DNA from: a virus | Lineage: Duplodnaviria; Caudoviricetes | Virus record (IMG/VR): IMGVR_UViG_3300031992_002338 | Direction: 5' to 3' (one strand) | Length of the DNA: 64,000 bases | In this document: positions 1 through 64,000 of the stretch, in pieces | Layout: every line of letters starts with the position of its first letter | Numbering within the stretch: the stretch's first letter is position 1 | Notes under the pieces: model-generated | What the model was told of the DNA's origin: nothing | What the model saw: only the letters and a program-made list of their open reading frames with translations | Database searches by the model: none | Made by a program: the position numbers and the translations under genes

Positions 1-1384
1 TATTAAACGTTCCTACAGATGAACTTCCATAATTAATAGTTAATGCTCCATGAGGCACTTTTACAGTCTTAGGGTCTGATGTGTTATAAGTATTTGCAGT
101 AAATTCACCAGCCTCAAATGTTAAGGTACTATGTGATAGTGTCCAAGCAGAACTGACTGCTGGGTCATATACATAACTTGTGCCATTATGTGTTGCAGTA
201 AGATTTTTTCTCTTAAGATGTGCAACATCAGAAGGTATAGTGATGTTTGATGACCTAATTGTATTGACTGTTCCACTACCTGGGTCATAGCTTTGAGTAG
301 ATTCCCCGCTAGTTGAACCATAATTAACATTTAATGTATTCCTATATAAATGGTTTACATCAGTTGCTGCTGTAATGTTAAGCGAGTTGGAGAGTGGGTT
401 AAATACCCAGTTTGTAGCGTCTCTATTAGACTTAACGTCACCGCTTACAGATGTCAATGAGAATGCACTTACTTCATGTTCCTTTGGTATATCAATGCTA
501 CCAATTGTCCTTTGACAAGTAGTACCACTATCTTGTATAAATGTATATGTACGTAGTATATCACCAGTACCTGGAGTATCAGTCATGTATATCTTACTTC
601 TGTCGAATACCTCATCAAGAGCACCATCAACTGTATTTGCCTTAATATCACATTGCCCATTCTTAGGTCTACGCTCATAGGTAATCGAACTAGTTCCACC
701 ACTGTTAGAGCAGTCTTTTCCTCCAATGTGCAAGTGTGTCTTTGCAAAAATGGAAACGGTGTCACCACTTTCGCACAACATATTATCTGCGAATATATTC
801 CCATTATTTACATCAACATCAAGCAAGCTTCCGCAGCCATCGTTTTTACCCTTAATTTCAGTTGTACCGTTAAGAGTTGCGTGACAAGTTGTAGTCACTG
901 AACTAAATGATGGGTTAGCATCAATCATAGCATATTGAGACATATCAATAGCTAGACCAGCACCATCTTTATAGCTACCAGCAGAAATTGGATTAATTAA
1001 ATTACCATAAATGTCCTTTGCTCCGTTTACTTTTTCATCATAAGGACTATAATCAGTGTCCTCTGGAACAACTTGATTAAGCTTAATAATAAGGTTTGAC
1101 TTATTATTTAAAAGGTCTTGTTCTGTAACCCCACCAACTTGTGAATTATCAGAACCTCTCATATATGCCTCATATGGGAACACCTCTTTTTGCTCCATCC
1201 ACCCAATAATGGTTTCATCCTCAGAGAACCTAACGACTTCTCCATTACTGTTTTTTGTAGAAATAAACGCATTACCTTTTGCGTTGTTCACGCCCAATTC
1301 ACCAAGCTCAAGGGTTGCTGGTGTTGGTTGTTTGTCATTCACACTGCTGTGAATGTGTAACAGTTTTCTTCTGTCTTTACTCAT
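1..1384 (-). CDS. Tail fibre / receptor-binding-like protein, partial (runs off the left edge)
   Basis: Not in the ORF track. ATG at 1384 reads MSKDRRKLLHIHSSVNDKQPTPATLELGELGVNNAKG..., and no stop was seen in the ~200 codons read by eye. The 'P..LELGELxVN' motif is typical of tail-fibre N-termini, and the body is Thr/Ser/Gly/Cys-rich. Confidence 0.7.
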   Translation of the reverse strand, partial: MSKDRRKLLHIHSSVNDKQPTPATLELGELGVNNAKGNAFISTKNSNGEVVRFSEDETIIGWMEQKEVFPYEAYMRGSDNSQVGGVTEQDLLNNKSNLIIKLNQVVPEDTDYSPYDEKVNGAKDIYGNLINPISAGSYKDGAGLAIDMSQYAMIDANPSFSSVTTTCHATLNGTTEIKGKNDGCGSLLDVDVNNGNIFADNMLCESGDTVSIFAKTHLHIGGKDCSNSGGTSSITYERRPKNGQCDIKANTVDGALDEVFDRSKIYMTDTPGTGDILRTYTFIQDSGTTCQRTIGSIDIPKEHEVSAFSLTSVSGDVKSNRDATNWVFNPLSNSLNITAATDVNHLYRNTLNVNYGSTSGESTQSYDPGSGTVNTIRSSNITIPSDVAHLKRKNLTATHNGTSYVYDPAVSSAWTLSHSTLTFEAGEFTANTYNTSDPKTVKVPHGALTINYGSSSVGTFN

Positions 1385-1471
1385 TTTTTTTTATGCTACT
1401 ATTTAGTATTATTAAAAAAGCAAATATATATTTGCTTAACTATTATTTTAATATAAATATTAAGCCAAATA

Positions 1472-1501
1472 AAAAAGAGCACCATAAAATGATGCTCTTT
1501 T
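1472..1501 (-). terminator. Intrinsic terminator-like hairpin
   Basis: Inverted repeat aaaagagca...tgctctttt with a U-tract on the minus strand. Confidence 0.55.
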
Positions 1502-1541
1502 GTAAAGCTTATATGAATTTGATATTTTATAAGATGAATTC

Positions 1542-2201
1542 TCAACCAACCACAGGGCGAACCGAGTAGCCGAGCTTACGGTAGAAATCGCCCACGACCT
1601 TGCTACCATTGAAAAAGCTCAAGTAGTAAGCGCTATTACTACCATTAGGAGAAGAACCCCAATAGTAACCGCCATTGCCTACATTGTTCTGGCTACCATT
1701 GCCCCAGTAGCCAGCAGCAGGAATGAATAAAACAGCCCCATTGGTAGCTGTGAATGTGCCGCCATTTATTCCACTACCTTTGTAGTTTGTTACCCACTGA
1801 TAAGTAGTATTAGCTGTCAATTCTTGCATTTGTGTTCTCGTTGGCATATGCCAAGAGCCACCCCATACTTGGGATGCCGTATCTACAGAAGAATCTAGTG
1901 GGTCTTCTGTTCCACCATAGTTGCTATCGCCACTTGTTGCTGCATACTGAGCAGCACCCTTACCGTATTGATAGTAATTACCATAATCCGTTTCTGATGA
2001 AGCACCAACGTTCATTGTAGCCCACTTTGTACCACTTGGAAGTCCAAGGTCAACATATTCATGTCCAACATAGGGGTCAACATAAGGATTATAATATACC
2101 TCATTCTCGTTCACACAGTAACTTACATTAGGCAAAATTAAGTTTTGCCTAGCTTCCTCATATTCGGCATAAGTTTTAAATAGTTTTAAATATATTCCCA
2201 T
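1542..2201 (-). CDS. C-type-lectin-fold (Fib_succ_major/DUF1566-like) protein, probable DGR target
   Basis: Motifs YVDLGLPSGTKWATMNVGA, W.MPT..Q..EL, LFIPAAG, G.YW.SS and a C-terminal G.SVRPV. Confidence 0.75.
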   Translation of the reverse strand: MGIYLKLFKTYAEYEEARQNLILPNVSYCVNENEVYYNPYVDPYVGHEYVDLGLPSGTKWATMNVGASSETDYGNYYQYGKGAAQYAATSGDSNYGGTEDPLDSSVDTASQVWGGSWHMPTRTQMQELTANTTYQWVTNYKGSGINGGTFTATNGAVLFIPAAGYWGNGSQNNVGNGGYYWGSSPNGSNSAYYLSFFNGSKVVGDFYRKLGYSVRPVVG

Positions 2202-2275
2202 AGTTTTAATTACCTTTTTTATTATAAATATTTATAATTTGTCAATTATGTATTATTTTTATATAAAAAGATATT

Positions 2276-2737
2276 ATGGGATACGTTTATTTAATAGGTG
2301 AAATCGGTAAGGAAGGTAGATATAAAATAGGTTCTACTAGAGCCAAAGATGTGAACAAGAGACTGAAGCAACTACAAACTGGGAACTCTTCAGAACTCTT
2401 TATTAAGGAAAGTTATGAGACAGAGCATCCATTCAAACTTGAAAAAATGCTCCACAATCACTTCAAATCATCAAACCTTATGGGGGAATGGTTTGAACTG
2501 TCCGAAAGCGATACAGAGGCTTTTAGAGGGGTCTGTGAGGAAAAAGAAAAGATTATATCATGTCTTAAAGACAATCCGTTCTATTTTAATGCTAGAATTA
2601 AAATGAATTTTGATAAACTAGATAGATACGGAAGAGTCTATGACCAAGAAACAATGAAAAGACTTATTGAAGATTTTAATGTGAGATTAAAAGAATCTGA
2701 GGATGTCTTAGGGGAACTTAACCATCCATTACGATAA
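2276..2737 (+). CDS. T5orf172/MUG113 (GIY-YIG-like) domain protein with a C-terminal extension
   Basis: GYVYLI...YKIG.T..V.KRLKQLQTGN...LEKMLH..F...GEWFEL. Confidence 0.8.
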   Translation: MGYVYLIGEIGKEGRYKIGSTRAKDVNKRLKQLQTGNSSELFIKESYETEHPFKLEKMLHNHFKSSNLMGEWFELSESDTEAFRGVCEEKEKIISCLKDNPFYFNARIKMNFDKLDRYGRVYDQETMKRLIEDFNVRLKESEDVLGELNHPLR

Positions 2738-2763
2738 AAGGGAACTACCGAAATAGTTCCCTT
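2738..2763. terminator. Bidirectional terminator between convergent genes
   Basis: Hairpin aagggaacta-ccgaaa-tagttccctt. Confidence 0.7.
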
Positions 2764-2767
2764 ATTT

Positions 2768-3454
2768 TTAAGCCCAACACCTTGCTCTTGTTCTTGCAGT
2801 CATATGGTCTCCTACAGAGAATGGGTCTGTACCATCGTCTGCAATCTTCTTCAATGTACCAATGGCATCCTCAAGCTGACTGATTGCCTTGAATGTCTTT
2901 CCAGCTAATGTCTGTAATCCAAGCCTCCTACCGTTGCCATTGATGCATTCCTCATTTTTATAAAGCTCCATGAGTCCGCTTTCAACAGCACCATTCATCA
3001 AATTGGTGATATGGGTCTTAATGTCCTCAAGTTTCCAAGCAATCTTTTCCACATACTGGTATGCAGCTTTCTCGTTTCTCTTAGCCATCTTCTGTACCTC
3101 TTCAACGAGGCTAGAAAGCTCACTGACATTCACACGGTAATGCACGAAATGAGGGCGAATCTTGCGATGCTCAAGAATCTCGTTGGCAATAGTACCCCAC
3201 TGACGATAAGCATGGTCATAGTATGCTGACAGAGACTTGAGAGTTGTGATAGGCTTCAGCATCTTCTCAATCTCCATTGCAACAGCACTAATCTCTTTAA
3301 CGACCTTCTTGCGTTTTTTGTTTTTTTTACCTTCGGCTTCTTTCTTCTCTTTCAGTATCTTCTTATACTCAGCCATAGTATAAGACTTGCCACCAACAGT
3401 AATCTTACAAGTGTCTCTCTCCATAGAGGACATTGATGTATAACCGCTTGCCAT
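2768..3454 (-). CDS. Hypothetical helical protein
   Basis: 228-aa ORF with phage-like codon usage. Confidence 0.7.
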   Translation of the reverse strand: MASGYTSMSSMERDTCKITVGGKSYTMAEYKKILKEKKEAEGKKNKKRKKVVKEISAVAMEIEKMLKPITTLKSLSAYYDHAYRQWGTIANEILEHRKIRPHFVHYRVNVSELSSLVEEVQKMAKRNEKAAYQYVEKIAWKLEDIKTHITNLMNGAVESGLMELYKNEECINGNGRRLGLQTLAGKTFKAISQLEDAIGTLKKIADDGTDPFSVGDHMTARTRARCWA

Positions 3455-3456
3455 AA

Positions 3457-3777
3457 TTATTCCTCCAAATAGGTTTTAGATGAAAGAAGATGCTCAAGTG
3501 CAATCTCTCGCTTCTCCTTATCGGTTGTCAACTGCCACATAATCTTATGCAAGTCTTTTGTATCAAGCATATTGATATTACGGACACTGTAACTATCGTC
3601 TATCCAAAATACAGAATTACCATTCTTATACATGGACACAATTCTCTTGCGTTCCTTATGACGGAACGTACCCTCAACAAACTCACACCAAAACTGTTTC
3701 TTCAACTTAATCTTGCCGCTTGTTCGTGCATCAACTTTTTCCTTAATCAATTTAAGGGTTTTCTGTCTAGAAATCAT
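3457..3777 (-). CDS. Hypothetical protein (start revised to MISRQK)
   Basis: The upstream part of the tracked ORF overlaps the promoter at 3807-3860, and ATG 3777 lies just downstream of it. Confidence 0.65.
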   Translation of the reverse strand: MISRQKTLKLIKEKVDARTSGKIKLKKQFWCEFVEGTFRHKERKRIVSMYKNGNSVFWIDDSYSVRNINMLDTKDLHKIMWQLTTDKEKREIALEHLLSSKTYLEE

Positions 3778-3806
3778 AATATAACAATGTTTTTTTTTAA
3801 TTCTAC

Positions 3807-3860
3807 TGCAAATGTACGAAAAAAAGTTGAACTGACCAAACATACAGCTCAACTTTTAGC
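3807..3860 (-). promoter_or_regulatory. Bacteroidota housekeeping-type promoter embedded in a stem-loop
   Basis: Minus strand TTTG...TACATTTGCA, plus inverted repeat aaaagttga/tcaactttt. Confidence 0.75.
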
Positions 3861-4256
3861 ATTTTTTAACTTTTTTATTTCTTCTAACTTCTCCTTAATA
3901 AGTTTCCTCTGTAATCTATCTGCAATTATATCGCAATGGCATGGTAATGGTTTGCAAAAGCACCCTAACCATATTTCTTTACCATTTTTATAGTTTTCAT
4001 ATATTTTATCAAAGGCAGTTGTTAATTCTTCGTCAACACCATATGCCTTATCAAAATATTCCCCAAATGCTGCTATTGCCTCTTCTCTAGTTTTAAACGA
4101 TAAATTTGCTATACTAGTTTTCACACCATTGTGCGTGAATGGATTGCCTAAAGGATTATCATTCTGCTTTGTCTTGGGGTTTCTATGTCTTCCACAATAG
4201 TAATAGCATTCTTCATTAGACCTATCCTCATTGTGTATGTTAATTACGTGTATCAT
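3849..4256 (-). CDS. DUF4326-like protein
   Basis: Y.GR...NPLGNPF...REEAI..F...LGCFCKPLPCHCDII. Confidence 0.75.
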   Translation of the reverse strand: MIHVINIHNEDRSNEECYYYCGRHRNPKTKQNDNPLGNPFTHNGVKTSIANLSFKTREEAIAAFGEYFDKAYGVDEELTTAFDKIYENYKNGKEIWLGCFCKPLPCHCDIIADRLQRKLIKEKLEEIKKLKNAKS

Positions 4257-4756
4257 TTCTTCAGTTTAAAATTATAGCACTCTCCTTTTTTAAAAGGGCT
4301 ATTTATCTTTTTCTCACTATCATCAATATACTCCTTTAAGAACTTGTTCCATAAACGCCTATAATATACAACGTACATCCCAATACCTTTGCGCTCATTC
4401 CATTTTGTTATTCTAGGTCTTGTGAATAATACCTCGCCTTTGACATTTTTAACTAGTATTTCATAAGGCTTGTTGCCATGCTCTTTTATCCACGTATCTC
4501 TGATAATAAAAAAGCGAGGATTTTTAAATAGCTTATGCGTAAGATTTGGCGCAAGAATGAATAACCTAGTCATGAAATTATTTAAAGCTCTATTATTCCT
4601 AGATAAATAATCCTCAACAAAGGTATTTTTGTATAACCTTCTCTTGAGGAAATATTTGTTTCCGTTATCGTTCATTATTATATTCCTGAAGAATAGATAT
4701 TCATCCAATATACAGTTTTTCTTCAGAAACATTAAAAATACTTGTGTTGCTGTCAT
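4253..4756 (-). CDS. Hypothetical protein
   Basis: ORF with start/stop overlaps to both neighbours. Confidence 0.65.
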   Translation of the reverse strand: MTATQVFLMFLKKNCILDEYLFFRNIIMNDNGNKYFLKRRLYKNTFVEDYLSRNNRALNNFMTRLFILAPNLTHKLFKNPRFFIIRDTWIKEHGNKPYEILVKNVKGEVLFTRPRITKWNERKGIGMYVVYYRRLWNKFLKEYIDDSEKKINSPFKKGECYNFKLKK

Positions 4757-4959
4757 GCTAACGCCCCATCTACCATTTTCAAAACACTATTGATTTCCGT
4801 TGGTGTTTTTTTGGATAGTTTGTTAAAAACCCTAATAGCCCTATTCCTATCAATCTCATTACTCCTAAATGCTTCTGCTGCATTCAGTATAGCATCAACT
4901 TGGTCACTAGGCATGTTCAACATTGATGCCATAGTCTTCTTCAAAAAAATATTTGCCAT
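4753..4959 (-). CDS. Small hypothetical protein (start MANIF)
   Basis: ORF downstream of a TATCTTTGCA promoter element at ~4976-4985. Confidence 0.55.
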   Translation of the reverse strand: MANIFLKKTMASMLNMPSDQVDAILNAAEAFRSNEIDRNRAIRVFNKLSKKTPTEINSVLKMVDGALA

Positions 4960-5009
4960 AATATAATCTATTTTATGCAAAGATATATAAAATATTTCAA
5001 AAAAACAAA

Positions 5010-5180
5010 TTAAAATACATTTTTTATCTTATCTAATGATTCATATAATGCTTTCATATCATCCCTATCAACCTTAGTTGAATCTATATAGTGTCCATAC
5101 TTGTCATACATAGTTACAGTAAACTCTCTCTCATGAGAATCATACTCAATTTCAATTTTATCACTTCTAAATATGTTCAT
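5010..5180 (-). CDS. Small hypothetical protein, 56 aa
   Basis: Read manually as MNIFRSDKIEIEYDSHEREF...; preceded by a TATTTATT motif. Confidence 0.55.
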   Translation of the reverse strand: MNIFRSDKIEIEYDSHEREFTVTMYDKYGHYIDSTKVDRDDMKALYESLDKIKNVF

Positions 5181-5301
5181 AATTTTACAATTTTAGAATA
5201 AATATAAACATATTTTCAAAAAGAAAATGCTAGCTATCTTCACAGATAACTAGCACTAATAAAATAAAAATAACATCAGTCACAAAGACTGTCTTGACAC
5301 T

Positions 5302-5505
5302 TCAATCCCAACCCCATATCTCATGTGACATAGGAAATCTCATAGCCATACGTTTTAGAGATTCCTCAGTAAACCATTTCTTCTTTCGGAAGAACCACTT
5401 GAATTTTTTATGGTTACTGCTCATCACATGAGCTTTCCAAGATTTCTTATGAGGCATCTTGTTCCAAAACCTTTTTGGGGTTTTATATTTCTTACCTTTA
5501 GACAT
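5302..5505 (-). CDS. Small basic hypothetical protein
   Basis: Lys/Trp-rich 67-aa ORF downstream of the tRNA cluster. Confidence 0.55.
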   Translation of the reverse strand: MSKGKKYKTPKRFWNKMPHKKSWKAHVMSSNHKKFKWFFRKKKWFTEESLKRMAMRFPMSHEIWGWD

Positions 5506-5521
5506 ATTAAATTGGTTTTAG

Positions 5522-5592
5522 TTGGACATAGAGGAATCGAACCTCTACCCTGACAGCCAAAATGTCATGTGCGACCATCACACTGATGTCCA
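5522..5592 (-). tRNA. tRNA-Gln(TTG)
   Basis: Acceptor TGGACAT/ATGTCCA, anticodon arm TGACA-TTTTGGC-TGTCA, T-loop GGTTCGATTCC. Confidence 0.9.
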
Positions 5593-5653
5593 ATATATTA
5601 TAGTAGCTCTGGAGGGATTCGAACCCTACGAGCCCAGCTGGGCAGCAGATTTT

Positions 5654-6429
5654 CTTACCACTATTGTTTTTACACAATCCAACTCACTGAGTTGTTGTAG
5701 TCTGGACTATTTCATCACCATGCAAAAACTGTTTAGGTGTCTCGTATATAGTCTCTACGCCATTTATCAGTATAATACTGAACTTAGAGAGTCATCGCCA
5801 AAGAATGTGTCACCACATTCGAGGTTTCTGTTTGTTAGCGAGATTCTACGCCCCAATGATTGTCAGTCATTGTTTTCTCCTTTCGGAAAGGGCGCACTCT
5901 TATTTCGACCACGATAATTGTCTGTTTGAGCATGGCAATTAGGACAAAGTATCTCAATATTTTCAATTCTATTGTCTCTATTGTTACCATTTTTATGGTG
6001 AACTTCTAAAGGAATTTCTTTGCCATTCCACTCAGTTCTTCCACAGCACTCACACTTTTTTTCCTTCACACCTTGTTCAAATAATTTAAACTTTAATTTA
6101 TATGATTGATAGTTGGAATCTTCTACCAAAATTTCTTCTAAAGCTAATGGAGGATTTGGGTTAAATTTCAACCCAACATTCCATCCTTGCCCAGTGAAAT
6201 GACTAGTATCGATGTTATATTCTGCTATTGCGTTTTTAACAACCCTATAATTTCCACCTATCGGCTTAATGCCCAAATTCCTACACATTTGTGCAATACT
6301 CAGCGCGTTTTTAGCCGCTTGCTCATATTCTTCTTTACTTTTTTTCATAATGTATACCATTTAACAATAAATAGTATAAAAACTCAAAAAGTAAAAGGTG
6401 TTAGACAACTTTTTATCGCGTCTCACTGA
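5654..6429 (-). mobile_element. Group I self-splicing intron (776 nt) carrying an HNH gene
   Basis: Follows exon U and ends in G. P1 CUU/GAG, P3 TCTCG/CGAGA, P7 GACTA/TAGTC, R-like GTAGAGACTATA and S-like GAAATAGTCC. Confidence 0.88.
5863..6348 (-). CDS. Intron-encoded HNH homing endonuclease (alternative start 6360)
   Basis: CECCG...LEVHHKNGNNRDNRIENIEILCPNCH, with an N-terminal HTH-like region. Confidence 0.9.
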   Translation of the reverse strand: MKKSKEEYEQAAKNALSIAQMCRNLGIKPIGGNYRVVKNAIAEYNIDTSHFTGQGWNVGLKFNPNPPLALEEILVEDSNYQSYKLKFKLFEQGVKEKKCECCGRTEWNGKEIPLEVHHKNGNNRDNRIENIEILCPNCHAQTDNYRGRNKSAPFPKGENND

Positions 6430-6470
6430 AAGTCTACCGTGTCTACCTCTGCACCACAGAGCCATATTTG

Positions 6471-6554
6471 TACCCTCGGAGGGATTCGAACCCTCAATGC
6501 CCTTTAGGACTCTACATCCTTAGTGTAGCGTGTCTGCCGTTCCACCACGAAGGT
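6471..6554 (-). tRNA. tRNA-Leu(AAG)
   Basis: Acceptor ACCTTCG/CGAGGGT, anticodon arm CTACA-CTAAGGA-TGTAG, long variable arm, GGTTCGAATCCC. Confidence 0.88.
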
Positions 6555-6561
6555 ATATTTG

Positions 6562-6642
6562 TAGCTCTAGTGGGAGTCGAACCCACATACCTTTCGGCAC
6601 CTGATTTTGAGTCAAGCGTGTCTACCATTGCACCATAGAGCC
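6562..6642 (-). tRNA. tRNA-Leu(CAA)
   Basis: Acceptor GGCTCTA/TAGAGCT, anticodon arm CTTGA-CTCAAAA-TCAGG, long variable arm. Confidence 0.92.
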
Positions 6643-6768
6643 ATATGTTTTTGCAACCTACACAAGACCGCTAATCTCCTTCCTGCCACACACCTATAAT
6701 CGCCTCGGTTGCTGTTTAGTCCTAATAAAACAAATGCATCGTAAATCAGATACTAACCCAATTCACGA

Positions 6769-6803
6769 TGCAAAGATATGAAAAATTTTTCAATTAACCA
6801 AAT
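6769..6803 (-). promoter_or_regulatory. Bacteroidota-type promoter of the tRNA operon
   Basis: Minus strand TTTGG...TATCTTTGCA. Confidence 0.7.
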
Positions 6804-6816
6804 ATTTTAGAGCTTT

Positions 6817-6948
6817 TTAACGAATAATTCTTTTTTCTGCTCTTCTGATTCTTCCACCCTCACTAAGTGGTCTACTTGGTCTTGTTGGTGCTGTTACCTT
6901 ATTCACGGCAGCACTATTTCCTTTGTTTTTACTACATCCACATGCCAT
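6817..6948 (-). CDS. Small basic protein (MACGCSKNK..., 43 aa)
   Basis: Read manually: N-terminal CxC and an Arg-rich C-terminus. Confidence 0.6.
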   Translation of the reverse strand: MACGCSKNKGNSAAVNKVTAPTRPSRPLSEGGRIRRAEKRIIR

Positions 6949-6976
6949 AGTTTCTTATATATTTTTAATAACGTTA

Positions 6977-7447
6977 TTATTCATTATAAGGATTTTCATC
7001 AAAGAAATAATTCTCTTCACTTGGAACGTCATAATCGCTGTAATCGACCTCAATGTTATTTTGAAGAGCTTTTTGAATGATTCCATTGTCTTCTATTGGA
7101 GTGCAATCACCATCTTGGCAATAATCAATCTCAATTACTTCAACTTCTGGATTATCAATTATCTCATCTGGGTCATCTGGCACGTCATAGTCATTGCTTC
7201 TCATACCTTGCTTCAAATATGGGCTACATAAGACATTGTACTTTACGTAAGCAAATGTGTCTTCGCCTAACTCTACCTCTGCCTCGTTCTCTCCTGGACT
7301 TGCGCTCAGTTGTTGCTGAACCAATCCTTGAGCAATGTCTTGTAAGAGTAGGTCATCACCACCTTGCTCACGCAAAATTCTCTCAACGCTACGTTGAATG
7401 AGATTGTGCAAATCTGACTCAGTTAATCTAATTATTTTTTTCATCAA
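6977..7447 (-). CDS. Acidic protein with N-terminal IRLTESDLH module (putative head-internal protein)
   Basis: MKKIIRLTESDLHNLIQRSVERILRE; TATTTATA motif upstream. Confidence 0.7.
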   Translation of the reverse strand: MMKKIIRLTESDLHNLIQRSVERILREQGGDDLLLQDIAQGLVQQQLSASPGENEAEVELGEDTFAYVKYNVLCSPYLKQGMRSNDYDVPDDPDEIIDNPEVEVIEIDYCQDGDCTPIEDNGIIQKALQNNIEVDYSDYDVPSEENYFFDENPYNE

Positions 7448-7603
7448 AAAATTATTTCTTTATATTATAAATATAACAAACTACGAAAAATATTCAATAT
7501 TTTTTGATATTTTTGTTAATATTGTCATATTCTTTAGTCACATAATGATATATGGCATATTCAGTACCCACAATGAATACTAAAAATAGTATTTCAAATG
7601 TTA

Positions 7604-8041
7604 TCATAATCCAAGATAGTCTAATATTGGATAGCAATTTTTTCTTATCTCTTCTTTCTCGTCTTTTGTGTATTTTGATTTATCACTGATAAGGTAATCA
7701 ACCTCTTCCCTACCATTTCTTACAGCTACGCATTTGGTAAGGTGACTACATTCCCAATCTATAACTGCACCAAGCCAATCAATCTTATTCATGCCATTTC
7801 TTCTACCGTAGAAGATATGGTGCTTATTATGATGCTTATGCCATTGTCTTACTCGGTTATAATCGCCCCAAATAAGTTTAAGCCAAGGCTTCTCAATGTC
7901 ATGTAAAAGCCATTTAGGTTTCCATACACCTAGCTTCCATGCAGTATAGTTGAAAGCAAAATAGTGCCAAGCCCAATATTTAAAACTAGATTTTTGAGAA
8001 ACATCAAATTTTCTCCATTTAATTTTTAAATTTTTAAACAT
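7604..8041 (-). CDS. HD-superfamily (DUF5662-like) protein
   Basis: H...HDIEK...H.HHNKHH...DW pattern. Confidence 0.6.
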   Translation of the reverse strand: MFKNLKIKWRKFDVSQKSSFKYWAWHYFAFNYTAWKLGVWKPKWLLHDIEKPWLKLIWGDYNRVRQWHKHHNKHHIFYGRRNGMNKIDWLGAVIDWECSHLTKCVAVRNGREEVDYLISDKSKYTKDEKEEIRKNCYPILDYLGL

Positions 8042-8043
8042 AA

Positions 8044-8595
8044 TTACTGTTGATAATATGGAGAGCTATATACGCTGTCAGAATATACTATATCAGCATC
8101 CTCATTGGCTCTCTCCAATACTTTGTTCTTGATTACTAAAATATCATTTGTGTTGTATAATGGGATATTATAGTGCCTACATACAAGTCTAACATTATCA
8201 TACCTATAGAAATTAGGATTGCAGAATACAATTAATTTTCTAGTTCTTGCAAATAGTCCTAGCTCCATGAGTGATATTGGTGACTTTGAGTTACCCAATA
8301 TATTCATCACAATTAGGTCAGCCCTCTCAAGATGGTATAACTCCCAATTGATTTGTTTTTCAATCTCATTATTATCATTACTATCTGGCCAATCCTCTCT
8401 CCTTGGATTATAAATCATAATAGGATGAACCGTATCTTCTTTATTTAATTCATCAATAATGGCTTGTTGGTGGTTTACCGAATCGCCACAATCTATAGTA
8501 CCTCCTAGAAATAGGTTTAATGGTACTACACCATCTATTGTGTAAACACTATTATCATAATTGAAAGGAGGTAAAAATAATTTGTTCTTCTTCAT
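8044..8595 (-). CDS. Nucleoside 2-deoxyribosyltransferase-like protein
   Basis: LFLGGTI...YNPRR...QINWEL..LERAD...SPISLMELG. Confidence 0.8.
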   Translation of the reverse strand: MKKNKLFLPPFNYDNSVYTIDGVVPLNLFLGGTIDCGDSVNHQQAIIDELNKEDTVHPIMIYNPRREDWPDSNDNNEIEKQINWELYHLERADLIVMNILGNSKSPISLMELGLFARTRKLIVFCNPNFYRYDNVRLVCRHYNIPLYNTNDILVIKNKVLERANEDADIVYSDSVYSSPYYQQ

Positions 8596-8642
8596 AACAG
8601 CGCAAATATATAGATTTAAAATGGGAAATCCAAATAAATCAC

Positions 8643-9311
8643 TTATTTTTTAGGCGAAATTAAGACTTTATCTGCAATACCCAAATCTTCTACAGCTTCT
8701 TGCCCTATATACCACTTATCCCTATCACATAAATGTTCAATTTCTTCAAATGATTTTCCACAATTCTCTGAAAGAATATGGTATATATCATTTTGGCATC
8801 GTATAGTTTGTTCCATTTCAATCTTTATATCAGCAGTATGCCCTTGAAATCCGCTTGAGACAGAATGCACCATTACCCTACTATGTGGAAGAACAAATCT
8901 CTTTCCCTTTGTTCCACAGCTTAAAATTACAGCGCCCATTGATGCTGCCATGCCTAGGCATACTGTTGAAACATCTGACTCTATGTAATTAATAGTATCA
9001 ATGAGTGAAAGACCCGATACTACATCCCCTCCTGGACTATTTATGTAAATGCTAACATCCCTATTATCCACTGAATTTAAATATAGCAATTGAGCAATCA
9101 TAATGTCCATCGTTTGGGCATCTACTTGCCCACTAAGAAAAAGAATTCTATCTTGAATCAAGCGGCTAAATACATTCATTTCTGAAACTCGCATGGCTGA
9201 ATCTCGTTCTTCTATAATTGTTGGATAAACAGATTCAGCAAAAGATGAATCCACATTAACCTTGTCTTTTGCGAAATGTTTAAAATCTTCAAAAGTGCCT
9301 ATTTTATTCAT
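8643..9311 (-). CDS. clpP: ClpP protease proteolytic subunit
   Basis: VFSRLIQDRILFL, IAQLLYL, YINSPGG, GMAASMGA (Ser), RVMVH (His), DRD (Asp). Confidence 0.93.
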   Translation of the reverse strand: MNKIGTFEDFKHFAKDKVNVDSSFAESVYPTIIEERDSAMRVSEMNVFSRLIQDRILFLSGQVDAQTMDIMIAQLLYLNSVDNRDVSIYINSPGGDVVSGLSLIDTINYIESDVSTVCLGMAASMGAVILSCGTKGKRFVLPHSRVMVHSVSSGFQGHTADIKIEMEQTIRCQNDIYHILSENCGKSFEEIEHLCDRDKWYIGQEAVEDLGIADKVLISPKK

Positions 9312-9330
9312 AATTTATATAAATTAACGG

Positions 9331-10233
9331 TTATTTTCCCCTCTCTTTTGGATAGTCATATGTTTTATTTAATTCTAAAAACTTTTTCCTTAATTGTTTT
9401 GTTTCTTTTTTGTCTCTACCTAAAACAAAAGCATACTTCCCTTTTGGTTTAACTTCAACTTTTTCTGCTTTGCTAAACATTTCTTTAGAGCAGTCTCTAA
9501 GTTGTTTCTCAATTTCATCTGGAATGTTTTCCCAATATATCTTATCGCCCTTATTCCAATTATCTTTCCATTCGATTCCTAAGTCTTTTGCATATCGTTT
9601 ATAAAAGCTTCTACTTCGGAATTGCCTATCAGAAATCACGCTATTTGGATTATATGGATTAATACACATAATTTTACGACCAGTTCCATTACCCAAAAAA
9701 TAAAAATTTAAAGCTCTGTATATCCTTCCGTCTTCTTTGGCTGATGAATCACTATAGCACGTAAACAGTCTATATTGTGTATTATCTACCATCCATTTAA
9801 TACACCACATCAGAAACTTACTGCCAAGGTTTTTTGGAGAAAAACTTGCGCTTGCGCCTCTTGCAATAAGTCTTTCGTATTCTCTTGTGTTATCGCCTAA
9901 AAGCTTACTAAACGCATAAGGCATTGCAAACATTATAACACCGCCTAGAATGCCTTTATAGCGTGCTGTGAATATATGGCTTACAAATACCCCATTGCAG
10001 CTACCTAACCACTCATATTTTTCAATAAACCTATATGTTTCGTCTTTTTTTGCTTTATCGTCCTTATCGACATATTCAAACGTAAAATCGTCAAGAGAAA
10101 TATCATCAATATCACTTTGAGACCAACCATATTTTTCCATATCTTCTTGTAATGTGTCTAGTCTCTTCTGATATTGATAACACCAAGGTTTATCATAGTT
10201 TTTTATTTTCTCAAGTAATTTTATATCACTCAT
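9331..10233 (-). CDS. Mom-like GNAT DNA-modification enzyme
   Basis: FIEKYEWLG...GVIMF...RLIAR...SKFL...YSD....DGRIYRALNF.FLG matches the Mu Mom family pattern. Confidence 0.7.
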   Translation of the reverse strand: MSDIKLLEKIKNYDKPWCYQYQKRLDTLQEDMEKYGWSQSDIDDISLDDFTFEYVDKDDKAKKDETYRFIEKYEWLGSCNGVFVSHIFTARYKGILGGVIMFAMPYAFSKLLGDNTREYERLIARGASASFSPKNLGSKFLMWCIKWMVDNTQYRLFTCYSDSSAKEDGRIYRALNFYFLGNGTGRKIMCINPYNPNSVISDRQFRSRSFYKRYAKDLGIEWKDNWNKGDKIYWENIPDEIEKQLRDCSKEMFSKAEKVEVKPKGKYAFVLGRDKKETKQLRKKFLELNKTYDYPKERGK

Positions 10234-10536
10234 TTAACTTTTTCTTTTAATTCCTATTGTACAATAAAAAACATCATCCAAAGAATCATTTTCCATTTTT
10301 ATCATCCAAGCATCAAATCCATTTACAGACAAACCATCAAAAGTTCTTGTCAAACCTTTCAAGTAATTTATCCAATTTCCGTTTCCATTAAGTCCGCCAG
10401 TAAGTTTAACAATAAATGTTCCATATTCGTCAACAATATAATCAGATGCAAATATATTACTGTCTTCTAACCTATAAGACTCAACTAGTGCCTTAACGTC
10501 ACCCCAAAGCCCTATCAAATCTAAATTCTCATTCAT
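10234..10536 (-). CDS. Hypothetical protein
   Basis: ORF in operon. Confidence 0.6.
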   Translation of the reverse strand: MNENLDLIGLWGDVKALVESYRLEDSNIFASDYIVDEYGTFIVKLTGGLNGNGNWINYLKGLTRTFDGLSVNGFDAWMIKMENDSLDDVFYCTIGIKRKS

Positions 10537-10551
10537 TTTTTTTATCTAATT

Positions 10552-11256
10552 CTAATTTGTTGAAATCTTCTTACCAATCTCTTTTTCGTATTCTGTAGTT
10601 GCCTTTAATGCCTCTTCATTAAGTGTATCACAGAATGACAATGTTGCAGCATCAAGTGATGCACCAGTATTGGCCATGCTTCTATAATTGCTAACAGCAC
10701 AATTAATCATATCATAGTTATTAGCAAACTTCTTTCTTGATGAATATGTCTTGAACTTAAATCCAAGTTCGTCAGCAGCTTTAGATGATGTAATATCACA
10801 GCCTTGGTACATAAATTCCCAAGAATACTTCTCGGTCTGCTCCTTAATCTTCTCTTGAACTGTCTTCAAGCTATACTCTCTAGAAGCATTTTCCATACCG
10901 TCAGTCATAACAACAACAAGTGTCTTACCTGGCATTTCCTCACCATTTACATCCTTTGCATGAAGCCACTTACCAACATTGTCAATACCAACTCCGATAC
11001 CGTCATTCATTGCAGTTGAACCACCTGCGCTATACTTGAACTCCTTGATGTCGTTAATGTCAATTCCAAGATATTCCTCAGTTACCTTCTCGTTAAATGT
11101 ATAAAGTGATACAGTAACCTTACCATCCTTAATTGCTTTTTGTTCATCAATAATCTTATTGAATCCACCAATAACATCTTGTGTTGATGGGTACATACTT
11201 CCACTCTTGTCAATGATAAAGACAAGATTCAACCATTTAGTGTTTAAATTTGCCAT
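10552..11256 (-). CDS. von Willebrand factor A domain protein
   Basis: MIDAS motif DKSGSM, G.TAMND, VVVMTDG.EN.S. Confidence 0.9.
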   Translation of the reverse strand: MANLNTKWLNLVFIIDKSGSMYPSTQDVIGGFNKIIDEQKAIKDGKVTVSLYTFNEKVTEEYLGIDINDIKEFKYSAGGSTAMNDGIGVGIDNVGKWLHAKDVNGEEMPGKTLVVVMTDGMENASREYSLKTVQEKIKEQTEKYSWEFMYQGCDITSSKAADELGFKFKTYSSRKKFANNYDMINCAVSNYRSMANTGASLDAATLSFCDTLNEEALKATTEYEKEIGKKISTN

Positions 11257-11275
11257 TGTTAAATTATTTTACTCA

Positions 11276-11500
11276 TTATTTTTGCTCTTCTCCCTTATAG
11301 AACATTCTCATCTGACCAGTATCATCAACCGCCACATCAACGTTGTTGATAATGTCTATCAATTCCTTCCTCTTTTCTTCAGAATCTACGAGATTCGGAT
11401 ATTGCTTTGCAATCTCCCTAAAGGCTTGGTCTCTAACCTTGCTCTTCTTTCTGCTCTTGTGACCCCTTGGGGCTGGAGCCTTTCCAATTACCTTTGCCAT
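11276..11500 (-). CDS. Small hypothetical protein
   Basis: ORF coupled to the upstream gene. Confidence 0.6.
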   Translation of the reverse strand: MAKVIGKAPAPRGHKSRKKSKVRDQAFREIAKQYPNLVDSEEKRKELIDIINNVDVAVDDTGQMRMFYKGEEQK

Positions 11501-11970
11501 TATCGATTCTTCTTTTTGGCTTCTATTGCAGCAGCCTTTTGAGCTTTTTCGGCTTCCTTTCTCTCCTTTTCCTCTTCCTCAATCTGGTTGATTACAAGGT
11601 ATGAAGCCTCCATTATGTCTACATAGTTCTCATACTTTCTGCGCATCCTAAATATTTCTTTTGCAATATCAGTATCAACAAGTAGTTTGTCTTTCTCTGT
11701 ATCGTATGAAATGTTAGAAAAAACGCCATCTAGAAGTTTATCTTTATATTCATCACTTAACCTATCGAAAGCCTCTTCATAGATGATAAGAAAAGCATCC
11801 TTTTTAGTTAGATAATTAATTGTTGCACCAGCTTTTGATGCTTTTAAAACAGTCTTTGCCTTTGTTACTGAAAGCAGTTTAAGCTCAATGCCCATCTGTG
11901 CAAGCCCTGTTTCCTCCCACTTTGCTTGACAAAGTTCTGCAATATCACTGCTCGTTTCAAAAAACTTCAT
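11500..11970 (-). CDS. Hypothetical protein, possibly a degenerate phage metallopeptidase-like fold
   Basis: IIYEEAFDRLSDE..DKLLD resembles that family, but HExxH is absent. Confidence 0.45.
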   Translation of the reverse strand: MKFFETSSDIAELCQAKWEETGLAQMGIELKLLSVTKAKTVLKASKAGATINYLTKKDAFLIIYEEAFDRLSDEYKDKLLDGVFSNISYDTEKDKLLVDTDIAKEIFRMRRKYENYVDIMEASYLVINQIEEEEKERKEAEKAQKAAAIEAKKKNR

Positions 11971-11972
11971 AT

Positions 11973-12290
11973 TTATTTATTTTTTAATATATTATTTTCT
12001 TCTAATAATGTATTTATTTTTTTCCCCATCCAACTTATAAGTTCAATAAGTGGTTTAATTCCATCTTCTTCATTGAATGGGGTATATTCCTCTCTTTGTA
12101 ATTCACAAGGATTGTCACAATATTTACCAAGACAATGTATAATTTGTTTTCTACCAACTAAATCTTTGTTTTCTTCATAATGAGACAAATCGCCACTCAT
12201 AATTTCCATTAATTTTTCGTGGCATCCACCTTTGCAAATATTCCTACATCTATCACATATAAAAGAACCATTATTTTTATACTCTTTCAT
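11973..12290 (-). CDS. Cys-rich hypothetical protein
   Basis: CDRCRNIC, CLGKYC. Confidence 0.55.
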   Translation of the reverse strand: MKEYKNNGSFICDRCRNICKGGCHEKLMEIMSGDLSHYEENKDLVGRKQIIHCLGKYCDNPCELQREEYTPFNEEDGIKPLIELISWMGKKINTLLEENNILKNK

Positions 12291-12484
12291 ATTTTCCTAA
12301 TTTTGTCTATGCTTAAATTAACGATGCTAGCATTCAGCCTTTCTTCACCGTTTTTCTCGTTGGTAATCTTACCATCCCTCAATATCACAATAGTACATAA
12401 ATCTCCTTTACTGAGGCTGTAGAGATACCATTCTCTACCTTTTTTCCAATCGTCTATGTACTCTACAATATCACCTATTTTCAT
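12287..12484 (-). CDS. Small hypothetical (SH3/KOW-like MKIGDIV)
   Basis: ORF after a host-type promoter at ~12490-12525. Confidence 0.5.
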   Translation of the reverse strand: MKIGDIVEYIDDWKKGREWYLYSLSKGDLCTIVILRDGKITNEKNGEERLNASIVNLSIDKIRKI

Positions 12485-12569
12485 CTTTTTGCAAAGATAT
12501 ATAAAAAAGGTTAAAAAAACAAATTTTCATTTAATTTTTTTACAATTTAATTATTTTTTATAAAAAGAT

Positions 12570-13265
12570 ATGCCTCGTAGAAATAAAAAGAAAATATACA
12601 GCATTATTTTAGTTAATCACGGTAAGCAACTGAAAACAATATATAGTGACACAACAGAGGTAAAAATATACAAGAAATTTAACGAGATATTAAAAGAGAA
12701 TCAAAAGGTTTCATTCCCTGTTCAATATAACAACTTAGAGCATATAATGGTAGAATCAGAATATGAATTGGTTATAATTAAATGTAAAGAGTTTGGAGAT
12801 AAAAGCGTTAATAAAATTAGGGATGAATATGGTCAGTTTACTAACTACGAATCTTCAGATGATGATTGGATTGTTGTTGACCGTGCTAATTATAATATTG
12901 AGGAAACATTCTGGGTGTATGGCTACCATCCAATATTACAAAGGAAAACGTTTGATTGGGTGTTTGATAACTTTATTTCCAAGGATGCCAAAAACAAATA
13001 TATGTTCAAATCTATTCAAGTATATTTGAATAAAGTGTTGATTGAATGTAATGGAAAATTAGAAATTGTTATCTGCAAAAACAAAAAAGACTCCATAAGG
13101 TTCTATAACCAAATGGAGAAATGGTGTACCGATAGAAAAATGAAATATGTAATGTTCATGGGTGATATTGCCCACAGCAAATATAAAAAGGATTGGATTG
13201 ATAAAATACAAGATTTAACCCATTGGAGTCGCACCAAGATAAACAGAAACTCAACAAGACCGTAG
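12570..13265 (+). CDS. Hypothetical protein
   Basis: 231-aa ORF. Confidence 0.75.
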   Translation: MPRRNKKKIYSIILVNHGKQLKTIYSDTTEVKIYKKFNEILKENQKVSFPVQYNNLEHIMVESEYELVIIKCKEFGDKSVNKIRDEYGQFTNYESSDDDWIVVDRANYNIEETFWVYGYHPILQRKTFDWVFDNFISKDAKNKYMFKSIQVYLNKVLIECNGKLEIVICKNKKDSIRFYNQMEKWCTDRKMKYVMFMGDIAHSKYKKDWIDKIQDLTHWSRTKINRNSTRP

Positions 13266-13349
13266 TGGTGTTCCATTAAAAAATAAAATGATAAAAAACA
13301 AGACCTTTTTTTAATTTTCATAATATTTATTATTAAGAAAAATAAAATT

Positions 13350-14450
13350 ATGAAAACAAAAGATTTTATAAAAAAAGCTATAAAAATTCATGGTAATAGA
13401 TATGATTATTCAAAAGTAAATTATATTGATACAAACACCAAAGTTTGCATAATTTGTCCAGAGCATGGCGAATTTTGGCAAACCCCACATAATCATTTAC
13501 GTGGAAGAAAATGTAAAAAATGTTATTTTGATTCAGAAAAATTAAATACGATTAGTTTTATAGAAAAAGCAAAGAAAGTTCATGGGGATAAATATGACTA
13601 TTCAAAAGTAGAATATATTGATAGTAAAACTAAGGTATGTATAATATGTCCTAAACATGGAGAATTCTTACAGACACCACATAATCATCTTTCTTGTAAA
13701 GGATGTCCAAAATGTAGCGGAACAAAAAAATTAGACACTAATATTTTTATACAAAAAGCTAAAGAAATTCATGGTGATATATATGATTATTCAAAAGTAG
13801 AATATAAAGGGTCAAAAGAAAAAATATGTATAATATGTCCTAAACATGGAGAATTTTGGCAAACCCCAAATAACCACCTTTCTAATCAAGGATGTCCTAA
13901 ATGTAGCATTGACAATATAACAAATAAAAACAAGTTTACTACTGCTTTTTTCATTGAAAAATCGAAGAAAGTTCACGGTGATAAGTATAACTATTCGAAA
14001 GTAGAATACGTAAATTCAAAAACTAAAATTTGCATTATATGTCCTATACATGGAGAGTTTTTGCAAGCACCAAACAAACATCTTTTAGGGCAAGGATGCC
14101 CACTATGTAGTGAAAGTAAATTAGAAGAAGAGACTAGAATATTATTAGAAAATAATAAAATAAGATTCGAATATCAAAAAAGGTTTGATTGGCTAGGTAA
14201 AAAAAGTTTAGACTTCTATCTTCCAGATTATAATATTGCAATTGAATGCCAAGGTAAACAGCATTTTATTCCTAGTGATTTTTTTGGTGGAGAAAAAAGG
14301 TTATTAGAAACCAAAGCAAGGGATAAAGAAAAAGCCATCTTATGTAAAACTAACGATGTAAATCTAATATATTATAATTATAACGAAAATACGAGAATAT
14401 TAAAAAATAAATTGTATGATAAAATAAACAGAACAAGTACACGACCATAA
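13350..14450 (+). CDS. Free-standing homing endonuclease-like protein: four Zn-binding repeats plus a PD-(D/E)XK/Vsr-like domain
   Basis: Repeats FI.KAK.VHGDKYDYSKVEY...KVCIICP.HGEF.QTP..HL...GCPKC, and C-terminal LDFYLPDYNIAIECQGKQH. Confidence 0.85.
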   Translation: MKTKDFIKKAIKIHGNRYDYSKVNYIDTNTKVCIICPEHGEFWQTPHNHLRGRKCKKCYFDSEKLNTISFIEKAKKVHGDKYDYSKVEYIDSKTKVCIICPKHGEFLQTPHNHLSCKGCPKCSGTKKLDTNIFIQKAKEIHGDIYDYSKVEYKGSKEKICIICPKHGEFWQTPNNHLSNQGCPKCSIDNITNKNKFTTAFFIEKSKKVHGDKYNYSKVEYVNSKTKICIICPIHGEFLQAPNKHLLGQGCPLCSESKLEEETRILLENNKIRFEYQKRFDWLGKKSLDFYLPDYNIAIECQGKQHFIPSDFFGGEKRLLETKARDKEKAILCKTNDVNLIYYNYNENTRILKNKLYDKINRTSTRP

Positions 14451-14463
14451 AAAAGGTGAAGAA

Positions 14464-14718
14464 CTAATCTTCACCTTTTTCTTTAATTATTATCTTAACT
14501 AATTCAAAGTTTATATCTATTTCACCCTCAGATGGAATAAACTCTTGAGATTCATCCTTTCTATTTCTGTAATATAAATCCTCATCTATTTTTTTGAATT
14601 CTTCACTAGCCACATAAACAGTCAGAATTGACTGTATTGTAACACCATCTTCCTTCAATTTCGATGATATGAACTGACCTAGTTCAAATATACTCATTGT
14701 TCCAAACTTAAACTCCAT
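14464..14718 (-). CDS. Hypothetical protein
   Basis: ORF in operon. Confidence 0.6.
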   Translation of the reverse strand: MEFKFGTMSIFELGQFISSKLKEDGVTIQSILTVYVASEEFKKIDEDLYYRNRKDESQEFIPSEGEIDINFELVKIIIKEKGED

Positions 14719-14936
14719 AGCAATCTATCAAAACCATTTTTTATTCTTCTCCATAGTGAGAACTTAACTTGTTTTTTTCCCTCTAGAACGTCTTTCATAT
14801 CTTGACCCATTGAACTGTTCAACTGCTGTGCAATCGTCCACTGGTGACCCTTTAAGGCTAGTTTATCCATACGTCTCTCACTATCTAGAGACTGTAATTC
14901 TCTACTCATTTCCTTGTTCATAACTATTCGTTTCAA
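14694..14936 (-). CDS. Hypothetical protein
   Basis: ORF in operon. Confidence 0.6.
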   Translation of the reverse strand: MKRIVMNKEMSRELQSLDSERRMDKLALKGHQWTIAQQLNSSMGQDMKDVLEGKKQVKFSLWRRIKNGFDRLLWSLSLEQ

Positions 14937-15273
14937 AATAATTTTGAATCGTGTTAATTAACCAGTTACTGCTGCTAACAAATGCCCCATCTAAAAACAC
15001 TGTTATGTACCAATATTCTAATGGCAAATAAACCATAGCCATTGGAGTAAATGATATTGTAGGAATGACTAACAAATTAAGTGCTGACATTCCAAATCCA
15101 AGCCACCACCCACTACATATAAAGCATGAAAGCATTTCATCTAATTGTGGGTGTATCTTTTTTGCGATTTCATGCATTTTATCAAAGCAATGAAATGGTC
15201 CATGAGCATATATTATTGTATTGGCGATACCATAACAAATAATTATATAAATGAATAATATTAACCACTGCAT
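14902..15273 (-). CDS. Membrane protein, DUF1360-like
   Basis: Hydrophobic segments and an L.C..C.G.W motif. Confidence 0.6.
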   Translation of the reverse strand: MQWLILFIYIIICYGIANTIIYAHGPFHCFDKMHEIAKKIHPQLDEMLSCFICSGWWLGFGMSALNLLVIPTISFTPMAMVYLPLEYWYITVFLDGAFVSSSNWLINTIQNYFETNSYEQGNE

Positions 15274-16163
15274 ATATTTACTAATTCTTTAATTTTATCT
15301 TCTAATTTATCATTATAATTTATATAGAACAAATTTAAATTATTATCATTGCACAATATAAATTTATTTTTATCTAACATTTTTCTATATTCAAATGCTT
15401 TTTTACCGCCAAAAAATTTTATTGGTTCAAAATGCTGTATACCTTGGCATTCAATAGCTACATTATATTCTGGTAAATAAAAATCCAAACTTTGCCTACC
15501 TAACCATGATAAATCTTTTTTTCTGCAATGCCAAACATATTTTAAATTATTTTTTTCTAATTCTTTAGCAACTTTTTCTTCTAATGAACTATTTTGACAA
15601 TGCGGACACCCAACACCCCTCATATGATGCATGGGATAAGTAAAAAATTCGCCATGTTTGGGGCAAATAACGCATACTTTTGTTTTTTGATTTATATATG
15701 CCGTTTTACTATAATCATACTTCTCACCATATAATTTTTTACAAATTGAAACAAATTCGTTAGTCGTATAATTATGTGTCATAGAACATTTTTTGCAGCC
15801 ACACCCATTAAAATGGTGTTGTGGCGTTTGCCAAAATTCTCCATGAATAGGGCATATTATACAAACTTTGGTTTGATTATTTACATATTCTACTTTAGAA
15901 TAATCATATTTATCGCCATGAATTTGTTTGGCTTTACTTATAAATTCTTCTAATGAATATCTAATACTTCTATGTGAACAGTATGGGCAATTCTGTCCAT
16001 GCAAATGGTCTAATGGGAGTTGTAAAAAATTACCGTGAATTTTACAAACTATTTCAACTGGTTTTTGTGCTGATTCATATACAACTTTGGAATAGTCATA
16101 TTTATCACCATGTACATTTTTAGCTTGCTCTATAAATTCCTCAGTAGTTTTCTTTTTTGACAT
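15261..16163 (-). CDS. Free-standing homing endonuclease-like protein: three Zn repeats plus a PD-(D/E)XK domain
   Basis: Paralog of 13350..14450; LDFYLPEYNVAIECQGIQH. Confidence 0.85.
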   Translation of the reverse strand: MSKKKTTEEFIEQAKNVHGDKYDYSKVVYESAQKPVEIVCKIHGNFLQLPLDHLHGQNCPYCSHRSIRYSLEEFISKAKQIHGDKYDYSKVEYVNNQTKVCIICPIHGEFWQTPQHHFNGCGCKKCSMTHNYTTNEFVSICKKLYGEKYDYSKTAYINQKTKVCVICPKHGEFFTYPMHHMRGVGCPHCQNSSLEEKVAKELEKNNLKYVWHCRKKDLSWLGRQSLDFYLPEYNVAIECQGIQHFEPIKFFGGKKAFEYRKMLDKNKFILCNDNNLNLFYINYNDKLEDKIKELVNICSG

Positions 16164-16645
16164 TACTCTGTAATTGTTTCATCTGCTGGTACTACTTCAG
16201 CATTATTGTCTTCATATACCTCTGTAGGTTTTTCTTCCTCTACTTTCACCTTTTTCTTAACATACTTTCTTTTAGGCTTTGTAGGTTTCTCAATCACAAA
16301 CTGTAGATTCAACAAGTCATCATAAGACGTATTCTGGAACAACTCCTTCAATTCTTCAACCTTATCTTTCAAAAGTTTAAGCTTTAGAACAATGTCTTGG
16401 TTCGCCTTTATTGTTTGTTCAACAAGGTCAAACATTTCCTCGTATGTTGTATCTTTTGAATCAGCGTAGTAATATGTTATATTTGGGTCTGTCTCTGATG
16501 GTGTGACTTTAATTCTGCCATCATCACTTGGGTATGCTTTCCATTTGTTTGGATACGCAACTTTAACCATGATTGCCTCATTATACATTTCGATACCACG
16601 AAAATAGGCTCTCATGTCATTCATTCTCTCTTGTAACGTTTTCAT
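16163..16645 (-). CDS. Hypothetical protein
   Basis: 160-aa ORF. Confidence 0.7.
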   Translation of the reverse strand: MKTLQERMNDMRAYFRGIEMYNEAIMVKVAYPNKWKAYPSDDGRIKVTPSETDPNITYYYADSKDTTYEEMFDLVEQTIKANQDIVLKLKLLKDKVEELKELFQNTSYDDLLNLQFVIEKPTKPKRKYVKKKVKVEEEKPTEVYEDNNAEVVPADETITE

Positions 16646-16840
16646 TTAAAAACCACAAATTAAGATTGTTATTATATACGCAACGGCAGCACCAAATAAT
16701 GCCAAGCCCCTTTCTGAAGAAACTAGTTTACCCTTCTTCAATCTGAAGATTGTAACTGTATGCAAGATTCCTGCCAATACAACAAATATTGCCATAATGA
16801 ACAAGAACACTTTTAATTCTAATAATAAACTGACTATCAT
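16646..16840 (-). CDS. Small two-TM membrane protein
   Basis: Two hydrophobic helices. Confidence 0.6.
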   Translation of the reverse strand: MIVSLLLELKVFLFIMAIFVVLAGILHTVTIFRLKKGKLVSSERGLALFGAAVAYIITILICGF

Positions 16841-16890
16841 AACTAATATTTTTTATATTATATTAAATATTTTATTCTTTATAAAAGATA

Positions 16891-16928
16891 AAAAAAATGC
16901 TTAACAATTAAAGTGTTGTTAAGCATTT
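16891..16928 (-). terminator. Intrinsic terminator
   Basis: aaatgcttaacaa...ttgttaagcattt. Confidence 0.65.
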
Positions 16929-16936
16929 ATCATCAA

Positions 16937-17803
16937 TTAATAACCACTTTCTGCATCATTAGAAAAATCGCCAGATTTAATCTTTGTATATATTATTCTA
17001 GCAAGTTGCTCACCAAGTGTACTATTAAACCAATTTTCAAATTGTGATGTGTGTAAATCATTTGGATTCATTTGATGCCCAAAACCGCTATGTCCTAATA
17101 CTACATCATCAACTTGGAAGTCTCCGTCAAATGTTCCTCTGAATGACACGGCTTCTGACATACCCTCACCATAATCAGCCTCAAATTCATAATATGAATC
17201 TCCTGTTTCCCATACATATACCTTTCTTAAATCATCTGGTTTTATATGTGAGACATCTGATATTGGGTCTATATCATCATCACCCATTTCATATGGGTCA
17301 CTAGTGCTAGCAAAATCACCGTCTGAATATTGGTTGAAATCTTCTTTTAAAATACGTCTAACAGAGTTTTCAATTATTTGACGTAAATCGCTCTCTGTTA
17401 ATCTTATAATCTTCTTCATGCGTTTTTTATTTTCTACTATATTAGTTTTGGCATATTGACCTTGTGTTGGGTCAATCCAAGCTACATCGTCTAAATTAAC
17501 AACTTTACTATAAACTTTATTACTACCAGCATAACTCATGGCTTCCATCTTAGATGGTGTGACAAATGCACCATTTTTAATTGGATAGGAACTATAAACC
17601 ACAATTTTTCCGCTATTTAACGCATTTATTGCGTCTTTTTTTGAAAAATCTGGAGTTATTCCATATATTTCACCTTCTTCTTGCCAAACCTCTTCATATG
17701 TTTTTATATCAGAAACATCTTTAATCCATGTATGATTGCCTAGTTCTGAATTGAAGGGATTGCCATTAGTTATAAGTTCAAATTGTTTTTGTTTGTCTAC
17801 CAT
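16937..17803 (-). CDS. ART-like N-terminal domain, internal IRLTESDL module and acidic C-terminal domain
   Basis: IVVYSS.PI.NG.FVTPS..EA..YAG..VYSK.V.LDDVAW, plus internal KKIIRLTESDLRQIIENSVRRILKE. Confidence 0.55.
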   Translation of the reverse strand: MVDKQKQFELITNGNPFNSELGNHTWIKDVSDIKTYEEVWQEEGEIYGITPDFSKKDAINALNSGKIVVYSSYPIKNGAFVTPSKMEAMSYAGSNKVYSKVVNLDDVAWIDPTQGQYAKTNIVENKKRMKKIIRLTESDLRQIIENSVRRILKEDFNQYSDGDFASTSDPYEMGDDDIDPISDVSHIKPDDLRKVYVWETGDSYYEFEADYGEGMSEAVSFRGTFDGDFQVDDVVLGHSGFGHQMNPNDLHTSQFENWFNSTLGEQLARIIYTKIKSGDFSNDAESGY

Positions 17804-18495
17804 TATTTTGCCAAATCAAACGTAACTGAAGCACCAGCCATTATTCCCCATTGTTTATTTACTATGTCATAACCTGCTGTAAAAGATGGACCCACACTAA
17901 ATCTACTTAGAAACTTACGTTTTCCTTTTTTATTAAAAACTGTAACATTAGATATATTTCCGTTATTGTTAGAACCGATAGTTATATGGTTTATTCCATC
18001 TTCTTCTTTATTTACAATTGTAAATTTATTTTTAGTTCTAACATTTAAAGAATACCAATTGGGTTCTGTATACGAATTTACATTTAACTTATATTGAAAA
18101 GTATCATTTAGCTCACTATTATACTCATATGTTTTTGCCATCAATGTCTCACTAATCTTAATGGTATCAAACACTATGCTGTCTACAATATTCGGTTTAG
18201 TTTCTATTTTACCAGTTTCATATTCTTTTTCGTGAGTAAATTGTACAATGAAATCAATTTTATCTTTGTACTGTTTTAAGGAATCATAGAGTTCTTTATT
18301 TTCTTTTTTTAATTCCTTAAATGTTTTACTGTAATATATTTTGTTATAGTTATTCAAACTGTCATAATATTCAACCTCTTCTATTAATTTTTTAGAAGAT
18401 TCATATTGTTTATTTGAAAACCATATTAAACCGCACGTTACCAAAAACAATGCAAGTACTATGTAAAAACATTTTTCCTTAAATAGTTTTTTCAT
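17803..18495 (-). CDS. Membrane-anchored coiled-coil protein with a C-terminal beta-hairpin (spanin-like candidate)
   Basis: N-terminal TM, coiled coil, and C-terminal FSVGPSFTAGYD...WGIMAGASVTFDL. Confidence 0.45.
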   Translation of the reverse strand: MKKLFKEKCFYIVLALFLVTCGLIWFSNKQYESSKKLIEEVEYYDSLNNYNKIYYSKTFKELKKENKELYDSLKQYKDKIDFIVQFTHEKEYETGKIETKPNIVDSIVFDTIKISETLMAKTYEYNSELNDTFQYKLNVNSYTEPNWYSLNVRTKNKFTIVNKEEDGINHITIGSNNNGNISNVTVFNKKGKRKFLSRFSVGPSFTAGYDIVNKQWGIMAGASVTFDLAK

Positions 18496-19283
18496 TTTTC
18501 GCTTATATTTTTTCTTTTACTTAGTTGGACTTGCAAATCAAGAAGTTCACTAATTGTATTACCATAAGATTTTAGTTTAGAAGCAATTAAATCATTTGAA
18601 GGTAAAGACTCTAGATTATGAAACGTAACGCCAAGAAAACCAATAGGTCCTTCACTGCCATTTAAATAAATCATTGAAACATATTTTCCACCTTCTTCTT
18701 TTATATATTTTGCAAATTCATAATCCACACTCTCTATTTCATCTATAGTACCAACAAAGAATTTGTTTTTATACATATAATTTGGATATGTATACATATT
18801 TAATGGAACATCTTGGAATTTTTGATAGCACCTAACAACGCCTTTTTCCCTGTTTGTTATTTCGTATGACATATCAGCATATCTGAAAGGCAATCCGCTC
18901 ATATTTTTTTTGCCGTTGTGAAGCTCAAAAATAAATACCCTATCTGCCCCCAATGTATAAAGTAGTACCTCTATATCATGTTGAACTTTTGGAGTAACAA
19001 CAAAATCTCTTAAATCTTCTTCTTCTTTAGAATTTTCTACAATCTTATGCGATGTCTCTTTAATGAACTCTTCATTTTTAACAATATTATAAGCATAAAA
19101 TGCTGTCAATGCGGTGGCTAGAAAGAAAAACGTAACGAAGTAAACTTTAATTATTTTAGTCCATTTTGCATTTGCGATTGTACTTGTAAACCATTTACCA
19201 ACTTGTGTATAAACTGGTTCTTTTTTATCCTCTTTTGGGCTGATATTAATGTTTATATCATTGTTTTTCATTTCAAAATACAA
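18492..19283 (-). CDS. Single-TM protein with a GAF-like domain (T4 holin T-like candidate)
   Basis: One TM helix followed by LGADRVFIFELHNG...IGFLGVTF. Confidence 0.5.
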   Translation of the reverse strand: MYFEMKNNDININISPKEDKKEPVYTQVGKWFTSTIANAKWTKIIKVYFVTFFFLATALTAFYAYNIVKNEEFIKETSHKIVENSKEEEDLRDFVVTPKVQHDIEVLLYTLGADRVFIFELHNGKKNMSGLPFRYADMSYEITNREKGVVRCYQKFQDVPLNMYTYPNYMYKNKFFVGTIDEIESVDYEFAKYIKEEGGKYVSMIYLNGSEGPIGFLGVTFHNLESLPSNDLIASKLKSYGNTISELLDLQVQLSKRKNISEK

Positions 19284-19297
19284 ATATTAAATCATTA

Positions 19298-20116
19298 TTA
19301 ATCTATTAACTTTCTAGCCTTTTTGACCATATCAGCAAATTCCTTATCCTCTTGAATTCTGAAATTAGAAGTTGATGTTTTAGCTTCTGCGCTTTTATAA
19401 CCCCAAAGCTGTTTTATTCTCTCCTTCTGCTCATTTACTAGAGTCATGTTAAGCTTCTTAGTTATGTTAGGCTCTTTTGCTGTCCACTCTACCAAATACT
19501 GGTTGTCAGCACCGTCTCTCATAATAAATCTCTTACCTTCAACCTTAAATTCATCTGGTATCATCGTTCTCATATGACCCTCTGAAAGAAATTTGGTGTT
19601 CTTGAAGGAAAGCATCTTAATCTTTTTAGATTCTTCCATTGTTTCCGTATTTTTTTCAATGTCATTTTTATTTAGCTCACGTCCAGTGAGACCAATTTCA
19701 GCAGCTGTATCTTTTCCTTGCTTAACTGCCTTTGCATGTTCTTTGGCTGCATTGTAGATGTTCTCATCTTTATCAAATGTAGCGTTTCCAAACTCATCGT
19801 TCTTGTGTTTGTCTTCAGCATCCTTTGATACATAACCCTTCATCTGGGACTTGATTCTGTCCTTAAAAGGCTTGCTGATATTGTCGTAAGCCAAATCGTG
19901 CATACCCTTATTATCGGTTGCACTTATGCCACCTCCAAGCTTCTTAGTTCCTTTAGAAAGTCCACCATCATAATTATCGGTTTCCTTTTTAATGTCGCTG
20001 TAAGCCTTATCGTTGATTTTTTTCGACTCATCATTTCCAAAAACTACTGGTTTGAATTCGTTTTGACTTTCCTTGATAACTCTTCTCAATTCGCCTACAC
20101 TAATTTTTGTTACCAT
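19298..20116 (-). CDS. Putative head-associated protein
   Basis: N-terminal KISVGELRRVIKES, a variant of the shared module. Confidence 0.55.
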   Translation of the reverse strand: MVTKISVGELRRVIKESQNEFKPVVFGNDESKKINDKAYSDIKKETDNYDGGLSKGTKKLGGGISATDNKGMHDLAYDNISKPFKDRIKSQMKGYVSKDAEDKHKNDEFGNATFDKDENIYNAAKEHAKAVKQGKDTAAEIGLTGRELNKNDIEKNTETMEESKKIKMLSFKNTKFLSEGHMRTMIPDEFKVEGKRFIMRDGADNQYLVEWTAKEPNITKKLNMTLVNEQKERIKQLWGYKSAEAKTSTSNFRIQEDKEFADMVKKARKLID

Positions 20117-20123
20117 AATTTAT

Positions 20124-20270
20124 TTAATTAAATTGATTTATGTATAATCCCCTTAATAATTGCTCGAACATTAACTTTGTTCTAGCTTTACCATCAGTCT
20201 CTTCATTAAGCTTATCACTTATCTCCCTGACTTTCTTAATTGTATCTGCATTTGCTTCGTAATCTATCAT
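20124..20270 (-). CDS. Small hypothetical protein, 48 aa
   Basis: Read manually as MIDYEANADTIKKVREI...; ATGA overlap with the upstream gene. Confidence 0.55.
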   Translation of the reverse strand: MIDYEANADTIKKVREISDKLNEETDGKARTKLMFEQLLRGLYINQFN

Positions 20271-21028
20271 TGTATATCAAAATCACCTAAATTAAATATA
20301 TGCTCATCAGAATTTGGACAATACTTTTTTAAAAGTGCATTCCAAGGATTTTGACCGTGTGAAGCAGCAATTTTCCCAACCAAACATATTTTGCCATTTA
20401 CTTCAGAAACATATGCTTTTTGGTTTTTTTCCCAAACTTTAGGATTGGCATTCCTATCCTTATATGCTCTTGGGAATTTTTTAATTAAGTCTTTTACACT
20501 CATTTGCTGCCTTTGCTGTTGCATAACTGTTGTATTGGTAGAATCATTTCCTTGTATATGAGAATTTTGTGCATTTGCTTGCATTGGACTCATTGCCATC
20601 ATCCCACCAAGTGCAGCACCTTTCAGCCAATTTCCAATACTTTCGTCTATAACATCATCTACTTTTTTTTTACTTTCAACACGTTGTATTGCCATTGAAC
20701 CGTTTTTAAAGTCCTTGCTTCTCTTTTCAGTTTCACCCATATCAACTTGATTCGTCTTTGCTTGTGTGACATCACCAAGATTATGAGCTTGTCTCATTAT
20801 AGGTTCACTAAATGCATTACCGCCTACTTTTTTTTTGTTTTTTCCGCCAAAAGCGGGTGCATCAATATGGTTTTTAGCTTGGCCAGTTGGGTCTGAAGGC
20901 CCGCCTGCAGGGGAATTAACGCTGAAACTTGATGTTCCACCTAATCCTTCTTCTTTCAAAATTCTATTTACAGTTTCTTTTACAATATTATGTAAATCGC
21001 TTTCTGTAAGTCTTATAATCTTTCTCAT
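20267..21028 (-). CDS. IRLTESDLH-module protein
   Basis: MRKIIRLTESDLHNIVKETVNRILKE. Confidence 0.7.
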   Translation of the reverse strand: MRKIIRLTESDLHNIVKETVNRILKEEGLGGTSSFSVNSPAGGPSDPTGQAKNHIDAPAFGGKNKKKVGGNAFSEPIMRQAHNLGDVTQAKTNQVDMGETEKRSKDFKNGSMAIQRVESKKKVDDVIDESIGNWLKGAALGGMMAMSPMQANAQNSHIQGNDSTNTTVMQQQRQQMSVKDLIKKFPRAYKDRNANPKVWEKNQKAYVSEVNGKICLVGKIAASHGQNPWNALLKKYCPNSDEHIFNLGDFDIQ

Positions 21029-21137
21029 ATTAACGCATTTATTTATATATAAATATAAATATTAGTTAAAATATTTGGTTAATTCAAAGTTTTTTCATAC
21101 CTTTGCAGCGTAAAACAAAAATAAACATTATATTAAT

Positions 21138-21350
21138 ATGGAAAAAATTCAAAAAATGATTAAAGCCTATAATAAAAAGGCTAAAAAATGGGGATATGAT
21201 GAAATTTCAATTGAAAACAATCAAATCAATAAGCCATTTATTGAAAAGACTACAATTGGATGCTCATTTTGGAGGAAAATCAAAATAGCATATCAAAATG
21301 GATACTTAAAAGAAGATTATGAAAAAATTGAAAAAGCACTGAATATTTAA
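21138..21350 (+). CDS. Small hypothetical protein with its own host-type promoter
   Basis: TTTGG...TACCTTTGCA at ~21074-21107 and a terminator at 21331-21362. Confidence 0.65.
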   Translation: MEKIQKMIKAYNKKAKKWGYDEISIENNQINKPFIEKTTIGCSFWRKIKIAYQNGYLKEDYEKIEKALNI

Positions 21351-21365
21351 CTCAGTGCTTTTATT

Positions 21366-21959
21366 TTATCTAATTGTTTTTCTAGGTCTTCTAGATTCAT
21401 CGCTTCTGCCTGCCATCAAGCCATTGTTAGGGTTTGTTGGTTGTATTGGTTTTCCCATTGCATTCAATTTTTGTTGCATTTGTGGCTGTTGCTGTTGTCC
21501 TTGAGTTTGTTGTTGTCCACCTTGTGGCTGTTGCTGTTGTCCTTGAGCTTGTTGTTGATTATTTGCAAATCCGCTATTTACTTGTGTATTGAATTGAGGC
21601 TTAGTATTAGCTACGTTTTGAGCCATTTGGCTAAATTCTTGAGCAGTCTTTGTAAATTGTTGGCTAACTGTGTCTAAGTCGCTTACAACTTGTTGATTTC
21701 CACTTTTTTGAGCCACTTGTTGCATTTGTTGAATAATTTTTTGAACTTGCTGTTCATATTTATTGAAAGATGATGCCCAATTACCAGCTTTATATGTTTG
21801 CCCAACATTAAGATTACCTTGTTTCATACCATTCCAAACATTTTTCAAGCCACCCCAAACACCTTCTTGCATTCCATTTTCTCTAATGTATCCCCTTACA
21901 GCTTCTTCCACAAGGAAATGAAGGTCTTGTTCTGTTAATCTAATTGGTTTCTTATCCAT
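21366..21959 (-). CDS. Gln-rich IRLTE-module protein
   Basis: MDKKPIRLTEQDLHFLVEEAVRGYIRE, with a Q-rich tail. Confidence 0.7.
   Translation of the reverse strand: MDKKPIRLTEQDLHFLVEEAVRGYIRENGMQEGVWGGLKNVWNGMKQGNLNVGQTYKAGNWASSFNKYEQQVQKIIQQMQQVAQKSGNQQVVSDLDTVSQQFTKTAQEFSQMAQNVANTKPQFNTQVNSGFANNQQQAQGQQQQPQGGQQQTQGQQQQPQMQQKLNAMGKPIQPTNPNNGLMAGRSDESRRPRKTIR
21481..21557. repeat. Intragenic 42-nt-period tandem repeat (QGQQQQPQ)
   Basis: tgtggctgttgctgttgtccttgag at 21481 and 21523. Confidence 0.7.
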
Positions 21960-21985
21960 TGCCTTTATAAAACGTTTTATATTAA

Positions 21986-22138
21986 TTATTTGCCTATTCT
22001 GTTAACTACTCTATACTCTCCATTTTTTGAAATTGTAGCACCACTATTATCTGGGTTCATTACGAAATTACTACCATCCTTAGTTATGCAACCGTCATCA
22101 AAACCATAAAAGTCTAGTGTTCTAATCTTTTGTTTCAT
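21986..22138 (-). CDS. Small hypothetical protein, 50 aa
   Basis: Read manually as MKQKIRTLDFYGFDDGC...; ATGA overlap. Confidence 0.5.
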   Translation of the reverse strand: MKQKIRTLDFYGFDDGCITKDGSNFVMNPDNSGATISKNGEYRVVNRIGK

Positions 22139-22689
22139 ATTTTTCTATTTTTTATTTTGTTATTATATATGTCAGTTGCTTGTTTAACATATTCAGGCGC
22201 ATCTTCACTACTAATTACCCCCATTGTCAATGGTGAGGCTAACATTGTGTCGATTTGACCTCTCATAGTTAAATCATTTCCTAATTCATTCTTATGCAGC
22301 ATTAAGCCTTTTGATGTATGGTATGCTTCAGCTATTGATGTCAAACTGCTATGCAACTTTCTTAGTTTATCCTTGAAATTCTCCCTAGGAACACTGTACT
22401 TAACATAATACCTTGACGTTTGGCTTCCGTCAGTTTCATCATAAGGCTCACGAATATCTTCTTCCTTTTTGATTACCCCATAATCTAACAGTTTCTTCCT
22501 CAACATTCCATTATGTAAACCATAATCCCTCAATATCTCGCTTGGTTTCGTTCCGATTGGGTCATTTAGTAAACCCTTTATAAACTTTAAAATCTCTTCA
22601 TAAAATGTTTGAAATGGGAGTCCTTTATTTTCTTCATCTTCAGTTAAAACTCTATTGAATGAAGATTCGTTTATATGTATTATTTTCAT
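22135..22689 (-). CDS. Hypothetical protein with variant module (MKIIHINESSFNRVLTE)
   Basis: Start revised to the ATGA overlap at 22689. Confidence 0.6.
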   Translation of the reverse strand: MKIIHINESSFNRVLTEDEENKGLPFQTFYEEILKFIKGLLNDPIGTKPSEILRDYGLHNGMLRKKLLDYGVIKKEEDIREPYDETDGSQTSRYYVKYSVPRENFKDKLRKLHSSLTSIAEAYHTSKGLMLHKNELGNDLTMRGQIDTMLASPLTMGVISSEDAPEYVKQATDIYNNKIKNRKI

Positions 22690-22895
22690 CTTGTAACTCC
22701 CCCCCTCCATGTGCTGCTACGATTCCAAAGAGTCCTAAACAAATCCTCAATAACGTCAGCAGTCACTTCCTTAACTGCCTTCTTGAAATCCCTTGAATCA
22801 TATGAAGATGAAAGCTTTCTAGAAACTATTGCCTCAACATCAGTCTTGCTAATCTCTTCACTTATTATTTGCCTAATCCTTTCGTCTGAAACCAT
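22686..22895 (-). CDS. Small helical protein (MVSDERIRQIISEE)
   Basis: Start revised; TATTTATA motif ~21 nt upstream. Confidence 0.6.
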   Translation of the reverse strand: MVSDERIRQIISEEISKTDVEAIVSRKLSSSYDSRDFKKAVKEVTADVIEDLFRTLWNRSSTWRGGVTR

Positions 22896-22978
22896 ATCTA
22901 TATTTATTATATATATATAAATATTAAGATAAACAAAAAATGCAACCATTTCTAGCTGCATTTTTTGTATCGGCTATT

Positions 22979-23455
22979 TCACCATTTTTTATTAACATAT
23001 TCTTGTTGGGAATTAGTTAAATGAGCATTATCACCATATGGTATTGTGTTTGAAAATTCCATTCTGTCCATTCCATTATGATGCTTTTTAAAATTATCAT
23101 CATTTAAATTAGCTAGGTTAGTGCGTTGTTTTTGTTTTCTCAAAACAAAATTTTCTATCATTTCTAAATAAGTTAGCATTTTTCTAGCTTGACCACTTCC
23201 AGTAGAAGTTCCTTTCCAATTTGTATTACCTAATGTGTATGAATTAAGCGAATCGTCATCATTATAAACGTAATTTTCTAAATATTCACGTATTTCTTTT
23301 ATGCTTTTAAGTATTTCATCACTATTATCCAAATATTCAGATTTTCCAGCTGCTGAATCACTTTTTAGCCAGCTTATTTCCGAAATTATCCTTTTAGTAG
23401 ATTCTTTCACAATCTTATGAAGGTCATTCTCTGTTAATCTAACTATTTTTTTCAT
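22979..23455 (-). CDS. IRLTE-module protein
   Basis: MKKIVRLTENDLHKIVKESTKRIISE. Confidence 0.7.
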   Translation of the reverse strand: MKKIVRLTENDLHKIVKESTKRIISEISWLKSDSAAGKSEYLDNSDEILKSIKEIREYLENYVYNDDDSLNSYTLGNTNWKGTSTGSGQARKMLTYLEMIENFVLRKQKQRTNLANLNDDNFKKHHNGMDRMEFSNTIPYGDNAHLTNSQQEYVNKKW

Positions 23456-23531
23456 ATTTATCTCTTTATTTTATACATAAATATTAAGATAAACAAAAAA
23501 GGATGCTAAAAATAGCATCCTTTTAGTCGTA

Positions 23532-23567
23532 TGAACTCACCCCCACCTAAAGGTAGGGGACTTCTTG
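23532..23567 (-). mobile_element. Orphan IS200/IS605-family (TnpB-type) right-end-like hairpin
   Basis: Minus strand GAAGTCCCCTACCTTTAGGTGGGGGTGAGTTCA; no tnp ORF nearby. Confidence 0.5.
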
Positions 23568-23592
23568 TGATAAATGATTAAAATTTTCTAAA

Positions 23593-23645
23593 TGCAAATA
23601 TACGAAAAAAAGTTGAACTGACAAAATATCAATTCAACTTTTAGC
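23593..23645 (-). promoter_or_regulatory. Host-type promoter/stem-loop, near copy of 3807-3860
   Basis: tgcaaatatacgaaaaaaagttgaactgac...tcaacttttagc. Confidence 0.75.
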
Positions 23646-23646
23646 T

Positions 23647-24372
23647 TCACTTAACATTTACCACTTCGCCATCATCTATTATACAATTTGGCGGGATGTT
23701 GTTCAATGTATACAAACCATACTTATGATTTTGGTCATTAAAAAATTTAATATTTTTTGGTAGTTTATTGACATCAATCTTCAAAATAGAATATATACCA
23801 TCATTAAAATCCCTTGTTGCATAATTATTCAATGCTTTAGCAGAATTCACGATTTCAGAAGTTGGAGTATCTCCTTTTAAAAAATAAACTCTGCTTGGAT
23901 AGTTAAACAATATGTTTTTACTGTATGGACATAAACCAATTCTTTTTATCTTGTCCTTATTTGAATGATGAGTCACGTGATATAATATATCATCAATTTC
24001 TTGTTCCTCTTCCTCAAACTTTGGCTCGTAGTGTATTCTATCTAAACCATCCATTGACATCCTAATAGATTCAAAATATTCACATAGGTTCATTGCCTTG
24101 TCAACACGTTCTTGAAATCTTTCATTTTTGGGTAAGTCAATTGCAATGCATTTAACACCATTGTTCTCATAATCGTGCATATAGAATCTAGGTATATTGA
24201 AGTATTCCATAACATATCTCATCATTGTCTCAAATGGATACGTCTTAATTAAACCCTCATTCAGATTTTCACTGCACATATCAATGGACAACGGATTGTC
24301 ATAAGACACACTAACTTGTTCTTCAAAAAGACTCCTATATTGATGTTCTGAAATCCTAACTTTTTTATTCAT
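23647..24372 (-). CDS. ADP-ribosyltransferase-fold (Tpt1/KptA-like) protein with variant N-terminal module
   Basis: LYHVT...N..KI...GL.P, RVYF, ILKID, LYT..NIPP.CI; N-terminal KVRISEHQYRSLFEE. Confidence 0.6.
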   Translation of the reverse strand: MNKKVRISEHQYRSLFEEQVSVSYDNPLSIDMCSENLNEGLIKTYPFETMMRYVMEYFNIPRFYMHDYENNGVKCIAIDLPKNERFQERVDKAMNLCEYFESIRMSMDGLDRIHYEPKFEEEEQEIDDILYHVTHHSNKDKIKRIGLCPYSKNILFNYPSRVYFLKGDTPTSEIVNSAKALNNYATRDFNDGIYSILKIDVNKLPKNIKFFNDQNHKYGLYTLNNIPPNCIIDDGEVVNVK

Positions 24373-24937
24373 TACTATTTGCTGCCTTTTTAAGTTTCTC
24401 CATTAAATCGCCATCTTGTGTAATGGAATTACGCCAGTTCATATAAGCATCACGGACTTTACCAATAGTTCTAGCATTTGTTTCACTTAATTGCATAGCA
24501 TCGCACCATAAATAACAGCCATCGGCCCCAGAAGGGTCTGAGTATCTAAATTGAAAAGTAAGATTTAATGATGGTATCTTACCATCAAGTGTCATATCAT
24601 CTGCATCAGGATAATATTTCAATGCATTACTTTCAAATTTAATGTTATCATTAATTGTTTTACGCAATGCCTCTTCTTGTGATGTTCTTACATCACCGAA
24701 CTGTGGGGTATCCTTCTTTATTTCAAATGTTTTTTTGTGGTCATCATCAAGCACTTCCTCTGTCAAGACTTTTTTTTTATCAACAGCCTCTTCCATAAGA
24801 ATCTTAGACCTTGTTATAAAGTTATCAGGTTCGACTTCCTCTTTAACGAACACTTGCGATGCTTGTTTTGCTTGATTAACTCTTCCTTGTCTCAAAGTAG
24901 CTAACATCTTCTTTGTAATACTCATTTCACTTGCCAT
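24365..24937 (-). CDS. Hypothetical protein
   Basis: 190-aa ORF. Confidence 0.7.
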   Translation of the reverse strand: MASEMSITKKMLATLRQGRVNQAKQASQVFVKEEVEPDNFITRSKILMEEAVDKKKVLTEEVLDDDHKKTFEIKKDTPQFGDVRTSQEEALRKTINDNIKFESNALKYYPDADDMTLDGKIPSLNLTFQFRYSDPSGADGCYLWCDAMQLSETNARTIGKVRDAYMNWRNSITQDGDLMEKLKKAANSNE

Positions 24938-24940
24938 ATA

Positions 24941-25372
24941 TTAGTAATCCATTTCTTGACCGTTCCAGAGATAACCAAATATATTGTCTATTCTTTGATT
25001 AACCCTCTCGTTATTTACTTTTTTGATTTCTGTAATCTTTTCTTTAGCTTTCTCAACCATTTCCTCTTCGTTCATGGTGAGTAGTTCGTCTAAATTGTTG
25101 TTTTTTTCTACCAATATCTCACTAGCAACGTGTCTCATAACTTGCTCTTGAAATACCTTGTCATCTTCTGGCTCATTCTCCACTACAACTGACTTATCGG
25201 ATTCCTTATATAAATCCTCATAGTTTAACTCAGGTTTTTCTACCTCAACTACTTCCTCAGTCTGTACTGGTTCAGTTATTGCCACTTCTTCTATCTTTTC
25301 AACTTTTTTAGCCGCAACTTTCTTTGTTGTTTTCTTGGCTGTAGTTTTCTTTACAGTTTCTTTCTTTGCCAT
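24941..25372 (-). CDS. Hypothetical protein with Lys-rich N-terminus and acidic body
   Basis: KKTTAKKTTKK followed by a Glu-rich region. Confidence 0.7.
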   Translation of the reverse strand: MAKKETVKKTTAKKTTKKVAAKKVEKIEEVAITEPVQTEEVVEVEKPELNYEDLYKESDKSVVVENEPEDDKVFQEQVMRHVASEILVEKNNNLDELLTMNEEEMVEKAKEKITEIKKVNNERVNQRIDNIFGYLWNGQEMDY

Positions 25373-25404
25373 ATCATTATAACTTTTACTAATTATAAAT
25401 ATTA

Positions 25405-26145
25405 TTAAACAAATAATTCTTCCAAATCATCATATAATAATATTTTGGAACGTAACTTTCTTAAGCTTACTAATTTTATTTGTCTAACCCTCTCACTACT
25501 CAAATTATATTTTTTGCCAATTTCACTTAAGGTCAATTCTTTGTTGCTATTAAGACCATAATAGTTTTCAATAATGTCACGTTCTCTATCTGATAATGTA
25601 CCTATTATACTTGTGATGATATTTCTCTGGTTCTCAGTCACTTCTCTACTCTTTTCATCATTTTCATTTGATAAATCATTGTTGAATGAGACATCATCTT
25701 CATCATCCTCAATAAGTTTCTTATCCATTGAGGCATCATTATCTATATTTGGCTCTATCTCAACAAAATTAATGGTATTTTTCTTCTTAATAGATTCAAG
25801 CATCGCTTGTCTAATCCACCATACTGCATACGATATAAATTTTACATCTTTCGATTCATCAAATTTATCAATCGCCTTTAATAGCCCCATATTCCCATCC
25901 GATATAAGCTCTGAAATAGGTACTCCACGACCTGTGTAGTGCTTGGCAATATCGAAAACAAACCTAAGATTGGCTTCTAATATTTCATTTTTAGCTTTTA
26001 GATTACCTTTCTTACATTTCTTCAGCAAGCGTTTTTCTTTCGCTTTCGTAAGAGGTTTGTATTTTTTCAAGTCATCATAATAGGCCCTAACGGTTTCTGT
26101 AAAATCATTAGCATATTGGTTCATATTGATTGGTAATATTAACAT
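25405..26145 (-). CDS. RNA polymerase sigma-70 family factor
   Basis: Region 2 (ANLRFV..IAK.Y, LISDGNMGL..A.DKFD, FISYAVWWIRQA) and region 4 (LTLSEIG...LSSERVRQI). Confidence 0.92.
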   Translation of the reverse strand: MLILPINMNQYANDFTETVRAYYDDLKKYKPLTKAKEKRLLKKCKKGNLKAKNEILEANLRFVFDIAKHYTGRGVPISELISDGNMGLLKAIDKFDESKDVKFISYAVWWIRQAMLESIKKKNTINFVEIEPNIDNDASMDKKLIEDDEDDVSFNNDLSNENDEKSREVTENQRNIITSIIGTLSDRERDIIENYYGLNSNKELTLSEIGKKYNLSSERVRQIKLVSLRKLRSKILLYDDLEELFV

Positions 26146-28514
26146 TATTTCAAAACAATCTTTGAAATATTATTTTCTTTTTTAACTACAACGTTATCAT
26201 CACACCAGTCTTTTATCTCATCATTATGGCTTATTATCCACACAAAATCGTATGACTCGGCAATTTTATGGCATAAATGTTTTATATTATCGTAGTTCTC
26301 TTTTGCTACACGTCCAAAAATTTCATCCCAAACAACTGTATTCATTCTTGGTATCGTTGACATATCAGCCAACACTGCTCTCAGTGCCAATGCTGACGCT
26401 GTAAGCTCAAATCCACTACCACTACTTAGGTCTGAATAGACACCATCTTTAACAAGATAGAACATAACCTCATTCTTTAGGTTAATTCCGACTTCCACAT
26501 CAAAGTCGCACACGTCACCAAGCAACTGAGCCAACCTTGCATTAATAATAGGCAATGTCTTTCTAAGTACCATCTTAGTAATACCATTCTTTCCAACAAG
26601 CTCAAGATAAATCTTCCAGTTCTTAATTAAAACCTCTTCCTCCTTAATCTTATTGATAAGTTTCATTCGAGTTTCAATCTGCTCTCTCTGGTTCTTCATA
26701 TCAGATTCATTCTTTGCAATGAAAGATGCATTACTCTCTCTAGTGTTACGCTTGTCACGAATGAATGCATCAGTATTTCTAATCTGGATGTTTATCTCAT
26801 TATTTTTATCAATAGCCTCACTATTTTTCTCATACTCATCTTTTATATGCTTTTTTTCCTTATATTCGTTTCTTAAACGCTCGACATTTACTTCTAGTGC
26901 AGACTTCTTGATTGTCAACTGTGACTTTTTATTATATTGCTCTCTATTCGCTTTCTGCTTGTCTATCTTCTCTTGTATCGTTTTTTGTTCTTCTCTCTTT
27001 TTCTTACCTTCGTTACTAATCTCTTCTACCTCATGTCCTAATATGCAAAGTTTGGCTTGGTCGAAATTTTGCATTTCTCTTCCACAAACTGGGCACAATC
27101 TACTTGACTGAAGGTGTTTGTAATTCTTGTCTGCTGTTCTATACCTCTCAGTTATTACAGCAATCTCAGAATTTACCTTAGATAATTCCTCTTGGAGTTT
27201 GTCGTACTCTTCTACTGAGAAATCAACCTCTCCTATTTCTTGTATCTCTTTGTCGATAAGTTTTATTTCCTCGCTTTTTTTCTTACCTTCGGCAACATCG
27301 TTTGCCATTCTAGCCTTGAGTGTGGTAATATCAATTTTCAGAAGATTCTCATCAATTTGCCTCTTAGAAGATAGTAATGCTGATTTATTGTTTTCTAGAT
27401 TGGCAATTTCTTTTTCTAAACTAGAATTTTCTTTGATATATTTCTTATTCTCTGCTGCCAAAGTCTTGATATTAAGTTCGTAAGCACTAATCTCTTGTCT
27501 CAATGTCTCTTCATTGAACTGGTTTGATACCAACCTTGTTTTAACCTCTGAATTGAATTTCTCCCTAGCAAGAATATCTTTTTCCTCAATAGGAAGCAAA
27601 CCAATCCATCTTGACAGTAATCTACCTCTTTCAGCTTCTTTTTTATTAACAAGGTCATCTAATGAAGACTCTGTAACAGACATAATCAAGTCGAAATCGC
27701 TTTCTCTTCCTATCGCCTCTTTTATAACTTTATTTGTCTGGATACTATTCTCTTCTTGCTGATTATCAATGTAGTCTTCCAACTCTTCTTTATTATCACC
27801 AATAACCTTGTAATATTCTACTCTCTGTGTGGTTTTGCTCTTGGAAGTTCTTTTATCGAGAGCTGGTCTTGACAATGTTCTCTTGATAATATAATCTACG
27901 CCATCAATGTTGATGCAACCCTCAACAACAACGTTAATAGCTTCTGGTATGTGTTTATTGAATATCTTATCTTGTGTTGCAACCTTGGTAGTTTTTCCAA
28001 ACAACAAGAAATGCAGCAAATCTATGGCAAATGTTGTCTTACCACTCTGATTTGCTGGCTCACCACTCAACAATACAAGATGCTTGATACTTGTGAAGTC
28101 GAAATAGTTATCCTCGCCATAACTTAGAAAATTGCTCCACTTAATCCACTTGATAGAATACCTCCTATACTTGTCATATACTTGGTAGTCAATTTGGGCA
28201 TTAATCTCAGAGTCAATCTTCTTTATTAACTCGAAGTCATAGTCAGTTATCTTATTGACATTGAGATAGTCTTGGAACAATTTTAACTGGAATTGAGGGT
28301 CTTGAATGTTCTGAATAATGTCAGTTGCCAATGCAATATCCCCACTACCATCATTTGATATAATAAACTCTGGTATGACTTTTATTCTATCTTTTGGAAT
28401 TTCATATTTCTTGCTAGCTTTAGCAATCAACGAATTAAGCTTCTCCTTAGAATAATCATAAGGAGAAACCTTCCAGTGTATATTTACTTTTGATTTACTT
28501 TTAATGTCAATCAT
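26145..28514 (-). CDS. SbcC/Rad50 (T4 gp46-like) ATPase
   Basis: NFLSYG, NQSGKTT, CPVC zinc hook, coiled coils, SGSGFE signature, DE Walker B, ISH. Confidence 0.92.
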   Translation of the reverse strand: MIDIKSKSKVNIHWKVSPYDYSKEKLNSLIAKASKKYEIPKDRIKVIPEFIISNDGSGDIALATDIIQNIQDPQFQLKLFQDYLNVNKITDYDFELIKKIDSEINAQIDYQVYDKYRRYSIKWIKWSNFLSYGEDNYFDFTSIKHLVLLSGEPANQSGKTTFAIDLLHFLLFGKTTKVATQDKIFNKHIPEAINVVVEGCINIDGVDYIIKRTLSRPALDKRTSKSKTTQRVEYYKVIGDNKEELEDYIDNQQEENSIQTNKVIKEAIGRESDFDLIMSVTESSLDDLVNKKEAERGRLLSRWIGLLPIEEKDILAREKFNSEVKTRLVSNQFNEETLRQEISAYELNIKTLAAENKKYIKENSSLEKEIANLENNKSALLSSKRQIDENLLKIDITTLKARMANDVAEGKKKSEEIKLIDKEIQEIGEVDFSVEEYDKLQEELSKVNSEIAVITERYRTADKNYKHLQSSRLCPVCGREMQNFDQAKLCILGHEVEEISNEGKKKREEQKTIQEKIDKQKANREQYNKKSQLTIKKSALEVNVERLRNEYKEKKHIKDEYEKNSEAIDKNNEINIQIRNTDAFIRDKRNTRESNASFIAKNESDMKNQREQIETRMKLINKIKEEEVLIKNWKIYLELVGKNGITKMVLRKTLPIINARLAQLLGDVCDFDVEVGINLKNEVMFYLVKDGVYSDLSSGSGFELTASALALRAVLADMSTIPRMNTVVWDEIFGRVAKENYDNIKHLCHKIAESYDFVWIISHNDEIKDWCDDNVVVKKENNISKIVLK

Positions 28515-28658
28515 GTTTAATTTTTATTAATTGATGTTTTCCAATTTTTTCATTATATATTTGATAAGCAACAGTTTCTCCACGATTGTTTTTTAATACT
28601 GGAACAAGCTTACCTATGGAATACAAATATTCAAACCCAAATATTCTTCTCTTCTTTC

Positions 28659-29015
28659 TCATTGTTTCTTAATAATTCGTATTTTTCTTACTGTTACATT
28701 TTCTTTTCTTTCTTCAGTTGGTTGACTTTCTTCTTCTGAGTGGTCAACAAATCTGCTAGGATGTCCTTCATCTTGTTTTCCCTCATCCTCTGTGCGAGAT
28801 TCCTTTTTCTTTGTACTTGAGGCATTTTTCTTAATGTCTTTAATTCCGTTATTTTCCCTGTCAATATTGTCTTTTGGTGATACACCGAACTTAACGATAT
28901 TAAAGCCTTGCATTGCGCATCTATTTGCAAATGCGTTGATGTCTTCGATATCGTTAAACTCGCAATAAGACCTAATAGATTTTTCTAATGTAGAATTAAT
29001 ATATAATCTAGCCAT
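28659..29015 (-). CDS. Hypothetical protein
   Basis: ORF after a host-type promoter at ~29028-29062. Confidence 0.65.
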   Translation of the reverse strand: MARLYINSTLEKSIRSYCEFNDIEDINAFANRCAMQGFNIVKFGVSPKDNIDRENNGIKDIKKNASSTKKKESRTEDEGKQDEGHPSRFVDHSEEESQPTEERKENVTVRKIRIIKKQ

Positions 29016-29124
29016 TTAACATATTTTTGCAAATATATATAAAATTTATATAAATTCCAAATATTTGTTAAATTATATTTAAATTTATAATAATATATTG
29101 TATTTTTTAATAAAATATATTAAA

Positions 29125-29895
29125 ATGGATATTAAGAATAATATTATACTAGGACTTGACATCAGTACAAAAACAATTGGTTTTTGCTTGTTAGAAGATA
29201 ATGGAACTGAATATGGTAAAATATTAGAACTTACTCACATAAACCCAAAAGTTTCATCTAAAATATGTTCTACTGAACAACTATTTTTAAAGAAAAAAAT
29301 TTTTAAAGAATTTATACTAAAATACAAAGATTTAGGCATTAAAACAGTAGTAATAGAAAGTCCATTACTTAGGTCAAATAATGTAAATACTGTTTCAACT
29401 TTATTAAAATTCAATGGAATGATTTCAGATTGCATTTACAATGTGCTAGGGATTGTCCCTCAATATATATCATCATATGAAGCAAGAGAATATGCATTTC
29501 CTGACTTAATGGCAACTAGAAAATATGGTAAAGATGGAAAGCAATACCCATTTTCAAAAATACATAAAGAAATTAAAGATTGTAAATTAGTCTTATTTGG
29601 TAGCTATCCTTGGGCAATTGACAAAAAAATTGTTATGCAAGAAAAGGTTGCAGAAATATTCCCAGATATAAAATGGATTTATGATAAAAAAGGCGAATTA
29701 AAGAAAGAAAATTACGATGCAGTAGACAGTTTTGTTTGCTTAATAGGTTGGCTAAATAAACAAAGATTTGGAGAACTTAAATTTTCTAGCGAAATTATCG
29801 GTGAATCAAACGATGGAAAAGGAACAAGGGAAATTTTGTACGTTGTTAAATATTGGAATAAAACTGAAGAAAGAAAGACTTTCATAAACTATTAA
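29125..29895 (+). CDS. RuvC-like Holliday junction resolvase
   Basis: ILGLDISTKTIG, VVIESP, L..FNG, D..DS. Confidence 0.8.
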   Translation: MDIKNNIILGLDISTKTIGFCLLEDNGTEYGKILELTHINPKVSSKICSTEQLFLKKKIFKEFILKYKDLGIKTVVIESPLLRSNNVNTVSTLLKFNGMISDCIYNVLGIVPQYISSYEAREYAFPDLMATRKYGKDGKQYPFSKIHKEIKDCKLVLFGSYPWAIDKKIVMQEKVAEIFPDIKWIYDKKGELKKENYDAVDSFVCLIGWLNKQRFGELKFSSEIIGESNDGKGTREILYVVKYWNKTEERKTFINY

Positions 29896-29900
29896 AAAAG

Positions 29901-29933
29901 AAAAGCGAGATTCAACAAAGAGTCTCGCTTTTT
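29901..29933. terminator. Bidirectional terminator
   Basis: aaaagcgaga...tctcgctttt. Confidence 0.7.
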
Positions 29934-29936
29934 GAT

Positions 29937-31487
29937 TTAATATATTGCGACATTAAATGTCTCTAACTTTTTATGCGCATTCATCATTGCATGAAATTCA
30001 GCCTTAAGCTGTTCAATTGTTTTCTTTTTTCTTGTATTGCTTGCTTGTGGTACTCTATCAGCCCATTCAATACCATCGACACTCTCACTATTATATGTTG
30101 CTGTATATTTATGCTTAGAATGTGTACCATTCCAATAGAAAAATTCAGATTTGCATATGTTCTTATCTAAGTATATAACTTTTACATTTTTATTTTTCCA
30201 AGAAACATAGTTAAATGATAATTGGTCTCTGTGTGACCCATTTTTTAACTCCTTAAACCAATCTTCCATCAATTTAATACAATCTGGTTTATTATGTTTT
30301 CTTAAGATAATGTTGCTCTGTAATAAACCATATTTTTCTGGAAACCCTTCTTTTTTGTATTTTTCCATTTGAGGCTTTGTTATATTACTTTTGTCTTTAC
30401 CCATTCTTACAACTGCATTTGCTTCTGCATAAATACAGTTTCTTTGTGGGTGTTTCGGAACATATACTGAACAATCAGATGTCATTACATTTTTAACAAA
30501 CTTATTAAGGTCTCCTTTAAGTGTGACATTCCCATCAACCCAAATTGATATATCATATTCACTAAGTAAAAGATGTGGGTTTATTTTAACAAATCTCTGT
30601 TTTTTAATTTGAGATAATCCTTCAGTTTCTTTTGGTAACGGTCTTATATCCCAAATATCGCTTTTTAACGTTTTATTGTCAGTAAAACATATATAATCAA
30701 ATCCTTCTGTTATGTGTTTAGGATTTATTAACGAATCGTATTCACCAGTTATACAAGTATATACAACATTTTTGTTTTTTTCATTTGACCACAACTTTTT
30801 ATGTATTTTAAGCCATTCATCAATAGTTCTGTTATGAATTTTTGTGGTTGTATCCATCCAAGAAGCATTGTTATAGTGTTCGATATAATCTGATACTTTT
30901 ATATCTCTATGTTTCAACCCTATTGAGTCTTTACACAGTACTGCGCCAGTATCATACATATCTCCAAGTGGTGTTTTTCTTAGTCCATGCATAAAATTGT
31001 CATCAAAATAATGTATGTTATGCTTTTTGCACATTTCAGTATTTATGAAACATATGAATGGTAATATTCTATTTATTTTTGATGTTGGCTGATTTTGAAG
31101 TTCTCCAACATATATACAATCATCTTGGAATAAATCAGAACAATCTCTTTTTAATAGAACATCTGAATCCATAAGTATGAAATTATCGTTTATAATTTCC
31201 ATACTTTTTTCAACACTAATACAATGTTTTGCGCTGCCCCAATAGTTTCTTCTACCTCCAGACATCTTTCTATTAGGATAATTTTCAAGCCACTTATCAA
31301 AATTGATTATCTGACCTTTTGTATTATCAAAAACAGTGACGTTATCAAATTTAGCTGTAAAAGGTTTTTCATTACTATTATCAAAAATATAAATAATAGC
31401 ATCCTTTACAAATAAATTAATACTCCTTACCAAACACTCAGTAAGGTAAGGAGTATTATAATGTACTATTAGTATGTTTTTATCCAT
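29937..31487 (-). CDS. Two-domain glycosyltransferase (GT-A/GT2-like plus DUF616-like)
   Basis: IVHYNTP...DN...LMDSD, and a second domain VVYTCITGEYD...ICFTD...IWVDGN...HPQRNCIY.E...RDQLSF. Confidence 0.82.
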   Translation of the reverse strand: MDKNILIVHYNTPYLTECLVRSINLFVKDAIIYIFDNSNEKPFTAKFDNVTVFDNTKGQIINFDKWLENYPNRKMSGGRRNYWGSAKHCISVEKSMEIINDNFILMDSDVLLKRDCSDLFQDDCIYVGELQNQPTSKINRILPFICFINTEMCKKHNIHYFDDNFMHGLRKTPLGDMYDTGAVLCKDSIGLKHRDIKVSDYIEHYNNASWMDTTTKIHNRTIDEWLKIHKKLWSNEKNKNVVYTCITGEYDSLINPKHITEGFDYICFTDNKTLKSDIWDIRPLPKETEGLSQIKKQRFVKINPHLLLSEYDISIWVDGNVTLKGDLNKFVKNVMTSDCSVYVPKHPQRNCIYAEANAVVRMGKDKSNITKPQMEKYKKEGFPEKYGLLQSNIILRKHNKPDCIKLMEDWFKELKNGSHRDQLSFNYVSWKNKNVKVIYLDKNICKSEFFYWNGTHSKHKYTATYNSESVDGIEWADRVPQASNTRKKKTIEQLKAEFHAMMNAHKKLETFNVAIY

Positions 31488-31506
31488 CGTTAACTATATG
31501 TAAAAA

Positions 31507-32391
31507 TTATTTTTCAATACCTTTTGAATACCCGTAGTTATATCCAGCTTCGTTATCAAAACCTAATTTAGGGTTTTTCTTATAGTTATCCCACGCTTTA
31601 TCGCTTGCGTCACTTGCAATTCTTTGTTGTTTAGTTCTTGCATCAACGCTACCATATTTATCATTATGGTATCTTGGTCTTGCAGCTGCTCTGCCCCTAA
31701 CTGCATTTAAAGCAAAATTTCCACGAGGGGTGTCACCAATCTCATTTAAATAGTTTTTTACAGATTCTTTAATAAGTCTATGCAAATCTGATTCCGTTAA
31801 TTTAATAATTTGCTTGTTCATTTTAGTATCTTTTTTAGATTCATTTGACCAACCTTTTCCATTTACATAATGAGATTTCCCACTATTAAAATCTTCAACA
31901 TCCTTCTCAGCATCACGGAATTTTTTACCCATATCATTATTACCATAGAATTCCTCTGGGGTTGTTTCGTGGGCATAATCCCACATTCTAGTCCTTCCAT
32001 AACCGCCATCTTTTCCATATTTTTTACTCATATGATACACATTATGGTTTAATCTATGTGGATTCTCATCACCAAAATCATGGTCACGTGAGCCGCTTAC
32101 AGAAAAATCATCCATAGTATTTAAATTTATAGCACCATTTTCACCACCATAAGGTTTATCGTATTGTCCTTCTAACCCATATTTTTTGTCAAATTCGTCA
32201 CGAGCAGCATTCCTGAAATCATAAGACCTATTCCATTGATGTGCTGTATGAGGGTTGTTTGTCCTAAACTCATCATTTTTCCTAGCAGCATTTGCATATG
32301 TCTTCCAATCAAGCTCTGACAGTACGTTCTTTATGGATTCCTCAATAAAGTTATGAAGGTCTCCTTCTGTCAATCTTAAAATCTTTTTCAT
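31507..32391 (-). CDS. Protein with two IRLTESDLH modules
   Basis: MKKILRLTEGDLHNFIEESIKNVLSE and internal KQIIKLTESDLHRLIKESVKNYLNE. Confidence 0.7.
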   Translation of the reverse strand: MKKILRLTEGDLHNFIEESIKNVLSELDWKTYANAARKNDEFRTNNPHTAHQWNRSYDFRNAARDEFDKKYGLEGQYDKPYGGENGAINLNTMDDFSVSGSRDHDFGDENPHRLNHNVYHMSKKYGKDGGYGRTRMWDYAHETTPEEFYGNNDMGKKFRDAEKDVEDFNSGKSHYVNGKGWSNESKKDTKMNKQIIKLTESDLHRLIKESVKNYLNEIGDTPRGNFALNAVRGRAAARPRYHNDKYGSVDARTKQQRIASDASDKAWDNYKKNPKLGFDNEAGYNYGYSKGIEK

Positions 32392-32399
32392 TGCGTTCT

Positions 32400-32669
32400 T
32401 TAGAAATCCTTTAACCAAAGAGCTTTTTGCAAGTAATCAATAAGCTCATTATTATTTGTACGATATAGTTCTGCTGCCTTTGTAGAGTCAGCACCATCTA
32501 TAGCCTCTTGAGAGTTATAATCCTTGTCACCAAACACACTACTAACTTTGATGATGTCATAGTATGCGCCAACAGCGTAATGTCCATTAGCACCGAATAC
32601 CATAGAATCCTCGTCAAGGTGCATTGCCATTGCTTTTAAAAGGTCACTATCTTTAATTTTTTTTGCCAT
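32400..32669 (-). CDS. Hypothetical protein
   Basis: ORF with an upstream TATTTATT motif. Confidence 0.65.
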   Translation of the reverse strand: MAKKIKDSDLLKAMAMHLDEDSMVFGANGHYAVGAYYDIIKVSSVFGDKDYNSQEAIDGADSTKAAELYRTNNNELIDYLQKALWLKDF

Positions 32670-32765
32670 TTTACGTAAAATATTTTAAAATAAATATCTC
32701 AAAATATTTGTTTTTCTCAATATTTTAATATATCTTTGCAAACAAAAACTAAATTTTTTAAAATT

Positions 32766-33302
32766 ATGAGTATAATAGCATTTAAAATCTTTGAAGACCG
32801 CATTCAAGTGGCAGCAGATGGTAGAGCATTATTAAGTGACCAAATTATATGCGAAAATACGAAAAAAATTAAAAAACTCTCTGATTCCTTAATAATTGGC
32901 ATAACTGGCACTGCTAATTCAAATGGTATATTTGAAAAGTTTATCCTATGTAATCAAAATTATTTTGAGAACTTAAATAATGAAACCGAAGGACTATCAA
33001 TGATGAAACGGTTTAAAGATTATTTGGAAAACTATGGTTATAATGATGAATCAATTAAAAAATTAGGTGGATTTTTAATAGTTAATAAAACTTTTTTATG
33101 TGTGTTTTATTTTGATGAAAATTGTCTTCCTTACACATATTTATGTAGTTACGAAACCAATAGTGGCGCATTCGGTTCAACTGGAATCTATACTACCGCC
33201 TTAATAGATAGTGGCTTATCACTTGAAGAGGCAATAAAAATGTCAGCAAAAAAGTATACTTCAATTAATGATAATGTAACTGTTTTAGAAATTAGTAGAT
33301 AA
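32766..33302 (+). CDS. Ntn-hydrolase (HslV/proteasome beta-like) protein
   Basis: M-SIIAF...VAADGR...KI.K...IGITG...AFGS.G...A.K; start revised to follow the promoter. Confidence 0.7.
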   Translation: MSIIAFKIFEDRIQVAADGRALLSDQIICENTKKIKKLSDSLIIGITGTANSNGIFEKFILCNQNYFENLNNETEGLSMMKRFKDYLENYGYNDESIKKLGGFLIVNKTFLCVFYFDENCLPYTYLCSYETNSGAFGSTGIYTTALIDSGLSLEEAIKMSAKKYTSINDNVTVLEISR

Positions 33303-34324
33303 TGCAAGAATTAGAAAAGCTATATAACATATTAACTGTATTTCTTGGGGATGCAAAAAATGGATTTGATGAAAGAAATTTGCAATTTCAATTTCCATGT
33401 CCACACTGTATAGAAAAATATGGGTATCAAGAGGCTAGAAAATATAACTTAGAGGTATCTCTTGAGAAAGGAGGGGTATATCAATGCTGGAAATGTAGTT
33501 CTGAAGGTGATGACCTTATGCATGGTTCTATTAAAAAACTGATAAAAGCATTTGGAAATGACAAATTATTGGAAGAATACATATCTGTAATTCATTCAAT
33601 AAAAGACAGTGAATTGTATAAACTTCATTTTGATAACTTTGACACTTCGATTATTGAAAAGGAAGAACTGAAACTTCCTCAGTCATTTAAACTTTTCAAA
33701 AAAAATAAAAAAAATAATTATGGAGCAATAAAATATCTCCAAAATAGAGGAATTGGATGGGATATTATAGAAAAATATAAAATAGGATATACTGAAATAG
33801 AAAATGAGAATAAGAAAGGCTCATTCCGCATTATTATACCATCATATAATGCCCTAGGGGAGCTTAATTATTGGGTTGGTAGGGATTATCTACCAAAGTC
33901 TGAAAAATACACTCAGAGGCTAAAATATGACAATCCAAAAGTTGAAAAAAAGGAAATAATATTCAATGAGGAAAAAATACAATGGGATGCTGATATAACG
34001 CTCGTAGAGGGTACGTTTGACCACATTGTTGTACCCAACTCAATACCGCTTTTAGGTAAAGCTTTAAATAAAGACTATAAACTATACTGGGAACTTATAA
34101 ATCGCGCAAATGCAAAAATTAACATAATGCTTGATGGCGATGCCTATGGTACTGTTAAAGAGATATATAAACTGTTGAATCATGGTAGGTTGTATGATAA
34201 AGTGAGGTACATACCAGTTGTGGAAAAAGATGACCCATCATCTTTATATCAAGAAGGTGGCTATAAAAAAATTGCTGAACATCTTGCGAATGCCCAGCAA
34301 ATTAAAGAGGTATACCTATATTAG
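33302..34324 (+). CDS. DNA primase (Zn-binding plus TOPRIM)
   Basis: CPHC...CWKC, YL..RGI, RIIIP, GR, LVEG.FD, LD.DA.G, DPS. Confidence 0.9.
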   Translation: MQELEKLYNILTVFLGDAKNGFDERNLQFQFPCPHCIEKYGYQEARKYNLEVSLEKGGVYQCWKCSSEGDDLMHGSIKKLIKAFGNDKLLEEYISVIHSIKDSELYKLHFDNFDTSIIEKEELKLPQSFKLFKKNKKNNYGAIKYLQNRGIGWDIIEKYKIGYTEIENENKKGSFRIIIPSYNALGELNYWVGRDYLPKSEKYTQRLKYDNPKVEKKEIIFNEEKIQWDADITLVEGTFDHIVVPNSIPLLGKALNKDYKLYWELINRANAKINIMLDGDAYGTVKEIYKLLNHGRLYDKVRYIPVVEKDDPSSLYQEGGYKKIAEHLANAQQIKEVYLY

Positions 34325-35090
34325 TAGTATTATCAAAATTGAACTTTTTCTAGTGCTTTACCAAATTTATGAATGGCTACAAATATTAGCATTAACATTG
34401 CTAATAATACGATGATTACAGCAATTAAAATCCAATCTAATGTGGTCATAGATATTTCTTATTACGTTCAATAATCTTGTTAACAATTTCTTTTGAATCA
34501 CAATCGAGAAATTCATAGTTGAATCTCTCACCTTCCTTGTTACGCACATATGAAGGTTTACCACTTCTAAAGATGTTTATTTCAGAGGCATACACCACCC
34601 TGAACCAAAGAACCCCTCGAAATACAAGCCTAACTTCTTCGTTTAATGTAATTTTATCCATTTTCTCTATAGTATTCAAAGTGTCTGTTTACTTCACCAT
34701 TAGCATTCTTGCAAGGCATAGGGTACTTATAAGGATAACAGAAATCCTTTAAAGCGCATTTCTGACAGTTGTTTGAGGTGTCACCCTCAACAATTATTAG
34801 TTTTCTTCCGAAAATTTCAATCATTGTATTATGTTTTTTTGTTTATGATGCAAAGATACGAAAAAAAATTGGAGTGACCAAATAATCACCCCAACTTTTA
34901 ACACAATTTAATGTAATCATTAATATCCATTTTATTACCGTCTTTATCAAAGAACTTATATGTGGCAATACCATTTTTATTCATATACCACTCTACCCTA
35001 AAATATGGTATGTACTTCTCAGTAGAAGACCATGTAATGTCATCTTCACTATATATTCTAGGCATATCACTTAAATTTTAAAAAAAATTA

Positions 35091-35594
35091 TCACTCAAAC
35101 TTGAAATCATTTAGTCTGTTAAGCCAACCACGTAAGAACTTTTTCTTAGCCCTAGTTGCAATAGATTCAAAATGTTTTTTCCTTCTATTCCAAAGCTTTT
35201 GAAACAACTCCTTTTGATTTGGGTAGTTGTTAATCGCTGCAATTGTCTTCGGACCTACTACACCATCATCTTTAACACCCAAAATCCTTTGTGGAAATTT
35301 GATACCATATACGCCACTAGTCCAATACCAATCAACAAGAAGGTTTGCAATTGATTGATTCTTAATTGCATCACCACTCCATTTATTCCAATAGCGTTGT
35401 ATGAATATGCTATCCCATTGAGAATCCGTAATGTTGCGTAAATCTTTACAAGTCTTTGACTTTCCAAAATATTTCCTATATGTGTTTATTGTAATACCTT
35501 TCATTGTGCATCCTCCATCCGTATCAGCTGGGTCAGATGCATAACCCCCTTCCCATTTTAAAACAATGGGTTTTAATTTCTTATAACTTGCCAT
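35091..35594 (-). CDS. Endolysin, glycoside hydrolase family 108 with peptidoglycan-binding domain
   Basis: WEGGY..DP.D..GG.T.KGIT, DGVVGPKT, FLRGWLNRL. Confidence 0.9.
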   Translation of the reverse strand: MASYKKLKPIVLKWEGGYASDPADTDGGCTMKGITINTYRKYFGKSKTCKDLRNITDSQWDSIFIQRYWNKWSGDAIKNQSIANLLVDWYWTSGVYGIKFPQRILGVKDDGVVGPKTIAAINNYPNQKELFQKLWNRRKKHFESIATRAKKKFLRGWLNRLNDFKFE

Positions 35595-35668
35595 AACTTA
35601 ATATTTTTACAATAAATATTTTGTTTTTTAACAATTTTTTTATATATTTGCAAAAATATGTATATGTT

Positions 35669-36493
35669 ATGAAAAATATTAAATTAGTTATACATTGTGC
35701 CGATATTCATATAAGGTTAAATCAAAGAATGGAAGAATATGTTAATGTTCTTGATAATTTTATAAAAAAATGTAAAGAAATTACAAAAAATTATGAAAGA
35801 AAAGAAATAAGAATTGTAATTTGTGGAGACTTACTACATAGCAAAAATCAACTTAGTCCTAATTTGATTACAATTGCTAGCTTTTTCCTAAGACAATTGG
35901 AAAAAATCGCTACCGTCATTGTAATCGCTGGAAATCATGACTTGGTTGTAAATAATACTTCTAAAATTGATTCTATAACGGCACTATTCGATACAGCAAA
36001 CTTCCAAGACTGCAAATTCCTAGATAGTATGCTAGGATATGAAAGTGGGTTTGTTGAGGATGATAATGTTGTATGGGCTTTATATTCCATATATAGCGGA
36101 TATAACCCACCAAACTTTAATGATTTAACGGTATATGATAAACCAGTTATTGGTCTTTATCATGGAATGGTTGTTGGTGCTTCACTAAATAATGGTACAG
36201 TAGTTGACAACGGAGTTGAAGGTAGCCTATTTGATGGATGTACTTGTGTTATGGCTGGAGATATTCATAAACGACAAATTCTTAAACGTGGTGATGTTGA
36301 CATCGTGTATCCAGGTTCTCTAATTCAACAGACATTTGGTGAAACCGTTTCTCAGCATGGCTTTGTGGTTTGGAATATAGAGAATATGACACATGAATTT
36401 GTTGATTTAAAAACTGAATATGGATTATATGATATTGAGATAGAATCTCTTGAAGATTTAGATAATGATAAAGAAAAACTGATTAACTTTTAA
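35669..36493 (+). CDS. SbcD/Mre11 (T4 gp47-like) metallophosphoesterase nuclease
   Basis: ADIH, GDLLH, GNHD, HG, GDIH, YPGS. Confidence 0.9.
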   Translation: MKNIKLVIHCADIHIRLNQRMEEYVNVLDNFIKKCKEITKNYERKEIRIVICGDLLHSKNQLSPNLITIASFFLRQLEKIATVIVIAGNHDLVVNNTSKIDSITALFDTANFQDCKFLDSMLGYESGFVEDDNVVWALYSIYSGYNPPNFNDLTVYDKPVIGLYHGMVVGASLNNGTVVDNGVEGSLFDGCTCVMAGDIHKRQILKRGDVDIVYPGSLIQQTFGETVSQHGFVVWNIENMTHEFVDLKTEYGLYDIEIESLEDLDNDKEKLINF

Positions 36494-37385
36494 TGTTAAT
36501 CAGTTTTTTGATTTCTATATAAGAATCTCCTTGGAAATTATCGCTTTCTTCTTTATCTCTTAATGTTATATTTCCAACAAGTGTATAAACAAATGTTTTT
36601 TCCGAAATGCTAGTTTTCTGCGAAGACATTGAAAATAAATTATATGTATTGCCCATGACGCAAGGAGCTGTTGTCCAATTATCTATTTTATTTCCAGGTA
36701 TATTATATGTGCATTCATATGTCCATTCAATTACTTGATTGCTTTCACAGCTTACAATTTTTGTTCCAAGTGATTCTATAAGTTCTTCAACGCTGTGTGA
36801 CTTGCTTTCATTTTCCGTTTGTTGGTTTATATTGGTGCAAGTCGCATCAGTCAAGAAATATGTAATATTTTCTTCATGATGTTCGATATCAGCATTATAG
36901 TCTTCAATTAAAATCCCATAAATCGAAGGTTTACAAGCTGCGTCTTGGTCAGATGTCATTGTACTTTCACAATTTCCAATGGAAAACTTATATGTGGCTC
37001 TTCTTTCTTTCTCTGAAGTGTTCTTAAGGACTTTAGCCATTATAGAGCCATTATAGAATTCAAAATCGTATAAGAAGTCTGTGTTTCCACTTAAATATGA
37101 GACGTTCCATTCCCCATCACAGTTACTGCTGTAATATGTACCGATTGTAATTCTATCTTCGCTGCCTTCACTAGGTAAAAATATACCGTTAGGATATACT
37201 CCGCAATTACATTGACAATCAGAGCTAGCACGAACAGTGTGAGTGGCTGTTATTGAATTTCCTTTGTCATTGGTATATGTTATTGTGTATACCATGTCTT
37301 CATTTCCCTTGTTTGGTTGGAAAATGGCATATCCATTATTATTAATTGTTGCGGTATCATTTGGTGAAATGCTCCAAGTACCCAT
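36483..37385 (-). CDS. Ig/BACON-like virion-associated protein
   Basis: TWSISP..TATI...G (Ig-like) and N.S.K.R.AT (BACON-like). Confidence 0.5.
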   Translation of the reverse strand: MGTWSISPNDTATINNNGYAIFQPNKGNEDMVYTITYTNDKGNSITATHTVRASSDCQCNCGVYPNGIFLPSEGSEDRITIGTYYSSNCDGEWNVSYLSGNTDFLYDFEFYNGSIMAKVLKNTSEKERRATYKFSIGNCESTMTSDQDAACKPSIYGILIEDYNADIEHHEENITYFLTDATCTNINQQTENESKSHSVEELIESLGTKIVSCESNQVIEWTYECTYNIPGNKIDNWTTAPCVMGNTYNLFSMSSQKTSISEKTFVYTLVGNITLRDKEESDNFQGDSYIEIKKLINIKS

Positions 37386-37387
37386 AA

Positions 37388-40300
37388 TTAATTATTGTTT
37401 TTTTGCGTTATTTTAAATTTTTTCTTTCCACCAGAACATTTTGAATAACTTCTATTTGGTGAAATAATACTACAAGTTGGTGAATCTTTTTCTATTAGTT
37501 GTCCTTTTCTAGTTCTACCTGTATCTTGCTGTTCACTACCATTTATAATTACTTCCTTTTCAATGGCATACAAGTCAGTTCCATCGCACATCATTTCACC
37601 ACTAATTTCAATCCAATCTGTCTTTGGGTCTGGCGTAGGTTCTGGAGGTTCTGGTTCAACATACCCACATTCTTCTGAATTAATACTAATAAGTTTTCCT
37701 AATTTAGTTTTACCAGTCTTAGTCCATTCGTTTCCTCCGTCAGTGGATATATATTCCTCTAATTTTTCATATAAATCATAATTAAGGCATTCTGTCCCAG
37801 CTGCTTCCCATTTTTGTTTGGTTGGCGTTCCATTTCCGATATATTGAACATCGAATATTGTTGTAGAAGGAATCATTTGTGCTAAATAGTTCATGACAAC
37901 AGTATCAAGGTATTTTATTTCACATTGTCCTTCTTTACTATACCATTTATTGTGGAGATAGAATTTTATAGTAAGCCTCTTGTTATTCATGATTTGATTG
38001 GTAACATCATCTATATCTTTTTGACTATCAATGTTTACCATATTCTCTAATGTATAAGGTGTACCACCAATCATTCCTTTTGTAAGATTGTATGCACAAT
38101 TTCCAGAACTTACTTCTTCTTCTGATTTATCACTAAGTGTATATGAGCTAACATTAAATTCATCACCATCTATCCTATATTTTCTATACATTTCTTCAAG
38201 AGCTTGTGCCTTATTTGAATCTTCTCCGTAGAACATGACTGTATTACATTTGGTTAATGCGCTTTCTTTATGCCTAGCGCATTTATCTTCTTTGTCATAG
38301 TCTATTTTATAATAAGAGCCGAAGTAGTGTATTTTGGTATCAGTAAGTCCAGATATATAAGGGAAATATTGTTTTATTTCCTCATTTTCATGTATCAAGT
38401 TCTCAAATCCATATCCATAAATTTCATTTTCCAAATGATAGTAATATGACTCATAGCATCTTTCGTCAAACAGTTCATTTTCAATTGGGTATTTAAACAA
38501 TCTTTTGAAATGTGTTAAATATTCATGACCGCTATCATATTTCATATTTCCATTATGCGGGTTATTACCTTCATAATAATTGGTAATGGTGTTAACTTTA
38601 ATATATTCTTGGTCATTATCTTTAAGCCTTCTCCAACCATTATTAATCTCATTTGTTGCCAATCTATTCGAGTAATATGAATTATCTATTATGAAATAGT
38701 TGGTTGTATTATCAGTGACCTCATCATCTAATATCATGAAGGTATCAATGGTATAGGCCCCATCATAGTTAGACTTACACACGAACTGTGGTTTATCATC
38801 TGATTCGTTGTCTTGGTCTTTGTATAGGATATATGCCTTGACCTCGTATCCATTATCCTTATCATAGATGTTATAAATTACCTCTTCGCCTTTATTATTA
38901 TAGACAACAATTGTTGAGGTGAAGAACTTATCATCACCAATCTTTATGTAATCGTATTCTTTAATTAAAGAAATGTACCTATATGGTTTCTCGTTATCGC
39001 CTGAATATTCATACTTTATTGTAAACACATCATTATCCACGATTGCTATTCCATTTTCCACATGTGTGACATAGAATATTGACCCGTCATCAATGGTATT
39101 TATCGGAGTTGATATTAAATCTTTAATGGTATCAACTCTTTTTATATTCCTTATTGTTTCTTTATATAATGGGTGGTTATCTATTACTTCGTCATCTTCA
39201 TCGCTTCCTTCTGGAACATAACAAGTATATGCAATATTATCGTCAACATCATATTGGAAGTTGTATTTTCCTTCATCGAAACATTGTTCTCTGTCATCAC
39301 AGTCTTGTACGGTCTTTGACATCCATCCACCATCCATTTGGAAATATGGATTTCCATCCAACTCGTCATATTTGTTGAAATCTGGATATAAGAATCTTCT
39401 CTTAACTGGTGCGTTATTCTCATCTATTCTCTTGAATGCATCGTCTTTTTTGTTAGTGTATTCTTGAAGGTTTTTTGGGTCAGCATCTAACGGGCTTACC
39501 TCTATATAACATTCATTTAATGGTTCTTTTTCATCATTATTAAAATCATATTGTTCTTCAACATCTCTATATTTAACAGGCAATCCTTGATAAGGTACAT
39601 AGTCACTTTGTGAACCATATTTCGTATAGTTAGATGTATTTCTATTATCATAGGTAATTGTTTTTGTTGAATTAATCCAGTCAATTCTATACATTTGGTG
39701 AACTGCATCCCATTTCTCATCTAATCTTTTTGCAAAAGAAGAATATTCAACTATGTCATAATCGTAATCATTTGTTTTGCATCCCAAGTCTTTTGTATAC
39801 TGCGGAAGTCTATCGACCCACCTTTTGCTTTTAAGCCCAAACATGGCTAGTATCATCTCTATACCTTCGATAGTTCCTTTATGACGCCAGATGTAAGGAG
39901 AATTTATGACTAATCTCCTAATGAATTCATTATTAGCATCTAGATAAGTATATGAACGTTCGTCAGAAAAAGCTTTTATTCTATTAAGAAGTTTACCATT
40001 AGATTCATCATAATATGTATTGCCACTACCTTCTGCTGTTAAGTATTTATATTTAGCTTCATCTTCGGTATCATCACTATCGTTATTATAACAGTCTTGT
40101 TGTTTACCTACTGCCCAGCAAGGTGGTGTACCATCGCTACATGAAACGAAGTATCCGTCAGGAAATTCTAGCAAACCATTCCTATATGGTCTAACCTCTT
40201 TTTTCATGTTTTGGCTAAATTGTCTAACAATTTTTTTATCACCTTCTTTGTTATCAAGTTGTTGTTGAATATCGTACTCATCTGGGTCTATATATACCTT

Positions 40301-42229
40301 TACATTATTTTCATCAAAATAATATTCTTCAAGGTTATATGGATATACAAGGCATACATCCCATCCTTTATTTTCTGCTTGGTCAATTAGGAAGTAATCT
40401 GGAATATTGCTTCTTTCGTCATATGTTACTCTATTAACATTCCTGATATTGTTAATATAAGTTAGTATTTCATCGAACTCTCTAGCAAACACCCTCAAAG
40501 CTTTTTGTATTTTTTGACCGCCATTAACATATTCTTCTTCGTCACCGTAAGTGAATTCACGAGTATATGTCCAGTCAAAATTCTTGATAGCCTCATGGGT
40601 CATTGACCTATATAGGTTATCAGTAAACAATTCATCATAATATGTTCCAATCTCAGCGAATCTACTTGTATATTCAGTAAATCCAAATGATTTTGCATCC
40701 AAATTATAATTACCATAAGATGTTGGGAATGTAAATGTTTCCAATTCTCTATAATATCCTCTTTCATTATCTTTTATTACAGAAAATACAGCATTATATC
40801 TTGGCGTTGTTTTTCTATCGACAATAATGTTTTGGAAATTATCGCATCCGTTATAGAAATCCACAATGAATTTTTCTTTTGGCCTTATATGTATGCCTTC
40901 TTTGTTAGACAAATACACTATTTCATCATTATCACCAATCCAAGCACCAAAAACTACACTTTTGCCATCTTCATCTTGGTCATTTACATCAAGTTCGTTT
41001 TTCGGTGTTGCTGAAATACTAGCAGCCTTGTATCCTTTACATGGTGTCCCAAAATAGCATTCTATGTTTCCGCACATTGCACCTTTAGCTATTGTGTATA
41101 CAGTGTTTTCCTCCCATTCTTCTGGTACATTTTCTTGTGCCTCTTCAAGTGTTTCAAAAAACTTACCATATACAGAATATTCAGTACAAGGACAATCTCC
41201 AGTAATGGTTACTATTTTTTCTATTCTATATTTGTCATTGTAATTATTGAAATTTTCTCTAATTTCTCCATCTATAAAATTGTCCACCAATTCTTCATAG
41301 TCATCCTTTCCATTTTCAGTTATAGTGTCATTATCGTTTTCCATCCACCATACTTCATTATCTGGTTTGTTAAAATATTCTTCTAGAATCTCTGGTTTCA
41401 AATAATCATAATAGAAAGCATCGAGGCCATAAATTTCATCTAGGATTCTTTCATGTCTTACGACCTTTATGAAATTTCTCGTTTTCCAAGATTCAATTTC
41501 TTTACCATCAATTCCTTCGTTTTCGATAATTTGATAATTTTTATATCCTTTTTGTGAAAAATACTTTAATTCTTTACCATCTAATGGTTTTTTGATTGAA
41601 TGTATATCAATACCGAATGGATTATCAACATATTTATCATTAGTGGTGTATTCTTCTTCAGAATCATTTGTGCATGTTTTACATTTATTTCCGCTAACTG
41701 TAATCCTTTTGCATTCGCTAGTATTTTCATCTAAATCCCCAAGAAGTTGTCTTCTTTCGATTCGATTGAAGTCAATTGTTACTGTTTGTGTATAATATGC
41801 GTTTTCATTTGTTACATATAGTTCTCCTGGAAATCTAGCTAAAATATCATTTATTGAAGCCCTAAACATTTCAGTTAAAGAACCATAATATGCAAAGTCA
41901 CAGAAATCATAATAGTCTTGTTTTAGGATAATTTTAACGTCATTTTGGTCTTCAAAATCACTAGTCATACTACTTAAGCTATTAAGAGTCCATGTAACAC
42001 CGCTTTCTTCATTTTCTTTCCAGTTTGTTTGGTTGTATTGATTAGCAACTTTGCCATCATTTCTTACGGTGATAATGAAATTGCTGCTTTTATATATTGG
42101 TATTTGTCCAGCAGAAAATTGGTTGACACCACCAATTGTAGTAATGTCACGTTCCCATATAGTTCCATCTGATATTTCTTGATGTCTCTTTCTAAGGATG
42201 TAATTTGAATGCGATTTTATTAGAGCCAT
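37388..42229 (-). CDS. Large baseplate/tail protein with a P2 gpI/T4 gp7-like motif
   Basis: IWRHKGTIEGIEMIL motif, C-terminal duplicated Cys module and a Pro-rich linker; lies in the baseplate operon. Confidence 0.6.
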   Translation of the reverse strand: MALIKSHSNYILRKRHQEISDGTIWERDITTIGGVNQFSAGQIPIYKSSNFIITVRNDGKVANQYNQTNWKENEESGVTWTLNSLSSMTSDFEDQNDVKIILKQDYYDFCDFAYYGSLTEMFRASINDILARFPGELYVTNENAYYTQTVTIDFNRIERRQLLGDLDENTSECKRITVSGNKCKTCTNDSEEEYTTNDKYVDNPFGIDIHSIKKPLDGKELKYFSQKGYKNYQIIENEGIDGKEIESWKTRNFIKVVRHERILDEIYGLDAFYYDYLKPEILEEYFNKPDNEVWWMENDNDTITENGKDDYEELVDNFIDGEIRENFNNYNDKYRIEKIVTITGDCPCTEYSVYGKFFETLEEAQENVPEEWEENTVYTIAKGAMCGNIECYFGTPCKGYKAASISATPKNELDVNDQDEDGKSVVFGAWIGDNDEIVYLSNKEGIHIRPKEKFIVDFYNGCDNFQNIIVDRKTTPRYNAVFSVIKDNERGYYRELETFTFPTSYGNYNLDAKSFGFTEYTSRFAEIGTYYDELFTDNLYRSMTHEAIKNFDWTYTREFTYGDEEEYVNGGQKIQKALRVFAREFDEILTYINNIRNVNRVTYDERSNIPDYFLIDQAENKGWDVCLVYPYNLEEYYFDENNVKVYIDPDEYDIQQQLDNKEGDKKIVRQFSQNMKKEVRPYRNGLLEFPDGYFVSCSDGTPPCWAVGKQQDCYNNDSDDTEDEAKYKYLTAEGSGNTYYDESNGKLLNRIKAFSDERSYTYLDANNEFIRRLVINSPYIWRHKGTIEGIEMILAMFGLKSKRWVDRLPQYTKDLGCKTNDYDYDIVEYSSFAKRLDEKWDAVHQMYRIDWINSTKTITYDNRNTSNYTKYGSQSDYVPYQGLPVKYRDVEEQYDFNNDEKEPLNECYIEVSPLDADPKNLQEYTNKKDDAFKRIDENNAPVKRRFLYPDFNKYDELDGNPYFQMDGGWMSKTVQDCDDREQCFDEGKYNFQYDVDDNIAYTCYVPEGSDEDDEVIDNHPLYKETIRNIKRVDTIKDLISTPINTIDDGSIFYVTHVENGIAIVDNDVFTIKYEYSGDNEKPYRYISLIKEYDYIKIGDDKFFTSTIVVYNNKGEEVIYNIYDKDNGYEVKAYILYKDQDNESDDKPQFVCKSNYDGAYTIDTFMILDDEVTDNTTNYFIIDNSYYSNRLATNEINNGWRRLKDNDQEYIKVNTITNYYEGNNPHNGNMKYDSGHEYLTHFKRLFKYPIENELFDERCYESYYYHLENEIYGYGFENLIHENEEIKQYFPYISGLTDTKIHYFGSYYKIDYDKEDKCARHKESALTKCNTVMFYGEDSNKAQALEEMYRKYRIDGDEFNVSSYTLSDKSEEEVSSGNCAYNLTKGMIGGTPYTLENMVNIDSQKDIDDVTNQIMNNKRLTIKFYLHNKWYSKEGQCEIKYLDTVVMNYLAQMIPSTTIFDVQYIGNGTPTKQKWEAAGTECLNYDLYEKLEEYISTDGGNEWTKTGKTKLGKLISINSEECGYVEPEPPEPTPDPKTDWIEISGEMMCDGTDLYAIEKEVIINGSEQQDTGRTRKGQLIEKDSPTCSIISPNRSYSKCSGGKKKFKITQKNNN

Positions 42230-42231
42230 TT

Positions 42232-43149
42232 TTATCCTATTTTATCAGTAATTATCTGACTGAAATCGATGCTATTCTTTTTATTTTGTTTAACTTCATA
42301 GATTGGATTTCCAGTATATTGGTCTTTCAATGTATAATGTTCTGCTTGATGATAAATTTCATTCTCATTATTGAAAGTGGTAACAAGTCCATTATCCAAA
42401 TCTCTCAATTGGCTGTTTTCTAGCATATAGCTAATCGTATCAAGCGTATGTGTTGTCATTTCTATATCAAGCTGTATCGGTTCGAAGAATGTATTGACTA
42501 GCAATATTCTCTGTGTTGGTTTCCCTATATATGGAAGAGCATTGCTTTTGAAAGTAGGGGCTGATGAAGGAGATACAGTAATGAATATCAAGCTAGAACT
42601 ATCCTCGTAGCGATATGAATATGATTTATCACTAGAAGAATTCGGTTCTTGTACCACAGGCTCGCATTTATTGTTTGATGTTATTATCCTATAGTAGTCT
42701 TGTCTTGTTCCGTTTTCATCAAGATAAATTATTCTATACCCAACTAGTTCATTGTTTTTTCTAGCTTTAGCCATGATACTTGAATTTCTAATATCTGTTG
42801 TATCTACCACGATTCCCATCACATTTGGAAAAGCGGTAAGGCTACCGACATCAGCAATGACAGCCTCGATTTCCCTTGGTTTTATATAGACAGTATAGAA
42901 TCCCTTTTTATTGAATTCGCTTAGAGGCAGCTGTAAATTATACATCCCCTCAATGTATTCGTCAACATCACTGTCTTCAATTTTTCTTTTTGCTTGGGTC
43001 AAAATACTAGATTCCAAATGTTTAAATTCGGCATTCGAAATTGAGTCATAACTTCTAGTTTCGTGATAAGCATAAGAAATATCCACCAAATTAGGAATAT
43101 CCACATTTGCTATATTAATCGGTATTGTTGTTCCGTATGCTCCTATCAT
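42232..43149 (-). CDS. Putative virion structural protein
   Basis: Position in the baseplate operon. Confidence 0.55.
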   Translation of the reverse strand: MIGAYGTTIPINIANVDIPNLVDISYAYHETRSYDSISNAEFKHLESSILTQAKRKIEDSDVDEYIEGMYNLQLPLSEFNKKGFYTVYIKPREIEAVIADVGSLTAFPNVMGIVVDTTDIRNSSIMAKARKNNELVGYRIIYLDENGTRQDYYRIITSNNKCEPVVQEPNSSSDKSYSYRYEDSSSLIFITVSPSSAPTFKSNALPYIGKPTQRILLVNTFFEPIQLDIEMTTHTLDTISYMLENSQLRDLDNGLVTTFNNENEIYHQAEHYTLKDQYTGNPIYEVKQNKKNSIDFSQIITDKIG

Positions 43150-43163
43150 ATTGTTTTTTTTTT

Positions 43164-46100
43164 TTAATTATTTCTTATTTTAAAAAAATTATTACCAAAT
43201 TGTTCCAAAGCTTCCAAAGTATTTACTTCTCCAAGCTTTAAATGCTTTTCAAAAGCTGCATTTATTCCTCTGTCTATATAAATATCGCTCGTTATGTTTT
43301 CTATTACTGAACTCCCAAGTTTATACTCTTCTCTGAAGCATGGGAAAACTTGTAGCCCGTTGTGTGTTTCCATATCTCCACTGTATTTTTCACTAAATGT
43401 ATCACTATTACCACTGAATATATTTATATCAAACTTGAAATCTGCCATTGGGACTTCGTATGAGGAATCATATTGTGAATTATCAACATGTTCCATCTCT
43501 TGTGTCATTTTATACACATATATTGGATAGCTTATAGAGTGTACAATCGGGATAGTTCTATACTTCGGGATTATTGATGTTTTCTTTACCTTTTTCTTTA
43601 GATAATATTCCCTATTCTCTCTCACAAATTGTACAGTCTCATTATATTCTACACCATGATTGCACATCCCATTTTCATGGCATAACTTATAGTTCTCTTT
43701 TTCATTCCTAACCAAAGTTGCCCCAAGATAATATGTAATATCACAGAATATATTGTTATAGAATATATGTACCTCATCTTCTCTTTCTTCAAGTTCAGTC
43801 TTAGCTGATGTTGATGCTGAAATTGCACTTAAAGACGTATATCCGCTTGTAACTTCTGTATCTATGTATTTTCCTTTAACCTTAATTGAATACGTATCTC
43901 CACTTTCCAATGTCACATCAACAGTAGTTGCTGATTGAATGGTGTCATCGTATTCCTTGTAATAGAATGTCATTCTAGTTATTATATCGCCAACAAAATA
44001 GTTTTTACCAGATTCTATATCATCCAAATCTTCAGCAGTTTTTCTGAACCTAGATATATTAGCGGTATTTCCAACTTGGTATATCAGCTCTAAAACACTC
44101 CCTTCTTTTGGCTGGTGGCTGTAAGTTGTGCTATTAATGTCGTAAATTCCATCAATACTGTTTCCAATGCTATCTGTTAAGAAATTAGTCAGACTCAATT
44201 TTGACAGCTTAGATACTGTTCTTCCTTTTATTTCATCTGCCTTGTATGGCTGTATTTCAAATGGATAGTCAATCTGTATGAATGGTTTTCCATCAAAATA
44301 TTTTTCATCAGTCCTTAAAATAGCATTGCTTATGGTGGATAAAATTTCTCCACCTATTATTTCGCCATCATATGTGAGATATAATGTTTCACCAGAATTA
44401 TTTACGGTATATCCACTAATTCTGTAATATTCATCATAATTAATTTCCAATGTCCCACCACTAACTTCATATGAATTGTCATTGAAATCTATGTATTCCA
44501 TGATTCTTTCACTATTAAGTTCATCCCTTTTAAAATGTACATATTCATTAAAATTGAATGTTTTCCCACTACATGTTTCACTGACAACCTCACTTTCTTG
44601 TTTGAAGAACGGAAAATAAAATTGTTTTTTTGGCGCATAAAATTCAGCGAATATCTGTTTTCCATTAATATATGTATATGGGGTGTTGGTAAATGGCATC
44701 CTCAATATCATATATTTTTTATTCGACAAATATTTATTTGTCTTGTCATATTCAGCATATTCAGACTTTTTTATCTGGTACAACGACTCTCCTATTAATA
44801 TCCATCCTTCATCGCTAATTTTCAAAGGATATTTTTTCGACATTTGTTCTTTAAAATCTTCTTTTGCATCATCTAAAGATGACTTGTTAGAGACATATCT
44901 CACATTTTCATTGTCATATGCAAAATATGTTATGGCTGAGACATAAAAATCATTTTTATAGCAATATTTAACATCATCTCCATTCCATTCATAAGGATGG
45001 TTTATATAATAATTTGTATAGTCTTTCCAGCCAATAACTTCAATGTTCTTGCTCCCACATTTCGGACAATATTCAGAAAAAACTCCTTCATATTCGCAGT
45101 CATGGCATCTAGATGCGTATTTCTCCATATAAGTTTTGTCAAACTTATATCCAAGATTTGTGGTTGAACTAGAAAATAGACCTATTGACCTACCGTTTAT
45201 TGAAGAGACTGTCCCGATTTCATTTTTGCCATTACCTATCGCAGTGTTATCACTGTCTCCGTATTTTGCAGTTCTATAGTCGATTCCAAGCTCATACTCA
45301 TCAGAAAATATAGACTTTTCTCCCAAATCATCAATAGAGATTTGTAAATTTGTTGGCAAAATCATTGTTGGGATGAAACAATTCGTGTTAGCACTTATGG
45401 TTCTGTTGTTTGTCTCTAAATTATCTTGAATGGATTCATACCATTCAGTCATTGCTGAATAAATTCTTTTTCCACCCCTTTTAAAATATTCCTCACATTC
45501 GCAGCAATCTTTTATGTCTTCTTTTTTGCAATCCCAACTTTCAACCTCTCCATCTTTACCTTCCTCAAAATCAGCGATTTCATCATATGCAGTCCTTCCA
45601 CTAAACCATGCTAGCCATTTTATAACATCTGGATAAAACAATACATCTCTTTTCCAATAATCATTATATTTTTTTGGTATTATGAATGAAGGTACTATAT
45701 TCTCGCAAATCCACTTGAAGAAGCCGATATCATAAACATCAACCATCCCCATCTTGTCAGTCTTCTCATTTTTGTATTCATCATGGGCTTCAGTCGGTGT
45801 CATTCTCTTATATTCAGATGTATCTTTATCGAAAATCAAAACTTCTACTCTTCCACCTTTATCATAGAACTCTTTATCCAAGTCTATATATGTTTTCTTA
45901 TCTATTCCATATATCATTTGGTCAGCATACTTAGTAAGAGACTCATAGTTGTAATAGTCTTCCGCACTAGTGTACACTCTGTTGCAATGGCTATAACGTT
46001 TCAATAAATTATAATATTCATTGAAAAAATGATACCATTGGCTAAGTCTTTCAAAAGACAAAGTGAAGATTGGCTCTACAAATGACCTCTCATCATCGCA

Positions 46101-46511
46101 GAAATTATCATAGTAATAAGGTACTTCATTATCGTCAAAATGCGTTGGAGAACCGCTTACATCATCATACCTATTATAATCAATGTAATTCCCATAGCAA
46201 TGACAGCAAGCCGAACATTCTTTTCCAAAATCCACCAACGTATATGATGAAAATATCGGTTTTCTATCATTCAAAGGAGAATCACCTTCATCAAAGCTGT
46301 TAGGGAGTGGCTTAACAACTATATTAAGAGGTATCATACCCCAGTTGCTAGTATATTGCCATTCCCTATCCTTTAATGATTCGCTATCGAAATAGAATAT
46401 CTTGGGATTCTTGCCTTGTTCATCCAAAATCCCGTTGTAATAAGATGGCCAGACACTAGGAAGCCTAGATGTCATTGGTTCTAATGATATATGTTTCTGT
46501 ATAATTTTCAT
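43164..46511 (-). CDS. Large putative structural protein
   Basis: 1115 aa, in the baseplate operon, with an internal CxxC..CxxC. Confidence 0.55.
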   Translation of the reverse strand: MKIIQKHISLEPMTSRLPSVWPSYYNGILDEQGKNPKIFYFDSESLKDREWQYTSNWGMIPLNIVVKPLPNSFDEGDSPLNDRKPIFSSYTLVDFGKECSACCHCYGNYIDYNRYDDVSGSPTHFDDNEVPYYYDNFCDDERSFVEPIFTLSFERLSQWYHFFNEYYNLLKRYSHCNRVYTSAEDYYNYESLTKYADQMIYGIDKKTYIDLDKEFYDKGGRVEVLIFDKDTSEYKRMTPTEAHDEYKNEKTDKMGMVDVYDIGFFKWICENIVPSFIIPKKYNDYWKRDVLFYPDVIKWLAWFSGRTAYDEIADFEEGKDGEVESWDCKKEDIKDCCECEEYFKRGGKRIYSAMTEWYESIQDNLETNNRTISANTNCFIPTMILPTNLQISIDDLGEKSIFSDEYELGIDYRTAKYGDSDNTAIGNGKNEIGTVSSINGRSIGLFSSSTTNLGYKFDKTYMEKYASRCHDCEYEGVFSEYCPKCGSKNIEVIGWKDYTNYYINHPYEWNGDDVKYCYKNDFYVSAITYFAYDNENVRYVSNKSSLDDAKEDFKEQMSKKYPLKISDEGWILIGESLYQIKKSEYAEYDKTNKYLSNKKYMILRMPFTNTPYTYINGKQIFAEFYAPKKQFYFPFFKQESEVVSETCSGKTFNFNEYVHFKRDELNSERIMEYIDFNDNSYEVSGGTLEINYDEYYRISGYTVNNSGETLYLTYDGEIIGGEILSTISNAILRTDEKYFDGKPFIQIDYPFEIQPYKADEIKGRTVSKLSKLSLTNFLTDSIGNSIDGIYDINSTTYSHQPKEGSVLELIYQVGNTANISRFRKTAEDLDDIESGKNYFVGDIITRMTFYYKEYDDTIQSATTVDVTLESGDTYSIKVKGKYIDTEVTSGYTSLSAISASTSAKTELEEREDEVHIFYNNIFCDITYYLGATLVRNEKENYKLCHENGMCNHGVEYNETVQFVRENREYYLKKKVKKTSIIPKYRTIPIVHSISYPIYVYKMTQEMEHVDNSQYDSSYEVPMADFKFDINIFSGNSDTFSEKYSGDMETHNGLQVFPCFREEYKLGSSVIENITSDIYIDRGINAAFEKHLKLGEVNTLEALEQFGNNFFKIRNN

Positions 46512-49500
46512 TCAACTTCGTAATTAAATGCTTTCTTATCAAATTGCTTCGTATTTACATTCACTATTGCCTTTCTATGCATGTTGTGGCTAATATCCTC
46601 TAATTGCTGTAATGTAGGGGTATTTAGCTCATCCATAATTTTCATTTCAAACATATTAATGTTCAAAACACCATTGTCATAATTCATGTCTATATATCTA
46701 TCATCAAAAACATAGCAATATTCTTGATTTCTATAATCATATACAGCATATAATGGTATATATGTTTGAGCATATACATATGATAAAGGTATGCCTTTCT
46801 TAAGCTCTTTAATATCATCTTCTACTGATAGTTTTAAAGCATGCTGAGGATACATTTTATTATAAGCTGTACCTCTAGTATTTGTTGTATTTCCATCCCA
46901 ATGCATAGGGACTAAAAATGGTATTTGATTACCAATGCCAGCATGATTAAACTCCACTTTCATATATATTGGTTTCGGGTGAAGATTTTCTTGATATTCC
47001 CTAAAAATATACATGTAGAAGCCCTCTGATGAAGGAGCAGTACCATGTTTGTTACTCACTGTCAATCTAGAACTAACCCTATGTTCATCATTTTCGTAAA
47101 TTTTGACATTGTTAGCATCGGTTTCACTAGAATATGAGATATTATCTGACCTATACCCTAAAAATTCAGTATCAACCCTTATTTTATCTGTTTTGTAAAT
47201 TGACAAGTTCCTTGGGTCTGAAGTGGAACCAAAATCCATTTCATACCTTCTAGAGTTATCTATGTACTTTTTATACAAATAATGCTCATCCATAAATACA
47301 CAAGACATCCCTAATAATGATTGGGTTTGTGGGTCTGTACTATCATAATATGAAAGCCTAGCAAATGATTTTCCAATCTTAGACCTTTGATAAAACACAT
47401 CATCGTTTGTGAAATACAATAAGCCAATTAAATCAGATGTCCTTTGGAGTGTATCGCCACTGTTTTGGAGTATTTTATAATATGGAAAGAAATCAGTCAC
47501 AAACCAATTATCACAATTGCCACTAGTGTCATATAAATAATCACCCTCGTTGACTTTCCAAGAATCTAAATTTCTAGTTCTGAAATGGAAGTTAAAATTA
47601 ATCTCGTATATATTCTTAAATATAGTATTTGACCCGCGATACATTCTATCATCACCATCACCATATGGCACAGTATTTCCATCATCGTCATAATAACCCC
47701 AAATGAATTTAGGTATATATACATCTTTCTCCATATCCACAATAGGGTTTATGGACTTTTTCTTTTCATTTTCAAAGAAATCACGCTTTATTATGTCATC
47801 TTGCAAAATATTTCCCCTAATATCCATATTGAAGGATAATGGGATATTAATGTAGCCATTCTTTATATATAATATTAAATCACTAAACAAATCATAATAA
47901 TCATCACTAGATTCTGGAATATTATTCCTTATAAATGCCAAATCCTTTTCTATTTCTTTTTCACCAAATATCTTGTTCTTTATATTCAATGAATAATTTC
48001 TTTGATTGTTAACAACGTCATTACAAATAGAATTACAAATTATTCTGTTAAATTCATTAATGAATTCAGATTCATTAATATCTGGATAACACACATAAGT
48101 TGAATTCCCTATCTTTTTTGAAATTATAAAAGTATAAGTTTTTGGAAGTTTTAAACTAGCATATTCATATTTAATGTTATCATCATTTTCTTCATATATT
48201 ATATATTTCTCCCCATTAATTGTTATTCCGCTGTAAGGCTTTATATCATATTGGGCTGTAATGGCTGAATTGCTATTTCCGCTTATAATCATGCCATACC
48301 TCTGTAAAGTACCACCAGAATATTTTCCACCATTAATACTTTGTATGGACATTGGGACTTTTTCCAAGCCAATTGTAACAAAACAATCAGAATTTTCAAC
48401 TTTTCCGCTGATTCCGTATTCAATGTCATATTCGTTATCATTTATCATAACTTTGTCCATCAAGTTTTTTTCTACTAGGTACTTCTTTGAATTATATAGC
48501 ACATAAACATCATCTTCTATATCAGACCCGTAGTCACTTGAATAATATACAATGAAATTATTCGTATCAACATCGCAATCTTTAAATAATATCTTCTCTC
48601 CTTCAGTCAAGGGCGAATGTGTGTTACTCATGTAGAGTATTATTTCATTTCCATCATTTGAATTCATTACTTCGTACTCAACATCAAAATATGCCTTCTC
48701 CTCTTTCTCAATGTATATGAATGATGAAACATTTTTTAAGTCATTTAAGTTATAGACAAAATGTTTATTTACGTTGTCGGAATTCATCAAAAACTCATCT
48801 GTACAAAATTCTTCATATGGAATATAACCTCCGTTATCCGAATAATCCATCAAGAAATAAAGTGGGAACTCAACGGTCTCTAGATTGGCAAGTACTGTTG
48901 TGGCACTTAATACATATAATGGTATTTCACACACAAATGAAAAACTATCACCATCATATTTTTGTTTTACTTGACAATAATGATTCTTATACTTGACATA
49001 ATAAAAATAACTAGCAAATGTAATATTATCAAATTCCTCCTTTTCGTATTGGTTTTTCTTACTAAGCCTAAACTTCGTGACCTCTTTATACATGGTAGAA
49101 GATGAATATGGGTAGAACTCTATATCATCACATCTAGTTACGGCAGATGGCTCTAAAGCAGCACCATACTCTCCATACTTAAGTATTCCATTATCACCCT
49201 CGTTTTTATCATAGAAATATTTGTCACCGTCTATCTCAACTGAATCATCTTCAATCCAATATACGGTATCGATTTTTAATACTTCATCATTTTTGCTAGC
49301 TTCAAATTTTAATTTCTCTACAACTTCCCCTTTTTCTTCATCGTAATTCAATAGATTATTAAATGTGTAGCCAGATTTATCTTCATCGATGAATTTACAC
49401 CAATAAAAATATTTGTCCTTATTCATTACATATCTATAATCTATTGTCTCTCCACTTTTTTCAACAGAATAATCATAAAACTTATCAGAGAATGTATCAT

Positions 49501-49741
49501 ACTCCTTTCCCTTAACAATAATATAACCTTGTCTAATTACATTGTTACATTCTAATTCAAGCGAAATATCACTATTTATAATGGAATTTGTTGCTGGTAA
49601 ACGAGAAAACTTTTCAATATGATAATCAGAATCTGTCACACCAGTAATATATGATAGGTCTGGAGAAAGGTATTTCTCTTTCCATTCCATCACCTCTCTC
49701 CTTATATCATCACTTCCCAATTTTATCTCGTATCTTAACAT
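46508..49741 (-). CDS. Large putative structural protein
   Basis: 1077 aa, overlapping its neighbours. Confidence 0.55.
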   Translation of the reverse strand: MLRYEIKLGSDDIRREVMEWKEKYLSPDLSYITGVTDSDYHIEKFSRLPATNSIINSDISLELECNNVIRQGYIIVKGKEYDTFSDKFYDYSVEKSGETIDYRYVMNKDKYFYWCKFIDEDKSGYTFNNLLNYDEEKGEVVEKLKFEASKNDEVLKIDTVYWIEDDSVEIDGDKYFYDKNEGDNGILKYGEYGAALEPSAVTRCDDIEFYPYSSSTMYKEVTKFRLSKKNQYEKEEFDNITFASYFYYVKYKNHYCQVKQKYDGDSFSFVCEIPLYVLSATTVLANLETVEFPLYFLMDYSDNGGYIPYEEFCTDEFLMNSDNVNKHFVYNLNDLKNVSSFIYIEKEEKAYFDVEYEVMNSNDGNEIILYMSNTHSPLTEGEKILFKDCDVDTNNFIVYYSSDYGSDIEDDVYVLYNSKKYLVEKNLMDKVMINDNEYDIEYGISGKVENSDCFVTIGLEKVPMSIQSINGGKYSGGTLQRYGMIISGNSNSAITAQYDIKPYSGITINGEKYIIYEENDDNIKYEYASLKLPKTYTFIISKKIGNSTYVCYPDINESEFINEFNRIICNSICNDVVNNQRNYSLNIKNKIFGEKEIEKDLAFIRNNIPESSDDYYDLFSDLILYIKNGYINIPLSFNMDIRGNILQDDIIKRDFFENEKKKSINPIVDMEKDVYIPKFIWGYYDDDGNTVPYGDGDDRMYRGSNTIFKNIYEINFNFHFRTRNLDSWKVNEGDYLYDTSGNCDNWFVTDFFPYYKILQNSGDTLQRTSDLIGLLYFTNDDVFYQRSKIGKSFARLSYYDSTDPQTQSLLGMSCVFMDEHYLYKKYIDNSRRYEMDFGSTSDPRNLSIYKTDKIRVDTEFLGYRSDNISYSSETDANNVKIYENDEHRVSSRLTVSNKHGTAPSSEGFYMYIFREYQENLHPKPIYMKVEFNHAGIGNQIPFLVPMHWDGNTTNTRGTAYNKMYPQHALKLSVEDDIKELKKGIPLSYVYAQTYIPLYAVYDYRNQEYCYVFDDRYIDMNYDNGVLNINMFEMKIMDELNTPTLQQLEDISHNMHRKAIVNVNTKQFDKKAFNYEVE

Positions 49742-52700
49742 TCTATCTCTGGCTCTTTAAAGTAATTATCTTCTTCAATGATATTTTGCTCATTTCCTAT
49801 CCTATCAAAATCACTATATAACCCGTACATTCTATGCGGGTCTTGTCTTCTTACATACAAATTAATACTTCTGTTAATGTAAAAAGCATTATTTGTAAAC
49901 GTGTATTCCTCTATTTCCTTTTTATCAGTGCCTATTCCATTTTTAAAAATGTTTCTCCAAATAAACCTACAAGTTCCATCTCGTAGAAGCTTTGCATAAG
50001 AAGGTATATTCAGATTATCAATTTTAAACAATTTATATCTGTTTATGCCACTATTATTAGAGAATATGACACCACGAGAATCATTAACCAATCTCAACTT
50101 GGCTTTATTGGTCTCTTTATTGGTGTCATATTCATATAAATCACACGTAAAGACCTTGTAGGAATCATTTTCGCCACTGACTGTTGCACACATTAAATAT
50201 AAATCATCTACTTCATCATATATTATTGCCTTGTCTCCAACACTTAAAAAATGATTCTCCAAACAAGTAATAACATATCTATTGTCACCAACACTTCTTA
50301 TCTGCCTAATAGTAAGAAAATCTGGAAATAAATAATTTATCTTACCATAATAATGTATCGGTATCTCATAGTGAGGCTGATAATAATAACCTTCATTTAA
50401 TACGTTGCAAGCTTCACTAGAATATGTCCTAATCTCATAGTTGTTATCAAGGTCATAATCATCCATCCATATTTCATCATAGTTATAATTGGAAAAGAAC
50501 ATATCAGCAGCCGAACCAAAACACTCCCTTTGTGCTGTGTTGAATCTGTGCATTATCTGCTGAATTGGTCTCTCTATAGAATTATAATTGTCATAATAAC
50601 ATAAATCACCATAAAAATTTTCATCTATATCATACCAAATTTCATTGTCGTTTATGATTATCTCAGTTTCATCAGTTTCATTGGATGAATTATATTTCCT
50701 TCTTCCATTGTCATCACTAGAAGTGAACTTCTTATCAACTAATATGTCCTCATATTTGTTAATCGCTAACATACTATATCCATGACCAGAAGATGTGTTT
50801 GGATGTAACAAATTAGTAATAGTCTTTATGTTGTTTATATAACCATTTGCAGCTGAATTATCACTACATTCGATTCCGCAAGTAATCGCACCAAAACAGT
50901 GCGAAAACTCTATATTCTCATATTCCGTTCTGATTGACCTACCATTATTCCATATTTTACGACCATCACCCATACCATACCATTCTTTATAGCCTTTGTT
51001 GTTTTTGATGAATGTTAAATATAAACTAGTTAATGGTCTGCCCAAATTATCCACTATGTTGGATAAATCAATATCATCCAAGAAAACAATTTGGCCCAAT
51101 AAATCACCATATATATTTTGGGCATATGACAACTTAGTTGGGGAACTTTGGAAATCATATTGTATGTCCCTATACCTCTTAATCGTTGCTTGGTCATTCT
51201 TGTATAATTCAAAACTGTTGGATGTATCAGCACTGCTGAACTTGAAATTAGGGAGCTTTGAAAATATCCTCACATAATAATCACACTCCATGTCATTTAC
51301 AACCTTCTTGAAAGATATGTTCTGAGCATTATTGTCTATGTTCACATAGCTCTCATTCACAACATAATATCTCATAGCACTACCAGGTTTCGTACAAACC
51401 CATTGATGCTTGATTGTTTTATCTAAAACCATACCCAAACTAGCTATATCAGATAATGCTACCCACTGTCTACTTATCTGAACGTCAGAATTAAATACAA
51501 CAAAAGTATAATCATCCACAACCTCACTAACCTCAGTGTTGTCAATAATCTTCGTTGTGTATAACTCATTTTCGTGAGTATATTTATAAGGTCCTTCTAC
51601 CTCTAAAATGTTCTTTTCAAGATATTCAGCGTTGTACTGGTCACAAAGCATTTTAATGAAATCCTCATTGTCAGATTTTTGGGACACCCTCTCATTTTTA
51701 TTGTCTTCCCTAGTATCTATCACCCAAAACACCGTTGTCTCATAAGACTTGTATATGTTCACATAATCACCAACAGAAAGACCATGTTTTGCAATACTGT
51801 GTATAACAAGCTGTGTCATTCCATTGTCATGTCTAGTGTTTTCATCGAAATACAAAGCCCTAAGAGCATTGACACCATAGTTTCGCTCTATTATATCATC
51901 AAACCCCTCAGTTGTACTAGAGCTTGGATATGTTATGCAATAGTTCCAATTCTTCTCAACCCTATGCTGATGCTGATTATATAACGGGACAAACGAATAT
52001 AATTTATTGTCTGGATATAATTCAATAAAATCACCGCCATTGGCATACATTATTGGTTTATCTATCTTAAGGAAATCATTGGTTTGAAAGTTTCTATAAG
52101 TTTTTATCTTGCTGTTATTCTTAAAACCAAACCATCCATCAAACCTATCCAAAAGCTTTGTCCTTCTAGCATTCAAAAAGGTATCAACATCGTCATACTC
52201 ATACAAATGAAGGGATAGAAGCTTTGTATTATTTCTAACTCCAGCATCTTGAGGGAAATATATCCTCTCAACTATATTATTTCCTCTTACATCCCTAAAC
52301 AAATCGCCAATGGTATTAAATGCTGCATATGCATCAGTTCCATTTAATTTATTAACCCACTTGAAGACATTGGAACGTATTAAATGATTATTTAAGATGT
52401 CTAATCCACAATGATATACAAAACCACAATTGGATAATTGAGTATCCCTAATTGCATTCGTGCAATGATAAGTAGATTTCATGTCACCAGAATGAGAACC
52501 ATTAGTTAGGTATTCATAATTATTCTGTCCATCAAATAATCTATACTCTATGGTATTCACATCCCAAGATGCCCTAGATTGATAATCCCAATTATTTCCA
52601 GCCCAAAAATCAACATTTCTAGCTTTAAAAACAACGTCATTAAAATCATTGTCGTTAGCAATCCCATAGTTTATCAAGCTAACTTCAGGACTCCCTTCAT

Positions 52701-52947
52701 TTCTAACAATTTCAGAAATCTTATTGGATAATACATTCGATGCCACGACATTAACCTGACAAGTAAGTCTGATTATATTACAATTACCCCTCTCTTCCAT
52801 GTATTGGTCATACTGGCTTATTATAGCATCACCAAATTCATTCGAAGACAAAAGTCTCCTCTTGCCTTTGAGTCTAACATCAAGACCTTCGCTTGTATTG
52901 GTAGCTTTTTTATAGTCAAACCCGTTTAAAAATATTTCTGTATTCAT
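49735..52947 (-). CDS. Large putative structural protein
   Basis: 1070 aa, with HGLSVGD/HFLSVGD beta repeats seen in phage structural proteins. Confidence 0.55.
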   Translation of the reverse strand: MNTEIFLNGFDYKKATNTSEGLDVRLKGKRRLLSSNEFGDAIISQYDQYMEERGNCNIIRLTCQVNVVASNVLSNKISEIVRNEGSPEVSLINYGIANDNDFNDVVFKARNVDFWAGNNWDYQSRASWDVNTIEYRLFDGQNNYEYLTNGSHSGDMKSTYHCTNAIRDTQLSNCGFVYHCGLDILNNHLIRSNVFKWVNKLNGTDAYAAFNTIGDLFRDVRGNNIVERIYFPQDAGVRNNTKLLSLHLYEYDDVDTFLNARRTKLLDRFDGWFGFKNNSKIKTYRNFQTNDFLKIDKPIMYANGGDFIELYPDNKLYSFVPLYNQHQHRVEKNWNYCITYPSSSTTEGFDDIIERNYGVNALRALYFDENTRHDNGMTQLVIHSIAKHGLSVGDYVNIYKSYETTVFWVIDTREDNKNERVSQKSDNEDFIKMLCDQYNAEYLEKNILEVEGPYKYTHENELYTTKIIDNTEVSEVVDDYTFVVFNSDVQISRQWVALSDIASLGMVLDKTIKHQWVCTKPGSAMRYYVVNESYVNIDNNAQNISFKKVVNDMECDYYVRIFSKLPNFKFSSADTSNSFELYKNDQATIKRYRDIQYDFQSSPTKLSYAQNIYGDLLGQIVFLDDIDLSNIVDNLGRPLTSLYLTFIKNNKGYKEWYGMGDGRKIWNNGRSIRTEYENIEFSHCFGAITCGIECSDNSAANGYINNIKTITNLLHPNTSSGHGYSMLAINKYEDILVDKKFTSSDDNGRRKYNSSNETDETEIIINDNEIWYDIDENFYGDLCYYDNYNSIERPIQQIMHRFNTAQRECFGSAADMFFSNYNYDEIWMDDYDLDNNYEIRTYSSEACNVLNEGYYYQPHYEIPIHYYGKINYLFPDFLTIRQIRSVGDNRYVITCLENHFLSVGDKAIIYDEVDDLYLMCATVSGENDSYKVFTCDLYEYDTNKETNKAKLRLVNDSRGVIFSNNSGINRYKLFKIDNLNIPSYAKLLRDGTCRFIWRNIFKNGIGTDKKEIEEYTFTNNAFYINRSINLYVRRQDPHRMYGLYSDFDRIGNEQNIIEEDNYFKEPEIEC

Positions 52948-55900
52948 TTAGATGTTTATGTCATAAGTTATAATTTCAGATGCAGAATTCTCATAAATAA
53001 GATTGTCATAATTTGCAGCACCATCAGCCTCAGTCAATGTAAGTATATATGTGTAATTCGGATTGCCTAATTCACTTTCACCACTTGGCCACTTTCTAAC
53101 ACATGGCGGGATACCACGATTTGGTTTCCATTTCATCATACATGTTGAATCCCATCGATTACAATTACTTGGCTCTTGGCTATTGGTATGAGAGTAATAT
53201 GGTTCAGAACCTTCGTCCCACGGAAGGTCTCCTTTACAACAATATGGGCACTCTATAGGATTCCCTTCTTTGGTTACACAACCTAATTGGGTTAATACCC
53301 AGATATTTTGAGCTAAATCATTATGCAAACGCAACCAATTGTCATAAGTGTCTGTATTTGGGTTATAATGCCCTACTAATACCTCATCTAACACACAATC
53401 ATAACCGCCTATTGATATTTCAGTAACAACTATACTCAAATCATTACGACATATATGAGACCTAAACCCTATCTTTTGAGTTGATACCTCTACCTTTTGA
53501 GTAATATAATTACCATTGGCATCAATAACCCTCAAAGTATACTCACTGTTATCTATGACGCTGTAAATAGTAACCTCATTGCTATTAATTTTAACTCTGT
53601 CTGGATAATCATTAGCCATTTGCCTTATATATCCAGGTATTTCTTCGTGTTTGTTCTCAAAATCATATGTAATTGTATATGATGTATATGTCTTAACATC
53701 TCTATATTCAAGACAATTGGACATATCACGCCCAATTACAATTTCGTCACTCATGCAATCCTCATCCTTCAATATTAGCTCATTCTTCGTGTTAAGCAGT
53801 TCAAATGAATATGGTTTATTAATTGAGTCAATTGTTACATGAATAAATGCATTACGCATACACAAATCCCTATATGTATTGGGACAATAAGGAACTCCTT
53901 GCGTATTCACATTCAAAGTGAATGTATCAACATCCTTAGTACTACACTCAGAATAGAAGCCTTCATTGAATTTGTCAATTGCAGTCTTACCTGGAGTTAA
54001 ACCAAAATAGAAGTAGAATGAATTGTTGTAATATGGCATTCTAAAACGTTCATTAACATCTGGTACACCTGGCGTATAATAGAAGTGTCTCACCTTCTGT
54101 TCATAATTTTGCGCAGCATTTTGATTTATTTCAGCACCTAACCTATAGGTAATATAATGTCCATCTGTCTCATCCCATGTGGCTTGGTCATATTCCAAAT
54201 CAGCATTTCTAGCATATGCTTGCATTGATAAATCTAATCTACCATCAAAATCAACTAGATACATGGGCTTATACTTTGGTATCAGATACCCAGTTAATCT
54301 GTCTTCTACTTGAGTATCCCCCAAATTTACGTCATAACGTCTGTTTATATCATTTATAGCTTCTTGTGGTATAAATCCAATATGATTCATCGTAGCAAAC
54401 ATAGAACGATTATACGTGTCATCAAGCTCATATTTATTTATAAACCCATCAGCTTCAATCCAATCCATATTGTGACCATATAGATTATTCGCTCTAAACA
54501 TATTAGGATACTGCCCATTATTATTTCTATGCGAATAGGCCATCCTATGCGCTGTATCTAAACTCGTATCTAATTCGCTAAGCCTTTCAACATTGAAACA
54601 AGATTTTAATCTCGTATGAATGTACATACAAGCCAAGTCCATAAACAATCCACTTTTAAATCTTGGTATTTTGTTTCCTCCATCATGACCCCAATCCATG
54701 CCAGTTGTAAAGATTGTTCCATCTTCAGAATCTGTTTCATTTCCTTCATCATTATCGCCATCTTCTTCGCCATAATTATTCATTCCTAATGACCCTACTG
54801 GAGGCACATTTGCTGTTGTCTGTGGCAATGCAGTGAAAAACTGAGGGAGACCCCATAAATTCTCTCTATTTAAATTACCTAATAATATTATATCTGTTGC
54901 GTATAGTATTTGGGCAAAAAAACCCATATTGCTATCTCTGACTAACAAATCTGTATTTGTATTCCATTGGTTTGGTTGAATTGCCGAATAATAATATACA
55001 TTCAACCCATCCATGTTCTCTACTTGTTTTATCAACCCATGACGGAAATATGTTTTTCTCGACCTAATTCTGCTTCGATGCCACCTTTCTTCGTTTAAGA
55101 CATTATTGTCTGCCCAATCGTCTGTATCACCTCCAACTCCTAAATTATTATTAGCATATCTATAATTGCAAGAAAAATATGTTTTGAGCCGTGTATATGG
55201 TTTGTTATTGTCACAATCACAAAAATCGTTCTTAGCTTTAATTTTTATGAGACCGAATAAAAAACTTCTTTTTTTACGTTTTCTCCAATACCATAAAGGC
55301 ATATACAAAGCTCCGTTTAGCCAATCTTCATAGAAATCTAATGATATAACTTTAAACGTCTCGGCTAAATCTCTCTGTATTATATCAAGTGATTGTTCAT
55401 AAGCTTCATCACCAATAATAACATCATCTCCATCTGGTCTAACATCATCACAATCTGGGCTTATATGCGTACCAAATACGTCTTCGCAACAACAAGGAGC
55501 AAAATATCTGCCATCCAATTCAAAACTAACACAGTTTGGGCATACATCCCCAAAATCAAAAATAAAAAATGTTAAAGAATCAACAATGGCATTTAATATA
55601 ATACATAGCATGCCAATAACATCTCTATTAAGTCTACATATAATATCAAGTAGAATTGTAAATATCAGACATATTATCATATATGGCATGGTAACATCGA
55701 ATCTGAACTTATTGAATGGTATTGCATTTTTATCTCCAGCATAATTAGCACCTTTTAACGCAGAATATTTTGGTGATACTGGTCTTCTAGCGGTTTGGAC
55801 TTTTGGTATATGGTTTTTCACACTATAGACATTATTCCAATACAAATCCCTAAAGCAATGATTTGGTGTTCTTGAACCAAACTGATACATATCTTCAACT

Positions 55901-57078
55901 TCTGGACCAGCTAGAAGACTGTTAACTGTTTGAATGTTTGGATTTAATATTGGATTCATAGGGACAAGGTATTTTGCTGTATGTCTTGAAAATCCCTCAT
56001 CTCCAGTTTCTTCTTTACTTATTCTGAATCTTACTTGTGCCCTAGTTGCAATTCCTCTATTTGGGTTATCTATTGGAACGATATTTCCAAATTCATCAGT
56101 ACCTATATAATCTAGATTCATTGGTATTTGGTAGCACCACACTCCATCATTATCGATAAGATAGTTTGATTTAATTGGGAATTCTTCTATAAGGCCGTCA
56201 GTAGTTCTCCTAATCATTTCAATAGTGCCATTGCTTGCAACCAACTGGTCATTCATACCATTATTTCTATTAACAGCGCAATTATTGTCGATTGAGTTTT
56301 CTCCATTATCTGATACTATTGCACCCATAAAAATACAAGTTGTCTCGAACTGATATTCTATTTGAATATCAGAACGAGTTATGCAAGCTATTCCATTATT
56401 GGAATCTCCCCAGAATGGGTAGACATATACGCTTCTGTTTTGTGTTATTATTTGTTTTAGATAATCAAGATTGGTACTTTCCTTGAATTGTGTTGTACTG
56501 TCGAAGTCTGAGAGGTTATATCCCTTATACAGAAAATCATATGGTTTTTGCGACAATATCCCTATATCTGACAAGTCGATATCTACATGTACGGTTGTGC
56601 TACCAGTAGGTACACCGAATAGCATATAGTCGCCTGCATTATTTGTTACAGTTGTATATTTCCAATACTTGTCATATATTTCTAGTTGTATATTTTCATC
56701 CAAAAGCAGTCTTTTATTAGGGAATGTTCCAACGACTCTATAACACGTATCATCACTATAATCTGGCAATATGTTATATCTTCTAGCGTTCTTGTCTTTG
56801 GCGGTAACATCTGTATAAGGGTAAATGTTTTCGATTTCTCTAGAATCATTTGTATCTCTCTCGATAAAGACTGAAATTTTGGCATTTGGGATACCAAATG
56901 CATCATTAGCCAAAACTCTTCCAATTATTACACCGTAATTGGAAGAGTGAAATCTATATGTATCTTTTTTCGCCAATTTAAGCGATAATATCTCCAAAAA
57001 ATCGAAATCTTGTTGTAGATTTACATTTAGGAGGGTATCACTTATTACATTGGTGTTAATTCTATAGCCTTTATTCAT
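52948..57078 (-). CDS. Large putative structural protein with an N-terminal beta-sandwich and an internal hydrophobic Cys-rich segment
   Basis: GRVLANDAFGIPNAKISVF...TN.AGDY...GVP.G, and a central YMIICLIFTILLDII segment. Confidence 0.6.
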   Translation of the reverse strand: MNKGYRINTNVISDTLLNVNLQQDFDFLEILSLKLAKKDTYRFHSSNYGVIIGRVLANDAFGIPNAKISVFIERDTNDSREIENIYPYTDVTAKDKNARRYNILPDYSDDTCYRVVGTFPNKRLLLDENIQLEIYDKYWKYTTVTNNAGDYMLFGVPTGSTTVHVDIDLSDIGILSQKPYDFLYKGYNLSDFDSTTQFKESTNLDYLKQIITQNRSVYVYPFWGDSNNGIACITRSDIQIEYQFETTCIFMGAIVSDNGENSIDNNCAVNRNNGMNDQLVASNGTIEMIRRTTDGLIEEFPIKSNYLIDNDGVWCYQIPMNLDYIGTDEFGNIVPIDNPNRGIATRAQVRFRISKEETGDEGFSRHTAKYLVPMNPILNPNIQTVNSLLAGPEVEDMYQFGSRTPNHCFRDLYWNNVYSVKNHIPKVQTARRPVSPKYSALKGANYAGDKNAIPFNKFRFDVTMPYMIICLIFTILLDIICRLNRDVIGMLCIILNAIVDSLTFFIFDFGDVCPNCVSFELDGRYFAPCCCEDVFGTHISPDCDDVRPDGDDVIIGDEAYEQSLDIIQRDLAETFKVISLDFYEDWLNGALYMPLWYWRKRKKRSFLFGLIKIKAKNDFCDCDNNKPYTRLKTYFSCNYRYANNNLGVGGDTDDWADNNVLNEERWHRSRIRSRKTYFRHGLIKQVENMDGLNVYYYSAIQPNQWNTNTDLLVRDSNMGFFAQILYATDIILLGNLNRENLWGLPQFFTALPQTTANVPPVGSLGMNNYGEEDGDNDEGNETDSEDGTIFTTGMDWGHDGGNKIPRFKSGLFMDLACMYIHTRLKSCFNVERLSELDTSLDTAHRMAYSHRNNNGQYPNMFRANNLYGHNMDWIEADGFINKYELDDTYNRSMFATMNHIGFIPQEAINDINRRYDVNLGDTQVEDRLTGYLIPKYKPMYLVDFDGRLDLSMQAYARNADLEYDQATWDETDGHYITYRLGAEINQNAAQNYEQKVRHFYYTPGVPDVNERFRMPYYNNSFYFYFGLTPGKTAIDKFNEGFYSECSTKDVDTFTLNVNTQGVPYCPNTYRDLCMRNAFIHVTIDSINKPYSFELLNTKNELILKDEDCMSDEIVIGRDMSNCLEYRDVKTYTSYTITYDFENKHEEIPGYIRQMANDYPDRVKINSNEVTIYSVIDNSEYTLRVIDANGNYITQKVEVSTQKIGFRSHICRNDLSIVVTEISIGGYDCVLDEVLVGHYNPNTDTYDNWLRLHNDLAQNIWVLTQLGCVTKEGNPIECPYCCKGDLPWDEGSEPYYSHTNSQEPSNCNRWDSTCMMKWKPNRGIPPCVRKWPSGESELGNPNYTYILTLTEADGAANYDNLIYENSASEIITYDINI

Positions 57079-57296
57079 TATTCAAAATATTTCAATAATT
57101 TTTTAGGTACTACTATAGTGCTATCTCTTACGAAAACCTTATATATCAGATATAGTGTGGCTATTGGCATTATGAGCAATATTGCCAATATAGCGATAGG
57201 AGTTGTTATTATCCTAGATATTAGTTTTTGTTTTTTTAGACCTATTTTGCCTTCTTTTTCTGCTTTATCTAACATTCTTTTACAAGCGCATCCCAT
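57078..57296 (-). CDS. Small membrane protein (MGCAC...)
   Basis: N-terminal CxC and one long TM segment. Confidence 0.6.
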   Translation of the reverse strand: MGCACKRMLDKAEKEGKIGLKKQKLISRIITTPIAILAILLIMPIATLYLIYKVFVRDSTIVVPKKLLKYFE

Positions 57297-57313
57297 AACA
57301 ATATAATTTATTT

Positions 57314-59326
57314 TTATCTTAATTTACATTTAATTCGAATATCAGAATCAGGAGATTTTATTTCATACATTGAATTATAATCTCCGTAAAGAACCTTATC
57401 AACTGCCATTATATCAATCTGTTCAGATTCAGACCCTCCATCTACATTAAATGGTTCTGCCATTATTGTATTACAAGAGTTATTTTCTAATAACGCTGGT
57501 AATGGGCATTTATCTGGTGAATATCTTCCATTCCAAATTTTATAAACCCTTAAGTCAATTAGGCTCACAACGCCATCAATGAGAGTGATTTCCTTTTCCA
57601 AATCGCCTAAAAATATATCATCACCCATTTCGTGTTTATTTATGTCGAAGTAATCTTTAACTGAATTAATGATATTGGTTATCACATTTGCTGGGTTGTA
57701 ATTTTTATCTATGAAGACATCTATTCCAAGTCCTATATTATATATCCTACCGCTTTTTATTTCGATATAATCATTAATTTGTTTAAAGTTTGACATGTAT
57801 TCTAATACGTTCTCAACTAACGTTTGTGGCAGTGCAGAATCAAGTTTTCCCAATGCATTCACACCCAAAAAGTCCATTTCAATTTTATTATTAGTTTCTA
57901 TAACAGTATTTCTGAATGGAGCACCATATTTCGGAGGCATTTGCATAAGTTTGATTCTATAGTCTTTTATTGTGACTGCACGGTTCTGTGAGCTAGTGTT
58001 ATACTTCATCAGCATTTTAATTTCTTCTGTTGATGGTTCATCTTTACCAGCGACTGCTGTTGATATATTTGTAACTGTCATTGATGTTAAAACCTTTCCT
58101 CTTATACTGCCATCAGTATTGTTAACATTGCCACCCCAATCAACATTTGCAAGTGTTATTTTATTTATAGAACCAGGTCCTAAATTCGTTGAGACACCAC
58201 CACCAATTCTATATAAAACATACATTGTCCATCCTTCTTTTGGCAATATTCCAAGCATGTTATTGTTTATTTGAATTGATGCTGCATAATCTGCATATGT
58301 TGTTTGAGGCCCAGGAATTTCATCATATCCGTTACCAGCCCCAAAAATAATCTTCATATACCCGTTATCAGTAAATTCTGTTATAAATTTTTGTGTCAAT
58401 GGTTTCCACTTTCCTCTATAATATCTAGTTGTTCTAGATATAGTATTACCATTTTCATCTAACGCCATTTCATTATAATCATCATACAAATGTGGGTCAT
58501 ACATATCATTGATAATGTAGTCATCAATATTTGTTTGAGTAGCAAAACGATATTGTTCAGCCAATGAATCACATTCAAAAAAACGATATGTCATAACAGA
58601 TTGCTTTGATATTCTATATTGTTCTTCATCTATATAATATTCATAAATTTCTGGATTAGTATTAAAATTTGTGGTTTCTTTAAATATAATTGACTCTATA
58701 TTTAATACATCATTTTCTGGAAGCACAACTTCCATAAATGGCTTTATATCATTAGCATATAGAACTTTTTTGTAAATCTTTGTCACACCGTTTATAGCAA
58801 TACTAGATTTTGAAACTGTATATCCAGTGATATTCCCATTTCCATCCCTAGCTGGCATCATCTTTCTATTAGAAAACCCATCTTTGTTAAATTGTTCAGC
58901 AAAATTAATATCCTCAGTTAACTGAAAATTATAATTTCCAGCTGAAACAATACTAGTACTCTGTAATATTGGGGCATAATTCCAATCTGGAAGATGTATA
59001 TTAGTAGAATCAGTTGGCAATACACAACTTACCTCTATCTCACAAATAGATGCCTTTCTTCCAGGTATCTTTAAACCATTAGCCCTAGCTTGATTCAAAA
59101 CACTGCTTCTTAGGTTTGCACTGTCAATGTTGGTTTCTTGATACATACGGTCAGTATGATAGCTTAAATCATCACCAACAGCTGATACTAGGTCAATAAA
59201 CCATGCACCAACGCTTGAATCGTTGAAGCTGTCAGCCAATTCTGGATAATACATATTAGAGAACTTTATAAGCTCTTCCTTAATATCTTCGAATGACCTT
59301 GAAATATAATTAATCTTTTTTTCCAT
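57314..59326 (-). CDS. Baseplate wedge protein (T4 gp6 / baseplate J-like)
   Basis: Y.SRSFEDIK.EL, DL.S..GD.LSY..D, IIFG.G..G..P, Y.IGGG..TN, QNRAVT.KDY. Confidence 0.88.
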   Translation of the reverse strand: MEKKINYISRSFEDIKEELIKFSNMYYPELADSFNDSSVGAWFIDLVSAVGDDLSYHTDRMYQETNIDSANLRSSVLNQARANGLKIPGRKASICEIEVSCVLPTDSTNIHLPDWNYAPILQSTSIVSAGNYNFQLTEDINFAEQFNKDGFSNRKMMPARDGNGNITGYTVSKSSIAINGVTKIYKKVLYANDIKPFMEVVLPENDVLNIESIIFKETTNFNTNPEIYEYYIDEEQYRISKQSVMTYRFFECDSLAEQYRFATQTNIDDYIINDMYDPHLYDDYNEMALDENGNTISRTTRYYRGKWKPLTQKFITEFTDNGYMKIIFGAGNGYDEIPGPQTTYADYAASIQINNNMLGILPKEGWTMYVLYRIGGGVSTNLGPGSINKITLANVDWGGNVNNTDGSIRGKVLTSMTVTNISTAVAGKDEPSTEEIKMLMKYNTSSQNRAVTIKDYRIKLMQMPPKYGAPFRNTVIETNNKIEMDFLGVNALGKLDSALPQTLVENVLEYMSNFKQINDYIEIKSGRIYNIGLGIDVFIDKNYNPANVITNIINSVKDYFDINKHEMGDDIFLGDLEKEITLIDGVVSLIDLRVYKIWNGRYSPDKCPLPALLENNSCNTIMAEPFNVDGGSESEQIDIMAVDKVLYGDYNSMYEIKSPDSDIRIKCKLR

Positions 59327-59346
59327 ATGTTAATTTTTTACCCATT

Positions 59347-59736
59347 TTATACTTGTATTACTACGCTATCGTTAGTTACTTTATTCCCTTCAGAAACACT
59401 ATAATCTAGCCTAACATATATTTCTGTTTCATTTTCTTCATTTTTAACGATTTGTATATTATTAATTATAATGTTTGTTGCCCATCTCTTAACAGAGTCT
59501 GAAACCTCATTTTTAACTGATTCCCAAGTTGTTGAATCATTTGGTTCAAATATAAACTTAATTAAATCAGTTCCAAATTCTGGATTCCTAATTCTCTGTC
59601 CTTTAGGTGTGAACACAATATGCATCAACTGACTCCTAACCTTTTCTTTTAAAGACTCATTTGTGTCAACATAGAATTTCTGAAATTTTTCAGAAGTAAA
59701 CGGATATTTTATACCAAAATATTGTCTTTTTGCCAT
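59347..59736 (-). CDS. Baseplate wedge subunit, gp25-like
   Basis: GIKYPF, T.KGQR..NPEFGTDL..FIFEP. Confidence 0.9.
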   Translation of the reverse strand: MAKRQYFGIKYPFTSEKFQKFYVDTNESLKEKVRSQLMHIVFTPKGQRIRNPEFGTDLIKFIFEPNDSTTWESVKNEVSDSVKRWATNIIINNIQIVKNEENETEIYVRLDYSVSEGNKVTNDSVVIQV

Positions 59737-59796
59737 ATCAAAATTATTTCTCTATAAGTATTACAAAATATAAAATTTTTGTGGATAATATAAACA

Positions 59797-59827
59797 AAAA
59801 AAAGCGAGAGTCACATAACTCTCGCTT
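59797..59827 (-). terminator. Intrinsic terminator
   Basis: aagcgagag...ctctcgctt with a U-tract. Confidence 0.7.
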
Positions 59828-59851
59828 AATTTACAAAATATAACCTACTAT

Positions 59852-60130
59852 TTAACACCTACCGTTGCTACTGCCGCAGCCACCACCTCCACCGCCACAT
59901 CTATCATTGTAGCTGTAAGATGATGAAGAGCCGCATCCACCTTCACTTGAAGAGCCACATGAAGAACAACCCAAATTGTTCTCTTGCCACAAGTATTGCA
60001 TCTTGTTTAGGTTATTCTTCCTAGCAATCTCCCTAACGATGGAATCAGTTAACGAATCAACCATTCCTTGAACTTTAGTCTTAACTATATCGGATAGTTC
60101 CTTTTCGGATAAAATAAACAATTTCTTCAT
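59852..60130 (-). CDS. Small protein with a helical leader and a six-Cys Gly/Ser-rich tail (RiPP precursor candidate)
   Basis: ...LGCSSCGSSSEGGCGSSSSYSYNDRCGGGGGGCGSSNGRC*. Confidence 0.65.
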   Translation of the reverse strand: MKKLFILSEKELSDIVKTKVQGMVDSLTDSIVREIARKNNLNKMQYLWQENNLGCSSCGSSSEGGCGSSSSYSYNDRCGGGGGGCGSSNGRC

Positions 60131-60179
60131 ATTCTATATACTTTATGCAAATATATAAAAAAAATCTGAGAATTCCAAA

Positions 60180-61043
60180 TTATATCCAATAAGGATGTAA
60201 ACTTCCATCCTCATATATCACACCAAAGCTGTATTTCTTCGCAAATAAGGCTCTTGTAGCTGCCTTAAACGTGTCGGAAAGCGTTGCATGGCGTAACTTA
60301 CACACCAAGAAGCAAACACGCTTCAGAACGAATTTTCCATCAAACGATGGAATCCAAGGTGTAATGTCGAACTCAGTCTTGCACCCATGAGCAAAAGGTG
60401 ACTTCAGCTTTATGCCAAATGCATCCTCGAATGATACATACATATCATCCCTATCAAACAATTCAGCAAGTTTGATGCTCTTAAATCCTAGTTTATTGTA
60501 ATGCTCAATGCAACGGCATATCTCTTCCTTTGTGCAAAGGAAAGGCTTAACCATGTTAATATTTATGGTAATCTTCTCTTTATGAGGTAACTCTGCATAG
60601 AATTTCTGCCTATCATAGAGTGATTTGTGGCCTCTAATCTTATCAGCAACTTCCTCGTCATAGTGCTGGGGAGATATTGAGATACCATCACAAAGGTCTA
60701 TAATTTCAAATAGTTCCTCTCTGTGCTTATATGCAGCATAAGGCAAAGACGTAATGATATACACCTTTAACTCTGTGTTATTTTTAACGAGTTTTACTAG
60801 CTTCAAAAGTTCAGCCATATAAATCATTGGCTCACCACCACTGATACCAACTGACTTAACTTCGTCTTTATGCTCAGAAATTCGCTGAAAAATCGACATA
60901 ACATCTGGTTTAGTACCTACACTATGTAAACCTTTGTTGAGTGCATCCACACAGAATGGACAGTTATTTGGGCATTTCTTCGTGAAATGAACTTGCAACT
61001 CACTTTCTATTTGGTCGCAAATATTGACGTTATACTTTATCAT
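60180..61043 (-). CDS. Radical SAM enzyme
   Basis: CPNNCPFC (CxxxCxxC) and ISGGEP; start revised to MIKYNV, overlapping the end of pnuC. Confidence 0.88.
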   Translation of the reverse strand: MIKYNVNICDQIESELQVHFTKKCPNNCPFCVDALNKGLHSVGTKPDVMSIFQRISEHKDEVKSVGISGGEPMIYMAELLKLVKLVKNNTELKVYIITSLPYAAYKHREELFEIIDLCDGISISPQHYDEEVADKIRGHKSLYDRQKFYAELPHKEKITININMVKPFLCTKEEICRCIEHYNKLGFKSIKLAELFDRDDMYVSFEDAFGIKLKSPFAHGCKTEFDITPWIPSFDGKFVLKRVCFLVCKLRHATLSDTFKAATRALFAKKYSFGVIYEDGSLHPYWI

Positions 61044-61716
61044 CTTTATTCCACATGTAATATCCATAAATACAATTGGCAGTCCAAAATACAAACTGAG
61101 CAACCATACACCAATCACCAGCTATTGCCCACATGATGATACTACCAAGGTCAATTATCAACCAATAGAACCAACTCTCCTTAAACCTCAATATCATAAG
61201 AATTTGAGCCACAAACGCTGGAACTGTAGTTATTGCGTCCATAAATGGCTGAGTGTCATTGGTTATTAGTAAACCATAAAACAATGCAACAGATGCTAAT
61301 GCAGTTGTTACGAGCATCAATACATTTTGTGTTACTGTAAGGTGACGTGTTTTTACCTCTAAGGATTCGTTGTTATAATGGCTATTCCAATGGAACATAC
61401 CATATAGCATAGTAACAAAATAAAATATGTTTTCTACAATCTCTCCGTATAGATTTTGCTGCAAACATAATATCACATATGTAATGAGCTGGGCAAAACC
61501 AAATACATAAAACGAAATCTTCTTTTGGCTGCATAAAACAACTGAGATAACACCAAGCATACCACTAGCAAGTGATAGCTTAGTGCCACCCATTACTAAC
61601 CCCACAAAGCCTTGTGTGAGTAAACCAACAAGCATGAATATCAAACCAAACCTAGTGAGGTTAAAACTATTTCCGCTTTCTAGGGTTATAACATCAGATA
61701 ATCTATTATTCGTCAT
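61030..61716 (-). CDS. pnuC: PnuC-family nicotinamide riboside/vitamin transporter
   Basis: Multi-TM; QNLYGE, YGMFHW, P.MDA.TT...VAQ.L...R..E.W.YW. Confidence 0.88.
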   Translation of the reverse strand: MTNNRLSDVITLESGNSFNLTRFGLIFMLVGLLTQGFVGLVMGGTKLSLASGMLGVISVVLCSQKKISFYVFGFAQLITYVILCLQQNLYGEIVENIFYFVTMLYGMFHWNSHYNNESLEVKTRHLTVTQNVLMLVTTALASVALFYGLLITNDTQPFMDAITTVPAFVAQILMILRFKESWFYWLIIDLGSIIMWAIAGDWCMVAQFVFWTANCIYGYYMWNKDDKV

Positions 61717-62794
61717 ATACCGAATTAATGTAATCTTTAACTCTGTTGAAATTGGCTAAGAAACTTCCATCAAGTATCTCTACCTTATCCCACAAACCAA
61801 ACTGCTTCAAAAGCTCTGTAAGCTTGTTAAAATTGGCAATACGCTCATCAATGGATGCTTGCTTCATGTAGCGGCTACCATCATCAACAAACTTGTTCTT
61901 TGGTGGTAACAAGAAAATCTTATCCCACTTAACACGGCCTTCAAGAGACTTTGCCACTGGCAACACCTTATTCTCATATTCCTCTTTTGTAATGGGAACA
62001 TTAGGGTCATCCACATATGCAAGGGCATACATCAATGTAACAAGGTTATCCGTATCTGAAATGAACACACCATTATCATTATTGAATACCCTCTTACGCA
62101 TGTCTAGGCTCTGTCCTACGAGGAAATCAACAAAATCGTCTGCTGTGAGGTCTGTATCAACCTTACCCTTATTGAGCAAGTCATCACGCCCAAACTCTTC
62201 TGAGTGCTGAATACCGAAATACGTTGAAATATCACGTACCAATGTGGTCTTACCCTCAGAAGCAGTACCAGTGATAAGGATATTATGACAGAGGTTATTG
62301 CGATACTCCCTTACGATGTACTTCCAATACTTGATAGGATTCTGACGAATGTAAGTTCCACTAACTGGCACTACCTTATCAATCAGAGTTATACGTGCAT
62401 TGAGTAAGTTATGCTTCTCAAGCATTTCCTTATAATAAGGCTCTGCAACATACCAAGTAATAGAAACACCATCATGCGAAGGTGTAATCTTGAGTTGACG
62501 CATTACCTCTTTCTGCCATATAATCCAATTATTATCACACATGGATTCGTCAATACCAAGCTGTGTGTCGTTGATTGACAAAACGTTGATAATCTCGTCA
62601 TTGGCAAATATCTTACGAACAATGGCAGTACGCTCTTTAAGAGTCATGTTGATGTTTCCAGCACGTTCCTCATTGTCATAACCACAAACAATAACAAAGC
62701 ACTTGTCATTCTCTTTCTTAGCCCTCATAATTGCGTCAAGGTGTCCTCTGTGCATTGGGCAATATCCACCGAAGCAAATTCCTATTTTAGTCAT
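61706..62794 (-). CDS. nadR: NadR-like bifunctional NMN adenylyltransferase / ribosylnicotinamide kinase (no HTH)
   Basis: HRGH nucleotidyltransferase motif, VSGT.IR, P-loop GTASEGKTT, EFGR, DTD, FVDDG.R. Confidence 0.85.
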   Translation of the reverse strand: MTKIGICFGGYCPMHRGHLDAIMRAKKENDKCFVIVCGYDNEERAGNINMTLKERTAIVRKIFANDEIINVLSINDTQLGIDESMCDNNWIIWQKEVMRQLKITPSHDGVSITWYVAEPYYKEMLEKHNLLNARITLIDKVVPVSGTYIRQNPIKYWKYIVREYRNNLCHNILITGTASEGKTTLVRDISTYFGIQHSEEFGRDDLLNKGKVDTDLTADDFVDFLVGQSLDMRKRVFNNDNGVFISDTDNLVTLMYALAYVDDPNVPITKEEYENKVLPVAKSLEGRVKWDKIFLLPPKNKFVDDGSRYMKQASIDERIANFNKLTELLKQFGLWDKVEILDGSFLANFNRVKDYINSVYDE

Positions 62795-63374
62795 AATACA
62801 AATCTAAAAAATCATGTAACGTATCTTCCAACTTGTCAACATACAAGTCGTAAATATTAAATAATTCATCAAAAATCTCATGCACCGCATGGTTAACCTC
62901 GTCAACCTCGCACTTGCAGCTTTCGTCAATTCTATCACTACAAGCACACTTCTCACAAGCAAATTCATTACCGTCACCATAATATCCAGTGGCAGCATGA
63001 TTATTTACAAGGTGAGTGAAATAAAGGAAATCCTTATTAGAGAAATCAACCCATCCAGTGAACTCAGCAGTAAGAGGCTGCTTATGATAGTCAATATCTA
63101 AATTGATGTCCTTTCTGATAAAGAACGTCTTTACACGCCCATCCTTATACAATGTCCTATACCACATGCTAAAAGCCGCAAATGAATAGCAAAGACAATG
63201 GCACATATAGAACTTAGACTTATCACTGTCCAATTCATCGTTAAGGTCACGTAGAATGTGTGGAATGAAAGGGCATATAACAATATATTGGTCTGTTTCT
63301 AGGTCAATATACTGCTTTCCGTACTCATACTTTTTCTTGGTCTTTTCCCAAGCATCTTTAAATGTCTTGTACAT
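62787..63374 (-). CDS. Hypothetical protein with Cys clusters
   Basis: CHCLC and CEKCAC...CKC; first gene after the promoter at 63398-63450. Confidence 0.65.
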   Translation of the reverse strand: MYKTFKDAWEKTKKKYEYGKQYIDLETDQYIVICPFIPHILRDLNDELDSDKSKFYMCHCLCYSFAAFSMWYRTLYKDGRVKTFFIRKDINLDIDYHKQPLTAEFTGWVDFSNKDFLYFTHLVNNHAATGYYGDGNEFACEKCACSDRIDESCKCEVDEVNHAVHEIFDELFNIYDLYVDKLEDTLHDFLDLYYD

Positions 63375-63397
63375 ATTGATTGATTTTTACTTTCTGC

Positions 63398-63450
63398 TGC
63401 AAAGGTACGAAAAAAAATTGGATTAGCAAAAAACTAACCCAATTTTTAAC
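63398..63450 (-). promoter_or_regulatory. Host-type promoter/stem-loop
   Basis: Minus strand TTTG...TACCTTTGCA with inverted repeat aaaaattgg/ccaattttt. Confidence 0.7.
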
Positions 63451-63465
63451 TTTATTTAATATTAT

Positions 63466-64000
63466 TTAGAATACATACTTAACCGATGCATAGAAACTGA
63501 TGGGAATGTCCACCATGTAACGAGGCTCGTTTGTGTTGGCAAGAATACCTGTCTGAAGGTTATCCCTATTGGTAATGTTGTTTATGTGAGCACTCAAGAT
63601 ATACTTGCTAATGCTATAACTGCCATAGAGATTAAGCTGCCATGCGTCAGGCACTGAATACTCATTTGCCGCATCAATATACATATGATTGCGATAGCTG
63701 TATTCAAGACCTACTGAATAGTTCTTGCCACGATACTCAGCATTCTGCCTAAACGTGCAGTTAGGAGTCATTACATGGCTCTTCTTGCCAAACGTAGCGG
63801 TCTCTACCTTGTTGTTAGACAGTGACGAATTATTAATGAGGTGAAATCCATTGAACGGCTCATAGTCAGCATAGAACTCAATACCGATACGGTGACTATT
63901 GTCTGCCTTTTCATGCTCTGGCAGTCCGTTCAGACCAATTGTACCTGTCAGTGCTCTCTCATTCTCAAACAGCATTGCAAAAAGGTTGAGGTTCATGTTC
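63466..64000 (-). CDS. TonB-dependent outer-membrane receptor, C-terminal part (partial)
   Basis: Amphipathic beta strands, Y.D..N...VP....LNL, INNITN and a terminal aromatic YVF; frame stays open to the right edge. Confidence 0.8.
   Translation of the reverse strand, partial: NMNLNLFAMLFENERALTGTIGLNGLPEHEKADNSHRIGIEFYADYEPFNGFHLINNSSLSNNKVETATFGKKSHVMTPNCTFRQNAEYRGKNYSVGLEYSYRNHMYIDAANEYSVPDAWQLNLYGSYSISKYILSAHINNITNRDNLQTGILANTNEPRYMVDIPISFYASVKYVF

Follow-up and report, generated by a model that had tools for sequence, protein, structure and literature searches.

Group I introns with homing endonuclease genes are known from phages: they occur in td, nrdB and nrdD of T4, in the DNA polymerase genes of SPO1 and SP82, where the enzymes I-HmuI and I-HmuII are HNH proteins, and in Twort. 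Endonuclease genes are also known in tRNA introns, namely in the tRNA-fMet intron of Synechocystis, the enzyme of which, I-Ssp6803I, belongs to the PD-(D/E)XK type and not to the HNH class. Up to 2014, all phage introns had been found in protein-coding genes despite the many tRNA genes of phages (Hausner et al., 2014), an account with which an earlier note on the DNA studied here agrees in placing the characterised phage introns in protein genes. The first phage tRNA introns were reported in Lak megaphages and described as 'enigmatic'; Rfam was tested and no classification was given (Devoto et al., 2019, PMC6784885), and one Lak tRNA intron was proposed to encode a tRNA (PMC6784885). The bacterial tRNA-intron lineage has been reported as subgroup IC3; the setting of the classical cyanobacterial intron, 'Leu.3Ug', is written CUU/...g/AAAA, and introns over ~400 bp may hold genes, phages not being treated in that work (Williams, 2020). 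In the literature that we searched, the coverage of which is incomplete, phage tRNA genes were nowhere described as hosts of group I introns, whether these carried homing genes or not.

The split tRNA-Leu(UAA) gene

The window (the whole stretch of viral DNA that we analysed, 64,000 nucleotides) has a G+C content of 33% and uses the standard code, its 27 long ORFs containing terminal stops only. Genes for a baseplate wedge protein, a primase and an SbcC-like protein assign it to a large tailed phage, for which a gut origin is plausible. Within a cluster of tRNA genes on the minus strand, a tRNA-Leu(UAA) gene is interrupted by a long insert.

6642-6561, minus strand: tRNA-Leu(CAA), upstream neighbour in the cluster, a called tRNA gene
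6554-6470, minus strand: tRNA-Leu(AAG), upstream neighbour in the cluster, a called tRNA gene
6430..6463, minus strand: 5' exon of tRNA-Leu(UAA), with the acceptor, the D arm, the 5' strand of the anticodon stem and C32 U33 U34
5654..6429, minus strand: intron, exactly 776 nt, from U6429 to omega-G 5654
5604..5653, minus strand: 3' exon of tRNA-Leu(UAA), with A35 A36 A37 A38, the 3' strand of the anticodon stem, the long variable arm, the T arm (one U.C mismatch), the acceptor and the discriminator A
5592-5521, minus strand: tRNA-Gln(UUG), downstream neighbour, a called tRNA gene

The 5' half (6463-6430) reads ...GTAGACTT at its end; the 3' half (5653-5604) opens with AAAATCTGC and closes in the T arm and the acceptor strand. 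ARAGORN did not call the split gene, with introns switched off or on (introns up to 1200 nt allowed). All candidate junctions compatible with an anticodon stem of 5 bp and a loop of 7 nt were therefore spliced in silico and the products were submitted to ARAGORN. With U at position -1 and G at the intron end, a single solution was obtained, a tRNA-Leu(UAA) of 85 nt with a long variable arm, and the intron is thus delimited as 6429-5654. The -1 nucleotide is U6430, the last intron nucleotide is G5654 (omega-G), and the insertion point lies between U34 and A35 of the anticodon. The joined exons form a clean cloverleaf, the acceptor end of which (G1.U72) is the same as in the adjoining tRNA-Leu(CAA); the T stem of the mature tRNA contains the one mismatch listed above. 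The proposal that two tRNA halves 776 nt apart make up a complete tRNA-Leu(UAA), with the insert after U34, is thereby borne out, and so is its companion that the site is that of the cyanobacterial and plastid trnL(UAA) intron, the arrangement CUU/...g/AAAA matching Leu.3Ug (Williams, 2020). We also considered a 5' splice site that follows a fourth U and creates the anticodon UUA of an ochre suppressor; this junction was dropped because the intron would then terminate in A. Separately, the adjoining tRNA-Leu at 6470-6554 (minus strand) has the anticodon AAG (A34), which is unusual in bacteria-type tRNA sets.

UUA is the commonest leucine codon in the window's long ORFs (34% of leucine codons), so the interrupted tRNA is not marginal. 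The suggestion that UUA decoding hinges on splicing holds for the phage's own tRNA supply and is overstated for decoding overall: the host presumably supplies its own tRNA-Leu(UAA), which limits the dependence to what the phage itself contributes.

Relatives of the insert and its catalytic core

When phage records were searched with distant blastn, only the 190 nt that follow the ORF of the insert gave matches, which were unannotated spacers in the crAss-like phage cr115_1 and in Prevotella Lak megaphages. Inspected by eye, the cr115_1 and Lak inserts are ORF-less, ~230-245 nt long and located in tRNA anticodon loops. A 19-base string common to the window, cr115_1 and Lak, GAAATAGTCCAGACTACAA, was present in at least 39 IMG/VR stretches; nearly all of those with complete flanks could be spliced to a tRNA-Leu(UAA), tRNA(CUA), tRNA-Arg(UCU), tRNA-Lys(UUU) or tRNA-Ile(UAU). 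Judged from these sequences, the recurrence of the core inside split viral tRNAs is more than chance. Introns in phage tRNA-Lys(UUU), tRNA-Ile(UAU) and tRNA-Arg(UCU) were seen in L014 (2479-2792, minus strand), L019, L023 and L007/L027/L036/L040 (L numbers denote the loci that we fetched). Some of the non-Leu copies hold ORFs elsewhere in the intron, the ORF of the L007 type being located upstream of P7 and not in P1.

An alignment of 16 distinct family members (A1) was used for structure prediction, and a covariance model (R1) was built from 16 phage cores only. In the window, the following helices were assigned.

5654..5845, minus strand: catalytic core, R1 match 5654-5845, 204 bits
5843-5839 with 5744-5740, minus strand: P3
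5830-5829 with 5794-5793, minus strand: P4
5824-5823 with 5799-5798, minus strand: P5
5820-5814 with 5809-5803, minus strand: P5a, GUGA loop
5791-5790 with 5761-5760, minus strand: P6
5781-5776 with 5772-5767, minus strand: P6a
5753-5748 with 5710-5705, minus strand: P7
5739-5736 with 5719-5716, minus strand: P8
5701-5697 with 5661-5657, minus strand: P9.0-like pairing
5694-5689 with 5685-5680, minus strand: P9
5678-5674 with 5667-5663, minus strand: P9a

Applied unaided to A1, RNAalifold returned P3, P4, P5, P5a, P6a, P8, P9 and P9a; P6 and P7 were added by hand. Pairing was found in 99.3% of cells across the 16 relatives, compared with 35-46% when the 3' partners were slid by 1-3 columns. 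Compensatory changes occur in 25 of 47 pairs, and 0 of 500 shuffles reached any of these measures. The covarying helices are P3, P4, P5a, P6a, P8, P9 and P9a, and the compensatory changes across the family imply selection on the fold. P7 (GACUAU/AUAGUC), which forms the group I pseudoknot with P3, is invariant in this sample, as are P5 and P6, so that conservation alone speaks for those three. The order and nesting of the helices, with the P3-P7 pseudoknot, P4-P6, P8 and P9, are those of a group I core. Omega-G is present in 14 of the 16 aligned relatives, the other two (L006 and L015) having A. The window contains a single copy of the core, and its R1 score is the highest of all copies. By eye, A1 further reveals a P8 of the CCUAA/AUGG type, a short P5-P5a and a GAAA loop on P2a; the intron is a candidate for subgroup IC3.

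The direct search with a group I covariance model gave a different result. Rfam Intron_gpI (RF00028) did not match the window, L001, L002 or L005 at the gathering score or at E <= 10. The Rfam group I seed is without bacterial sequences (Williams, 2020). In L005, the stretch from P8 to the 3' exon (3878-4004, minus strand) gave a sub-threshold match to Rfam LOOT RNA (RF03000; 22 bits, E 0.044), which probably reflects a shared CCUAAAC/GCAUGG receptor-like hairpin.

A transitive comparison was made through bacterial genomes. We scanned 185,579 species genomes for GTAGAGACTA, followed after 25-55 bases by ATAGTCCAG, a string pair that we take to be common to the Azoarcus IC3 intron as well, and obtained at least 120 stretches. 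The phage-built model R1 gave 73 matches at E <= 0.01 in 80 of these at least 120 loci, with scores of up to 69 bits, part of which is built in because the loci had been picked by a 19-base pattern common to the phage core. With two exceptions, the matches cover the full model length. The two best align full-length, helix by helix, and such alignments are, as far as sequence comparison can tell, in excess of what the selection of loci builds in. At the R1 match sites in L102, L117, L107 and L121, Rfam Intron_gpI itself scored above gathering. Most of the bacterial introns that could be mapped interrupt tRNA-Leu(UAA) at the identical CUU|...G|AAAA site, are ORF-less and, among the best matches, measure ~195-240 nt; the best R1 matches place tRNA-Leu(UAA) introns in Bacteroidota, Alphaproteobacteria, Acidobacteriota and Clostridiales. 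Other mapped introns sit in Arg(UCU) and CAU-anticodon tRNAs.

With the direct Rfam test negative and the transitive test positive, the alignments place the insert in the classical lineage of bacterial tRNA introns. The earlier note had named P3, P7 and a terminal G, and all three are present in a core that folds with covariation across 16 relatives. The check with group I models that it had suggested was negative for Rfam Intron_gpI, which was silent on the window; its identification of a group I intron with an HNH gene in a phage tRNA-Leu(UAA) is upheld by the covariation together with the Rfam-positive bacterial introns that R1 recognises.

The guide sequence, the HNH gene and mobility

Upstream of the core, the intron comprises the P1 and P2 region and the HNH gene.

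5863..6360, minus strand: HNH homing-endonuclease gene, 165 aa from ATG 6360 or 161 aa from ATG 6348
5900..6429, minus strand: predicted P1 loop (L1), from the 5' splice site to the guide, with a ~70-80 nt leader and most of the HNH gene
5897..5899, minus strand: most likely internal guide sequence, GAG, pairing with exon C32-U33-U34, placed by homology with ORF-less relatives
5847..5896, minus strand: P2 domain, a three-way fold of P2, P2a and P2b
5896-5890 with 5853-5847, minus strand: P2
5889-5876, minus strand: P2a hairpin, GAAA loop
5872-5854, minus strand: P2b hairpin, the loop of which contains the ORF stop codon

The exon CUU has two potential GAG partners, a distal one at 5899-5897 and a proximal one at 6423-6421. 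In the ORF-less Leu relatives L005, L012 and L039, the CUU is followed after 10-40 nt by GAG-UGC, the GAG abutting P2, and GAGTGC is invariant directly before P2 in all relatives of the Leu/Lys type. The homologue of this stretch in the window, AAGAGTGCGCCC at 5901-5890, is found at the end of the HNH gene. Most likely, then, the guide is the GAG at 5899-5897, to judge from this homology, in which case the HNH gene occupies the P1 loop. The proximal triplet was rejected as P1 partner because L004, a relative with the same architecture as the window, is without a GAG near the 5' splice site and because every relative has GAGTGC before P2; it is best seen as a chance or competing pairing. The P1 pairing CUU/GAG that had been proposed thus stands, and the position of its GAG most likely moves from 6423-6421 to 5899-5897.

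Across the relatives, the guide covaries with the exon, CUU-GAG being found in Leu and Lys copies and CUCU-GGAG in tRNA(CUA). P1 consists of 3-4 pairs only, with a wobble at the splice site (U34.G5899, that is U6430.G5899), and A5900 could add one pair with intron U6429. P10 was not visible in the window intron. The stretch from the guide to P3 has a minimum free energy of -19.7 kcal/mol (z -4.05), and the same three-way shape is seen in L004 and L005.

The HNH ORF is intact and ends with a TGA at 5865-5863. Its product carries a CxxC...HH...N...CxxCH pattern and matched HNH_3 (PF13392) with 27.1 bits, above the Pfam cutoff of 24.8, and phrog_10822 with E 3e-47; PF01844 scored 19.8 bits, under its cutoff of 21.4. 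A search of the PDB by sequence found no relative. The final ~13 codons of the gene overlap the guide sequence, P2, P2a and the 5' strand of P2b, so that the stop codon falls in the P2b loop. Both an intact HNH ORF 5' of the catalytic core and the overlap of its last codons with intron stems had been noted earlier, and both are confirmed. A single RNA molecule should consequently undergo either translation or splicing but not both. A second, unrelated HNH/homing-endonuclease gene (13350-14450, plus strand; phrog_559, E 1.5e-84) is located 7 kb off in the window, indicating that the phage carries several selfish nucleases.

Using tblastn, we found HNH homologues of 34-64% identity inside the tRNA-Leu introns of L004, L026, L035, L028, L013, L031 and L154. 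The closest is that of L154 (5867-6552, minus strand; 64% at the amino acid level), where the core scores 188 bits with R1. The tRNA-Leu(UAA) of L154 is on a 45.7-kb contig (CALAUA010000005.1) binned as a Bacteroidales MAG, possibly a prophage or phage DNA assigned to the wrong bin. DNA similarity of the window to all fetched loci is confined to 5603-6394, that is to the 3' exon and the intron, and the flanks share nothing; an end of similarity at the tRNA and intron borders would be expected of a mobile cassette. In two ORF-less tRNA-Leu(UAA) introns, those of L005 (3912-4181, minus strand) and L024 (~668-898), a remnant of the last HNH codons is retained before the guide, as expected if it is the footprint of endonuclease-gene loss. 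On these comparisons, the distribution is that of a homing cassette which is gained and lost repeatedly. Where the intron had been called mobile and homing-competent, mobility is supported by the presence of the cassettes in otherwise unrelated genomes with similarity stopping at the tRNA borders; homing competence stays a prediction.

Searches for related alleles covered several data sets. An exact match to the spliced 18-mer was found in 16 other viral stretches, namely in uninterrupted UAA-anticodon tRNA genes of unrelated phages and in one or more sequences without tRNA character; none of these is closely related to the tRNA studied here. When 25 kb of the window was compared with 50,697 phage records by megablast, no match was obtained, and these collections yielded no close relative of the phage. 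A search with neighbouring proteins retrieved only a distant relative (40% at the amino acid level) with a syntenic tRNA cluster, which has neither a Leu(UAA) gene nor the intron.

Proposed mechanism, alternatives and known systems

Taken together, these data argue that the insert is probably a working group I (IC3-like) ribozyme in tRNA-Leu(UAA) with an HNH homing gene in its P1 loop; splicing, nuclease activity, the target and the conflict between translation and splicing are predictions of this model. The tRNA cluster would be transcribed as a precursor in which the tRNA-Leu(UAA) is interrupted between U34 and A35 by the 776-nt ribozyme. The exon CUU and the guide GAG (5899-5897) would form the short P1 with its U.G wobble, and a free guanosine bound in P7 would attack after U6430. 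G5654, held near P7 by an ACUAC/GUGGU pairing, would then replace the guanosine, and the exons would be joined as ...GACUU-AAAAUC..., yielding a normal tRNA-Leu(UAA) that reads the commonest leucine codon of the phage. The target of the HNH product would be the intron-less tRNA-Leu(UAA) gene of a co-infecting phage, which it would cut or nick, and repair would copy the intron with the HNH gene into the cut allele. On a given RNA, the translating ribosome and the ribozyme fold would be mutually exclusive, completion of the ORF unfolding P1 and P2.

We wondered whether the ribozyme might be active and the HNH protein nevertheless not be the homing enzyme of this site, either because it has no activity or because it was once a free-standing nuclease that settled in the P1 loop and has its target elsewhere. 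This is the strongest of the alternatives and is unlikely rather than far-fetched. The Pfam scores are modest (27.1 and 19.8 bits), no solved relative was found by sequence, no intron-less allele of a sister phage was found that would show recent homing, and the ORF-less relatives tell us that the gene is often lost. However, the ORF is intact and keeps its CxxC...HH...N...CxxCH pattern, and homologues (34-64%) occupy the same position in other tRNA-Leu(UAA) introns of unrelated genomes, as persistent co-mobility of gene and intron predicts.

It is less likely still that the insert is a decaying, group I-derived relic that splices inefficiently, leaving this tRNA-Leu(UAA) copy effectively a pseudogene and the phage dependent on the host tRNA. 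All core helices are intact in the window copy, which has the top family-model score (204 bits), the exons still form a clean cloverleaf, the HNH ORF is uninterrupted, the compensatory changes in the family imply selection on the fold, and UUA is the phage's commonest leucine codon. These observations stand against the silence of the Rfam model, the very short P1, the T stem mismatch and the distant relative whose syntenic tRNA cluster does without any Leu(UAA). Protein-driven removal, either by RNase P/Z-type trimming with an RNA ligase or by an endonuclease/ligase pathway, as proposed for the 'enigmatic' Lak tRNA introns, would suit the missing Rfam match and the existence of other kinds of phage tRNA insert (Devoto et al., 2019), but is hardly credible: the insert has every group I helix, the P3-P7 pseudoknot and U-1/G-omega, its guide changes in step with the exon among the relatives, R1 connects it with Rfam-positive group I introns, and no tRNA-like fold was seen at its ends.

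Copies of the core also occur in tRNA(CUA) genes. Such genes are split in L001 (~2420-2760), which is the crAss-like phage cr115_1 (NC_055898), in L002 (~2426-2745), which is Prevotella phage Lak-B1 (MK250020), and in six IMG/VR contigs (L008, L017, L018, L020, L038 and L041). These copies insert between positions 35 and 36 (CUCU|...G|AAA), one position further 3' than the Leu copies, and the split tRNAs were missed by ARAGORN and Rfam. ORFs near several CUA copies lengthen greatly with TAG readthrough, from 236 to 2372 aa summed in L018; in the flank of L006, a copy with omega-A, the longest ORF grows from 332 to 1105 aa. The tRNA(CUA) introns of L006 (~784-994) and L015 (oriented 2148-2359) end in A (...GTAGTACA|AAC...), and either have an unusual 3' splice nucleotide or are inactive.

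Some recoded crAss-like phages have been reported without a detectable suppressor tRNA (PMC7886860, PMC12386605), and intron-split genes may be one candidate explanation for these 'missing' suppressors. We tentatively extend this, at somewhat less than even confidence, to the wider idea that the window element is active and belongs to a widespread family of homing group I introns, apparently undescribed, which is specialised on the anticodon loops of phage tRNAs (Leu-UAA, Lys-UUU, Ile-UAU, Arg-UCU) and also interrupts the amber-suppressor tRNA(CUA) in TAG-recoded phages of the crAss-like and Lak groups. If this were true, suppressor maturation and hence the switch of genetic code would need ribozyme splicing in crAss-like and Lak phages, and the suppressor would escape standard tRNA finders, a possible reason for recoded phages 'without' one. 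As ARAGORN and Rfam both miss the split genes, phage tRNA inventories, including the suppressor tRNAs of recoded gut phages, are likely under-counted.

Among the known systems, the classical tRNA-Leu(UAA) intron is similar in its identical site, U-1/G-omega, short P1, the same core helices and similar R and S strings, and its bacterial members are matched by the phage-built model R1. Classical introns are ~200-300 nt long, have no ORF and reside in cellular or plastid genomes, whereas the window intron is in a phage, has a 161-aa HNH gene in its P1 loop and lacks an Rfam match. The Azoarcus intron presumably shares GUAGAGACUA before P3', the receptor-like P8 (CCUAA../..AUGG), AUAGUCCAG in P7' and a GAAA loop on P2; it differs in its tRNA, its loop position, the lack of an ORF and its high G+C. 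The introns in protein genes of phages resemble the window intron in being phage-borne and self-splicing, in their endonuclease gene in a peripheral loop and in their homing lifestyle, splicing and homing being predicted for the window, and the SPO1-type enzymes are of the same HNH class; unlike the window intron, whose host gene is a tRNA, they interrupt translated genes. The tRNA-fMet intron of Synechocystis PCC 6803, which encodes I-Ssp6803I according to a study known to us through a later citation (Bonocora and Shub, 2001, cited in PMC3984707), belongs to a cellular genome. The Lak introns are also in phage tRNA genes, and Lak-B1 holds a relative of the window intron; this copy splits tRNA(CUA) and is not the single baboon-genome intron (tRNA-Tyr) tabled in PMC6784885.

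The classical tRNA-Leu site and HNH homing genes are thus each known, and their combination in phage tRNAs appears undescribed in the literature searched. By its sequence relatives, the window element is one member of a large family and not unique. As the HNH end overlaps the guide and P2, translation and splicing may be inherently at odds in this intron, and their conflict could be studied within a host gene that never undergoes translation itself. Compared with the protein-gene introns of phages, these data indicate that phage tRNA genes are also targets of group I introns, at the ancient tRNA-Leu site of cyanobacteria and plastids and with a homing gene attached, which offers a natural, testable system for how tRNA-Leu introns spread between genomes, an old question for the plastid and cyanobacterial intron.

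Follow-up and report, generated by a model that had tools for sequence, protein, structure and literature searches.

The question raised by this locus is what one short peptide is doing in several proteins that otherwise show no relationship to each other. In the window (the whole 64,000-nt stretch of viral DNA that was analysed), a module profile based on 271 instances and run against all 907 stop-to-stop frames identified seven strong copies of a 26-residue module with the consensus M-KK-I-I-R-L-T-E-S-D-L-H-x-I-V-K-E-S-V-x-R-I-L-x-E. The copies lie in six genes, named A to F, all on the minus strand (Table 1), with E values of 1e-11 to 1.4e-17. Five are N-terminal and two are internal (residue 129 of B and residue 191 of F, both opening with Met), which is the arrangement given in the preliminary description of this DNA. 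That description had also held that the module ends in [ILV]-x-E and is followed by unrelated sequence; both statements were confirmed, with [IL]-x-E closing all seven copies and the eight cargo segments, i.e. the parts outside the module, being mutually dissimilar (every BLASTP E > 0.6). The seven copies show no variation at L, T, E, D, L, and the closing E. The four looser variants reported earlier fared worse: those in 19298-20116 (E 1.3) and 22135-22689 (E 16) were non-significant and that in 23647-24372 was not among the best 30 profile matches of the 907 frames, so these three are no real matches, and the fourth, in 59852-60130, was marginal (E 0.1).

Table 1. Tagged genes, promoter-like motifs, and context genes in the window. 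Each module copy starts at the higher of its two coordinates.
Feature	Position	Strand	Module	Profile E value	Remarks
Gene A	6977..7444	-	7367-7444	1.2e-15	155 aa from ATG 7444; module followed by acidic cargo; cargo ortholog in G002 at 379396-379845 (55% identity)
ATATTTAT promoter-like motif	7467..7474	-			Upstream of A
Phage ClpP protease	8643..9311	-			Context gene
Gene B	16937..17803	-	17342-17419 (internal)	3.1e-15	288 aa; N-terminal domain, residues 1-128; C-terminal cargo beta-rich
Gene C	20267..21028	-	20951-21028	1.4e-17	253 aa; cargo rich in Gly, Pro, Ser, Gln, Asn; partial ortholog in G002 at 393010-393351
Two overlapping ATATTTAT motifs	21049..21062	-			Upstream of C; at 21049 and 21055
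Gene D	21366..21959	-	21879-21959	1.1e-11	197 aa; Gln/Asn-rich cargo
ATATTTAT motif	22917..22924	-			Heads an apparent operon (inferred from gene spacing) ending with D
Gene E	22979..23455	-	23378-23455	2.4e-15	158 aa
ATATTTAT motif	23477..23484	-			Upstream of E
Phage sigma-70-family factor	25405..26145	-			Regions 2 and 4; inside the tagged-gene region
Gene F	31507..32391	-	32314-32391 and 31741-31821 (internal)	1e-14 and 1.9e-16	294 aa; GKGW ends first unit; IGDTPRG-type segment in second unit
ATATTTAT motif	32690..32697	-			Upstream of an 89-aa gene (32400-32669) directly before F

Searched widely, the module profile finds 7,460 protein clusters, and the module has no covering model in Pfam, PHROG, NCBIfam, or PADLOC. 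The majority of the loci found are in phage records of 300-412 kb, and the window itself shares ~70% DNA identity with three records of 412 kb (G001-G003). The bacterial matches come from rumen Prevotella and Bacteroidales, and no cultured phage in GenBank was found to have the module. In 140 out of 154 tagged proteins of the IMG/VR loci, the first module begins no later than residue 10; these proteins are small (median 144 aa), with five of the 154 reaching 300 aa or more, and when tagged proteins of more than 444 aa were searched for, none came up. In representative copies L-T-E is conserved in 96-100% and the final E in 93% (N-terminal copies) or 87% (internal copies), and conservation collapses right after this residue. 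[LIV]-x-E stands at the canonical end in only 64% of the 154 IMG/VR instances and somewhere in the tail in 94%. Synonymous codons vary within the module (TCA or AGC for Ser; TTA, CTT, or TTG for Leu), and the same codon is used in only 47% of identical-residue codon pairs; because of this variation, the conservation acts on the protein and not on the DNA.

The module is probably a capsid-targeting propeptide of a T4-like jumbo-phage clade (~300-412 kb) that infects rumen Prevotella. Although a search of the 64-kb window revealed no head genes, Peptidase_S77 (PF03420) and Gp23 (PF07068) are encoded in all five complete relatives (G001-G005) as well as in G011 and G012, and the protease is also encoded in G010, G014, and G015. 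The first 60 residues of the capsid protein contain four to five [LI]-x-E sites, compared with three to six in the remaining ~615 residues, and four of the N-terminal sites are conserved in all five complete relatives, suggesting that the T4-type protease specificity is kept in the clade. The last of these sites, [IL]-x-E-60, is followed by ATASD, which we take to match the N-terminus of mature T4 gp23, and from this resemblance and from its length the capsid propeptide may end where T4 gp23 would be cut. The T4 gp23 propeptide has 65 residues (PMC5694885). Tagged genes also occur close to the head genes. G002 has three between the portal gene and the protease, scaffold-like, and capsid genes, and one of its tagged genes starts 5 nt after the protease gene. 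The T4 genes 67 and 68 for small core proteins presumably occupy the matching map position. A tagged gene directly follows the protease gene in G001 and lies within about 2 kb of it in G003, G005, G010, and G011; no such synteny was found in G004 and G012.

The cargo itself avoids the putative cleavage site. Observed/expected [LI]-x-E was 0.66 (CI 0.55-0.78) in cargo versus 1.21 in untagged G002 proteins, a depletion reached in none of 500 shuffles, and the second set, the 154 tagged proteins of the IMG/VR loci, gave 0.72 (0.59-0.85) versus 1.29 in 1,300 untagged neighbours. [LI]-x-D was unaffected (1.27-1.31 in cargo versus 1.18-1.19 in untagged proteins), so the avoidance is specific to Glu and to the [LI]-x-E spacing. 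It is strongest between two modules (0.51), as expected if internal copies create processed polyproteins, which was an earlier suggestion; segments before an internal module show no clear depletion (1.0, CI 0.70-1.45, n = 20). The suggestion holds less well for B, whose C-terminal part is a separate gene in G002 with the module at its start. The internal module of B reflects a gene fusion absent from this relative.

Such avoidance is not predicted if the module stays uncleaved and acts as a docking or oligomerisation helix that tethers small late proteins to a common partner other than the prohead core, be it a host factor, phage DNA, or the proteins themselves. We consider this explanation unlikely, even though several features would suit it: the module helix is amphipathic (hydrophobic positions L5, I8, V9, V13, I16, and L17), it is very strongly conserved across the 7,460 clusters, many proteins carry two to four copies, and chromosomal copies exist. 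In the AF2 model of F, moreover, residues 1-8 are coil and the module helix (residues 9-26, pLDDT 74-87) runs into a confidently folded domain (residues 1-185, pLDDT mostly 85-98) and so could belong to the domain itself. The AF2 model of B places the module helix (residues 137-156) on its own within a low-confidence linker (residues 123-176) joining two confident domains, and here the module should therefore be accessible. An uncleaved helix would also leave unexplained why protease-type motifs are the most conserved residues, why conservation stops after Glu, and why tagged genes lie in the head cluster.

As to the earlier claim that most tagged genes follow a putative late promoter, the promoter-like motif ATATTTAT sits 25-35 nt 5′ of the start codons of A, C, and E, with B, D, and F located behind such motifs in what appear to be operons. 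The motif occurs 20-55 nt upstream of 6 out of 12 tagged genes versus 47 out of 578 other genes in G002 (p = 2.4e-4), and of 60 out of 154 versus 202 out of 1,269 in the IMG/VR loci (p = 2e-10). In G002 it is also found ahead of the genes for the capsid, scaffold-like, portal, and sheath proteins. The host-type TAnnTTTG motif is under-represented. The sigma-70-family factor encoded among the tagged genes is a candidate reader of ATATTTAT.

The clpP gene of the window gives rise to another explanation, in which the module would serve phage ClpP, acting with a host or phage unfoldase, as an N-terminal degron or recognition tag and would time the destruction of small proteins. ClpP, a second candidate protease besides the S77 enzyme, is encoded in all five complete relatives searched, a tagged gene of G004 begins 86 nt after clpP, and both gene A and its ortholog in G002 are located 1-2 kb downstream of clpP. 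Clp proteases, however, degrade processively without a sequence-specific site, and hence no [LI]-x-E avoidance would be expected; internal modules and those found near the C-terminus of some proteins fit an N-degron poorly, and the late-type promoter and the head-cluster positions would go unexplained. We therefore regard a ClpP degron as very unlikely.

Tagged genes are also present in Prevotella chromosomes, including those of two isolates, sometimes beside an IS1595-type transposase. This had not been foreseen in the preliminary description. Most of the chromosomal copies retain the phage ATATTTAT motif. A capsid address has no obvious use in a Prevotella chromosome, which counts against the capsid-targeting reading. 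It is hardly credible, however, that the module belongs to the biology of IS1595-type transposons, as helper or passenger, with the phage copies as hitch-hikers and the conservation reflecting the mobile element. In Prevotella sp. MA2016 a tagged gene does adjoin an IS1595/ISXO2-like transposase, and a nearly identical leader of ~70 nt precedes copies in different bacterial genomes and in G002; yet no terminal inverted repeats were found around the four window genes examined (A, C, D, and E), the codon variation indicates selection on the peptide, the 10-19 copies per jumbo genome are scattered and mostly lack a cassette signature, and tagged genes use the promoter motif of structural genes. 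Mobility accounts for the spread of the tag, not for its function. A further idea, which we hold to be distinctly improbable, would combine the two: the tag would be a public capsid-address code, IS1595-type cassettes would trade late promoter-tag-cargo units among Prevotella chromosomes and different phages, and the chromosomal copies would be host- or transposon-owned proteins that are switched on only during infection and ride into, or sabotage, jumbo-phage capsids. That the module is a small nucleic-acid-binding or ribbon-helix-helix (RHH)-like element of a regulator family is extremely improbable, since the Pfam RHH_6 match in F is weak (E 0.003; 18.5 bits versus a cut-off of 27) and the strand-like K-I-I-R-L, which with the helix after it is reminiscent of the start of RHH proteins, appears in the AF2 model of F as coil (residues 1-8) before a single helix (residues 9-26), without the beta-strand and second helix of an RHH domain, while the cargo is highly diverse and mostly not DNA-binding-like and the site avoidance and late-type promoter would remain unaccounted for.

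Returning to capsid targeting, we infer docking, cleavage, packaging, and injection of the tagged proteins in the following way. The tagged genes would be transcribed late, from ATATTTAT-type promoters common to head and tail genes, and the amphipathic module helix would dock each protein on the scaffolding core of the assembling prohead. After closure of the shell, the prohead protease of T4 gp21 type (S77) would cut after the Glu of the [L/I/V]-x-E sites of the module, namely L-T-E, often [IV]-K-E, and the terminal [IL]-x-E. The tag would be chopped to small pieces and the cargo freed inside the head, with internal modules separating one cargo unit from the next in fusion proteins. The cargo, mostly small and hydrophilic, would then exit with the DNA at infection.

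Capsid addresses of this kind are known from T4, in which IPI, IPII, IPIII, and Alt have a capsid targeting sequence (CTS) removed by the gp21 prohead protease (Mullaney and Black, 1996, as cited in PMC5694885); in Alt the cuts fall at ITE-6 and LTE-619 (PMC5694885). The IP loci of T-even phages are polymorphic (Repoila et al., 1994, as cited in PMC3012670), and the idea of diverse proteins with only a packaging address in common has already been put forward for these phages. Like the T4 CTS, the module is a short common N-terminal peptide that ends in (L/I)-x-E and sits on unrelated, fast-turning-over proteins, and the relatives of the window encode a protease of the gp21 family together with a scaffold-like protein and a gp23-type capsid protein bearing such sites at its N-terminus. 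However, the module is two to three times longer (26 residues versus 10-20), comprises up to three [LI]-x-E-type sites where T4 has one, is far more conserved, hardly varying across thousands of clusters, frequently takes an internal position or is repeated, and also occurs on IS1595-type elements and in host chromosomes. To our knowledge, its sequence does not resemble that of the T4 CTS. The likeness to a T4 address tag drawn in the preliminary description gains support from several independent computational lines: the protease and capsid protein of the clade, the site avoidance in cargo, the promoter motif common to tagged and structural genes, and the head-cluster location of tagged genes in some relatives.

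Three other known systems invite comparison. In phiKZ, 201phi2-1, and SPN3US, head and ejection proteins have long N-terminal propeptides that an S80 protease cuts at (A/S/G)-x-E (PMC5694885). These are likewise jumbo phages with many processed inner-head proteins, paralogs with a conserved N-terminus, and several cleavage sites per propeptide, thought to help clear the fragments; but their protease is S80 and not S77, their site has a small residue in place of L/I, and their propeptides exceed 100 residues and are not one portable module on unrelated proteins. Phages and conjugative elements also have polyvalent proteins, which are predicted to be injected, and MuF-linked polymorphic effectors (Iyer et al., 2017, PMC5512222). 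They too are a variable domain repertoire predicted to travel in the particle and to act early in infection; however, a polyvalent protein is one giant concatenated protein anchored by a virion domain, whereas the tagged cargo is distributed among many small genes that each bear an address tag of their own. With their median of 144 aa, tagged proteins are not polyvalent proteins, which have 2 to 15 disparate effector domains, and only the N-terminal domain of B is shared with them. Transporter IS and mobile insertion cassettes of the IS1595 family, which carry passenger genes, resemble the Prevotella loci in which tagged genes lie beside IS1595-type transposases, but they account for gene movement and not for the role of the tag, and no transposon ends of this kind were found around A, C, D, and E, the four genes examined.

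The earlier proposal of a variable effector arsenal goes beyond what the cargo shows, in which no function can be recognised and Pfam domains are almost absent; a PDB fold search with F returned no match, and the ESM Atlas gave no informative match for E. The N-terminal domain of B provides the sole functional hint, as it co-occurs elsewhere with ART-PolyVal, PBECR3, LPD3, LPD23, MuF_C, and Peptidase_S78. Its fusion to domains of polyvalent proteins predicted to be injected may be counted in favour of capsid targeting.

If the capsid-targeting reading is true, the tag marks the full set of head-internal proteins of a sizeable, as yet uncultured group of jumbo phages from rumen and gut, and thousands of protein families would become prime candidates for early anti-defence or host-takeover factors with respect to Prevotella, a dominant rumen genus. 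It would also make available a 26-residue packaging tag with which foreign proteins could be loaded into these phages, as has been done with the T4 CTS. A protein that is enclosed together with a sequence-specific maturation protease should avoid the motif of that protease, so that the avoidance signature could be used on other phages to predict capsid-internal proteins from sequence alone.

A profile built from 271 instances of the module, run against all 907 window frames, recovers seven copies (E from 1e-11 to 1.4e-17) in six minus-strand genes, with the consensus M-(K/R/N/D)-K-x-I-(R/K)-L-T-E-x-D-L-H-x-(I/L)-(V/I)-x-E-(S/T/A)-V-x-x-(I/V/Y)-(L/I)-x-E. The preliminary description had added looser variants in further genes; the frame at 59852-60130 is the next best match (E = 0.1), and the others are to be dropped, being at E ≥ 1.3 or absent among the matches listed. 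Its view that the proteins carry unrelated cargo was borne out, as the eight cargo segments show no similarity to each other (BLASTP E > 0.6). Codons in the module vary freely (both TCA and AGC serve for Ser and TTA, CTT and TTG for Leu, and the same codon is used in only 47% of identical-residue pairs), so it is the peptide and not the DNA that is under selection, and explanations at the DNA level (a conserved promoter, a transposon end, a recombination handle) are rejected. The phage genome region of the window is low in GC (~32%) and its genes include those for a baseplate wedge protein, ClpP, a sigma-70-family factor, tRNAs and an NMN adenylyltransferase. In the window, in the 412-kb relative G002 and in G004, clpP has a tagged gene next to it or 1-2 kb downstream. 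Genome-wide counts were made in G002.

Locations of the tagged genes, module copies and other features discussed in the text
Feature	Location	Strand	Remarks
Tagged gene A	window 6977-7444	-	N-terminal module, start 7444
clpP	window 8643-9311
Repeat-protein gene	window 13350-14450	+
Repeat-protein gene	window 15261-16163	-
Tagged gene B	window 16937-17803	-	internal module, start 17419
B N-terminal domain	window 17420-17803	-	residues 1-128; matches part of the 1,879-position profile phrog_13543
Tagged gene C	window 20267-21028	-	N-terminal module, start 21028
Tagged gene D	window 21366-21959	-	N-terminal module, start 21959
Tagged gene E	window 22979-23455	-	N-terminal module, start 23455
Sigma-70-family factor	window 25405-26145		regions 2 and 4; embedded among tagged genes
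Tagged gene F	window 31507-32391	-	N-terminal module, start 32391; internal module, start 31821
Repeated intergenic stretches	window 21067-21150, 23582-23644, 29015-29084, 32680-32768
599-aa protein	G002:152316-154115 (L114:12316-14115)	-	conserved; two degenerate modules
Locus of clpP with a tagged gene next to it	G004:187287-187980
Chromosomal island	L090:6165-7300		Segatella bryantii DSM 11371; ~1 kb, flanked by a 990-aa glycoside-hydrolase-like gene and an unrelated one

Among 229 N-terminal and internal instances, L-T-E is 96-100% conserved in the N-terminal copies, and the final Glu occurs in 93% of these and in 87% of the internal ones, with conservation collapsing at the residue after it. 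The terminal site is at its canonical position in only 64% of a broader sample and somewhere in the tail in 94%. The module is thus a series of up to three [L/I/V]-x-E units, namely L-T-E, [IV]-K-E and [IL]-x-E. The start Met is kept in ~30% of internal copies. The internal copy of gene B reflects a fusion: G002 has the C-terminal part as a gene of its own, with the module first, and lacks the B N-terminal domain. Two types of post-module segment recur widely (ELDWKTYANAA...KGKGW and EIGDTPRGQ, both present in F), which indicates that the family is assembled from a limited set of shuffled units plus unique cargo. Among 150 representative tagged proteins (P0001-P0150) and in gene F (window 31507-32391), N-E-S-(K/R) often precedes internal modules and many units close with Y-x-K-G-K-G-W just before a module. 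The 599-aa protein of G002 has the modules KLSEAELKQVVKEAA... and KVTEAELKTIVKEAA..., each preceded by N-E-S, and an IGDTP-type segment; orthologs lie near 249.6-250.2 kb in G001 and 388.9-389.4 kb in G003, with open frames of 603-662 aa in three genomes. Possibly it represents an early member with several cargoes that has since diverged.

Genes for a prohead protease of the T4 type (Peptidase_S77) and for a capsid protein of the Gp23 type are present in all five complete jumbo-phage relatives (G001-G005) and likewise in the tag-bearing records G011 and G012, and the protease was also found in G010, G014 and G015. A further record without a protease hit, G013, was dropped as a counter-example, because an intact capsid gene is absent as well and the head region is thus probably missing from the contig. 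In T4, gp23 loses a 65-residue propeptide (PMC5694885). Within residues 1-60 the capsid protein of the relatives has 4-5 [LI]-x-E sites, of which all five phages share four, against three to six in the remaining ~615 residues, and ATASD directly follows the last N-terminal site. By propeptide length and by comparison with the mature T4 N-terminus, this site presumably corresponds roughly to the position at which T4 gp23 is cut. The specificity of the protease appears to be kept in this T4-like clade of rumen Prevotella phages.

If tagged proteins are in the compartment of the protease, their cargo is expected to avoid its motif. The observed/expected ratio of [LI]-x-E was 0.66 (bootstrap CI 0.55-0.78) in the cargo of the 150 representative proteins and 1.21 (1.14-1.28) in untagged G002 proteins of up to 350 aa, and an independent IMG/VR sample gave 0.72 (0.59-0.85) for 154 tagged and 1.29 (1.26-1.33) for 1,300 untagged proteins of the same loci, the sets being not fully de-replicated. 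None of 500 within-segment shuffles (mean 153) came down to the observed cargo count of 100. The depletion is specific for spacing, since ratios came out near those of the controls when zero, two or three residues separated Glu from the hydrophobic position, and for Glu, since [LI]-x-D gave 1.27-1.31 in cargo and 1.18-1.19 in controls, with Lys and Gln behaving like Asp. Segments between two modules were the most depleted (0.51), followed by those after the last module (0.71); those before an internal module gave 1.0, with only 20 segments. We know of no cause for such avoidance other than exposure to a (L/I)-x-E-specific protease. Avoidance of these sites is not predicted if the module is a degron for the phage ClpP, a role with which co-occurrence is compatible, given that ClpP is encoded in all five complete relatives searched and that a tagged gene lies directly downstream of clpP once, in G004. 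Fewer of the observations are explained by a simple docking or dimerisation helix, by a function tied to transposons or by a DNA-binding element than by a capsid-targeting tag.

Most of the tagged genes had been described as following a putative late promoter. The motif ATATTTAT directly precedes A, C and E, and B, D and F lie downstream of one. We take ATATTTAT as a mark of late transcription from the genes that it precedes: in G002 it lies 20-55 nt 5′ of the genes for the capsid protein, an acidic scaffold-like protein, the portal, the tail sheath and a tube-like protein. In G002, 6 of 12 tagged genes have it upstream, compared with 47 of the 578 others (p = 2.4e-4), and in the IMG/VR loci it precedes 60 of 154 tagged genes and 202 of 1,269 untagged ones (p = 2e-10), whereas the host-type TAnnTTTG box is rarer on tagged genes (6/154 vs 153/1,269). 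Such Bacteroidota-type boxes are also present in the window; ATATTTAT differs from this host -7 box mainly in the last base. The sigma-70-family factor of the window could read ATATTTAT. Four intergenic stretches of the window (see the table) contain 40-70 nt that have dozens of matches each in related 400-kb genomes, at 80-90% identity, and look like repeated promoter cassettes, some with a host-type TATATATTTGCAAA box. The two repeat-protein genes, one of them preceded by ATATTTAT, encode three to four repeats of HGDKYDYSKVEY...CPxHGEF that match DUF723 and DUF4379 (treble-clef zinc finger), and are probably homing-endonuclease-like genes.

The position of tagged genes points in the same direction as a capsid-targeting tag. 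One strand of G002 carries the genes for the sheath, a 188-aa protein, the capsid protein and the scaffold-like protein (77676-79169), and the protease gene (79306-80067) comes next on the other strand; a tagged gene (80072-80470) begins 5 nt after it, and beyond two further tagged genes lie a gene for a 537-aa protein and that for the portal. We take this to be the place that the small core-protein genes 67 and 68 occupy in the T4 map. A tagged gene directly follows the protease gene in G001 and lies within ~2 kb of it in G003, G005, G010 and G011; none was found near it in G004 and G012.

AF2 models the module of B as a solitary helix (137-156) within a low-confidence linker (123-176) that has a confident domain on either side, and in the model of F the helix (9-26, pLDDT 74-87) continues into a confident domain of 185 residues. 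Although these domains are confident, the models of F and B had no PDB fold match at E ≤ 0.001, and no match was obtained in PDB sequence searches with B and with 23647-24372 or in an ESM Atlas search for cargo function. The PDB sequence searches thus lend no support to an ADP-ribosyltransferase identity. A Pfam scan of the 150 representative proteins gave scattered single hits only, and the sole functional link is that of the B N-terminal domain with polyvalent-protein partners. This domain, a confident alpha/beta fold in AF2 without a PDB match, is fused in other phages and elements to ART-PolyVal, PBECR3, LPD3, LPD23, MuF_C or S78 prohead protease, and looks like an unnamed polyvalent-protein domain of a widespread uncharacterised family. 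Polyvalent proteins are predicted to be injected together with DNA (PMC5512222). For the tagged cargo, "effector arsenal" and "injection" are conjecture.

No model covering the module was found in Pfam, PHROG, NCBIfam or PADLOC, and no mention of it in the literature; two jumbo-phage survey papers are silent on a leader, capsid targeting sequence (CTS) or prohead protease. Searched with a profile, a set of 1.84 billion representative proteins yielded 7,460 clusters at E ≤ 1e-3, of which 994 reach E ≤ 1e-10, with two to four module copies in many proteins; no tagged protein longer than 444 aa, as a fused form would be, was found, which is weak evidence. In IMG/VR the module occurs mostly in large phage contigs, several of which are ~390-412 kb and rated complete and have 10-19 matches each, scattered on both strands; the window shares ~70% DNA identity with three of these genomes. 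No cultured GenBank phage was found to have the module by tblastn with tagged-protein and module queries, the sole match being weak (E = 5) and to an uncultured 484-kb record, and megablast of 20 kb of the window (24000-44000) gave no match among GenBank phages.

Exact module matches are also present in 19 bacterial contigs, nearly all from rumen Prevotella or Bacteroidales and including two isolates, Segatella bryantii DSM 11371 and Prevotella sp. MA2016, in the latter of which an IS1595-type transposase adjoins the tagged gene. Most chromosomal Prevotella copies keep the phage-type ATATTTAT and several have a nearly identical leader of ~70 nt, which points to recent movement on mobile elements and less to a role in the cell, with room left for other readings. 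Transposon cassettes around the tagged genes of the window were rejected, as A, C, D and E lack convincing terminal inverted repeats. The S. bryantii island, on an isolate chromosome that thus bears phage-type late promoter motifs, consists of a tagged gene (87 aa) and two small genes on the opposite strand, driven by a divergent pair of ATATTTAT motifs 50 nt apart; the surrounding 8 kb shows neither a prophage nor a transposase.

The closest known system is the CTS of T4, whose protease trims targeting propeptides of 10-20 residues off internal proteins and cleaves Alt at ITE-6 and LTE-619 (PMC5694885); T-even internal proteins have already been stated to be a highly diverse set with only the conserved CTS in common (PMC3012670). 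The module system would work alike and agrees with it at the sequence level in the features tested. However, the module is longer, far more conserved, of another peptide family and built of multiple sites, has thousands of cargo clusters and frequent internal copies, and seems to have been spread by IS1595-type elements into host chromosomes. On balance, we lean towards the module being a capsid-targeting tag. The avoidance of [LI]-x-E in its cargo is new evidence and provides a direct handle for proteomic and biochemical tests.

What the first reader, a model, noticed from the sequence alone, without database searches (positions are those of the whole stretch)
60180..64000. Outer-membrane-to-NAD import route: TonB receptor, PnuC, NadR and a coupled radical SAM enzyme
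Seen: a TonB-dependent receptor is followed by an overlapping, apparently translationally coupled chain of Cys-rich ORF, NadR, PnuC and radical SAM. Known: PnuC plus NadR convert imported nicotinamide riboside to NAD and occur in some T4-like phages such as KVP40. Bacteroidota pair TonB receptors with Pnu transporters for thiamine uptake. The described anti-defence NAD pathways NARP1/NARP2 rebuild NAD from internal breakdown products. Inference: this phage installs its own two-membrane uptake route to replenish NAD from outside, countering NAD-depleting defences (Thoeris, SIR2/TIR) or fuelling its ARTs. The radical SAM enzyme may make or convert an unusual precursor.
Basis: partly seen in the sequence, partly recalled or inferred. 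Interest (0 to 1): 0.8.

Follow-up and report, generated by a model that had tools for sequence, protein, structure and literature searches.

The report
Phage NAD-precursor import across both membranes
A large gut or rumen phage carries an outer-membrane TonB-dependent transporter next to the known phage PnuC-NadR system that imports nicotinamide riboside and makes NAD, and relatives of this transporter sit beside PnuC and NadR in many huge phages and in Bacteroidota bacteria, so it probably supplies the missing outer-membrane step.

Summary
On the minus strand lie the last 177 codons of a TonB-dependent transporter (TBDT; 684 aa in a 99%-identical relative), then a hairpin and promoter. An overlapping chain follows: 195-aa Cys-rich ORF, NadR (no HTH domain), PnuC, radical SAM.

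The cassette is internal to jumbo phage genomes, including a 241-kb contig.

The key result is comparative. In all 13 informative contexts, at 29-50% TBDT identity, the TBDT lies near PnuC and a NadR-like gene, in four gene orders. These include:
- Prevotella Lak megaphages
- 735-kb phages
- a Draconibacterium-like Bacteroidota contig
- a bacterial-looking NrtR-PncA-PncB-TBDT-PnuC-NadR operon

This defines a TBDT family tied to NAD-precursor uptake. The phage genes are under strong purifying selection (dN/dS 0.04-0.13).

The inner part, PnuC plus NadR, was published in 2026 as the anti-defence system NARP3. Phage TBDTs have been noted, but read as SusC or as superinfection exclusion.

Two of the five genes are not part of the route:
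- The Cys-rich ORF sits in a variable slot.
- The radical SAM pairs with a downstream Cys/Gly/Ser-rich peptide and is lost together with it.

The substrate and any anti-defence role are untested. This is a new variant of a known kind.

The parts
63466..64000 (-). C-terminal 177 codons of a TonB-dependent outer-membrane transporter (full gene 684 aa; it runs off the window end)
   Evidence: Pfam barrel hit E 4.6e-4. The 99%-identical L002 ortholog has Plug PF07715 at E 4.5e-9, above cut-off, the signal peptide MKKFLVFMTAMMMFSASYA|D and the TonB-box-like LDELTVTS. The AF2 barrel matches PqqU, Fiu, YncD and FecA with Foldseek probability 1.0. dN/dS is 0.04-0.13.
63405..63447 (-). Terminator-like hairpin (15-bp stem, 63447-63413) followed by a T-run, between the TBDT and the next gene
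   Evidence: RNA fold dG -15.9 kcal/mol, z -3.2 against shuffles; sequence.
63400..63407 (-). TAccTTTG box (Bacteroidota-type -7 promoter motif TAnnTTTG) 33 nt upstream of the 195-aa ORF
   Evidence: The same box precedes the TBDT in L002 and orf92. The motif occurs 11 times, against 4.2 expected, upstream of minus-strand ORFs.
62787..63374 (-). 195-aa Cys-rich ORF of unknown function, first gene of the overlapping chain; an accessory gene in a variable slot
   Evidence: No Pfam, PHROG, NCBIfam or Atlas hit. No signal peptide. Present only in L001-L004; replaced by unrelated ORFs, or absent, in L005-L010, L013, L014 and L016.
61706..62794 (-). NadR-type bifunctional NMN adenylyltransferase / ribosylnicotinamide kinase without an HTH domain
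   Evidence: PF01467 + PF13521; phrog_3462 E 7.6e-59. PDB 6GYE E 4e-43, 1LW7, 8X7F, and 9X6F (the NARP3 enzyme Bas30_86) E 6e-16. The motifs PMHRGH, SGTYIR, GTASEGKTTL, DTD and DDGSR are conserved.
61030..61716 (-). PnuC-family inner-membrane nicotinamide riboside transporter
   Evidence: PF04973 E 1.6e-41. TIGR01528 scores 121.9 bits against a cut-off of 42.45. phrog_1880. PDB 4QTN E 1.4e-21.
60180..61043 (-). 287-aa radical SAM enzyme (CxxxCxxC plus three further invariant Cys); in the same operon but probably a separate function
   Evidence: PF04055 E 4.6e-13. All named NCBIfam families score below cut-off. Invariant residues are C9, C24/C28/C31, C221 and C244. The AF2 model has pLDDT 94 and its Foldseek top hits are CteB, SuiB, viperin, MoaA and EpeE.
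59852..60130 (-). 92-aa protein with a conserved N-terminal 'leader' and a hypervariable Cys/Gly/Ser-rich C-terminal core ending in Cys; candidate substrate of the radical SAM enzyme
   Evidence: An equivalent peptide follows the radical SAM gene in every related locus, and in the 43%-identical L016 lineage. Both genes are missing in L011.
59802..59827 (-). Strong intrinsic terminator (11-bp stem plus T-run) closing the operon before gp25

Best explanation
This jumbo myovirus encodes a three-part route for scavenging an NAD precursor. Its host is probably a gut or rumen member of the Bacteroidota.

1. A phage-made TonB-dependent transporter is exported through Sec, inserted in the host outer membrane and energised by the host TonB system. 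It brings a pyridine nucleoside or nucleotide into the periplasm. Nicotinamide riboside is the most likely substrate; NMN or NAD are possible.
2. Phage PnuC lets nicotinamide riboside cross the inner membrane.
3. Phage NadR traps it by phosphorylation to NMN (kinase domain) and adenylylates it to NAD+ (NMNAT domain).

The PnuC-NadR half is the published NARP3 system; the TBDT is an outer-membrane extension of it.

Shown here:
- the identity and intactness of the three proteins;
- their conserved linkage across distant phages and bacteria;
- purifying selection on the TBDT.

Inferred:
- the substrate;
- dependence on host TonB;
- the purpose, which could be raising NAD+ during infection to counter NAD-depleting defences or simply meeting phage demand.

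The 195-aa Cys-rich ORF and the radical SAM/peptide pair share the operon but are not part of the route.
For: Protein identities.

Phage-internal location: the cassette lies at 115-137 kb of a 241,681-bp IMG/VR contig, next to gp25 and baseplate wedge genes.

Synteny in the close clade: TBDT-NadR-PnuC is present in all 8 loci with a full upstream flank.

Linkage at 29-50% TBDT identity, in four gene orders:
- L013, L014/L015 and L016: TBDT..NadR..PnuC
- L017/L018: NadR-PnuC-TBDT
- L019: TBDT-NadR
- L020: NrtR-PncA-PncB-TBDT-PnuC-NadR-like
- L021: TBDT-PnuC-NadR-like, on a 162-kb contig whose neighbouring gene is 89% identical to Draconibacterium
- P0141 and P0137: TBDT-PnuC-NadR-like; P0137 also has NAPRTase, Nudix and NAD synthase nearby
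- P0200: PnuC-TBDT-NadR
- Prevotella phage Lak-A1: TBDT, about 5 kb, then NadR-PnuC
- 735-kb phage LR756501: TBDT-PnuC-NadR

Selection: TBDT dN/dS is 0.04-0.13 and every ortholog keeps a signal peptide.

Experimental support from the literature: NARP3 shows that phage PnuC+NadR import nicotinamide riboside and restore NAD+ against Sir2-HerA (PMC13464706). A Lak-phage TBDT is transcribed in human gut metatranscriptomes (bioRxiv 10.64898/2026.10.24.761521).
Against: - No substrate can be read from the TBDT sequence. Its nearest solved relatives are siderophore, PQQ, heme and metal transporters at 10-18% identity, and all NCBIfam matches are far below cut-off.
- The TBDT is a separate transcription unit, with a hairpin and its own promoter box. 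In Lak-A1 it lies about 5 kb from NadR.
- The plug region of the model is poorly predicted, with pLDDT below 50.
- Nicotinamide riboside (255 Da) is small enough to pass through porins in many bacteria, so an active outer-membrane step is not self-evidently needed.
- No NAD-depleting defence or host is identified.
- Some synteny among the huge phages may reflect shared ancestry rather than independent retention.
Confidence: 0.7

Rival explanations
1. The TBDT is a surface-remodelling protein: it excludes superinfecting phages, or masks or acts as a decoy for a receptor. Its position beside PnuC-NadR would then be a leftover from capturing a bacterial operon as one block, with no transport role in the phage.
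For: The 2026 preprint on huge-phage outer-membrane proteins favours receptor interference. It cites lambda Lom blocking LamB. TBDTs are common phage receptors: FhuA bound by T5 pb5 and by Llp appears among the structural matches. The TBDT has its own promoter and terminator.
Against: Linkage to PnuC/NadR survives four different gene orders and down to 29-30% identity, including a bacterial-looking NAD salvage operon. The plug, the TonB-box-like motif and the barrel are under strong purifying selection, which an inert surface mask would not need.
Confidence: 0.12
2. The TBDT imports a different cargo, such as thiamine or another vitamin, heme or iron, or a peptide-derived product of the neighbouring radical SAM/peptide pair. 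It is then only loosely associated with the NAD genes.
For: Sequence and fold matches are to siderophore, heme and PQQ transporters. From general knowledge, Pnu-family transporters also carry thiamine (PnuT) and riboflavin (PnuX), and Bacteroides pairs a TBDT with PnuT. A radical SAM enzyme and a Cys-rich peptide share the operon here and in L016.
Against: The kinase partner in the examined contexts is NadR-like (AAA_28), never a thiamine pyrophosphokinase. L020 adds NrtR, PncA and PncB; P0137 adds NAPRTase, Nudix and NAD synthase. Most TBDT-PnuC-NadR loci have no radical SAM gene, and L011 keeps NadR-PnuC without it.
Confidence: 0.1
3. All five genes form one pathway. The radical SAM enzyme would convert an unusual imported precursor into a substrate for NadR.
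For: The PnuC stop and the radical SAM start overlap by 14 nt. Orthologous radical SAM genes lie within a few kb of NadR/PnuC or an AAA_28 kinase in three further lineages: L016, P0391 and P0408. Viperin and MoaA, which act on nucleotides, are among the fold matches.
Against: The radical SAM is absent within about 6 kb of the TBDT in L013, L014, L017, L020 and L021, and no radical SAM gene is among those listed near P0137, P0141 and LR756501. In L011 it is lost together with the downstream peptide while NadR-PnuC stays. It always comes with a leader-plus-Cys-core peptide. Peptide-modifying CteB, SuiB and EpeE are equally good fold matches. NadR needs no such step for NR.
Confidence: 0.05

Closest known systems
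NARP3 (phage PnuC-like Bas30_87 + HTH-less NadR-like Bas30_86 of Escherichia phage TrudiRoth; Sci Adv 2026, PMC13464706)
   Same: An adjacent PnuC-family transporter and a bifunctional RNK+NMNAT NadR lacking the HTH domain, carried by a phage. The window's NadR matches the Bas30_86 structure 9X6F at E 6e-16.
   Different: About 26% identity to the NadR of T5-like Salmonella and Escherichia phages. The gene order here is NadR then PnuC. The main difference is a dedicated outer-membrane TonB-dependent transporter, which the NARP3 paper does not mention ('tonb' 0 and 'outer membrane' 0 occurrences). The host is probably Bacteroidota, not Enterobacteriaceae.
TonB-dependent receptors noted in huge phages (Lak phages and others, bioRxiv 10.64898/2026.10.24.761521; Mar_Mega_1 and LR745206 'SusC', PMC9723777)
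   Same: The same kind of gene, and in part the same family: 15 Lak phages match at 39-41% identity, and LR756501-3 and LR745206 at 29-30%. The preprint notes NMN-transporter genes among the neighbours of large phage outer-membrane proteins.
   Different: Those papers read the protein as a carbohydrate SusC or as a possible superinfection-exclusion factor. Neither defines a TBDT-PnuC-NadR unit nor links it to bacterial NAD operons. This protein is 684 aa. No SusD-like gene was recognised beside it in the window clade, where the neighbouring ORFs gave no family hit.
Bacteroides thetaiotaomicron thiamine route: outer-membrane TBDT (OMthi) + PnuT + thiamine pyrophosphokinase (general knowledge; not tested here)
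   Same: The same logic: a TBDT across the outer membrane, a Pnu-family facilitator across the inner membrane, and a kinase that traps the vitamin.
   Different: The trapping enzyme here is NadR (NR kinase + NMNAT) rather than a thiamine pyrophosphokinase. The bacterial-looking relative L020 sits in an NrtR/PncA/PncB NAD operon. Homology to OMthi could not be tested.
Haemophilus influenzae NAD/NR uptake: OmpP2 porin, NadN and e(P4) periplasmic processing, PnuC, NadR (general knowledge)
   Same: A two-membrane route ending in PnuC and NadR; the window's NadR matches H. influenzae NadR 1LW7.
   Different: The outer-membrane step there is a passive porin plus periplasmic nucleotidases. Here it is an energised TBDT, and no periplasmic nucleotidase was seen in the cassette.

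Membership tests
TonB-dependent transporter (TBDT) | N-terminal plug domain (PF07715) | tested here: met
   The L002 ortholog, 99% identical to the window fragment, scores 37.2 bits against a cut-off of 23.9; L005 scores 33.1 bits. This part lies beyond the window edge.
TonB-dependent transporter (TBDT) | 22-strand beta-barrel with a C-terminal aromatic residue | tested here: met
   The AF2 barrel covers residues 171-683 with block-mean pLDDT mostly 60-88. Foldseek probability is 1.0 to PqqU, Fiu, YncD, FecA, FhuA and BtuB. The window fragment ends in ...KYVF. Strands were not counted exactly.
TonB-dependent transporter (TBDT) | Sec signal peptide and TonB box | tested here: inconclusive
   A signal-peptide-like N-terminus (MKK, hydrophobic stretch, YA|D/E/S) is present in all 7 orthologs. 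The LDELTVTS motif resembles a TonB box but was judged by eye only. No TonB_C domain was found in the 241-kb relative, so a host TonB would be needed.
NARP3 (phage PnuC + NadR NAD+ reconstitution) | PnuC-type NR transporter and HTH-less NadR with RNK and NMNAT domains, encoded side by side on a phage | tested here: met
   The two genes overlap by 11 nt. Phage context.
NARP3 (phage PnuC + NadR NAD+ reconstitution) | Imports NR, makes NAD+ and rescues the phage from NAD-depleting defence (Sir2-HerA) | not testable with these tools
   This needs uptake, enzyme and infection assays.
NadR bifunctional enzyme | NMNAT motifs (H/T)xGH and ISSTxxR; RNK Walker A, Walker B-like DTD and LID arginine | tested here: met
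   PMHRGH, SGTYIR, GTASEGKTTL, DTD and DDGSR align with the equivalent motifs of 6GYE and 1LW7. TIGR01526 scores 181.9 bits, below its equivalog cut-off of 341, so this is a divergent member.
PnuC (nicotinamide riboside transporter) | PF04973 / TIGR01528 profile match above the curated cut-offs, and a kinase partner specific for NR | tested here: met
   142.6 bits against 27.3, and 121.9 bits against 42.45. The partner is NadR. Substrate-binding residues were not verified: an Asp replaces the Asn of 4QTN in the W..W...N motif.
SusC/SusD-type glycan importer | SusC-type TBDT (about 1000 aa, with an N-terminal extension) and an adjacent SusD-like lipoprotein | tested here: not met
   The protein is 684 aa and Plug is its only N-terminal domain. 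The neighbouring ORFs scanned in the window, L002 and L005 gave no SusD-like or any other family hit. The 195-aa neighbour has no signal peptide.
NrdG (anaerobic RNR activase), for the radical SAM gene | Match to NrdG models above cut-off and a length of about 150-190 aa | tested here: not met
TIGR02495 scores 33.6 bits against a cut-off of 131; the protein is 287 aa.
SPASM-type RiPP maturase, for the radical SAM gene | C-terminal SPASM or twitch domain with auxiliary clusters | tested here: inconclusive
   There is no SPASM Pfam hit. Three extra invariant Cys (C9, C221, C244) could hold an auxiliary cluster. CteB, SuiB and EpeE are top fold matches, but so are viperin and MoaA.

The most novel reading that the evidence does not exclude
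There is an unrecognised family of TonB-dependent transporters specific for NAD precursors (NR, NMN or NAD) in Bacteroidota. Several lineages of huge phages (rumen jumbo myoviruses, Prevotella Lak megaphages, 600-735-kb phages) have captured it together with PnuC and NadR. An infected cell is thereby refitted with a complete, energised, envelope-spanning NAD supply line, an outer-membrane-extended NARP3. This would be both a new substrate class for TBDTs and a phage that installs a working 22-strand outer-membrane transporter as a metabolic or counter-defence device.
Probability: 0.55. Interest if true: 0.75.

Novelty: new variant of a known kind. Interest (0 to 1): 0.62.

Why it matters
- If the TBDT does carry an NAD precursor, it fills a gap for diderm hosts in the NARP3 model, which so far covers only the inner membrane and cytoplasm.
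- It would also name a substrate for a widespread, unannotated TBDT family in Bacteroidota. These proteins are usually mislabelled 'iron complex outer-membrane receptor' or 'SusC'.
- It gives a concrete, testable function to the TonB-dependent receptors recently seen, and transcribed, in Lak and other gut megaphages.
- It would show that large phages invest in outer-membrane protein biogenesis for nutrient capture. That bears on NAD-centred phage-defence conflicts and on vitamin B3 economics in gut communities.

Tried and rejected
- No whole genome is held for the window.
- Megablast of the region against GenBank phages found nothing, and an exact 45-mer was not in IMG/VR. The full TBDT was therefore read from a relative 99% identical over the window fragment.
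- The genome-contig scan with a TBDT alignment found only one locus, a 'Clostridia' MAG contig that looks like mis-binned phage DNA. Bacterial members had to be found through the protein collections instead.
- NCBIfam and PDB sequence searches gave no informative subfamily for the TBDT.
- TonB_C was not found in the 241-kb relative. NAD-dependent ligase was not found in four relatives. There is thus no evidence for a phage TonB or for a ligase-driven NAD demand in this clade, though these records are only 32-75% complete.
- The Atlas search and all profile libraries were blank for the 195-aa Cys-rich ORF.
- The idea that the radical SAM is NrdG was rejected.
- The fold search could not decide between a peptide-modifying and a nucleotide-modifying radical SAM.
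- One context look-up (P0250) fell on a 3.4-kb contig and was uninformative.
- Literature searches found no paper describing a TBDT linked to NR or NAD uptake in bacteria. Absence from this library is not proof.

Full report
**What is there**

All genes of the region lie on the minus strand. In the direction of transcription they are:

1. The last 177 codons of a gene that runs off the window end (63999..63466).
2. A 91-nt spacer.
3. A 195-aa ORF (63374..62787).
4. NadR (62794..61706).
5. PnuC (61716..61030).
6. A radical SAM enzyme (61043..60180, taking the ATG).
7. A 92-aa ORF (60130..59852).
8. A strong terminator (59827..59802).
9. Baseplate genes gp25 and a wedge subunit.

The overlaps between the 195-aa ORF, NadR, PnuC and the radical SAM gene are 8, 11 and 14 nt.

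One point needs correcting. The transporter gene is not coupled to the chain. After its stop codon come a 15-bp hairpin with a T-run (dG -15.9 kcal/mol, z -3.2) and a TAccTTTG box. The same TAnnTTTG box precedes the transporter gene in a close relative and precedes the 92-aa ORF. This is the Bacteroidota-type -7 promoter motif (general knowledge). It occurs 11 times upstream of minus-strand ORFs against 4.2 expected, which is weak support for a Bacteroidota host.

**The truncated gene is a TonB-dependent transporter**

Within the window the evidence is thin: a barrel hit below Pfam's cut-off and a terminal Phe. No genome is held for the window. Twelve related IMG/VR loci were recovered through NadR.

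In L002 the ortholog is 99% identical over the window fragment and 684 aa long. It has:
- a signal peptide, a TonB-box-like LDELTVTS motif and a Plug domain above cut-off;
- an AlphaFold barrel (block-mean pLDDT mostly 60-88; the plug is poorly modelled) that matches PqqU, Fiu, YncD, FecA, FhuA and BtuB with Foldseek probability 1.0.

Seven phage orthologs give dN/dS of 0.04-0.13 where synonymous sites are not saturated, and all keep the signal peptide. The gene is intact and under selection.

**It is phage DNA, not a host flank**

The cassette sits at 115-137 kb of a 241,681-bp viral contig (L005). It abuts the baseplate module in all relatives. Notes from neighbouring windows describe further phage genes beyond the window end.

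**The decisive evidence is comparative**

Close clade. TBDT-NadR-PnuC is present in all 8 loci with a full upstream flank.

Wider family. The TBDT family grades from 99% down to about 30% identity: 2,084 hits in 1.8 billion representatives, 519 of them below E 1e-30. I examined the context of homologs at 29-50% identity. Every informative one lies next to, or in Lak-A1 within about 5 kb of, a PnuC and a NadR-like gene:

| Locus or protein | Arrangement | Context |
|---|---|---|
| L013 | TBDT..NadR..PnuC | GC 45%, ligase upstream |
| L014/L015 | TBDT..NadR..PnuC | 474-kb contig, GC 25%, PolB and SmpB |
| L016 | TBDT..NadR..PnuC | mis-binned 'Clostridia' MAG contig |
| L017/L018 | NadR-PnuC-TBDT | |
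| L019 | TBDT-NadR | |
| L020 | NrtR-PncA-PncB-TBDT-PnuC-NadR-like | |
| L021 | TBDT-PnuC-NadR-like | 162-kb contig |
| P0141 | TBDT-PnuC-NadR-like | |
| P0137 | TBDT-PnuC-NadR-like | NAPRTase, Nudix, NAD synthase nearby |
| P0200 | PnuC-TBDT-NadR | |
| Prevotella phage Lak-A1 | TBDT, ~5 kb, NadR-PnuC | |
| LR756501 | TBDT-PnuC-NadR | 735-kb phage |

The L021 neighbour gene is 89% identical to Draconibacterium (Bacteroidota), so bacterial members exist.

The neighbourhood is kept through four gene orders, very different GC contents and different flanking genes. L020 is a bacterial-looking operon headed by an NrtR regulator. Together this is the classical signature of functional coupling. It assigns the family to NAD-precursor acquisition.

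**The inner half is a known system**

The window's NadR has no HTH domain. It keeps the NMNAT motifs (PMHRGH, SGTYIR) and the kinase motifs (GTASEGKTTL, DTD, DDGSR), aligned to 6GYE and 1LW7. It also matches 9X6F, the crystal structure of Bas30_86.

PnuC passes the Pfam and NCBIfam cut-offs and matches 4QTN.

A 2026 paper showed that such a phage PnuC+NadR pair (NARP3) imports nicotinamide riboside, makes NAD+ and defeats Sir2-HerA (PMC13464706). It deals with enterobacterial phages and never mentions TonB or the outer membrane.

A 2024 survey of gut jumbo phages lists pnuC and nadR, also without any outer-membrane component (PMC11662467).

**What has been said about phage TonB-dependent receptors**

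- A 2021 paper called the megaphage gene 'SusC' and suggested carbohydrate uptake (PMC9723777).
- An October 2026 preprint catalogues 22-stranded outer-membrane proteins in gut huge phages and shows transcription of the Lak one. It notes in passing that NMN-transporter genes occur among their neighbours, but it discusses superinfection exclusion.
- The original Lak paper is silent on the matter.
- I found no description of an NR- or NAD-linked TBDT in bacteria.

So the trio as a unit, and the family's tie to NAD metabolism, appear to be new. Each of its parts has been seen before.

**Mechanism proposed**

- The phage TBDT is exported by Sec and inserted in the host outer membrane.
- It is driven by the host TonB; no TonB_C domain was found in the 241-kb relative.
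- It concentrates a pyridine precursor in the periplasm.
- PnuC passes nicotinamide riboside inward, and NadR traps and converts it to NAD+.
- In Bacteroidota, small vitamins such as thiamine and B12 are taken up through TBDTs (general knowledge), which makes an energised step for a 255-Da nucleoside plausible.

Whether the cargo is NR itself, or NMN or NAD processed in the periplasm, is open. No periplasmic nucleotidase is visible in the cassette. The purpose, counter-defence or general NAD supply, is inference.

**The other two genes**

The 195-aa Cys-rich ORF has no signal peptide and no detectable relatives outside L001-L004. Its position between the TBDT and NadR is a variable slot. Relatives carry there a different roughly 160-aa family, a GNAT-like ORF, other small ORFs, or nothing at all in L006.

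The radical SAM enzyme belongs to a small family: 133 hits, many of them on contigs of 150-430 kb. It recurs within a few kb of NadR/PnuC or an AAA_28 kinase in three further lineages. It is, however, absent from most TBDT-PnuC-NadR loci.

In every locus that has it, a small protein follows. That protein has a conserved N-terminal region and a hypervariable Cys/Gly/Ser-rich tail ending in Cys. In L011 both genes are missing together while NadR-PnuC remain.

The enzyme has three invariant Cys besides the CxxxCxxC motif. Its confident model (pLDDT 94) matches the peptide-modifying enzymes CteB, SuiB and EpeE about as well as it matches viperin and MoaA. The most economical reading is a radical SAM/peptide pair, RiPP-like, that is a neighbour of the NAD route rather than a step in it.

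**Verdict**

The five-gene pathway is reduced to three genes. The anti-defence idea is now partly precedented by NARP3. The new element is the outer-membrane component and the TBDT family it reveals.

Noticed in passing
window 59852-61043; also L001-L010, L012 and L016:6521-8136: A radical SAM enzyme is always followed by an 89-132-aa protein. That protein has a conserved N-terminal 'leader' (MKKLFILSEKELS...VD..T..I.R..AR.N) and a hypervariable C-terminal core of GGCG(S/G)-type repeats ending in Cys. Both genes are absent in L011. This looks like a RiPP precursor/maturase pair confined to gut jumbo phages. In one distant lineage (P0408) a flavodoxin-like gene sits just upstream of the radical SAM gene.
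   Followed up: partly
window 61030-61716 (PnuC), residue D189: In the W..W...N motif of N. mucosa PnuC (4QTN), the TBDT-linked PnuCs of phages and bacteria carry Asp instead of Asn in 9 of the 10 sequences aligned; L017 keeps Asn. The meaning for substrate preference is unknown.
   Followed up: partly
window 60001-64000: G+C rises to 0.36-0.39 here against about 0.30-0.34 in most of the rest of the window. This is consistent with a cassette acquired from a host of higher G+C.
   Followed up: no
L014:12997-13545, L016:4382-4990 and the P0137 context: Other NAD- or ADP-ribose-related genes gather around the TBDT-NadR-PnuC trio in other huge phages. These are a NADAR domain protein (L014), a SLOG/YspA-family protein between NadR and PnuC (L016), and NAPRTase, Nudix and NAD synthase with an Acb1-like gene nearby (P0137).
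   Followed up: no
L016 (JAFRDD010000051.1) and protein P0406: Contigs binned as 'Clostridia bacterium' or 'Clostridium perfringens' MAGs carry the TBDT cassette or the phage radical SAM gene. They look like mis-binned jumbo-phage DNA, since a TonB-dependent receptor makes little sense in a monoderm bacterium.
   Followed up: no
L002:818-2977 and L005:1370-5268: Upstream of the cassette the relatives carry a class III ribonucleotide reductase NrdD (L002) and HNH/NUMOD4/DUF723 homing-endonuclease-like genes (L005). L010 has an insertion of about 1.1 kb between PnuC and the radical SAM gene with no ORF of 50 aa or more.
   Followed up: no
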